DNA of 43,464 bases from Seison nebaliae (taxonomy: Eukaryota): the NCBI GenBank assembly GCA_023231475.1, contig JALJEE010000636.1:1-43464 (forward strand), in the 5' to 3' direction. Shown here piece after piece: positions 1-43,464 of this stretch; within the stretch, counting starts at the first letter, position 1; each line of letters opens with the position of its first letter. Below the pieces are notes generated by a model. The model searched no databases. It was given only the letters and a program-made list of their open reading frames with translations, and was not told where the DNA came from. Made by a program: the position numbers and the translations under genes.

Positions 1-69
1 ATCGACCGTTTCGTCAATGACAGAGTCTGGGAAAGCGAAGATGGCCACGAAAAGTACTGGCCAAACTGA
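1..69 (+). CDS. Possible 3' end of a gene entering from the left edge (IDRFVNDRVWESEDGHEKYWPN*)
   Basis: Open frame from base 1 to TGA 67-69 with coding-like, GC-richer composition. Too short to identify. Confidence 0.3.
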   Translation: MDRFVNDRVWESEDGHEKYWPN

Positions 70-171
70 TAAGACTCGATTCCTCTGTAAATTTTGGAAA
101 ACAAAAATCCAGACATGACAATCCTATACAGTTATATACTGTTTTTTACTTATTTTCAATCAATAAATTTC

Positions 172-455
172 AGAAAATCAAAGTCTGCGTGGCTCTTTTG
201 TCCGTGGCTCTTTTGTCTCGTGGCTCTTTTGTCCATGGCTCTTTTGTCCCGTGGCTCTTTTGTGCCGTGGCTCTTTTGTCTCGTGGCTCTTATGTCCTAG
301 ACTCGATATGAGAATATCTCATTGAAAAGATCAATATTTAATGAATTGTTAAAAGATTATTGAGAAAATTAATCAAATTGAAACGAATAAATTTTAAAAG
401 GAGAAATTTATTCCGAAGTTTTGGACAAAAGGGCCATGAGACTAAAGAGCCGCAA
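172..455. mobile_element. Non-autonomous foldback/MITE-like element with tandem GTGGCTCTTTTGTCC subrepeats
   Basis: About 7 tandem 15-16 bp units at ~187-298. Two inverted units (GGACAAAAGGGCCATGAGACTAAAGAGCCGC) at ~423-453. The leader AGAAAATCAAAGTCTGCGTG and the array recur at 21336. Confidence 0.6.
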
Positions 456-2599
456 ATAATTTATTGTTTTGTTGAGAAAAAGAGAAAAAAATTAATTTTC
501 AACAAAATTTCCCCCAACACAAAATAAAAGCGAGAAAAAAATAAATACAAATTTATCAATCCTTAAGAAAGTTAATAGAACGATTAATAAACATTTACAA
601 TTGTTTACACAACCATCACTAATATGACAATTCTCTTAAAAATGTAATCAATTACATTTTGTCACTCATTTCCGTTTATGTCAATCAATCGATTTTCTTA
701 TAAATAAATCGATATATAAACCCAAAATAAAATAAGTAACTTGCTCCAAATATTAAATATTTTTCTGATAAGACGTTCATCATACATAGATACATTTGAC
801 GAAGTAGAAAAAGAGACAATTTTAGTCATCAATGATAGACGTTGAAATAATACGCACATGAACATGAAAATGAAGGGAGGAAGGACACGAAGAAACAATG
901 AGTGAAGAAACTGAAATCAGAAACTAACATTTAAAAAAAAAGAAACTTACATGACTTTTTATTAAAATAAGAGATACTGATTTGACTGTGATAACATTGG
1001 AGAAAATATTTTGTATATATTTGTAATTTGAATTTAAACAAACTTTAATGATTCCTGGTTTATCGAAAATCTACTTTTATCATGAACCATATAGCATGAC
1101 TCATTATTTTCAAACAGTAAACGAAAAGAACATTAAATCATTCAACATAATCTTTCTCATTGCGTCCCACACCATCCTATAATTGGCATCTGTTCCAAAT
1201 ACCATTCATACAAGATGATCAATCTTTTAAAACGAACATTATTTTCAATGAGCAATCATTCATTATCAAACAGTCCATAATATTATCTTTAAACATTCAA
1301 TAAGACTCTTCTTATGACGTATTCAATTACTTCATTATATATAACATTAAGAAATTTATTATTTCTAATTTTCCACAACCACAAATACATGCCAATATAT
1401 AACTGCCGTAACGACAGAACTATTAATCAGATCATGATCAGGCAAATATTATACCTAAAATTGGGATGACGTAGTTACTTATTTATCATTGCACGATGAC
1501 CTCAAACTATAGAGTTCTACATATTTTTTGTTCCACATGACTGGTTATGACGATGCATTATGTAGGGCTAAATATATTATTCATTTTCATTCAGTTTCTT
1601 ATTAAAAACCAAATATTTTTTGTAGTTAGAAACCGCAAAAAAACCACAGGAATTATGTTGTGATAAGAATTAACATATTAATTGTCTTTCAATATCAATT
1701 ATAAACATTATGAGCAAAAATTAGAAGGTAGAGTTGAAATTTGACGACCTTACTTATTTGACGATTTGAAAAAGATAATAACAGTAAAATGAAGAAGAAA
1801 ATTACTGTTATCTAATTTAGTTATTGTAAAAGAAATTTTTCCACAAAATTAAAAATGATGGAGAAGGAACCTAAACTTCTTCGGGAGTAAATGGTATAAA
1901 CTATAATTCGTCTCAAATGCCAAAACAAATAAAAATAGTAAATAATTTATTTCAACGATCTTTTAATTCGTTTCTCCGGTTTTCTTTTACATACAGTAAT
2001 TACTAATGACCCTAAAAGAAATTACGTAAACTTAAATTTCCTTTTTTAATTTATTTTGTTTTTGAATTTCCGTTTAGTTCAATCTCTTAATTAAACTTTA
2101 ATTTCTTGCACTTTATATCATATGTGATTATGCGATACCATCATAAAATTCAAAAATTTCTTAGAATTTCTTTGAATATATTTCTACTAAATGATTCTTC
2201 ACATGAACATGTTTAGGAAGGACTATTACCTCTTTTTGGTCATTAGCATGTTAGAATTATCATTTGTACGTTGGAAGAATGTTCAATAGATTTCTGAAAA
2301 ATATGAGATAAATTTGAAACATATAAGAAATTGAACTATAGAAGAACCTTGATAAGATGATTGATAAGATATTGATTAGGTGATGAATATCACCGAATGA
2401 GCATAAATTACATTTATACCATAAACATTCTACATAGATTTTCTTTCAATATTTAGAAGAAAAAAAAAGAAATCAGATAAACAAGAAATGATATAGAATG
2501 AATGATTGATGAATTTTATCATGCACAAAGTCGTTGAAATTTATATGTAAATATCATATATTTGAAAATCGTAGTTCTCTTATGATGAAAGGTAATTTA

Positions 2600-3030
2600 T
2601 TTCAAATGAACAAATGTAATTCGATTTAGAAAGTTCTCGAAAAAACGTACAGTTTTGATGCATGCCAATTTCGTTAGATACGTCCAGGAATTTTATCATT
2701 CGATGATGAGTCAAGGAGGGAAATTTCAGCACATGAACCTTTAGAAACATAATTAGCAAAAGCTTCAATCAGTTCCATAAACAAATCCTTGTGGTTCCTT
2801 CTTCTTCCACACAATCATTAAATGCTTTTCTCATTCAGCAAGGTCATTCCAATAGAATACTCGATTCATCAAATTGGAACAATTTTAAATTTATCAAAAT
2901 TTACTCCAGAAAATTTTGGTGTTCCAATTCCTCCAAATTTGCTTCTCAACACAACATTGGTATATTATTCATATCGTACGTAGCAGTAGGTGACTAGTTC
3001 AAATTTCCCTCATTAAAGACAAATGTTACC
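2600..3030 (-). ncRNA. Unidentified structured RNA candidate
   Basis: Nested inverted repeats: 11 bp at 2716-2726/3001-3011 and 10 bp at 2872-2881/2920-2929, plus several shorter stems. Plus-strand C-A mismatches next to stems become G-U pairs on the minus strand. No credible ORF. Confidence 0.4.
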
Positions 3031-3279
3031 AGTTATTCAATTATTTGTTATGATATAAAATATGGAAATTTATTTTATTTAATATTATTCAAATATTATT
3101 AACAATTAAACAATCGATTGAAATTCAAATATCATTGGGCGGATTAAGTAATGATCGATTTGGATTAATGGTGACGATAATAATGACAACCAATCGTTTT
3201 CTAGTATTATATCAAATTATTGTAACAATTGAAGCGCACTTGAAAAAATTAAATGAAAAATGAATTAAATAATTCATAT

Positions 3280-3660
3280 TAGATGGATATAAAAGGAATG
3301 ATTATTTTAGGTTAATTCATATAATTCTTAAATGTTAAATTAAGGTTGATTATTATGATGATGGCGCGTTAGAGAAAATGTTATTTCTTTTTATAATTTC
3401 TTATTTTTATTCTAAAATCTTTTTTTTCTTCTTCTTAGGATCCTACCAACTAACGCGCCATCGTTACCTAATAAGCCCTGGAAGGCACTCCGGGAAATGG
3501 AGAAAAGTGTCGATGATGGAGATATTGGAGGAGGAATAATTCTCAGGAATTATTCGAATTCAACTACTTTGAGGATAATTTACTACCAAAGACGATCATT
3601 ATCGAATTGATAATATACTAGACAGTACTAGATTGGTATACTAAAAAGTGGTCACAAATT
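3280..3660 (+). ncRNA. Unidentified spliced, structured RNA candidate with H/ACA-like 3' end
   Basis: Perfect 13-bp inverted repeat 3360-3372/3450-3462 flanking a GTT...polyY-TAG intron (3380-3438). 9-bp hairpin 3534-3555. ANANNA at 3590-3595, a terminal hairpin, then ACA at 3654-3656. Confidence 0.45.
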
Positions 3661-3667
3661 TAAAATT

Positions 3668-3709
3668 CATTCAGATCATCAAACTCCATTTAGATCATCG
3701 AACTCCATT
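3668..3709. repeat. 19-bp direct repeat, two copies plus a partial
   Basis: CATTCAGATCATCAAACTC followed by CATTTAGATCATCGAACTC and CATT. Confidence 0.6.
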
Positions 3710-4102
3710 TTTTCAAAAAAATACTTCAAATATTCTCACTAATCAAAAATTTAATTCTAATAAATTTTTTTAAAAAATTCCACTCATAATTGGTGCATAA
3801 ACAGATGGAATTTTGATAATTCAATTTAAAAAAATTAAAATTTAAATGTCCTAATTGTGCGCTAAAACAATTCCATTGGAAACGGAATTATTCTGTTTCT
3901 GATTATCACTTTCTGAAAATCACTTGGAATTTCAAAATTAATTTCTGTTTAGTTTAATCTCGTGGCTTCAATTGAATGTTAAATGATTAGACCCCGATTC
4001 TTAAACAAGAGGATTCTAATCAGAAGATTTAGAACTTCAAATAAAGATACAATCGTAATTTTTTCGAAGTTTAGTTATTTTTAATATTTATGAATTCCTA
4101 AA

Positions 4103-4373
4103 ATATTTCATGATGAATAAGTAAAAGGTCTGAGATGATATATATCTGAGTTGTTAAATTCCATTTTCCTATTTAACTAAAGAAACTTTAAGTAGAGTAG
4201 ATGAATAACTTGAAGTGAATAAGAAGGAAATGGATAGATTGGAAGGGAAATTCCACTGAAGTATATTCAGGTAATTTCATTTGATTTTATAATGAAATGG
4301 AATTTTAATGAATTTTCCGGAAATACTCAACAAATATCTCGAATGACTAGAAAATTTCGAATCTGATAATAAT
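4103..4373 (+). ncRNA. Long intronic box C/D guide RNA, scaRNA-like (U87/SCARNA5-type), predicted target U5 snRNA U41
   Basis: Box C ATGATGA 4110-4116. Guide AGTAAAAGGT pairs with U5 loop I GCCUUUUACU, followed by D' CTGA 4130-4133. Long base-paired insert, C' ATGACTA 4343-4349, D CTGA 4363-4366. 3' splice site 75 nt downstream (AG at 4441). Confidence 0.7.
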
Positions 4374-4701
4374 ATCTAATTCCTGTAAATTTTCATGAAT
4401 AATTCACATTTCAATATTAATTTTTTCAATTTCTTTTTTAGATACCTCAAATTTTACAACGGTTGAGAAATCGGATTTCGAGAGACATTGACGAGAAAAT
4501 TAATTTCCTTCACATTGGAGAATCGAAAAAAAATTATTGATAAAACGAATTTTATGTAATGTTAAATAAAAGAGTAAAAATACGAAAAAAAATCATTCCA
4601 TTATAATGTGATAATCGGAGGAAATTCCAATTTTTTTTTTGAAAATATTAAATTAGAACAATGAAATATATATTTGGAAATAATTTTTATACAATTAAAA
4701 T

Positions 4702-5829
4702 TCAAGTCCGTTTCGGTTTCATTTCATTCATACATGGTCGAATGTAAATTCTTGTCTTGTTTTTATTCGGATTGAAATGTTCGTAGCCCTAAAATAATAA
4801 GTTGATGTGAAATAGAAGGAAAAGATAGGAGATAACTTTTGACCAATCGTAACCAGAAGCGAAAGCTAAAACTCGACCAGAAGGATCGATTCCACATGCC
4901 GTTAATGGTTGATCATGTACTGGATCCGATCCCTTCAATTTTGCACGTGCATCTTTATCCCATAAATTGTATCGTCCATCTGAACCAATAGTACAGAAAG
5001 TGGATGTCAATGGATGGAAAGCGACACCATTGACCGCATATAAATGAATGTTCCGATCGTCGATAGTATTTCGATGACATTTGAAAGTAAAACATCCTTT
5101 CTGATTTGAAGGATCAACTAATTGAATAGCCATTCTCGCTTCGATACTTCCCAAAGCATAACCGATGGGATTCATTCGAGTTTGTGGAGATTCACGTGGA
5201 TCACAAAATATGGAAATACATCGACTTTGCATTCTCAACGGTGTTTGAATTGATGAATGTAATGTGGGTCTGGGATCCATATTAATGACGTGAATCTTCT
5301 TATCACTTGTCGCTACTACTCCCATATTATTGATGGCATCGGCACAATATGATTTACCTGACAAATTCAACGTTTCTAAGGGTTGGGGAGATCTTAAATC
5401 CCAAAATTTGACAGTTTGATCCCATGATGTTGTCATTAGACAATTGAATGTCGGTCGTTCTATCCAATGAACTGTACGGACAGGAGCTTCATGTTTCGCC
5501 ACTTCTACTAACTGATTGGATTGTAAGTCCCAAACTCGGCCACTAACGTCGCTTCCAGCGATGAAGATTTTCGTGCCATCATTATGCCAATTACAATGGA
5601 GCATCGGAATATTGGAGGGATTTGAGATCGATGATTTGGGGATGACTTGTCCATTTAAATTCAATTCCCATACACGAACATCTCCCGCCCATGACGTGGC
5701 CGCCATAAATAATTGATTCTCATTATAAGGAGAAAAGGAGAGTGAAGAGACTGTGTCTTCTGGAGCATTAGCCACTTCTATATCTCCTTCATTCGGATTT
5801 TTCGTTTGAGCGACTGTATTATTAAACAT
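4702..5829 (-). CDS. RAE1: mRNA export factor Rae1/Gle2 (WD40)
   Basis: Motifs DTVSSLSFS, TSWDQTVKFWDLR, FTFKCHR, GSDGRYNLWDKDARAKLK, FASGYDWSKG. ATG at 5829, intron 4836-4789 (GTT..TAG), last exon GYEHFNP...MKPKRT* ending at 4702. Confidence 0.95.
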
Positions 5830-6895
5830 TTCTAATAGAATAAAAAATAGTCGATTAGTATCTTCACAAATAACCAATATGTCTATCTAAATTACAAAAG
5901 AAATATGAAAAGACATTTTTATTTTGGCTTTGTAAAATTGGGAAAGTTTCATAATTTCTTTTATTTTTACGCAATTCCCTTCACTCGTTTACAGAGCTTA
6001 AATTTAATATTACCTAAATTATCATTCTTTAAGAATTTCTTTAACAAACTCCATTTACCAAAGTTATCATTAAATATAAACAATTTCAAAAAACTATAAA
6101 GAAATATATTTTCTAATACATATTATTATAAATTATTACATTATGTCGTTTAAATTTTAAATAAAAAATTTTGTATTACAAATTTATAAGAGTTGAAAAT
6201 ATTCTGATTACAATGTAAGTTTAATATCATTTCTCGAAATTCTCCAAAAATAATTGTAATTTCCTGCTACTACATATACACAAAATTTAAATTGTTAAAA
6301 AAAATGATTTGGGATCCATTATACTTATTTTTTCGTATTAGAATATACTTATTAGATGTAATAACAAATTAAAATTTCATAAATTTAGTTATTCAATATT
6401 GAATATATTTGAAACAATTTTGAATGAATTTTGAAGACAGAAATATATTTAATATTATCGAGATTGTAGTGAATTTCAAATTTAATCGCTTCTTTTAAAT
6501 TTCAAAAATTGTAATATTTAATCAAAATATTTAATCATTTAATTTTTAAAAAACTCATAGTTCGGGCGTTAAATTTGAATTTGAATCTTGTTCAAGTGAG
6601 AAGACAATTCATTTAACAACTATAAAAAATAGGTTACATCCATGTTACTTATAACATGTGTATTATTGTAGCACATGTCTATTCTCAAGTTCCTAGTAAA
6701 CATTAGTTAGTTCATTTCATTTCTTATCAAATAGTTACTTTGTAAGATTTAACAATGATTGTTTCGTATCTTGTAAAAAAAGATATTTAAAGATTTGTAT
6801 CTTTAATTCATTCCAAATATGGGAGATTATTGAGATGAAAGAATTATCGTGGTGATTTATGTCGTTAGTGTTTTTCAATTACGAATATTTAGATT

Positions 6896-6971
6896 AGTTT
6901 TATGATGAAAAAGTTCTGGAGTTACCGTATGATCTCATATGATTCCAACTGCGGCTATATGTCTGAAATTA
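6896..6971 (+). ncRNA. Box C/D snoRNA copy 1, snR77/SNORD65-like (18S Um in CGGUAAUUCCAG)
   Basis: C ATGATGA 6902-6908, guide CTGGAGTTACCG 6916-6927, D' ATGA 6929-6932, C'-like ATGATT, D CTGA 6963-6966. Lies 73 nt before the 3' splice site. Confidence 0.85.
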
Positions 6972-7127
6972 TAATTATTGATTAATGATACATATTATTC
7001 TTATACAATTTCATCAATTCCCTCTTCAATTCTTTTCAGATATATTTCGGCCATTTAATTTAAGATATTGTTTTCGATCGCATGAAGGAACGTTGTTAGT
7101 TTTTTTTATCTCATTTATACTTGTAAT

Positions 7128-7207
7128 ATGTTGTGATGAAAATAAATACTGGAGTTACCGTATGAATATGTTAATGATTCGAAATATGGCTAAATTTACT
7201 GAATTGA
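7128..7207 (+). ncRNA. Box C/D snoRNA copy 2, snR77/SNORD65-like
   Basis: C GTGATGA 7133-7139, same guide 7149-7160, D' 7162-7165, D CTGA 7199-7202. Lies 74 nt before the 3' splice site. Confidence 0.85.
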
Positions 7208-7372
7208 AATTTTTAAAAATTTTACGAAATTATTCTTCAAACAACTTTTATTCATAATTTTATTTTATTTTTATAGATTGAATAAGAATTCTCGACTTTG
7301 GATGTTTATTCTGATTAAATGCCAAATTGTTTACTTCTATGTTAGTTTACTTTCTTATTAATATTATTGGAA

Positions 7373-7454
7373 TTTGTGTGATGAAAAACAATGACTGGAG
7401 TTACCGTATGAATATGTTGATGATTATACAGTTCGGCAGAAAAAACTGATTTAA
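7373..7454 (+). ncRNA. Box C/D snoRNA copy 3, snR77/SNORD65-like
   Basis: C GTGATGA 7378-7384, same guide 7395-7406, D' 7408-7411, D CTGA 7446-7449. Lies 79 nt before the 3' splice site. Confidence 0.85.
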
Positions 7455-8005
7455 ATTAAGAAAAATTTTATTTATAAATCTCTTTCATTTCCTGTTTGAT
7501 GGTTAATTGATTTTTCCTTTTTTTCTAGATTTTTATCGATGAAATCGATGGTAGTGGTATTAATGGAAAATAAGTGACTGTTAGTGGAAATTTATTTCAT
7601 GAATTAGTGATACTATCCTATTATCGAGTATATTCTTAAACCTTATTCTTATTTATTACGGAGAAATAATCAATAAATATTGATCGATTTTTATACAATT
7701 TTCTTCCTTTTCCATTTTTCAGATTTTGTGAAGGAAAATGTCTTGGAAAGGAATATATATATATATGGAATAACGTGAAACAACTTCCACTTGGTCCGGT
7801 ATACGATATATGAAATTAATCTTTTATATTTTCAACAACTTTTAACAGAATAAAAATTATGATTCTTTATTGATAGTGTGCGTGATATCCTTCATTATGC
7901 ATTCATGCAATCTGATATGTTCACATCATCGTCTATTTAGGAAGAGAATAACTTTAAGCTATTAGTTGTCCATGTCGAGAGAAAGATGAAAGGAGATTAC
8001 TATTA

Positions 8006-10200
8006 ATGTTGTGGAAGAAATTCTTAAAATTTGTTAGTTCAAAAATAAAAAAATATTTCAATCGGAAAGAAATGGAATCGTCATCGATGAATTTTGATGG
8101 TTATCCACTCCATTATGAATCGATGAGTGCCGTGGATGATGAAGTGAAGAGGAGAAATCATTTGATAGACAATCTGATGATAGAAAGTCATTTGGCATAT
8201 CCCATCAGCAAATACATTTCAAATTCATTAAACGTTTTTTCCAATTTGTAATTTGTTAAGAAATAAATTAAATTTTGAAAGAAACCATTTGAAGAAATAT
8301 CATTGTTGCTGAGATTTAGAACAGTAGCAAATTTGATTGTCATGTTATTGAGATTCGTCCAAACAATTTTAGCATACGCGAAGTTGATTCTCCTTTTCAT
8401 CTTCTTCATTAGTTTCATTCCATTTCTTAGACGATATTCACCAGATTTCGATAGTAAAACTTTCTCTATCGTCGGTCAGGATGTAATGATGACGGAAGTG
8501 GATAATGTATTAATCTTAGGCAATAATTTGACATTTAACGCGAAATTTTATCGAACCGATCCTCAAGTTCGAGTTTTTCATTTTCTCTTTTAACCGTTTT
8601 CCGATTGTGAAGTCCGTTTTCGATGACCATATTTCCCACGTCTTATCAATCGCTCCATGTCTCAGGAATGAGATTGACAATCATTTGTCATATGAAAATC
8701 TTAAAAAAATTTCATCTTTCAATCATTATCCCGAATTCATACAACGTCGACTCTCCAAAATTGTTTCACTTCAAAAGTTCATTTTTTCTTCTCATTTTCA
8801 AATTCAAAATTTTCAAATTCTCATTCAGATTAAATCGTGGACGAATCGTTCTGAGAGAGGGTCATGAAGCTGATTCATTTTATTTCATTAGTTGTGGTAA
8901 AGTAGAAGAGAGTATTAGTAATGAAAATGGAGAATTGATAGTTACCAGAATTTTGAAATCAGGAGATTATTTTGGTGTTTGAATTTCTCTAAAAATTTCA
9001 AATTAACATTTCTTTCAGGAAGAAGATGTTCTGATGAAACGTCGACGTCAATATACTCATACGACGTTGAATAATGTCGAGTTGATTGTGGTGAAAGGAG
9101 AAGAGTATGAGAAATTATTCATCATTCCATCACCAGTCGTTCGAACGGATTTGTGTTCGTTACACACAATTTATTTATTGGAAGAAAGAGAAAGGAGTAA
9201 ATCGAAAAGAATTGATGGTTTTGGACGAAGAGTGAATGAAAGGAAGAAATCTTTTTATAGTTATTCGTCAAATTCATCAGGATTTTCAGTCAATTCTCTC
9301 ACTGATTATCAAGAAGTTCCTGATTATTTGAAATATGTCAAGTTGATTTATCTTCCAATTATTTTTATTGATAAATAAATATTTAAATATAATCGATATA
9401 AAATTAGAAATTTGAAATATTTCAAGAAACTTCCATTAGAATTATTCATTGAAAATCGCGAGAAATTCTATGTTAATTATTACAAGTTAAGAAAATTTCA
9501 ATGAAAATTTTCCGTTTGATCGTTTTCTTTCTAGAAATGATTGTATCATCAATTATGATGTTTTCTCATCGAAATTCATTTATCTTTTGAGAAATGGAAA
9601 TGGTCGAATTATAAAAAAATGTGATAATTTCAGTGAAGAAACATCAGCGTGGAAATCGGCGTCAACTACAACAATTGAAGATCCGTCAAGATTAGAACGA
9701 TTTCCTTTTTTCGTTAAATTAGCAAATGTTTCATCTCATCAATTAATAGTTAAAATTTTTTAAAATTTAATTTTCATCTTCATAATAATTTCTTTCAGAA
9801 TATTCATGATATTTGTTACGAGGAAACTGATAGTCCAAAATATGAGAAATGCATTTTCGTGAGTGAAGGATGTTTGTGCATTCTAGTGGAGAAGTCGTTC
9901 CTAGCTCAACATTTCGACACAAATATGAGAGAATTATTAAGGGCTGATTGTACACCTCTTCCATTCCTCTACGAATTCAACACTTCATTACGAGAAATTG
10001 TTGACTGGAAAGTTTACAAAGAAGATTTCATGAAGAATTGTCAATTGACGAAAAATTTAGAGAAAAGTAAATGTCCGAAGAAATTAATCCGAATTTCTGA
10101 TATTGAGACGATGTTAGTTACTAACAATAATTTATCAATTTGGAAACAGAGAGAATTGGAAAGGAAAGCAAAAGAGAAATTATCAAATGAAATCAAATAA
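8006..10200 (+). CDS. Cyclic nucleotide-binding domain protein (CNBD1/CNBD2-like), about 9 exons
   Basis: cNMP-binding signature GRIVLREGHEADSFYFISCGKVE...LKSGDYFGEE...RRQYT, plus a second degenerate domain. Introns 8234-8281, 8383-8430, 8567-8612, 8777-8828, 8977-9018, 9342-9407, 9486-9534 and 9749-9798 give one continuous frame. Start codon uncertain. Confidence 0.8.
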
Positions 10201-10388
10201 TGAAATTTGTATTCATAAAAAATTTTAAAGAATAATTATTAACTGTATAAGAAAATATTGAAAAAATATCGATGAAAAAAAAAAGATGAATTTTTAACAG
10301 AAATTTAACATAATTTTTTTTAATATTTTTCTCATCATCACAATTGAATTGTTGATTAGAATAAATATAAAATTTTTTTTGTAATCCA

Positions 10389-13300
10389 TCATATGAATGG
10401 TGCCCATCCATGGAACATTTTACTTAAATTGTCATAACTCGTCGCTTCGTCGATGAGATGTTGAATTAACTTTTCTGATGGAAATTCGATTGATGATAAT
10501 TGTTTATCTATTTTTCCATTTAATCGATTCTCTACATTCGTCACAAATTCTTTCGCTAATTCATTGCCAATCGTTGCGACATTATTCGTTTGATTCCTTC
10601 CTTTTTTACTCTTCCAACCGATACAAGGATCATAAATAAACGATCGAAGAATCGTTAGAATTGCGTCGTCATTCTTTTCCATCAATTCAAATGTTCGTTC
10701 AGCTGTCGATCGAAATATTCCGTTATAACCCGTACATCCAAAAGCGTCCACTAAATTATGTGTCAAACGAAATGGAACACATTCCGGTACGGGTAAATCA
10801 TTTGCCTTTAAAAATGAAAAATAAAAAAATGAGAAATTTGAAAAATAAAAAAATGAGAAATTTAAACGGCATTAAACATACAACTAAAATCCACATGAAT
10901 CACTTGACCTGTCACTGTATCTAAGAGAATGTTGGCTAAATGACGATCGCCCAAACCACCGATATATCCCATAATCGAAGTAACCGCACATGTATAAGTG
11001 AATCGACAACGGAATGAATACCATTTTTTCGGATCGTCAAATAATTCGAAAAACCAAATCGGTAATTGTGAGGGGAGGAAATGTGGGAGAACTTTCGTCA
11101 AAAATTCTATTTTTCTTTGTCTTTTTTTTAGTTAAATTTTTCAAATGAGAAATTTTATTAGAAAAATAAAATGAACTTTTCAGGTTTTCGTTCCAAATCC
11201 GTCATTCGCATAGCTCCGAAACTTGTCGCATTTGGTATTCCTACATCCAAATATTTTGCGTCCAAAATCGTTTTTAACGTTTTCAAATTATAGATCCATT
11301 CAATTAATCCCGAATTATGATCTATAAATATCACAGCCTTTCGAATATAATTAAATTTATAAAAATTTTTTAATTTAATTTCATTTAACATAGACACGGA
11401 GTGAGAGTGCTCGTTTTCGACATTCATCGTCTCGTTGGAAGATTTCATTCATCATATAATTCACTTCGATTTGACGATGATCCGTTCGAATACCTTCATC
11501 TTTCTTACATAAATAAGCGTACTTGTTTCCGTCACTCCCAATAAATTTGATACGTTTCGGTCGAGCTAAAGACGAAAGGACACTAAACTTTTGATGAAAA
11601 AATCGAGAATTAAAAATTTGAATAATAAAATTGTAAAACTTTCTCTTCGACTCCATTTATATAAATGGGATTACTTAATGGATGTGTCAATTGATGGAAA
11701 TTAGGAATTATTATTTCCGGTAGCCAACTAAAAAGATGGAAAAATTTGAAACAAAAATTTGAAAGAAAAATTTTAGAAAAAATTTCCAACGAAAATTTTA
11801 GAAAAAATTTTATAATAAATAAAATAAAAAATAGAATATTTAGTATAGTGTGGAATAAAACCTTCGGTTTAATGATTTGTAAATTTTTCCGAATTTGACT
11901 TCCATCGAGAATTGTCGCGCAGCAATATCAGATATTGCTAGTTGTTTCAGATGTTTACTAATCTCATAAATATTTAAATGTTCTTGTTTGATTTGTGGAT
12001 GTTTTTGTCTTTAGATAAATTAGGAAAATAAAAGAAAGTATTGAAGAAACTAACATTAATTTGGTGAGAATTGATTGTTGTCGAGTTTTGATGAGGGTGA
12101 TCTTCGAATAATTCAAACTGACACAAAGCCAAAGAGTTTGTTGTGTCATTTCTTTGTATAACTTTAAAATGAAATGATAGAGAAGAATTTTGAGAGGTTT
12201 GAACATTTATGAAACTTTCGACATATAAATTGCAATCACTTCAAAAACTCGATGTAAGGGGAATTTGAAGCGAGAATTGAGAATGGAAACTGAATGGATA
12301 ATTGTAGTTGATGGTATTGAGTCGATTTGTTTCAAGAAGATATCACGACAATCAACGAGAAATTTGTATTGAGGGAAATTTATTAATCGTTGTTCTTGTC
12401 CTTTCAAATCCATAACGAGCGTTTCTTTCAATAATACATCCGTTTCTAATTTCTCCTGAATGAATTCTTCGGCGATTTGGAAGAAGATGTTGAATGCTTT
12501 CATAATACAATCTTTAGCGAACGTATCTGATGTGATGGATAATGCTTCACAATAATTTTTTATTCCATTCAAATAATATGTACTTGGAATTAAAATAGAA
12601 ATTGTGAACAAAAGGAAAAAAAAATGAAACTATTTCTCATCTTTACAATCTGATTCTTCATAAATTCGTGCGATCTTCTCGTGATATTTAGCAAAAATAT
12701 ATTTCGTCTCAACATTCTTCCGATCCATATTCACTGCCGATTCATATCGATGGAATACTTCATCGAAATGACAATTGGACAAATTACTCATATAATCACC
12801 AAGGAGAATGTGAATCTATTTTAAATATTATTTAAAAATACAATTTTATTTGAGATTATTTGTAAACTTGAGAAATTTGTTTGGAATATTCTTCATCTTT
12901 TAACATTTCTTCTGTTATCTCCTTCTCGATACGTCCCAATTCATTTTTCAATAAACTTATTGCTTCATTTTTTTTATTCTGAAAAAATTGAATAATTTCT
13001 AATTTTAAAGAAATTTTTCAAAATAAAATGGAACTTGACTGAAATAACATTTGGCGATTAGAATTGATTTTTTCAAGAGAATAATTTTCGAATCCGATCT
13101 GATATTTCTCAATTTTTTTAAACATAATTCCTGATGATTTGACAATCGATAACTTTCACTTAATCTCAATTGTGTTTCACCTAACTGAAATTGAATGAGT
13201 TGACTAGTCTCGTTCGATTCTCTCAAACAAATGAGAAGACATTCATGAACATTTAATATCAATTGTCGACTATACATAGAAAGTGGGAGATGAGAAGATC

Positions 13301-16300
13301 GATAATTCCAAGTGGAAAATAATTCCTTCAAATTCTCTTCCTTCTTCTCTTCAATTGTTGATATTGTATCAAATAATTTCATATCATAAATCAAATGAGA
13401 ATTAATGAGTAATTGTTGATGAATAGTAATATATTTTTGATCGAAATTTTCTAATTGAGAATTTTGAAAATCGAATAAAATTCTCGTTTTCCATTCTTGG
13501 AAAATATCTTCTTTTTTCTTCACATTTTCTTTCTTATAATAAATTTGAATTAATTTTCCGATTATTATATCAATGGAGGGATTGGTTATACATTGGAAAT
13601 TCTCTTTGAGTAGATAAGGAATATTATTTGATTGCCATGTTGATCGAATGAATTGTGAATAGAGATTAGTGGAATTTCTGGTGAAGGAGACGGCGATCGC
13701 TGAACGTTCGGATCTGATGAGACAATCAGCTAATAATGATTGAATTGTATCGATAGTTTTATAATTTCTTTCATTTTGTAATCGATTATCGAACCAATCA
13801 GTTAAGTCATTAAAATTTTTCACTTTGAGAACGAGGAAAGAAGGAAAAATTTCTTCAGTTTCCAAATGATCATCATCAATGGATGTCTGATGAATTGCGT
13901 CATATTGATTAAGTGACGAATAAATTTTATATAAATTCACTTCATTCATTCCATCCTCCTCCATTACTATTCCATCCCAACATTTGAATTGGAAAGTGGT
14001 GAATTTGAGACGAAGAATTTTAGATTGAATCCATCCACTAAAATAATGTGTGCCCAATAGATGAGTGAAATGGAAATGAGACCAATTCATTCGACTTCGT
14101 AATTTTTCAAAAATCATTTTATGATATGTCTCCAGAACACGTTGACGACAACCCAATTCATTGAAATATAATGCTAATTCATAATTGTGGATGTGGAAAG
14201 CGGATTTCATTAACAAATCCAATGGAATTCCACTCACAAATTTGGCGATTCGGATGAAAATTTTCGATTGAAATTGTCGTTGAAAAATACGAGAATATGG
14301 TAATACTTTATCATCTTCATTCCAAATCGTTTGTAATTTACGAGTATCATCTTTTGCTTTACTTTCTCTTCTTATCCATTTCAAATGGAAAAGAAAAGTA
14401 TTTTGGACCATTCGAATTTCATCAATTTTCTTCATATGATCCCACTCTAAAATTGAACTTAATTTCTCTCGAATTGAATCGATATTTTCATCCGATACAT
14501 ATGACGATGAAAGAAGATGAAAAAAAGAATATGGAAATATAAAATGGAAAAATTTCAATTCTTCTGACATCAATACTACTGTATCATTCAAGATGAGTTT
14601 AAACGAATCACTACTATCAAATAAATCGATGTATTCCAATACATAATCTTCCACTTTCTGCGAATCATCTACTTCGAATTGGGATGTTAATAACGGAAAT
14701 AATTCATCCCAATCATGTACATTTCTTTTTAATTCATTCAATTTCAACTTATCATCATTCATAAGAGCGTCATGATATCCGAAATCTTTCAAAATCTCTT
14801 GAATCGAATAACGTGCTAAATATCGAACATTAATTGAATTATTCTGATAAGATTCTTCAATAAGAAAATTGAGAATTTCTCCCAAAATTTCAGGTGATTC
14901 ATTCAAATTTTCATATGAATGTAAATATGGAAATTTTTCCATTTCCATTTCCACTTCTTCCGTCAACTCTTTTACATTTTCTCTCACACTCATTTCCATA
15001 TATCCGATATGTCCGATCGTTTCAATTGCATGAAATTTGGTCGATTCGTCCATTCTCTCCGAACATAATTCGACGAGACGTTCATGAATTTGATGGAATT
15101 CCATCGAATATAAATTATCTTTGTCTAATTGAAATTGATGTAGTGATTCCATCAGATATGTCATGATATGTTTATAAATCTTTTCATATTTCCGATCGGT
15201 GAGAATGGAGAGAATTGTACGTTCAAGAATTGATTGTGGAATTTCCAAATGTTTCATCAACTTCTCTAAATAACAATCGATTTCTTTCGTCCATTTGATC
15301 AAATGAAATTGAATTAGACAATTCCTCTCCAATTTCTTCCAATTATTTTTCAAATAATCCAACAATAATTCATAGACAATTCCAAGATTGGGTTGAGTAA
15401 AATAGAAATTGGCTGAATAAAAATATTCAAAAATGAAATTTTCCGAATTCTCTTCAAATCTAACGAGATATTTTCCAAATAATTCCCACAATTCCAAAAT
15501 CTCTTCCGTCTTTTTTTGAGATGTCAATAATTGTAAACATGAAAATAATTTACCTTTTGAAATTAAATTAAATTCATTCTTCTCATCTAAACGAATGAGA
15601 GATGAAAGTGAAAAAATCACATAATCTTTCCCATATTCACAATCACCAACGACCACCGACACTAAATGAATGAGAATTGCTGAGAAATTATATTGAAGGA
15701 ATTTGACGATATTATCTCGATTCTCTTCGATTGTATTTGATGAGAGTAATTGGAAGAAAATATAAATGATCTTTTCATTAAATTTAATGTGAAGAATTAA
15801 TTCTTGGAGAATTGGAATGAAATATTTTTGAATGATTTGCACGAAAGAAATCATCAATAACCGTTTGATGATTAATGGAATTCGATCGAATTTCGATTTA
15901 TTTGAAATAATCAAATGAATTAATGATCTCATGAACCAAAATGATAAATTTGAAATCGATGTCTTCAACATAAAAATGCATAAAATATATCGAATTAGAC
16001 TCTGATTTCCATCTGTCTCACTCAACAGAAACATCGACAATTCATTTAACAGATAAATCGATTGACGTTCCATTGAGTAGAGAGTTAAATAAATTTTCAA
16101 ATTTCTCCAATACTCTTCCACCGTCACGAAATGTTTATTGAAATTTAAGACGATTAATAAATCCGTTAAATTTTCCGTTTGATGATAAGGTAATTTTTTG
16201 AAATCATTTTCGAATTCATATTCATGACAAATTAATAATTGACGTTCCATCGGAATATTCCATTGGAATCTCTTCAATTGTTCCTTCGATATTTCCTCAA

Positions 16301-18113
16301 TCGATTTCTTCTCGTTTTGACGGATTTGATGGAATGAAAATTTCATATCGGAAATTATCAATTGTGCAAGAAATGGAGAAATGTTTTTAAATAATTCTTC
16401 AGTTGATTTGAATTGCCATCGATCTTTTAATTCATCGATTAGACTCATTAGATAGAATGAAATGAATTGACATTCTAATCTCTCGAAACGTTCATTCGTC
16501 ACATGAAGTTGATAAGTTGTCAAATAATAATGGAGAATATAATGAAGAAATATTTGAACTACAAAGAAATTGGAGAATGATAATAAAATTAATCGAATCA
16601 TTCTCAATTCTCTCTCCAATTTCTCTAATTCGATTTGATCACCATATTTTTTGAGTTCTCGATGAAAATTTGCGAAAATTTTCATTTGACGCAATTTTAT
16701 ATTATCCAAATTATCATCAGATGATTTCGCCATATCTTTCAACGTTTCCTGAAATTTTCGTTTTGATATTATCCAAATAAATTTAATGGAACATAAAGAA
16801 TTTGTGGAATTTCGATCTCGATTTAATTCATCGATTCTGGAAATTATTCCAAATAATATCGGTAGGAAAATGAGAATTTCATTAAATTTCTTCTCTTTCA
16901 CAATCATTTCATTCTCCATATTATTATCCTTCTTCTTGATTAGTAACAACATTTTTATTAATTTCAAATTTATTCGATTCTCCAAATTCACCGAAAATTC
17001 ATTCAATTTTCCAATTAATTTCCTGATGAGATTTTCATTCTTTTCTTTTTCAAATAGAATATCGAGAATTATTGATTGAAATAATTGAAGAATCGATAAT
17101 TGATTAGAGAAATCGATAAAATTCAAATTTTTTGAAAACAATTCCAGGAAACAATCAATTGAATAAAATTTTTGATTAGTTGAAAAACGATCGAAATTTG
17201 AAGTTAAAAGAATTTGAACAATTCTCTCGATCGTTTCATCTTTCTCTAATTTACATTCCATTTCAACCGTTTCTGATTCAGATGAAGATGTTGAAAGATG
17301 AATTTGGAAATATTTCTTCTTTTCCATTTCCACATTAACACACATATTTTCATCTTCCAATAAAACGAAATCAATGAGAATATTGGAAGAATTATCGAAT
17401 TTATTCTTCTGAAATTTTGAGACATATCTCAATTCTTTTTGGATAACTGTCCGATTTCTTATTAGTAGAATGAGATGAATTATTGAAAGTGAATATTTCT
17501 CTTGTAACATTTCCAGTAAATTGTTCATTAAAAAATGGATTAAATCATCTCGGTAAAAGTGAACGATATTCGTCAATCGCATAATGAAATGAAGAAGAAT
17601 TCCATATCTCTCCTCCCCAACCATCATCCATTGATCTAATGAATAGATTGTGAGTAAACGGAAATAAAGAATTGAATCTATTTCTAATCGATGAAGACAT
17701 TTCAATAGTAAATAATCGAATGCAAATCGATTAGGAAGTGTGGACCATTCATTCTCCAAATTCTCAAAATCATTGTCCAATTGAGAATTTTGGGAGTTCA
17801 ATAACCGTTTTATCCATTCATTTTCATTCGTGACTAATTGATGATAAATTCGTTGTATTCCAAAATGAATAATCATATTAGCAATTTCTTCACTTTTCTC
17901 TGTTCTTTCCGAAAGGAAAAGCTCATGCAAATAATTTATAATTCTCTCAAATCTCTTCTCATTATTTCTCCCTAATGAATTCTTTAATTCCTCCAAAATA
18001 TTATCATCACTCAACTCAATATCAATTATTCTACGACGTTTCTCACACGACTCATTCGACGAACCATCATATAATCGACGATGTTTCCCTTCGGTCGTTC
18101 TTCTGGAACTCAT
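10389..18113 (-). CDS. ATR: Serine/threonine PIKK kinase ATR, 11 exons
   Basis: Motifs LSSLARPKRIKFIGSDG, GLGDRHLANILLD, HVDFSCMFN, VPECVPFRLTHNLVDAFG, and FATC end LIDEATSYDNLSKMFHGWAPFI*. First exon is ~5.1 kb (18113-13035), followed by 10 short GTT..AG introns that restore the frame. Confidence 0.9.
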
Positions 18114-18672
18114 AACGATTTCATCTTTTGAAAATAACTTTTAAATAAACACCAGTTTTTGAATGAGTGCCAAAATTCTGCATATAATTTTGGAAAGATC
18201 AAACGTTCTCAAACCAGAAGCACTAAATGAAAAATTTAATTGTAATTTTTTCAAATAGTATCTTTTCAAAAGTTAGGCTTATACTTCCGAATTTCCTTTT
18301 CACCGTGTATCAAATTAGAAAAATTGCTTGTTCTACTCTTAAAACTTTCTTTTTATAGTATTAACTTATAAAAGTATTTTGTATTTAATTCTAACAATTT
18401 TGTAAGAAAGTTTTCGTAATTTCAAAATAAAATTTTTCAGAGTATTCCTGGAAAAAGTTTAAAGAATTAAAATTATGTAAGTCAATTTAAAATATGATAA
18501 ATATTTAAAATGATTGAAATCGTTACACCAGATAGAATTAGAGAATAGCATTTAATGGAAAACACGTTGTACGTAATTGATTTCGAATGAACGCGTCATA
18601 AAAAGGAATCGGATAAAAGAAGTTTCCTTAAAAGCGAATCGCAATTTAATTTCAATTTTCTTTTAAGTGGAA

Positions 18673-19461
18673 ATGACTTGGAAAATTAGTGATTGTCGTA
18701 AGATTTATGGAATTGGTAAAAATTTCGTGTTAATATATTATTTAAGTTATTGAAGTTAATTTGAACGAAATTTACAGAGGAAGTCCGAAGGAACTGAGTA
18801 AAGAAACACCTCCACCTCCCATTATATTTATGAAACCAAATACAGCATTGATTGAGGAAAATGAAAAGATAAAAGTTAATTTATAATTTAATAATTGTTT
18901 AGTGCGAATTTGATTAGTTGCCGAATGATTCGATTGAATTACATCATGAAATCGAACTGGGTGTTATTATTAAGGAGAAGATTCCATTCAAAACATTTGA
19001 TGACAGATCAATGAACAAATACGTTAAAGGATATGTACTTGCTTTAGATATGACGGATAGGAATGTTTTGAAGAGATTATTAGACAATTCCCATCCTTGG
19101 CTATTAGCTAAAGGTTTCGATAATGGATGTCCCGTCTCCAAATTTATCGATTATAACAAAGTTAGATACCATACAATATGTTTATGATATAATCATTAAA
19201 AAGATTAAGAATACGAACAACGTTCAATTAAAGTTAAAGATCAATGGGAAATCACAACAGGATGGAAATACAGAATGTATGATCTGGAAAGTGAAGGAAT
19301 TAATGAAATATCTTAATCAATTCTTTACTTTGGAAGCGAATGATCTCATTCTCATGGGAACACCCGAAGGAGTATCTGCAGTAAAAAGTGGAGACGAATT
19401 ATTTGGTGAGATGTACGAGGATAATAAATTAATAACTTCAATGAAATTCTTTCTTGAATAA
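18673..19461 (+). CDS. FAHD1: Fumarylacetoacetate hydrolase domain protein (FAHD1-like)
   Basis: Motifs KIYGIGKNF, PIIFMKP, LHHEIELGVII, GYVLALDMTDR, PWLLAKGFD, DLILMGTPEGV. Introns 18729-18777, 18875-18917, 19161-19203. Confidence 0.9.
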
Positions 19462-20378
19462 AATATAATTAAAATAAGTTTTATTTCCCGTCATAACTGC
19501 CATTGGTTCAATGATCACTGATGATCAAACTTCAAAGTTGAATTAGATTGCCGGAAATACTAAATTGAATGTGCGAAAATCTCATGTTGTTATTAGAAAA
19601 AATCGATGATTCTAAGAAAAAAACAATTTTTTCTGTAACGAGACAATTTCAATTCCTCTTACCGAAAAGTTTGAGGGAAAAATCGATAAGGGAGTTTATA
19701 TATAGAGGAATATACATATAAGTATAGATAAAGTATACTTTCCATTCTCAAAATCGAACCAAATTATCCTTCAAACCAAATTAACTGTTAGCCGGATATC
19801 TTCTACCGAAATTGTTTGCCATCGAAATATTCTCACAAGGTTCTCACTATATAGTATATAGTTTATAAGCATATAGTTTTATTCCATTAAGAATATAGTA
19901 TATTTATTTTTTTAGTAAAGGATTAATCTTTATTTCATCCAATTCAAAATTAGACATTTTGTCGAATAAATCCATCGTGTTATAAGTATCTGCAGTATTA
20001 TTGATGTTAATGTATATTTGGTCATTATTATGTATTTCGTCGCATCTTTTCTAAAGGAGAGATTTATTAGCCAAAATTAATTTTTTTTTATTGAAATTTT
20101 CGTCTGGATAAATTGAAATTTTTTTGATTATATAATATATATATATACATAGAATTATACAATAAAGTCTACGAATGTTATCACAAAAACATTATAAGAA
20201 CAGTGGAGAGATTCCTAGTAGTTTTATTACATCAACTGACAGAGGTAATTGCTAGATATCATTTGGAAGAGGAAAATGAGTAGTTTCTAACATATTCTAA
20301 ATAGTATTAAAACTTTCCCGTTCTCTCTATAATCTTGTTCTAACGCTCCATTTATTCTTTCATAGAAATCTTCCTCAA

Positions 20379-21002
20379 ATGAACATGATAATTTTTATGT
20401 ATCTGATGGCTTGTTTCATGTTTCTTTCTTTGTCTATGGTCGAAATTCGCGAATTCGAGAATGAACATTACTCTCTAACTGTACAACTGAAAAACGTTAA
20501 CGATTTGACGACTCCAAGAAATTTGCCGGAACGATGTTCAGAAAATACGAATGGAATAAATAAACCTTTGACATTCTATAGCACAACTCTTATTCAGCAT
20601 TTCAGAGAATTCAGTAATAGTGGGGCTTTTGGAATTGAACGACGCAATGATAGCTTCTATTGGGCAGATAGATTTCAAACTAAAATTAATAACAATGAAT
20701 CTTGTAACCTGTGGGCTCAACATAAGCCAAATCTTGATGAAAAATTTATTATTATCCGCAGTAAAAATGGGAAATTTGCAGACAATGATAATGTACCAGG
20801 TTTTTTTTGTATGAAGTTCCAAATGAAAAAATTATCATTCAAATTAAACACTCGAAATGAAGAGTATAATGAGTTGAACCGTAAGAGAGTCATTAATATT
20901 TTATACAATCTGAATTCAATCGATCCAAAAATTCTTTTCGAGTCTTCAACTTGTTACGAAAAACGGATGATGATTGGCGATTATGAATACATAAAAATAT
21001 GA
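20379..21002 (+). CDS. Secreted protein with degenerate C-type lectin-like domain
   Basis: Hydrophobic N-terminal signal. FYWAD..NLWAQHKPN..NGKFAD..FFC resembles the CTLD W-x-x-x-x-PN / GKW-x-D / FIC pattern, but cysteines are missing. Confidence 0.5.
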   Translation: MNMIIFMYLMACFMFLSLSMVEIREFENEHYSLTVQLKNVNDLTTPRNLPERCSENTNGINKPLTFYSTTLIQHFREFSNSGAFGIERRNDSFYWADRFQTKINNNESCNLWAQHKPNLDEKFIIIRSKNGKFADNDNVPGFFCMKFQMKKLSFKLNTRNEEYNELNRKRVINILYNLNSIDPKILFESSTCYEKRMMIGDYEYIKI

Positions 21003-21335
21003 AATTATATCGATAATTTACCATAAAGAATATATTTATTAATACCGAAAGATTTTTGAATTAATTTGTGTTTCATATTTTTTAGAAATTGTTTCGTATC
21101 GTGCGCACCATTCTTTCCTTACTTCTCATCTATTCCCATTTCTTTAAATTTTTCTTTCATTGTCTTTTAATTTTTTTTTCTTTTCTTTTATTTTTCTTTC
21201 TTTTTTTTTTATTTTTCTTTATTTTATGTATACTGTGTTTTACTTATTTTACTTCAATTTTAGAGGAATCATTCCAATTCATGACAGGAGTCGGTTCAAA
21301 TCATGAAACTGACTTTTTATGTTTCTGCTGTTCGA

Positions 21336-21490
21336 AGAAAATCAAAGTCTGCGTGACTCTTTTGTCCCATGGCTGTCTTTTCCGTGGCTCTTTTGTCCGG
21401 GGCTCTTTTGTACCGTGACTGTTTTTTCCGTGGCTATTTTGTACCGTGGCTGTTTTTTCCATGGCTATTCTGTACCGTGGCTGTTTTTTC
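21336..21490. repeat. Second copy of the 172-300 element end with a ~16-bp tandem array
   Basis: AGAAAATCAAAGTCTGCGTG leader identical to 172-191, followed by GTGGCTNTTTT.. units. Confidence 0.8.
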
Positions 21491-21495
21491 GGTAT

Positions 21496-21775
21496 GCGGT
21501 GATTTCGTCACCCTTTTTTTTTCCACTCTCATTCGGACAGTTCGCCACCCTAATAATGGACAGTTCGCCACCCTACTTATGTATTTTTGGTGTTTTCGCC
21601 ACCCTTTTGTATAAATCTGAGCTTCATTTTCTTAAAATAGACAGTTCGCCACCCTGCTTGTATATTTTCGGCGTCTTCGCCACCCTTTTATACAAATTTA
21701 TATGTATTTTCGGCGTTTTCGCCACCCTTTTATACGTATTTGTAGGTATTTTTGCCGTTTTCGCCACCCTTATAT
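21496..21775. repeat. TTCGCCACCCT-containing subrepeat array, probably the end of another DNA element
   Basis: About 8 copies of TTCGCCACCC(T) with GACAG or TATTTTCGGCG prefixes. Confidence 0.7.
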
Positions 21776-22719
21776 ACAAATCATAACTGCATTTTCCGAT
21801 CATATTAATACGAATTCTTACACATTAATGCATTGCCAATTCATTTTTCTCAATTTTTTAATATAGAAAAAAAAGCGATTCTGAAAAAATTTGGAGTTTG
21901 GTGTTGAACGACAAAGTCTCCTCTCTAATTCTCCTACCATTATTACTCAACTAATTATTGCTTTCACTTGATGAGAAGTTATCGGCGAAATAAAATTTCG
22001 ATTTTTTTTCCATATTACTTTCGACATTCTGATCAACTAACTTCCCATGAAGCCAAATGAATTGAAGACGAGTCAAGACGCTTAGGAGAGACCGCTGCAA
22101 TATTTGAGTTAATTGACCTTCGAAAATGGGAAAGAGAGTGAATTCCTGTCGATAAATGATGATACTGAATCGAAACATAATATGTTGACATTGACATAAT
22201 GAATTAAATCTATCCCAAGATTAATCCAAATAAATTTATATTGTTGTGACTTTATTTGGATGTATGTATGAAGTTGATCTAGGGTGGCTTCAATATAAGG
22301 TTGACCAACACAATCACAAAAAGATTGTTATCAATTTTGTCTTAATTAATCTATCGTTGATGTTTGAGACAAGTTGAGTCGAAGTAATACTTTCTTGCTG
22401 TACATAATGCTCGTCAATCTATTCATTTCTCACACAACACATAAATATTTAAATGATCGTTTTTGAACTAAATCTAATATAGAGATGTATATTATGACCT
22501 AACTCATGGAGTGAAGATCGCTCCATCTAACATAAAGATGAAGGTATACCGTTTAATGTATGTATTTGCTCGTATATTTATCCAAGTTACCTATGTGCGA
22601 ATATTATGAATTGACAGTCGTTCGTATACGAACGAATATATTATTATGATTAAAATTTTCAACAATTCATTAAACATTTAAAAAGAAAATCAGAAGTTTC
22701 AAACATTTAATTCAAAAAA

Positions 22720-23679
22720 ATGATGGCAGCAGTGGCAATAAAAGCTGCCATAAAAACTATTTTGAAGGAAGTGATTAAGTCGTTTGCGTTCGAAGGATTA
22801 TTACATTACGTTGACGCATATATTAAACCCTATTTCACAAGTAATAACATGGAGGAAACATATGAAGAAGAAAAATCAAAAGCAGATACATCAAATGTAA
22901 ACATCGATGGCCCGGATACTGAGGAACGCTTGAAGAAGTTGTTGGATGGAATAGGAAATCGAATTAACGAGTTAGAACGTACAATCGAACGATATGAACG
23001 AATTATGGAAGATCAACAAAAAAAAGAAAAGTATCAAAAATTGAATAATGAACTGAACAATTTTAATGGAAAAGGAAGTCAAGTTAAATATGGTGCTGCC
23101 AAACCAAATACTAAACTCCCTACTGGTTTAAATGAGAATGATTGCTTTCTATCGGTACAAGGCTTTCTCCGCAAAGTTCGTTTGATAGATATAAGAAACT
23201 ATGCATTTGAAAAAGGAATTGAAGTCAAACAAATTTCAGTAATCGATAAATTTCCGGACGGGACACCAATGACTGATAAATTAGGTAAAATTATTATTCG
23301 TATGAATATAATAAATTTCAATAAAGCATTCGACGAAACCATATGGCCTGAGGGGACAATTCTTGAGAAGGTTCCAAAAATTTCCAAACAATTTATGTCA
23401 ACTCGTTGTTCTAATTGTTTCCCATTGTCGGAAACACTTGACCGACAAAACATTTTTCAACAAACAAAAAAACAAGAGGACGATAGTGATATTTACAGTG
23501 ATAGCGATTGTGATTTGATGGAAGAGCCTTTGTGGTACTTCCATCGAAACATACTTTCCGATTATAAAGATATGTTGAACAATCCACTTCATGGAAAAGA
23601 AAGTAAAATAAATCGACCAGAAGTTCGGGTCAAACCCATTATTAAGACTACAAAATTTCAACTTAAAGGTGATTGGTAA
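22720..23679 (+). CDS. Non-LTR retrotransposon ORF1-like protein (coiled coil plus RRM-like domain)
   Basis: Intronless 319-aa ORF. Coiled coil, then FLSVQG...IRNY...KAFDETIWPEG, which resembles the WPxG-ending RRM-like domain of invertebrate CR1/L2-type ORF1. Lies upstream of RT remnants on the same strand. Confidence 0.55.
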   Translation: MMAAVAIKAAIKTILKEVIKSFAFEGLLHYVDAYIKPYFTSNNMEETYEEEKSKADTSNVNIDGPDTEERLKKLLDGIGNRINELERTIERYERIMEDQQKKEKYQKLNNELNNFNGKGSQVKYGAAKPNTKLPTGLNENDCFLSVQGFLRKVRLIDIRNYAFEKGIEVKQISVIDKFPDGTPMTDKLGKIIIRMNIINFNKAFDETIWPEGTILEKVPKISKQFMSTRCSNCFPLSETLDRQNIFQQTKKQEDDSDIYSDSDCDLMEEPLWYFHRNILSDYKDMLNNPLHGKESKINRPEVRVKPIIKTTKFQLKGDW

Positions 23680-24169
23680 TTAGTTTTCATTTTTTTCAGT
23701 TTAATGATATTAAATTTAGAGCAGAAAAATAAAACAGTAAACAAATGTTCTTTTTTAAACTCTAAATTATGGATGTCAAATTCGGAGCAAGAAAACAAAA
23801 ACAGAATGACGTCAATATTCTCTTCGTTCCTCTCAACTTGAGATACATGGTCTAAACATAAGTTTGATATACAGATTTCTGCTAAGTTTTTATGTTCTCT
23901 TGGTTTACTTACATTTTGCTAAATTAAACCATTTCATTATACACAATTCGTTATTGAATAATTGACTGTCGATAGTAACTTCCAATTTAGTTTTCTTCGT
24001 CCATATCGTTTTTTCCCCATTGAATGGTTTGATTTCTAATTCCTGAAGAATTGATTCGAAATTTTGACAATTTCTGGCATTAATCATGACATGATGTATG
24101 AATCAGATATTCCCACCGAAAGCAATGCTTTTGCCACTAATAATTATTAGTGTTATAAAGATTACAATC

Positions 24170-25230
24170 ATTGGGTTCCTATTTCACTTTAGGAATTGAC
24201 GTCTGCTATCGCTTTAATTGACAACCGAAAAGCACATGGGTCCGACAATCGTTGTATGAGCATCATTGCACGCTTAAGTAAAACGAATCTCCAAATAATA
24301 ATGAACGAGATAAATCGAATTATTCTTGATGGAATTGTATCTAAATCATTGTTGACGTTTTTAGTGACACATGACGGGTGGTAGAATTTCGGTATTTAAA
24401 GGTGCTTCAAAGATCCTTCATGTGTCAACTCGTATCGTCCGATACATATGTATATCCAATTCAATTGTTAAAATCATTGAAACAGTAATTTTACTTCGCT
24501 ACACTATATTCAAGTGACTACCAATTCGCATATCGATCTTCCTACTTGCTCGTACTTATTTTGTTTTTCATAACATGCGCACGTAATTCAAATGAGAAAA
24601 TTATTATGTGCCTACTTGATCCATCGAAGGCATTCCATTCAGTAAACATCAATAATGGTATTCGGATTTTACGTAATTCTGGGGTAATTCTCGGTTGATG
24701 TTCCAGTGCCGATTAAAGTATCTAATAGTTCTTTATTGCACTAGATGATATTCGCGAACATTCGCGACGATTTTAGAATTTTTTTTAACATTTATTTTAG
24801 CTGTTCGTTATTGACTTCTTCTACTGAATTCGATTGCGTTGTATCATAATTTTTTCTTGATTAGAATTGAAAATTATCATAAACATAAATTTGTAAGGTC
24901 AGATACGAATAATACCATACATGTAGGCAATTTTCCAAACAACTTCCAAAAAAATCCATTTTGTGTTTTTTAAAGAATCATTTAAACGTTCATTTGATGT
25001 ATACGTATACCAGTGGTGACTAATTAGCAAATTAATGATTGATTACCACATGAAAGGATAATAATATACATCTCATATACATCAAATATAAAGACTTTTT
25101 TTCTTGTCAGCGAAATACACAGCAATCGATAATGAACTGATTGAATCTTAATGCTTAGAAATGGCGTTCCGGTCAAGCTAACAATTTTATAGATCCAGAT
25201 ATTTTGAAGTTTGCGTACTACTGCTTTTGT
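24170..25230 (+). pseudogene. Decayed non-LTR (LINE) reverse transcriptase
   Basis: Ordered fragments across stops and frameshifts: ELTSAI..KAHGSDN..NRIILDGIV (24193-), KDPSCVNSYRPI (~24410), IVKIIETVI, LLDPSKAFHSVN (~24612), NGVP (~25160), LKFAYY for FADD (~25205). Confidence 0.8.
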
Positions 25231-25356
25231 ATTCAATTTAGGTCATTGTGAGTTTATTATAAATAAGAAAGAGTGTAGTGGAATAAGAAAGAGGAAAGAG
25301 TGTAATTCGTTAAAACTTTTCTTTCTATTTTAAATTTGAGTTTCCTTTTCTTTCTA

Positions 25357-26697
25357 ATGGATTTCTTCACATTTAAGCATGAAACTATGCAAAACCAAAG
25401 AACCTTTCTCAAAGGATTTGGACAGGTAATGCATATCATGGGAAATGATAACGATAACCTGATAAGTTGTTGTGAAACAAACATCATATTTTCCATGCTG
25501 ATAGTGTCTCAGACATTTTTAGATCTTATATATCATAGAATGAATACTTGTCCTGATAAACGTTTCACAGGTAACACTACCGGAACTATTAAGGACGAAG
25601 AGTTATCATATATATTGTTTAAAGCTCTTTTTGATGCAAATAGTGGTACTACTCGAGATGTCATGAAATTAGCTGAGAATGAATGTGTTAATAAAGAAAA
25701 TACAGCGGAAAAAAAAAAAGAACTATGTTATATGCCAAACGAATTATCGTCCTATTCAGCAAAATATTTACCAACATATTTTCCTCCATATGTACACCTC
25801 AATACAGTAATTTCAGATCTTGTCACAGCCACTGCCGAATTCATGGAAATGCCAGAACTTAATTTCCGGTCTGTGTATTATCCTATGCTAAGGGTGTTTA
25901 ATTTGGAATTGGGACTAAACCGTATGAAAAGTGATGGGATTAAGACTATAAAATTCTATCGCGATTATTATGACCAAATCGGTCAACACACTATGGGTCC
26001 ATTGCGTCATTATATAATTGATAAAAAAATTAAACCTAAAACGATTCAAATATCTTTCCGGGAATCAATTATTTTGCGCATTCATGAACGAACTTATCCC
26101 TCCTTTGTTGCATTCATAAATACGTTCATTCTAGATGGAATTGAGGCATCGCCAATTCCTGATTTTAAAGTATTTTTAGAAACCCCACGGTTTACTATGC
26201 CAAGTTTGACAGAAAATTCCATTATTGGTTACCCATTCCCTAGCGACCAAGGTGATACATTCTATCCAATGATAGGTATGACATTTCGAATTAGTGAACA
26301 ATTTGAATATCAGATGGGAGCTACGAACACATTAATGGTCGAATCAGACGTATTGCTCTGTGTTGAAAAAATCCGCATTATAACCAAAAGGTACTTCAAA
26401 ACTCCTGCAGAATCTGAGTTTCTGGATCTATATGTCAGAAAATATGTTGGATATTTCCAATCACTTTGCGCTAAAATATTTTTGTCTTTTGCTGAATATA
26501 ATATTGATGTTAATCAAGAGAAAAAGTTTCATAGATTTGCTGTTACTAATCTCTTAGGAAAATGGCGTTTGATGGACGATCAATATTCCTTCGTCGTTGG
26601 TGATATCCAAACAGTTTTCTCCTACATGGAGAATTTAGTTATTGATTCTGTTCTACTTGAAAATAATGATATCGATGTTAACAAATCCAATATATAA
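25357..26697 (+). CDS. Intronless hypothetical protein (~446 aa)
   Basis: Long uninterrupted ORF from the first ATG at 25357, with AATAAA at ~26712. No family recognised. Confidence 0.7.
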   Translation: MDFFTFKHETMQNQRTFLKGFGQVMHIMGNDNDNLISCCETNIIFSMLIVSQTFLDLIYHRMNTCPDKRFTGNTTGTIKDEELSYILFKALFDANSGTTRDVMKLAENECVNKENTAEKKKELCYMPNELSSYSAKYLPTYFPPYVHLNTVISDLVTATAEFMEMPELNFRSVYYPMLRVFNLELGLNRMKSDGIKTIKFYRDYYDQIGQHTMGPLRHYIIDKKIKPKTIQISFRESIILRIHERTYPSFVAFINTFILDGIEASPIPDFKVFLETPRFTMPSLTENSIIGYPFPSDQGDTFYPMIGMTFRISEQFEYQMGATNTLMVESDVLLCVEKIRIITKRYFKTPAESEFLDLYVRKYVGYFQSLCAKIFLSFAEYNIDVNQEKKFHRFAVTNLLGKWRLMDDQYSFVVGDIQTVFSYMENLVIDSVLLENNDIDVNKSNI

Positions 26698-26869
26698 ATA
26701 CGAATTAGTTGAATAAAAATCATTTGTAAAAATAAACAAGTATATCGTGAACAAATTTAAAAAATTATAAGTATTTGATGACCTACATTCTTGGTGACAT
26801 ACTATAGTATATTACACCTAGAATTCACTATATTAATGGTAAAATTATATCCGTCTGGAATAAATTTTA

Positions 26870-27230
26870 AAAACTGTTTTGGCTTGTAAGTTTTTAGTCG
26901 AAATAAAAACTTCAGTTTAAACTTAAAATAAAAACTTGGTAAAAGTCTGTTGAACGCCACAGAAAAAAAAAAATTTTTTTTGTCTGAAAATAAACGTATA
27001 GGCCTTTGAAATCTAAATTGAAATTTTAAAAACACTATCATGTTCAGAATAGTTTCAAAGGACTTTATTCAACAGACTTTTATGGTACTTTATTTTACCA
27101 AGTTTTTATTATAAGTTTTCTGTGTAAGTTTTTATTGAGTTTTTATCAATCGACTTTGTGAGTTTAAACTATTAGTTGATATATGGATAAAAACTACTAG
27201 ACTTAAAAGAAAAAAAAGTTTCTATTAAAA
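26870..27230. repeat. Degenerate large inverted repeat (foldback/MITE relic)
   Basis: AATAAAAACTTGGTAAAA / TTTTACCAAGTTTTTATT, AAAAGTCTGTTGAA / TTCAACAGACTTTT and CCTTTGAAA / TTTCAAAGG are nested around ~27030. Confidence 0.6.
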
Positions 27231-27240
27231 AAACTAGTTT

Positions 27241-28032
27241 TCATCGAGCAGTATTCTGCTGTCACCTACTAGATCATTGTCGATTATTTCTTATTTTTAT
27301 TATTCGATCATCTTCCCATCTCTCTTGTAATTTCGAGCGCATCCTGACCCAACTCAAGGATTCCTAGTCTATAGAAGTACTGCAAACACCGTACATATTC
27401 CAATTATTATTTCCTCTGATTGAACAACAAGCTACATTTTTCGATGTCTCCATCACTTCGATCAATATGACTATCTCCGTCACGTAACAGTTATCTCGGA
27501 TGGAAAATTGTTCATGCTCAACAATTTTTCATCGGCAATTGCATCGGCCTACTCTTCAATTTCCAATTTCTCCTTTATCTCTCATCTCAAACGTCGTGCC
27601 ACGCTTTCTTTTAAAAACATTCGACACACTCTTTCCCAATTCAATCATGAGTCCTAGTTAGAGTCACGTAAAATTTTTCAAAAGTCTCTGAGAAACTGCA
27701 TTAAAGATGACTTTCATATTTCTCTTCATGATTTCAAAAATTTCATATTCTTATACGATTCGACATCGAATCTAGGAGCGGAACTCACCACCTTTCCAAT
27801 TTCCGGAGTGGAAATCACTCTAATTTCGGAACGAAACTCACTCTGTAAAAAAAGGCTAAATACTGCAATTCGGACGGACACTCACTCACTATCAATATTT
27901 CGTATAGGAAATTACCCAGTATTATCATTTGGGAGAAGAACTGACTCATTTTTTTCAATTTCAAAGTGGAACTCCGATGGAAGGTTATTTCAATGGATGG
28001 ACGACGAAAATTTCCTTTCTTTTTTATTCTAA
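27241..28032 (+). pseudogene. Disrupted reading frame of unknown family
   Basis: One frame runs ~264 codons with only three internal stops (TAA 27328, TGA 27421, TAG 27655), far fewer than the flanking AT-rich DNA. Confidence 0.5.
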
Positions 28033-28276
28033 ATTCAGTCTCCAATTTATTACATAATAATAATAATATTAAAAAATGAATAAAATCATTTCAAAGTAAT
28101 CACTTTAATTATATACTGTAAAAGACCAATACAATATCAATATGAGTATTGAACTACGTCCAAAATGAAACTTACTAACATGAATGAATAGTTAAAATAA
28201 CTTGTTATTAAACTTAATAATAATAATGAAAAGAATAACAATATAATAAAGGAGGAAAAGAAAGAAATTTGAACAA

Positions 28277-29941
28277 TTATCCATAAACCGGTTTGCCATG
28301 AACACGAACACGATAAATACAAGTGAAGCGTTCATTACCATAATTGGAAAGGATTTTCACTTTAATATATTGAAAGAGTGGTGATTCCATTCCTTTCTTA
28401 TTCTCATTCGAAAGTTCAATGGGAAGTTGAATATCGAAGAATTGGATATATTCCAATGTATTAATCTGATATTCGAATTCACCTAAAAAATATTCTTTCG
28501 TTTCTTCGTTGGAGTGTTGAGGCGAATGGAGTAATGACGATGTTCCTGTAAAGAATTCTTCATAAGCAAACACTTGGAATGTTCTCAAAGCAGAAATGAT
28601 TTGTCCTTCCAAGGCAACACTAATCGGTATGTGTTCGATACTGATGGATTTGATGATGGATTTTAATGGTAATTTAATGACGACAAATCCTTGATCTCCA
28701 TTCATTGCCCAACAATCACCAGGCATCGAATTCGGTTGGAGAATTGTCTGTACAGATCGTAATTCTGTTGATTGACCATTTGTGATGAAGTTCAATAATT
28801 TGCCTCCTTGTCCTTTATATGATTGAGAATGTTGGATGACTTGTCCTCCCGATGTACTCATTGCCAAATCGGGTAAACCGGTTTTATCCGCATTATATTG
28901 ATAGAGTGCTAATCGAATTAGATTTTTCATATTCTCATTATCATTCGATGATAATAAATTGAAGAATTTACTCAATTTATTTTTCGAGTTCTTCAACAAT
29001 TTCTTTCCCGTGACGAATTGAGAATGTAAAAGAAACGGTAAATCTGATGAAGAGCAGATTTGAGGTGATTTGTCTTTAATTAATTTCTCCATTTGTGAAA
29101 TTTTCGAACGAAGATCTTCTATCGACAATTGGACGTTATCTTTCTCATTTTTATTCTGAGAATTTTCATTATCTAAATTCCATCTTCTGTTATCATTATC
29201 AGAAGTTTTAGTGAAAACTGAAGAAATATAATTAATGAGATTCGGTGTATCATTAATGATAGCTGTATTTATTTGTCCTCTTCCATCATTCATTCGACCC
29301 ATATAATCACTGAGACGATTATTCAACATTTCATTTTGTTTTTCTAATACTTCCAATTTCTCGTTAATTAATTGATCTCGTTCTTTCATCTTCAACCATT
29401 TACAATTAGATTCTTTCGTATTTCCATTTTCTTTAGGTTGTGATCGAATAAAATTCGACATCGACCGTTGATTCTCATGCATCTGATGGAATTGAGATTG
29501 GAGATATTCGATTCGTTTATTCATCTGTTGAATCCTACCCGTTATTAGAGACACATAAGAATTAAATGCTTCCTCTATTAACTTCTCGCATGTCTTCTCA
29601 TTCATTCGAGTCATATTAGTCGAATGTTTCGACCGACTTAATAAGAAGGAAATCTTCTTCCGAATTCGTTTCAATATCTTTATCAACGTATCTTTCGCTA
29701 AAGGTGGTATAAAACGTTGTTGCCATGACGACGGGAATAAAGTGAAGGATGTGGCTGTCTCCAAAGGAGAATAAGGTAACATCAACTTGAGATTATCATC
29801 TCCAATATCAGCCATAGGAGTATCCAATATCCAGGAAATGGTGGGAAAAGCGAAAAGATAAACGAAAAGAAACGCACACGATATGTAAACTATCACCCAT
29901 ACACATGACGGTTTCGGATGTGAACGATGCAATCTCGACAT
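28277..29941 (-). CDS. SUN-domain inner nuclear membrane protein (SUN1/2-like)
   Basis: N-terminal TM segment and coiled coils, then YNADKTGLPDLAM..GGQV, PGDCWAM, ISIEHIP, SNYGNERFTCIYRVRVHG. Intronless. Confidence 0.93.
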   Translation of the reverse strand: MSRLHRSHPKPSCVWVIVYISCAFLFVYLFAFPTISWILDTPMADIGDDNLKLMLPYSPLETATSFTLFPSSWQQRFIPPLAKDTLIKILKRIRKKISFLLSRSKHSTNMTRMNEKTCEKLIEEAFNSYVSLITGRIQQMNKRIEYLQSQFHQMHENQRSMSNFIRSQPKENGNTKESNCKWLKMKERDQLINEKLEVLEKQNEMLNNRLSDYMGRMNDGRGQINTAIINDTPNLINYISSVFTKTSDNDNRRWNLDNENSQNKNEKDNVQLSIEDLRSKISQMEKLIKDKSPQICSSSDLPFLLHSQFVTGKKLLKNSKNKLSKFFNLLSSNDNENMKNLIRLALYQYNADKTGLPDLAMSTSGGQVIQHSQSYKGQGGKLLNFITNGQSTELRSVQTILQPNSMPGDCWAMNGDQGFVVIKLPLKSIIKSISIEHIPISVALEGQIISALRTFQVFAYEEFFTGTSSLLHSPQHSNEETKEYFLGEFEYQINTLEYIQFFDIQLPIELSNENKKGMESPLFQYIKVKILSNYGNERFTCIYRVRVHGKPVYG

Positions 29942-30205
29942 CCTCCCCTATTGTTCTATATTTGAATATTTTTCCTTAAAAATTAATTATTTCTTTCACA
30001 AATACAATCTTTTTCAAATTTACTACTATACTTCAAATTGAAACATACGTTGAAATAATAAGATTAAGAATAAAAAGAAGAAATTTTAAATTGTTTGACA
30101 ATTTGAGATAATCTTATGGCGATACAACAAAAAATGTGGAAAGCTTAAATTTGAAAAACTGCAAAAAATCTGATTGTTTAGTTTATCTCCATCAATATTT
30201 CTTCC

Positions 30206-30219
30206 GTTGCCATGACAAC
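30206..30219. promoter_or_regulatory. RFX X-box motif upstream of CEP72
   Basis: GTTGCCATGACAAC is a near-perfect match to the palindromic X-box GTTGCCATGGCAAC, ~100 bp before the CEP72 ATG. Confidence 0.65.
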
Positions 30220-30319
30220 TGTTACTACTCATGTAAAGGTATGCGGAAATTCATTACCAGGTGAACGGAAAATAGTCAACATCAACACAATACCGATATT
30301 CTCATATCATATTCACAAC

Positions 30320-31976
30320 ATGCAAATTGATAAAGAATGGATTTTCCAAAAAACAGGACTCTCCTCAGAGAATAGCGGTTTGGTCTAGTTTCTTCGAGTT
30401 TCACTTTACTTTTTTCAATGTAGAAAATGTCAAGTGTCTTTCGTTGCCTGGTTCTTATTTGGAGAAGATTGAAGATTTAGGACAGTCGCTAGAATCGTTC
30501 TCTCGCATAAAAGAATTGGACCTCTCAAACAACTCCATCCAAAATTTGACAGTTTAATATTTTCTATTTTATTTCGAAAATTCATTGGGGGGAAAAGTCT
30601 CTTGGTAGTTTGGAATATTTAGAGAAACTAAATTTATTTTATAACAACATCCGTCATCTGAATGAAATAAAGAAATTAAATAAATTGAAAAATTTAAGAG
30701 AACTCGATTTGCGATTAAATCCAATTAACACATATGACAATTTATATCGGAAGAATATTCTTCGCTTAATTCCTTCACTTCAACTGTTAGACAATCGGGA
30801 AGTTACGAAAGATGACCGAATATTTGACGAAGAAGTTGATGAATTACTGACAAAAAATAGTAACAAATGGACCTCAAATGAGAGTAGTTTAGGAAAATAT
30901 GATAATTTATCTCCGAAAGTATTAGAATTGGAGAAAAATGATCAAAAAGAAAATTCGATGAGAAGGGACGACATCAAATCGTTTCCAACAGAACGTCAAT
31001 TTGCTCCGAAAATTCCATCAAGAAATCCAACTGATAGCATTACTGATTACGATAATATTAATTTCATGACAATTGAGAAACCATCGAAGCATGAACGAAA
31101 AAAATTGGAGAACAATAATAATTTGTCAAAATATCAACGATGTAAATCGTTATATGATATCAATTATCGACCACATTTGTCAAATGTACAAGTAGTTTCC
31201 ACTAATCAAGATAAGAAGTTAAATGACGAAATATCAAACCAATTCACCTCAAACACTTTAGAGAAAACTGATTTAATAGATAGATCATATCGAATGACTA
31301 ATGGAATTTCAGATGATTCTTATTCAAATAATTTTTCATCAAGATATGACAATTCCCCATCATTCCATGAGAAGGATATTAATGGAAATGTTCTTCATAT
31401 CGATACATTAGAAAAAGATCGAGATAACCACCAGTCAATGAATAATCATTTGAATGATGATATTGAACATGATTCCTTTAATTCTTTTAATACGGAAAAT
31501 AGTGTTATCAAAATAATTTCCTTAATCGATCGATATTGGAAAGGAACAAACAGTCTCAATTCAAATCCTTCATTCATCAGTTAATATTATAAATTAATTT
31601 ATATTTTTAAAATTTTTTTTTAAAGATAAATTGGAAAAAGTTCTTCGACCGTTTGAAAAGCATGATCAAAATTTCAATGCATTTGATGTGCACAGAAATC
31701 ATTTGAATGATAATAATAGTTCTTCTCAATTATCAGCTTTCTTCTTCATTTTTCTAGTTATATCATTGGAAAACGAGAGATTAAAAAAAGAAATTGAAGA
31801 ATTAAGAAAAAAGTTGGAGGAGTCGAAGAAATACTCGAAACTTTCAACTATGTTGGAGGAGAGTCATCAGTTAGTAATTGATAAAAACGTTGAAAATTTA
31901 ATTCTGCTTCAGATCTTTAATCTCAACTAATGAACATTTATTATCCCAACTACTTCATTTTCAACGAATGAAATAA
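30320..31976 (+). CDS. CEP72: Centrosomal protein CEP72 (LRR plus C-terminal coiled coil), 6 exons
   Basis: Motifs LSLPGSYLEKIEDLGQSL, LNLFYNNI, LDLRLNP and a C-terminal LEESH-x-SLISTNEHLL. Introns 30378-30423, 30552-30597, 31580-31625, 31719-31757, 31870-31912. Confidence 0.88.
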
Positions 31977-32433
31977 ATTTTCGATGTAGAATCATCAAAC
32001 ATCCATTTAATGACAAATAATGACAATGTTTAAATGTTAAAATTTTTCCAGTTTTTTATCGAAAAATTTTTTTTTCAATTATTTTTTAGGAGAAACTTTT
32101 TTCGAGTTATTTGCATAGAATTTATTGTTGAATAAAAACTGTGAAAGAAATAATGAAATTTTTTCTTATTTTCCTGATGCAACAAATATTTTGGGGAAAA
32201 TGAAGTTTTTAGGAAGGGGTTGTACTTTGGCGGTTTGTTTGACGATTCGTTTAAATGATTTAAGGCGATTAAAATATTGGAAAATGATGAGAAAGCACAA
32301 CACATGTAAACTGATAAGGAAAACCGAGATAGAGAAAAGCGAAATTGAATTGAAGCAAAACGATTGCTATGAGATTTCAATACTTTTCTTTCAAAAATAA
32401 AAGAATAACAAGAGGCATTGAATGGCAGGTGAA

Positions 32434-33579
32434 TTAGCTGGTGGAGAAGGAATTTGGTTGTTTGCACGAAATATTTAAGAAATGTACACAATTGTTATCA
32501 GTTGCGGAGATAAGTTTATGTTGGAGGAATGATGAACATTTTACATCGATCGAATTAATAGCGAGTGGTAAGGGAGGAATCAGATGTGACGGTGTAACAG
32601 TTGCATCTCCAATTTCCCAAATGAAAAGTAAACCATCTTCTCCACATGAATATAAATGGTCGGAATTAGCGAAACAAATATCCCAGACACAATCCTTATG
32701 TCCATGAGAATTATTTGTACCGAGAGTGGTGACAGGTAAGTCCAATTGTCGAATGTCGAATAAATGGATGGGACCGGTCATTGCTGCTACAGCCATTAAA
32801 TTCGAATTAATTGGATGTACATCGAGTTTAATAAATGCATCTTTTATAATATTTCTATCCAATTGATGATATTGATTTGGTCGATGGAATTTTTCACTAG
32901 TTCTTTGTCGTTTATCAAAAACTAAAATATTTCCGTCATTATTTACACCGTAAATGATGAAATTATTATCATTTGAATAATGAATGTCGTTAATGGAACA
33001 AGTACATTTCACACCATTCTCATCATTCTCTTTCCATTCGTGAATAACATTTCTTTGTCGAAATAAATCTAAAACTTTTACTTGACCGTTCACTCCGGAA
33101 CAAACTGCCGTATCCTCCACCAATGGAGATGTGGCAATCGCTTGAACACAACAACCTTTCATCATATTAAAATAATATTGATCATCATATGTGAGTGATC
33201 GATCGACATTTTCAAATGAGAATAATTTTGACCAATAAGAAATCGTATCGATAACTCCTGATCCGTTATCACCTTTTCCAATGGAGAACAAAGTAACCGA
33301 ACCGTTCGTTGAACCAGTAATACAAAAATCACCATTACCTAACCAATTCATACATCGGACTCGACCTGAGTGTGAAGCTGAAGATAATTTATCAAGGAAT
33401 TCTTCATTTTCACTCATCTCCCACAATGTCACTTCACTCGCCTCCGTCCAACTACCTGTTAATATTCTCCTCTCATTCAGCTTTGGAGACCATTTTATTT
33501 GATGAATTATATCTTTCGTTGTATTTGTTTGCACTTTGTTAATTTTAAAGAAATCATTCCCACCACAATCCTCCTCCAT
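32434..33579 (-). CDS. NUP43: Nucleoporin Nup43 (WD40)
   Basis: IKW-P..LTGSW..VTLW, HSGRV..TGSTNGSVTLF, VHP..FDIRQ, HLYSCGEDGLLFIW, LAINSIDV..ATDN follow the Nup43 pattern. Intronless. Confidence 0.8.
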   Translation of the reverse strand: MEEDCGGNDFFKINKVQTNTTKDIIHQIKWSPKLNERRILTGSWTEASEVTLWEMSENEEFLDKLSSASHSGRVRCMNWLGNGDFCITGSTNGSVTLFSIGKGDNGSGVIDTISYWSKLFSFENVDRSLTYDDQYYFNMMKGCCVQAIATSPLVEDTAVCSGVNGQVKVLDLFRQRNVIHEWKENDENGVKCTCSINDIHYSNDNNFIIYGVNNDGNILVFDKRQRTSEKFHRPNQYHQLDRNIIKDAFIKLDVHPINSNLMAVAAMTGPIHLFDIRQLDLPVTTLGTNNSHGHKDCVWDICFANSDHLYSCGEDGLLFIWEIGDATVTPSHLIPPLPLAINSIDVKCSSFLQHKLISATDNNCVHFLNISCKQPNSFSTS

Positions 33580-34968
33580 TGAACAAAGAAAAACAAATTG
33601 ATGTCAAATGAAAAATTATGTGATCGAAATAAAAATCACATTTGATTGATTATACTCTGTAATTCAACTAAAATACAACACCTTTCTTTATCTGTAATGA
33701 GAAATAAAGAAAAGAAAAAATTCTCATCAAAAATTATTTTTACGAACTTTTCAATTTTCAAATGTTAAGCTTAATTCAAATTTTCACTATTTCCAATCAA
33801 GAAGAGACGATAAATAACAACATGTTTAAATTCATCATTAATGTGCATGGGTGAAGATTAATGTGTGGATGAAATACATTTCCATACAATAAATAGTAAA
33901 TTACAATTAAATTGTCAGTTACAATTTCCATACGCTAACTACTTCATTTTCTAATGTTTGTGTCATTTCATCCAAAGTTTAAGTAGTAATATCGATAAAA
34001 TATGCATACGCACTTCAACTTCCATTCTTCGTACGAGTCTGTATGTATGTAAATTAGAATGCTAATTCAATTATGTCAGACAATGAAATTATTGGATATT
34101 GTTCTCTTCGTTGGTGATGTTGTTGAATGGAGTGAAATTCGAATAAGACAAAGCTAAAATTTTGAATTAAAATTTTTTTTTCTCTCTTTCCCCTTTCTCG
34201 TAATCGTTCCATTTGTTTATTAGGAAAGTAATTCACCAAGAAAATAATCAATACAGATATAAAGCTTTCTTTCATTGAACCAACATACGGAATATACACG
34301 ACTTTTACTTTTCGAATACAGCTTTATTAATCTCTTTTATTTTTCTTTTATTTCTATTAATCTGTTTAACTGTTCACATTATATTGTTCTCCCTACCCAA
34401 TAATAATGCTTCATGTGCAAATATATGTAGAGAAGAATTAATATATTCATTCTCCCTCTCATTTCGGCATACGGGAACAGATTGATTTCTATCTTTCTAT
34501 CTTCCACTCCTCAATTATTACTACAGAAAATGTGGTGGGTAGTATCTGTCTTTCTTCCCTAACCATTCTCTCATTATGTGGATAGAATTCGAATAAGACC
34601 TTCTTTCAACACCAATTTATTGAATAGACATCAAACAAATTTTCAATTTATTTATTACACTCCACTAAATGTTACATGTCTTCAATTCCCATTCACATAA
34701 AAGCACACTTATAGACGCATATGTCAGAGTTATTTGAGGATTTATTAATTTTTTTATTCGAATTAATTTCATTCTGTCGGAAAGACCGTACGTTAAATTG
34801 TCTATTAGATTAGAGGAATAAATTGACAAGATCTTCTTTTGACTTTCCTCTTCAATTACATCAACTTGTCTTTATAAATTCTTCTCATTTTATTTCTGTA
34901 TTCTCCCAACAAACTTCATTCCTTCACTCATAGACATTTTGTGCGTGTGTCTTTCATTTTGAGGCACG

Positions 34969-36546
<1,578 letters not shown>

Positions 36547-36694
36547 TTCATTGAATGACATAAATAATTCTTTTATTAATTTCTCTATTGGAAAATGGAA
36601 TTACTTCATAATATTTTATTAATGACTTTTGGCTATTCCTTCCCACTCTCTACAATCACGTCACCTGATAATTTGAATAATTAACATAATTTGG

Positions 36695-36865
36695 AATGTT
36701 TGGGAAATTGTAAAATTATTCATGTGGGATATTTCGCACATGGGAATTTATTCATCTGGGACATTTGGTATATGGGAATTGATTAATTTGGGACATTTGG
36801 TCAATTGGAAAATATTAATTTGGGACATTTGGTACATGGGAAATAATTAATTTGGGACATTTTAC
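36695..36865. repeat. ~32-bp minisatellite (TTAATTTGGGACATTTGGTACATGGGAA-like), about 5 degenerate units
   Basis: TGGGACATTT recurs at ~31-32 bp spacing, alternating with ATGGGAA. Confidence 0.75.
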
Positions 36866-37798
36866 AATTAATTTTATTTGGCATTTTACAGATGCAGAAA
36901 TGAGCCGTACAAACGAATCTGTAAAATAATTCTTGTTATTTCGTATCATCAAACGTCTATGTATTTGATTTTTGAAGATTTAGTAATTTTTTGTTGGAGA
37001 AGTATTGAAAAATATTTTGATAAAATAAATTTTTTTCTTCAAATTTTTTATTTCTCTCATTTCTTCCTGAGTCTCGTTGACATTCTTTTCAATATCAGTC
37101 CTCCTTAAATTTGCTTATATTCTCGATTACTGTCCGCTTCTTAAAACGAATTAAATTATCTAACAGTCTTTCACCAAATTATTATTGTCAAATAAAAATT
37201 GTCAATTTCCTGATAATTATTAAAGGCTTGTTTATGAGTTAGATAGATAATTTAATTCATTTTCAGCACTACAATCTAATCATGTTTATTTAATATCATT
37301 TCCTTTAAATATCTCATATGTAAATAAGTGTTTAGGAAGGAAATTTCTCGTTTTGACCTTTCCCCTTTGTCCAACATCTACATGTTGAGTAGATACAACA
37401 ACAAACAGAGTACAAGTCGTCTCTGTTGTGAGTTCATGTATATATCTGTTCTAATATAACTTTAAATTTATTTGGAGAACATGAATTTTATTAGTAGATA
37501 ATCAATCAAGAGTAGATAAATACTTAGAAAGTGGGGAAAGTTTTTAATAAATTTCCTTCACGCAAACACAAACAATCTCATCTTTTCCTACTTACAAAAA
37601 CGATCTAAACATCCTTCGAATTTTTATTAGATTTTTAATGGAAAAATTTTAGGGAAATTAACGAAATTATTCCAAATAAAAACGACATTAATTTGTTGAA
37701 GAGGAATTGCCTCTATCGTTCTAATTCGGAATTCTTATGCTCCTAAATATGATATTACTATGACAATGATGCATCATTAATGCAATTCATCTTCCAAT

Positions 37799-39940
37799 AT
37801 GATACGTATTTTCAAACTATCCAATATTTCCTTTTACCTTAAGGAACTATTAGAAAAGATTGGATTTCCTTTCAAAATAATTGTACGTCCAAAGAGAATA
37901 TCATATTATCTTCTAACTATCATCATATTAGTAGTGTTGTTGAATTATTATAATTATTCATCAGTCAATCATATACACATTTCCCACTTATCAGAACATG
38001 GTTAATTTCCGTAATCTTTCTCGTGTTTAATTTACCGTCATCGTCTAGAATTTCCATGTATCAATAACGAAGAAAGTTGTTGTTTGCCTCAAATGAAAGA
38101 ATATGATAAATTATTCAATCATCTTCTTATCAATTTAAGATCTACTTCCAATTGTCCATCTTCAAAACCTCCTCCAATTCAATTGATTCATGAAAAATTT
38201 ATTTATAATTATCCATCTGATTGTCGATTAATTGAAGTTATTTTTAAAATTATATATTAAAATATCAAAATTTTTAGATAACTCAAAATAGTAAAGATAC
38301 TTTCCAGTACAAAAGGTCAGATGGAAAAAAATATGAAAATTATCAGGAAATTGATTGGAATGACTGGGAGCGAATAGAAAATGGAAGTAGAATCAATGTA
38401 GAATCGGAAGTGATTCAAATTGAATGCAAGAAGAGAAGCCAAATAATTTTCCATAAAATCTTTCCAAATATTTATAAAAAATTCAATCGACGAACTCATA
38501 GGAAGGATGAAAAGAAGTCAAATATTATTTTATTAGGAATCGATTCGATTTCCCGATTGAGTTTTCGAAGATATTTAAAGAAATCTTTCAATTTTCTAAT
38601 GAAAGAATTAAATGGAATCGAATTTAAGAATTATCATCGAATAGGTAAAACTTCGATATCGAACATATTTCCATTATTAACCGGTTATTCTACACGAAGT
38701 GCATCTTATAAAAATTATTCAAAAAATTTAAAATTTGATCAATTTCCATTATCTTTTTTCCAACTTTTTACCACATCTCATTTCACTTTATATACCGAAG
38801 ATTGGCCTCGATTCAATACATTTAACTATCTACAAAATGGATTTGAAAATGCTTCGTCTATTTTTTCATTATATTTCCGTCCTTTCTGGTTGGCGGTTGA
38901 GCGAGAACATTTATTAAAATCTCAAAATTATAATTGGCACGAAAACATCATTCGACCAATTCAAAGTTTTTTCAATGATAAACTTCAACGCTTCACCATG
39001 ATTCAACCAAGTTGGCGTGAACATTGTTATGGAAATCGATGGAAATTCCAAATCCATTTCAATATCGTTTTGGAAGCGCTACATCGTCTTCGAGAAGAAG
39101 ATTTAGGAAATGGATTATTTTTCGCATTCCTCAACGAAATAGCTCATGAATATCCATATGCTGTTCAATTAGTCGATGATCATTTATTGAAATTCCTTAA
39201 AGATTTTAAAGAAAATAAATTCCATCAAGACTCTTATCTCATATTGTTTAGTGATCATGGTAGTAAATATGGAAAATTTCGAGAAACATATCAAGTTTTC
39301 TTTCTTTCCTCTTTTTACAATATCTCATGTTTAATTAAAGGGATTTCTAGAAAGTTTACTTCCCACATTAATTATCGTTCCTCCCAAAAATATTGAACAA
39401 GAAAAATTGGAGAATTTGAAAAATAATCAAAAATTAGGAAAATTTCTTAATCTTTTTGACGTCCACGAGACTATGAGGGAATTACTCAATGTCACAACTT
39501 CAACTACTCGAGACGTTATTGGTACTTCATTAATATCGAAACTCATTCCAGTTCAACGACAATGTGCCAATTTCTCTATTGAACCATCTGAATGTGCATG
39601 TCAACGCATAATGGAGGAAGATTACCAGAATTGTCAAAATATTAAATTGACAAAATTATTAAAGACGATTCATTTAGATTTTGGAAGAAAATTGATTGGA
39701 AGTCAATGTAAGAAAGTGAAGTATCGATCTATTCAAATCGAACATGTGAAATTCCTTCCTAAAAAACAAATTTGGTTAATGATAGGTAAAGTTTCGAATT
39801 TGGATATTCTCTTCGAAGTCCAATTGACTTGTCATCAGTTTTATAATCGGTTACCATTGACCATTAATCGCATAAATAAATATGGTAATAATTCCTGGTG
39901 TACTAATAATTATTCGTTGAAACATATTTGCGTGTGTTGA
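37799..39940 (+). CDS. DUF229 family protein (alkaline phosphatase/sulfatase superfamily, type II membrane), 4 exons
   Basis: N-terminal TM segment, LGIDSISR, NIFPLLTG, FSDHGSKYGKFRETYQG..E..LP and a C-terminal RINKYG..C..CVC. Introns 38001-38048, 38237-38277, 39295-39340. Confidence 0.88.
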
Positions 39941-40090
39941 GAATGACAATTGTTTTTTTTTTAATCCAATCACTTTTTATTACGATCTCTTATAATCTTT
40001 AACATAACAATGTTGGTAAGCTAATGGTTGGTGCTAACAAAATGGTTATCAATAAATTTAACGACCTATATGACAAGTTATGAAAATATA

Positions 40091-40374
40091 GGGTTATTCA
40101 TTTGGTTATAGACCTTTATTCGGATTTTGAGGACTTTAATTTATTTCATTCGGACTTTTATTCATCGGATATAGATTTCTATTCATCAACTAAGGACAAC
40201 TGGTCATTCAATCTGGATATCTATTCATTTTCTAACGACTAATATTCAGTATTAATAAAGACAACTATTCATCGTGAACGGACTACTATTCATCCCTTAT
40301 GCACCATTATTCTTGTCATCCGGACTTAAAGTCCTCAAAATCCGAATAAAGGTCTATAACCAAATGAATAACCC
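40091..40374. mobile_element. MITE with perfect 49-bp terminal inverted repeats
   Basis: 40091-40139 is the exact reverse complement of 40326-40374. Flanked by TATA on both sides, with internal TATTCATC subrepeats and no coding capacity. Confidence 0.9.
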
Positions 40375-40906
40375 TATAACTCAAACTTCTTTTTACCAAT
40401 TTATTAGTAGAAAATTTTTAAGAATCCTATCAAGATCTTTCTCAATTGACAAACATTCATTAATTATATAAAATTATATTTGATTATTATAATTAAATTT
40501 TGTTCATTTATTCGAAAATTCTTTTTATATTCCAAAAAAAAAATAAAAAATTATTTCTTTTTATTATAATAAATATTTATAATCGTAATTACTTCTATCT
40601 AAAATTCTTTCTATTTGAAGAATTATTATTGATAAAAAATTAAAAAAATATTTTTTTGAGAAAAAGTTCGAAATGTCGAACATATTATTAAGAATTGACT
40701 ATGGAAACACAACTGAAATAGAATTGGGTGACTTGATTGATTTTTAGATAAGGAAATTGTTTAATAAAAATTTATTATTAGATTAGATTATTAGAATTCA
40801 TTGTAAAATGTTCAGATAAGAGATAAAATTCGAACAGTTTTTCAGATTCATAAAATATTCGGACAATATTTTTTCCTAAACTCTTTTCATTCACATCAAC
40901 ATTATC

Positions 40907-43277
40907 ATGGAAGAACGTCATAGTACTCATGCTTCGAGTGACGTGCCGAAAGCTGAATTTGAATCGTTTAAATCATTTCGTTTGAAACGGAAGAATAATC
41001 AGGATAATGGAGTACTACCGATATCATATGCAGGTGAATCATTTGCTCAGTTGATAGATTTGAAGATAAAAATGAGTCAACAATTGAAAGATATTCAAAC
41101 ACGACTCTATGATTCCCCACCATTCGGATCGAACGAACGTTTAACAAAACAATTTAGGAATAGTCTGGCTCCTCTCTTTCTCACACCTTCGATAACACCA
41201 GAATTTGTCATTCCGCCCACATTGAAAACATTGCAAGATAGAATCTCTCTTCGATTTCCAAATCATTATCAACCGAGATATGCTTTTCGGGATGAGGAGA
41301 AGAATGATATAAAAATTGATGTGAGTAAAATTTTGACAGATGAAAAAGAAGAGATGAAAAATGAAGAAATTGAGGGAAATCAATTGAAGATAACATCATT
41401 TGTTCGATCGATTGGTCGTATGATTGGAAGTCGAATTGGATCACATCGAGCTTCTGAAGTAGAGACGAGAGACGTTATTGCTTTGAATACGGAGAATGGG
41501 AAACCGATAAATTTTCCAACGATTCATGTAACTGAATGGAAGAATAAGAATAAAAATGATGATAATATGGATGAATCACGTAGTATGATTATGTCATCAA
41601 ATGGAGATAATTTAATGGATCAATTAAATGTAAAAAAGAAATTTTATTCTTTACTCGACGTTTCCACACATCTCTATCAATTGACATATTCAGGAAATCG
41701 AGATCGATGTGAAACAACGAAAGAATTTCGTCAAACGTCCAGATGTTCACTTTGTGAACATACTGGTATTGGTCAGACGATAAAGAAATCTATTAAACGA
41801 AATCGACCATTATTCAAATTCCTCATAACACCACAACTACAAATTTTAGATAAACCGATTTTGTTCAAATGTTTCAAAAATGATTCATCACTCAATCAAA
41901 TTTCATCTTTGATCTCTATCGAATTAGATATCGGAATCGAATTGAAATGTATCAATTTCGACAGTTTCGTAGCAACACAACATTTCGATTGTTTTAAGAA
42001 AAGTTGTTTCGTTCGTTTATTACAATGTCGTCATTCGATTTTATCGGAATTAATACCCAAATTACTAGTGATAACATTCGAACGGAAATGTGTTCCTCAT
42101 AAGAAGGGTAGATTGGAACGGCAAATTTTCGCTTTACCAAATGCTCAAGATTATTGTACTCAGAAATTTCTGATTGATAATGAGAATTATCTCTTCTCCA
42201 ACGATTTAATGGCAAGATTCGATTTGATTACTGAAGATACGATAAAATTTTCAAAAATTTTAGTCGAACTCGTTTTCTTCAAAGAATTAAAACAAACAAA
42301 AGTGAACACATCAAATTGTTCAGATTCGGAGAAAAATAAATTTGGCGGTTCTCCCTTTTCTATTTATGATATGGAGAAAGAGAAATCTTTCTTTTCTGAA
42401 ATGCATCATCATCGACAATGTACTTCGTATGGACAATTTGATAAAACTTATCAGAATTATATTCGACGATTGGAAGACATTTTAGAAAATAATTTAATTG
42501 TCGCATCAACGACAGTTCCATTAATGGAAAATAAAGAATATGGGTCAACTATTCAATTAACCAAAAGTAATCGTCATATGTTCATTACAAAAAATTCGGA
42601 AATTCGTTTTCTTTCCATTAAAAATGTTAAATTTTCTCCATAAATTTTTCTTTCTAATTTTCAATTTTTTCAGACATCTCTCGAATTGATGAGAGAACAT
42701 TCGATTAGTAATAATAAACGATTTACTGATTCTACAACCTGCACCATCCGTTTATGTCGTTTCAACACTTTCATTAAAATTACGAAAATTTATATTTCAA
42801 ATTTAAAGAAACATCTAATATATGGAAAACCAGGTTCCGTATATTTTTTCGTCCTTTATTCATTCTTTTTTAGACACATTCCTCTTGATTCAAATTTATC
42901 ACAACAGAAAATTCAGAAACGAATTTCAAACATCTATTTGTATGGAAACATCGTCACCGCAATGGAGAGATGATATTTTAATTCCGATACAAAGTTTCGT
43001 TCACACAAAAATCGTCGTCAAATTATATGATTGTACGGTGACTAATATATTGTGGAAGAAATCGGACAGTATCGATGCAAGCATCTTGAGAAGAATTCGA
43101 AGGAAACAAATTAATTTAAACGACGCTCAGAAACTTTATAATTTCGGAAGAATTATCAAAGAGAAAACCGCCCTATTCTTAGGACAGATCAATATCGGAA
43201 AATCAGTACTCTCAAATCTATCACCTTGTAAGGCAGATAATAATATTTTGGAACTAACTAAAATATTAAGGAATTAA
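40907..43277 (+). CDS. C-terminal C2-domain protein, C2CD4-like, 3 exons
   Basis: LTPSITPEFVIPP resembles the C2CD4 N-terminal LTPxxIPEFxIPP motif. C2-like C-terminus (KPDTFLLIQI..QTSI..SSPQW..VKLYD). Introns 42626-42673, 42834-42873. Confidence 0.6.
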
Positions 43278-43464
43278 ATTTAATTTCATGAAAAACCACC
43301 CATCAAACTATCATCATTATTCCATTGTGACATAGATATTTCTTCAGTTTCCCCCAATATTTCCAGAGAGAATGAAACATATGAAGATAATTTTGCTCAT
43401 TCAGAAACTCATATGGATTATTAGTTTTTTTCTAAACTCTCATTAATAACTTTCTTCTTATTCT

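Follow-up and report, generated by a model that had tools for sequence, protein, structure and literature searches.

Animal donors usually begin with GTA or GTG, and the purine at +3 is among their most stable features. The stretch of DNA from the marine seisonid rotifer Seison nebaliae analysed here (43,464 nucleotides, hereafter the window) was reported in a preliminary description to hold 39 coding introns that all begin with GTT. This raises the question of whether the T at +3 is selected or arises from composition and boundary placement, and, if selected, what reads it. Gene-by-gene reconstruction of the window yielded the same 39 introns in eight genes, with an identical tally (Rae1 1, CNBD 8, ATR 10, FAHD1 3, CEP72 5, CK2a 7, DUF229 3 and the C2 gene 2). 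All 39 start with GTT and have GT..AG termini, a +3 purine occurs in 0/39, in agreement with the reported lack of GTA and GTG donors, and the spliced frames are open to the stop in 8/8 genes.

The boundaries were graded by the evidence that places them. Nineteen are fixed by homology: 17 (CK2a 7, Rae1 1, ATR 8, DUF229 1) come from a spliced aligner whose scoring contains no +3 term and which accepts every GT or GC, and the other two are FAHD1 junctions colinear with PDB chains. Eighteen follow from reading frame and stop logic, and are partly circular because they were placed by hand. The last two introns are optional, being stop-free 3n segments that may be exon (CNBD 8383-8430, CEP72 31719-31757). 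The preliminary description had treated the junctions of CK2a, Rae1, FAHD1, the CEP72 LRR and the ATR kinase region as homology-fixed; this stands for CK2a (7/7), Rae1 (1/1), ATR (8/10) and FAHD1 (2/3), while the remaining ATR and FAHD1 junctions are frame-based and those of the CEP72 LRR are counted as such here. At eight of the 19 homology-fixed donors, an in-frame GTC or GTG alternative lies within 60 bases and is rejected by homology.

The junctions of Rae1 (4702..5829, minus strand; intron 4836-4789, GTTATC..TAG) and of CK2 alpha (CK2a; 34969..36546, plus strand; introns 35064-35120, 35233-35289, 35392-35451, 35563-35712, 35797-35866, 36080-36132 and 36234-36278) are identical with 3/3 homologues each, and the deposited Rae1 protein P0001 is of equal length, 359 aa. 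In the ATR kinase gene (10389..18113, minus strand; PF00454, PF02260; 2368-aa open frame), alignment against five homologues fixes donors 12630, 12215, 12054, 11861, 11639, 11389, 11176 and 10867, each with the support of one to five homologues, and the frame gives 13034 and 12867; 7/10 acceptors are AAG. Seison's own protein was absent from the ATR homologue search results. Five of the 37 aligner calls were non-GTT (one GC, two GTG, two GTC); these lay in poorly aligned ATR parts with one homologue each and were dropped, as were single-homologue GTT calls that split open frames. FAHD1 (18673..19461, plus strand; PF01557) has introns at 18729-18777, 18875-18917 and 19161-19203, the first by frame and the other two with exon ends colinear with 1nr9 and 6fog; a bacterial FAHD1 search returned two loci, both spurious. 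In the DUF229 gene (37799..39940, plus strand; PF02995; introns 38001-38048, 38237-38277 and 39295-39340), the third intron is chosen with 50/54 homologues, and all three are present in the deposited model P0127. Minor DUF229 calls (at most 13/54 homologues, one with a GC donor) fell inside an open frame and were dropped. It should be mentioned that P0127 also contains a possible eighth CK2a GTT intron, 36536-36891.

The remaining genes, all on the plus strand, rest on frame logic. The cyclic-nucleotide-binding domain gene (CNBD; 8006..10200, start uncertain; PF00027) has donors at 8234, 8383 (optional 3n), 8573, 8777, 8977, 9342, 9486 and 9749, of which 6/8 were found by a parse without a +3 term. 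An LRR gene with Pfam LRR hits (30320..31976), which we take to be CEP72-like, has donors at 30378, 30552, 31580, 31719 (optional 3n) and 31870. The introns of the probable C2-domain gene (40907..43277; 42626-42673 and 42834-42873), for which C2 is only a lead with fairly high Atlas confidence, form the least certain pair, as just the second came out of the unbiased parse. One GTA intron does occur in a deposited model: SNEBB_008518 has a 1025-nt intron (36907-37931) that joins CK2a to DUF229 in one model, and it is probably a misprediction.

Could T-rich introns, hand-placed boundaries, a local peculiarity or sequence error produce this uniformity with no selection at +3? The introns are 51% T, homology leaves 20/39 boundaries unfixed, and the data are from a single window. 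T follows 38.5% of all GTs in the window, and 27/38 of the GTs internal to these introns, which is the harshest background. Against the latter, P is 1.6e-6 for 39/39 GTT and 0.0015 for the 19 homology-fixed donors, and T is found at +4, +5 and +6 in only 16, 11 and 15 of 39. A crude gene parse without a +3 term gave GTT in 37/49 calls over 13 regions and in 36/45 within the eight genes, leaving nine non-GTT calls, and in the C2 gene it showed no preference for GTT; calls other than GTT sit within extended open frames, at the ends of genes or at a distance of 5-6 bases from a GTT donor. Forbidding GTT costs this parse 34-38 score units in CNBD, ATR and CK2a, whereas a GTT-only rule costs it 0-3. 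Over the CK2a stretch, contigs from three runs show 0 differences. Together with the retention of GTT in a second lineage, described below, these results make an origin without selection very improbable.

The second-lineage and run comparison covered CK2a 35121-36460, and the runs behave as DNA, without a spliced joint. In a diverged second lineage GTT is kept at 6/6 CK2a donors (introns 2-7); at all six the alignments span GTT, and they end or show their first difference at +3/+4 or +4/+5. Different sequence, 73 and 47 letters long, stands in place of introns 2 and 4, and exon differences are third-position in 25/25 listed. Intron bodies thus turn over between the lineages while GTT stays. 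All seven CK2a intron positions are common to other species, and among 118 CK2a homologues 61/112 indel ends are no more than 2 aa away from a Seison junction (against some 12% expected), which implies that old introns were converted in place. In a search for comparators from other rotifers, 80 metagenome CK2a loci gave single continuous matches that look intronless, and the viral contigs contained no CK2a comparator. Bdelloid donors may often have T at +3. The earlier inference that donor recognition is altered and +3T selected is therefore supported: composition is insufficient, GTT is kept in the second lineage, the intron positions are old, and GTTAGT appears to be a strong form of the donor (see below). 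From the evidence of this one window, GUU would very probably be a near-universal, selected donor across the genome.

Around the fixed trinucleotide, the donor signal is just AA|GTT. A is the commonest last exon base, as the preliminary description held (25/39 versus 14.1 expected), and -2A occurs in 24/39 (about 14 expected). There is no enrichment of -1G (7/39 versus 6.0 expected). The +5G count, given earlier as 6/39, is 5/39 in the rebuilt set (2.0 expected, P = 0.05). Positions +4 to +10 are near background and carry almost no information; +4 is A in 15 and T in 16 of 39, with no +4U preference, +7T is found in 26/39 (P = 0.055), and GTTTGT in 0/39. With a median length of 48 nt the introns are short, and they are poor in G; AAG acceptors occur in 14/39, and no clear branch-point motif was found, YTRAY-like sequences being present in 20/39 introns (a count without a control). 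With a +3 purine in 0/39 and AG| in 3/39, the AG|GUNNN class and the NN|GURAG class of metazoan donor are not represented as such, which makes an ordinary metazoan donor less likely but does not make the major spliceosome less likely. U12-type introns were rejected, as their donor motif RTATCCTT occurs in 0/39 and ZMAT5 is scored missing in Seison by BUSCO. Introner-type origin was rejected as well: the best intron pair scores 46 against shuffled maxima with a mean of 39.6 and up to 51, and the CK2a positions are old.

A probable non-coding snoRNA host gene (6706..7722, plus strand) offers a view of what a strong donor may look like. It contains three C/D-box snoRNA-like copies identified by alignment (6902..7449; box C at 6902, 7133 and 7378; CTGA at 6963, 7199 and 7446), which have a common 17-base guide and a weak match to Rfam snR77 (32.9 bits versus a gathering threshold of 50). 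GTTAGT occurs at 6706, 6864, 7095, 7341 and 7580, the putative donors, with acceptor-like sites at 7039, 7276, 7528 and 7722; each copy lies 37-38 bases past a GTTAGT and 73-79 bases ahead of an acceptor-like site. In about 900 bases there are five GTTAGT where 0.15 would be expected (P = 5e-7, the region having been selected post hoc). GTTAGT is GTRAGT changed at +3 only, and is the Watson-Crick complement of ACUAAC. These five sites point to GUUAGU as the likely optimal donor.

We propose that the major spliceosome has co-evolved to need the third U, most likely through a U1 end ACUAAC replacing ACUUAC, and we hold the chances of this to be about even, as we do for U1 being the changed partner. 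A canonical U1 end would form a median duplex of only -1.6 kcal/mol with these donors, versus -14.0 with the consensus, while GTTAGT complements ACUAAC. In the work of Roy and Bowser (bioRxiv 10.1101/2022.06.08.495308), Entamoeba, the one described lineage found with a fixed +3U, has A at the matching U1 position. Against the U1 reading, there is no clear excess at other U1-pairing positions (-1G, and +5G at P = 0.05), canonical U1 is kept in several lineages with odd donors, the snoRNA-host donors are putative, and the evidence comes from one genomic window with one deposited GTA intron. Scored for pairing, an ACUAAC U1 does not exceed the null in which GTT is fixed (P = 0.18). The best fit came from a three-change U1 model (P = 0.0005), to which no weight is given as it was fitted once the data had been seen. 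An Rfam search of the window found no snRNA.

On this U1 proposal, length and composition of the short, G-poor introns would give much of the specificity. The U1 helix would be short, around AA|GUU, so that the +3 pair could not be spared, and longer introns would extend the donor to GUUAGU. At hand-over, the A-rich exon end would hold U5 loop 1, and the +3U could wobble-pair with U6 G44. Pairing of +4 to +6 with U6 may have largely lapsed, which would fit an apparent METTL16 loss. Speaking against this, METTL16 loss elsewhere moves +4, not +3, to U, and +4 here is A in 15 and T in 16 of 39; the missing score of METTL16 may itself be false (see below). The -1A and -2A excess would fit U5 loop 1 pairing, which is described as bearing the load where U6 m6A is absent (PMC8163875).

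A competing reading leaves U1 canonical or unimportant and has the +3U read at the U6 ACAGAGA box, either by a wobble that it must form with G44 in a U6 lacking methylation or through Watson-Crick pairing to an altered box (A facing +3, perhaps U facing +4), in which the METTL16 target motif is also gone. A single invariant base with free neighbours is more reminiscent of a core contact than of a U1 helix with additive pairs. In a published BUSCO table METTL16, whose motif is UACAGAR, is scored Missing in Seison (Seisonidea) alone of 25 syndermatans; the call may be false, as BUSCO misses about 37% of genes in Seison and LSm2 is scored missing too. A weak seesaw is also seen, with -1A at 3/10 sites with +5G versus 23/34 without (P = 0.04; five of the ten sites are putative). 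Also in its favour, +3 faces G44 (PMC11732430), Cyanidioschyzon merolae without METTL16 has an ACUGA box (PMC8163875), and better pairing of +3U with U6 is considered possible by Roy and Bowser. Against this reading, ACA pairing across +4 to +6 does not exceed the null (0.92 versus 1.07), and the G facing +3 is kept even in U6atac. In addition, +3A is retained in C. merolae despite its lack of U1 (PMC10158995), and Entamoeba U6 is still canonical (bioRxiv 10.1101/2022.06.08.495308). We regard the U6 reading as possible, though rather unlikely.

Alternatively, a protein could read GUU (a changed U1C, LUC7, Prp8 or SNRNP27K, or a new factor), with U1 possibly lost or reduced and intron length doing the rest. 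Canonical U1 is barely able to pair with these donors, U5-40K and SPF45 are scored missing, and there are precedents in the U1 loss of C. merolae (PMC10158995), the divergent U1C of Entamoeba and a protein-level change in Fritillaria (PMC13326754). This explanation is improbable: the BUSCO table lists PRP8, SNRNP27K, ZMAT2 and PRP38B as complete, none of its rows bears the name U1 small, and a GUUAGU optimum would suggest RNA pairing. Still less probable is canonical U1 acting only in a +1 shifted register (exon A-U10, +1G-C9, +3U-A7), comparable to rare human GUUAAGU donors. It predicts +3U and -1A with no snRNA change, its score is over the null (4.85 versus 4.32 pairs, P = 0.0025), and the +7T frequency noted above is in its favour. 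However, that score comes mostly from -1A, equally explained by U5; the required -2C and +6G are present in 5 and 3 of 39, GTTAAGT donors in 0/39, and the strong sites GTTAGT are in the unshifted register.

Taken as a whole, there may be an even chance that ancestral introns were essentially all rewritten to GUU, accompanied by METTL16 loss and by a matching change of either U1 or the ACAGAGA box of U6. If true, this would be the first animal case of genome-wide co-evolution of snRNA and splice sites, and signal transformation would be decoupled from intron loss. Most descriptions of transformed donors come from protists and yeasts with few introns. If GUU was fixed at old positions in an animal whose introns number in the thousands, this would imply that a core pairing of snRNA and substrate can be exchanged with no mass loss of introns, a point relevant to Roy and Bowser's question of 'selective loss' versus 'coevolution' (bioRxiv 10.1101/2022.06.08.495308). 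One fixed base among free neighbours, with METTL16 possibly gone, would allow a test in nature of what sets the donor consensus, U1 or the U5/U6 hand-over. Gene predictors that learned from other animals may model genes of the Seison lineage wrongly, and the fusion of CK2a to DUF229 points that way. Searches of the openly available main texts, with term searches of PMC8351084, PMC12256650, PMC7310846 and PMC10639083, turned up no account of the donors of Seison or of any other rotifer.

We have compared these donors with those of known systems. Entamoeba has GUUUGN in 96.9-98.5% of introns and a co-evolved U1 AACAAAC (bioRxiv 10.1101/2022.06.08.495308). It resembles Seison (39/39 in the window, 6/6 in the second lineage) in a lineage-wide fixed +3U, GT-AG introns and an AT-rich genome. 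Entamoeba, however, is intron-poor with a long strict motif from +3 to +7, whereas in the intron-rich Seison +3 alone is fixed, the strong form has +4A, and the strict GUUUGU(U) motif is not seen. Donor shifts linked to METTL16 and SNRNP27K, and the division of donors into U5 and U6 classes (PMC11732430, PMC8163875, PMC11347140), recall the apparent METTL16 absence, A-rich exon end, weak +4 to +6 and hint of a seesaw in Seison. The known METTL16 losses are in intron-poor fungi and change +4 from A to U; in contrast, Seison has +3 fixed, +4 free, A rather than G at -1, and SNRNP27K scored complete. C. merolae sets a precedent for a changed U6 box (ACUGAGA) with METTL16 loss and +4A donors, but has a few dozen introns, canonical GUAAGU donors and no U1 (PMC10158995, PMC8163875). 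The larvacean tunicate Fritillaria borealis, with reduced U6 m6A, is likewise an animal with genome-wide re-tuning of its major spliceosome; it relaxes the GT/AG rule with U1 5' ends kept alike (PMC13326754), whereas Seison adheres to GT-AG and narrows it to GTT.

The window was matched to Seison, a seisonid rotifer (Pararotatoria), through its Rae1 frame, which is 100% identical to the S. nebaliae protein SNEBB_008507, and its CK2a exon, which matches the deposited model SNEBB_008518. The S. nebaliae genome is described as compact, with about 46 Mb and 32% GC, and the species reportedly comprises two nuclear genomes (PMC8351084). Introns were rebuilt with a protein-to-DNA spliced aligner that left +3 unscored and admitted every GT or GC as a donor and every AG as an acceptor. 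Three of three homologues gave the identical seven introns in CK2a and the same single intron in Rae1. Eight ATR donors were recovered, each with one to five of five distant homologues (one homologue for the two most upstream), and the third DUF229 intron was picked with 50 of 54 homologues. Two FAHD1 junctions were set by colinearity with PDB chains. All 19 homology-fixed donors are GTT, and for eight of them an in-frame GTC or GTG alternative lies 60 bases away or less. A further 18 introns were placed manually by frame and stop logic, and two of the 39 are stop-free segments of length divisible by three, possibly exonic. Once spliced, the eight genes are open through to their stops with GTT at 39/39 donors. 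The claim of the preliminary description that every coding intron starts with GTT is, for these sequence-based reconstructions, a real observation.

A crude ab initio parse of the eight genes, also with +3 unscored, placed GTT at 36 of its 45 intron calls. Forbidding GTT cost 34-38 units in ATR, CK2a and the cyclic-nucleotide-binding domain gene (CNBD), 11 in FAHD1 and 6.5 in Rae1; restricting the parse to GTT cost just 0-3 units. The parse was equivocal for CEP72 and DUF229, and in the probable C2-domain gene it went in the opposite direction, GTT not being favoured. SNEBB_008518 contains the same three DUF229 introns as our rebuild, is consistent by eye with the rebuilt CK2a protein, and has an additional GTT intron at 36536. 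Its 1025-base GTA intron, which fuses the unrelated genes CK2a and DUF229 (34969-39940, +), is probably a misprediction. We consider it most improbable that the GTT pattern is an artefact. It should be mentioned that the SNEBB_008518 exon at 36892-36906 may be the genuine last CK2a exon.

Base composition was also evaluated. In the window, 38.5% of GTs are followed by T; intron bodies are 51% T, and the GTs internal to introns have T next in 27 of 38 cases. Against this harshest background, the probability is 1.6e-6 for 39/39 and 0.0015 for 19/19. T is not fixed at +4, +5 or +6 (16, 11 and 15 of 39). The +3T is invariant and selected, and from this one window a genome-wide reach of the GTT donor is very likely.

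The introns are 39-150 bases long (median 48) with a G content of 5%. The exon end is rich in A, at 25, 24 and 20 of 39 donors for -1, -2 and -3 where about 14 are expected at each (P = 4e-4, 2e-3 and 0.03), in agreement with the earlier statement that the last exon base is most often A. There is no enrichment of -1G (7/39 vs 6.0 expected), +5G occurs in 5/39 vs 2.0 expected (P = 0.05), and the 39 donors show no clear deviation from background over +4 to +10 except for fewer T at +5. Because the exon end is A-rich, -1G is unenriched and +4 to +10 are near background, the Seison donor is AA|GTT, outside both human types, AG|GUNNN as well as NN|GURAG (PMC11732430). The acceptors are TAG (17), AAG (14) and CAG (8), with GAG absent among the 39 introns, and their -3 position looks relaxed. 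AAG is found at 7/10 ATR acceptors (10806-12979, -); ATR also includes a single 1711-codon open frame. The SUN-domain gene (28277-29941, -) and the WD40 gene (32434-33579, -) appear intronless.

Contigs of public runs were aligned to CK2a 35121-36460 at 80% likeness. Three runs from two samples, one possibly the source of the window, show no differences over this stretch. The aligned runs also contain a second, diverged lineage at a depth of 3-5, in which 25/25 of the exon differences listed fall at third codon positions. Its intron positions are unchanged but the intron bodies have turned over, with 73 other letters in intron 2 and 47 in intron 4. The alignments pass through GTT and stop exactly at +3 (35235, 36236) or +4 (35566, 35800); in intron 3 the first difference is at +4, and intron 6 has GTTTT minus two T with GTT retained. 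Since the alignments cross GTT and the differences start later, the third T is retained at 6/6 CK2a donors among the differences listed at this depth. Intron 4 is much shorter in this lineage, and C/G is more frequent at third positions. A full-depth contig about 82% like 35712-35762 possibly represents a paralogous kinase. Long indels (exons skipped or pieces retained) in 118 CK2a homologues have 112 ends, of which 61 are no more than two residues away from a Seison junction, where about 12% is expected, and all seven junctions are matched. Judged from the sequences, these are old introns with donors apparently converted in place. An introner origin was rejected, as similarity among the 39 introns does not exceed that of shuffled controls and the CK2a positions are old; U12-type was rejected for all 39.

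Other features of the window, found by eye, are short tandem-like repeats of 15-40 bases (181-300, 21340-21790, 36740-36860), possibly transposon subterminal repeats, the first two sharing a unit, and a MITE-like pair of inverted repeats of ~50 bases each (about 40090-40140 and 40325-40375) flanking ~190 bases. A repeat-flanked block contains long open frames (22720-23679, 25387-26697 and 20301-21002, +) for which no clear Pfam family was identified and which are perhaps mobile-element genes. Upstream of the C2 gene, a short frame (40673-40906, +) has its end close to a GTT site and may represent an additional 5' exon; no in-frame join to that gene was found by eye.

A probable snoRNA host gene (6706-7722, +) holds three intronic C/D-box snoRNA-like copies (6902-7449, +) with a common 17-base guide and a weak snR77 match. 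Its sense strand carries five copies of GTTAGT against an expected 0.15, and a box C comes 38, 38 and 37 bases after three of them. We infer that the five are putative donors; if so, longer introns use GTRAGT with +3 alone changed. A fourth intron-like stretch (7580-7722, +) may contain another small RNA. GTTAGT, the complement of ACUAAC, is in the unshifted register, which argues against U1 pairing shifted by one, a reading we regard as very improbable. With these putative donors included, -1A is less frequent with +5G (3/10) than without (23/34; P = 0.04), which faintly resembles the seesaw in which U5 pairing with the exon end trades off against U6 pairing with the intron start.

Given that the -1G and +4 to +6 signals are gone, donor recognition would have to come from a very short helix, from the length of the intron, and from U5 paired to the A-rich end of the exon. 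SPF45 is linked to short-intron splicing. In the seisonid column of a BUSCO table, METTL16 is Missing, being present in the other 24 syndermatans, as are U5-40K, SPF45, LSm2 and ZMAT5; PRP8, SNRNP27K, ZMAT2, PRP38B, SMU1 and SF3B1 are Complete (PMC12256650). About 356/954 BUSCOs are missing for S. nebaliae in this source and a true loss of LSm2 is unlikely, so the METTL16 absence is a lead only. METTL16 is described as methylating the U6 base opposite +4, and splicing without it as relying on U5-exon end pairing (PMC8163875); U6 G44 faces the +3 base (PMC11732430). Reading of +3U by U6, though doubtful, would better account for a single absolute base and for a possible METTL16 loss. It is compatible with a changed U1. 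The median duplex of the 39 donors with the canonical U1 end is -1.6 kcal/mol. A donor read by a protein, or a lost U1, is improbable. With GTT fixed in the null, canonical and ACUAAC U1 both score no higher (P = 0.18); since neither form beats it, the window alone cannot separate the U1, U6, protein, shifted-register and artefact readings.

No account of Seison or rotifer donors was found in the openly accessible literature searched, including genome and survey papers. Transformed donors are already known, mostly from intron-poor lineages. Larvaceans are described as having a re-tuned spliceosome (PMC13326754), of a different sort from that proposed for Seison. For the changed partner of +3T we favour U1, at about an even chance, because GUUAGU complements ACUAAC and because Entamoeba, with a fixed +3U, is described as having A at the matching U1 position (Roy and Bowser, bioRxiv 10.1101/2022.06.08.495308).
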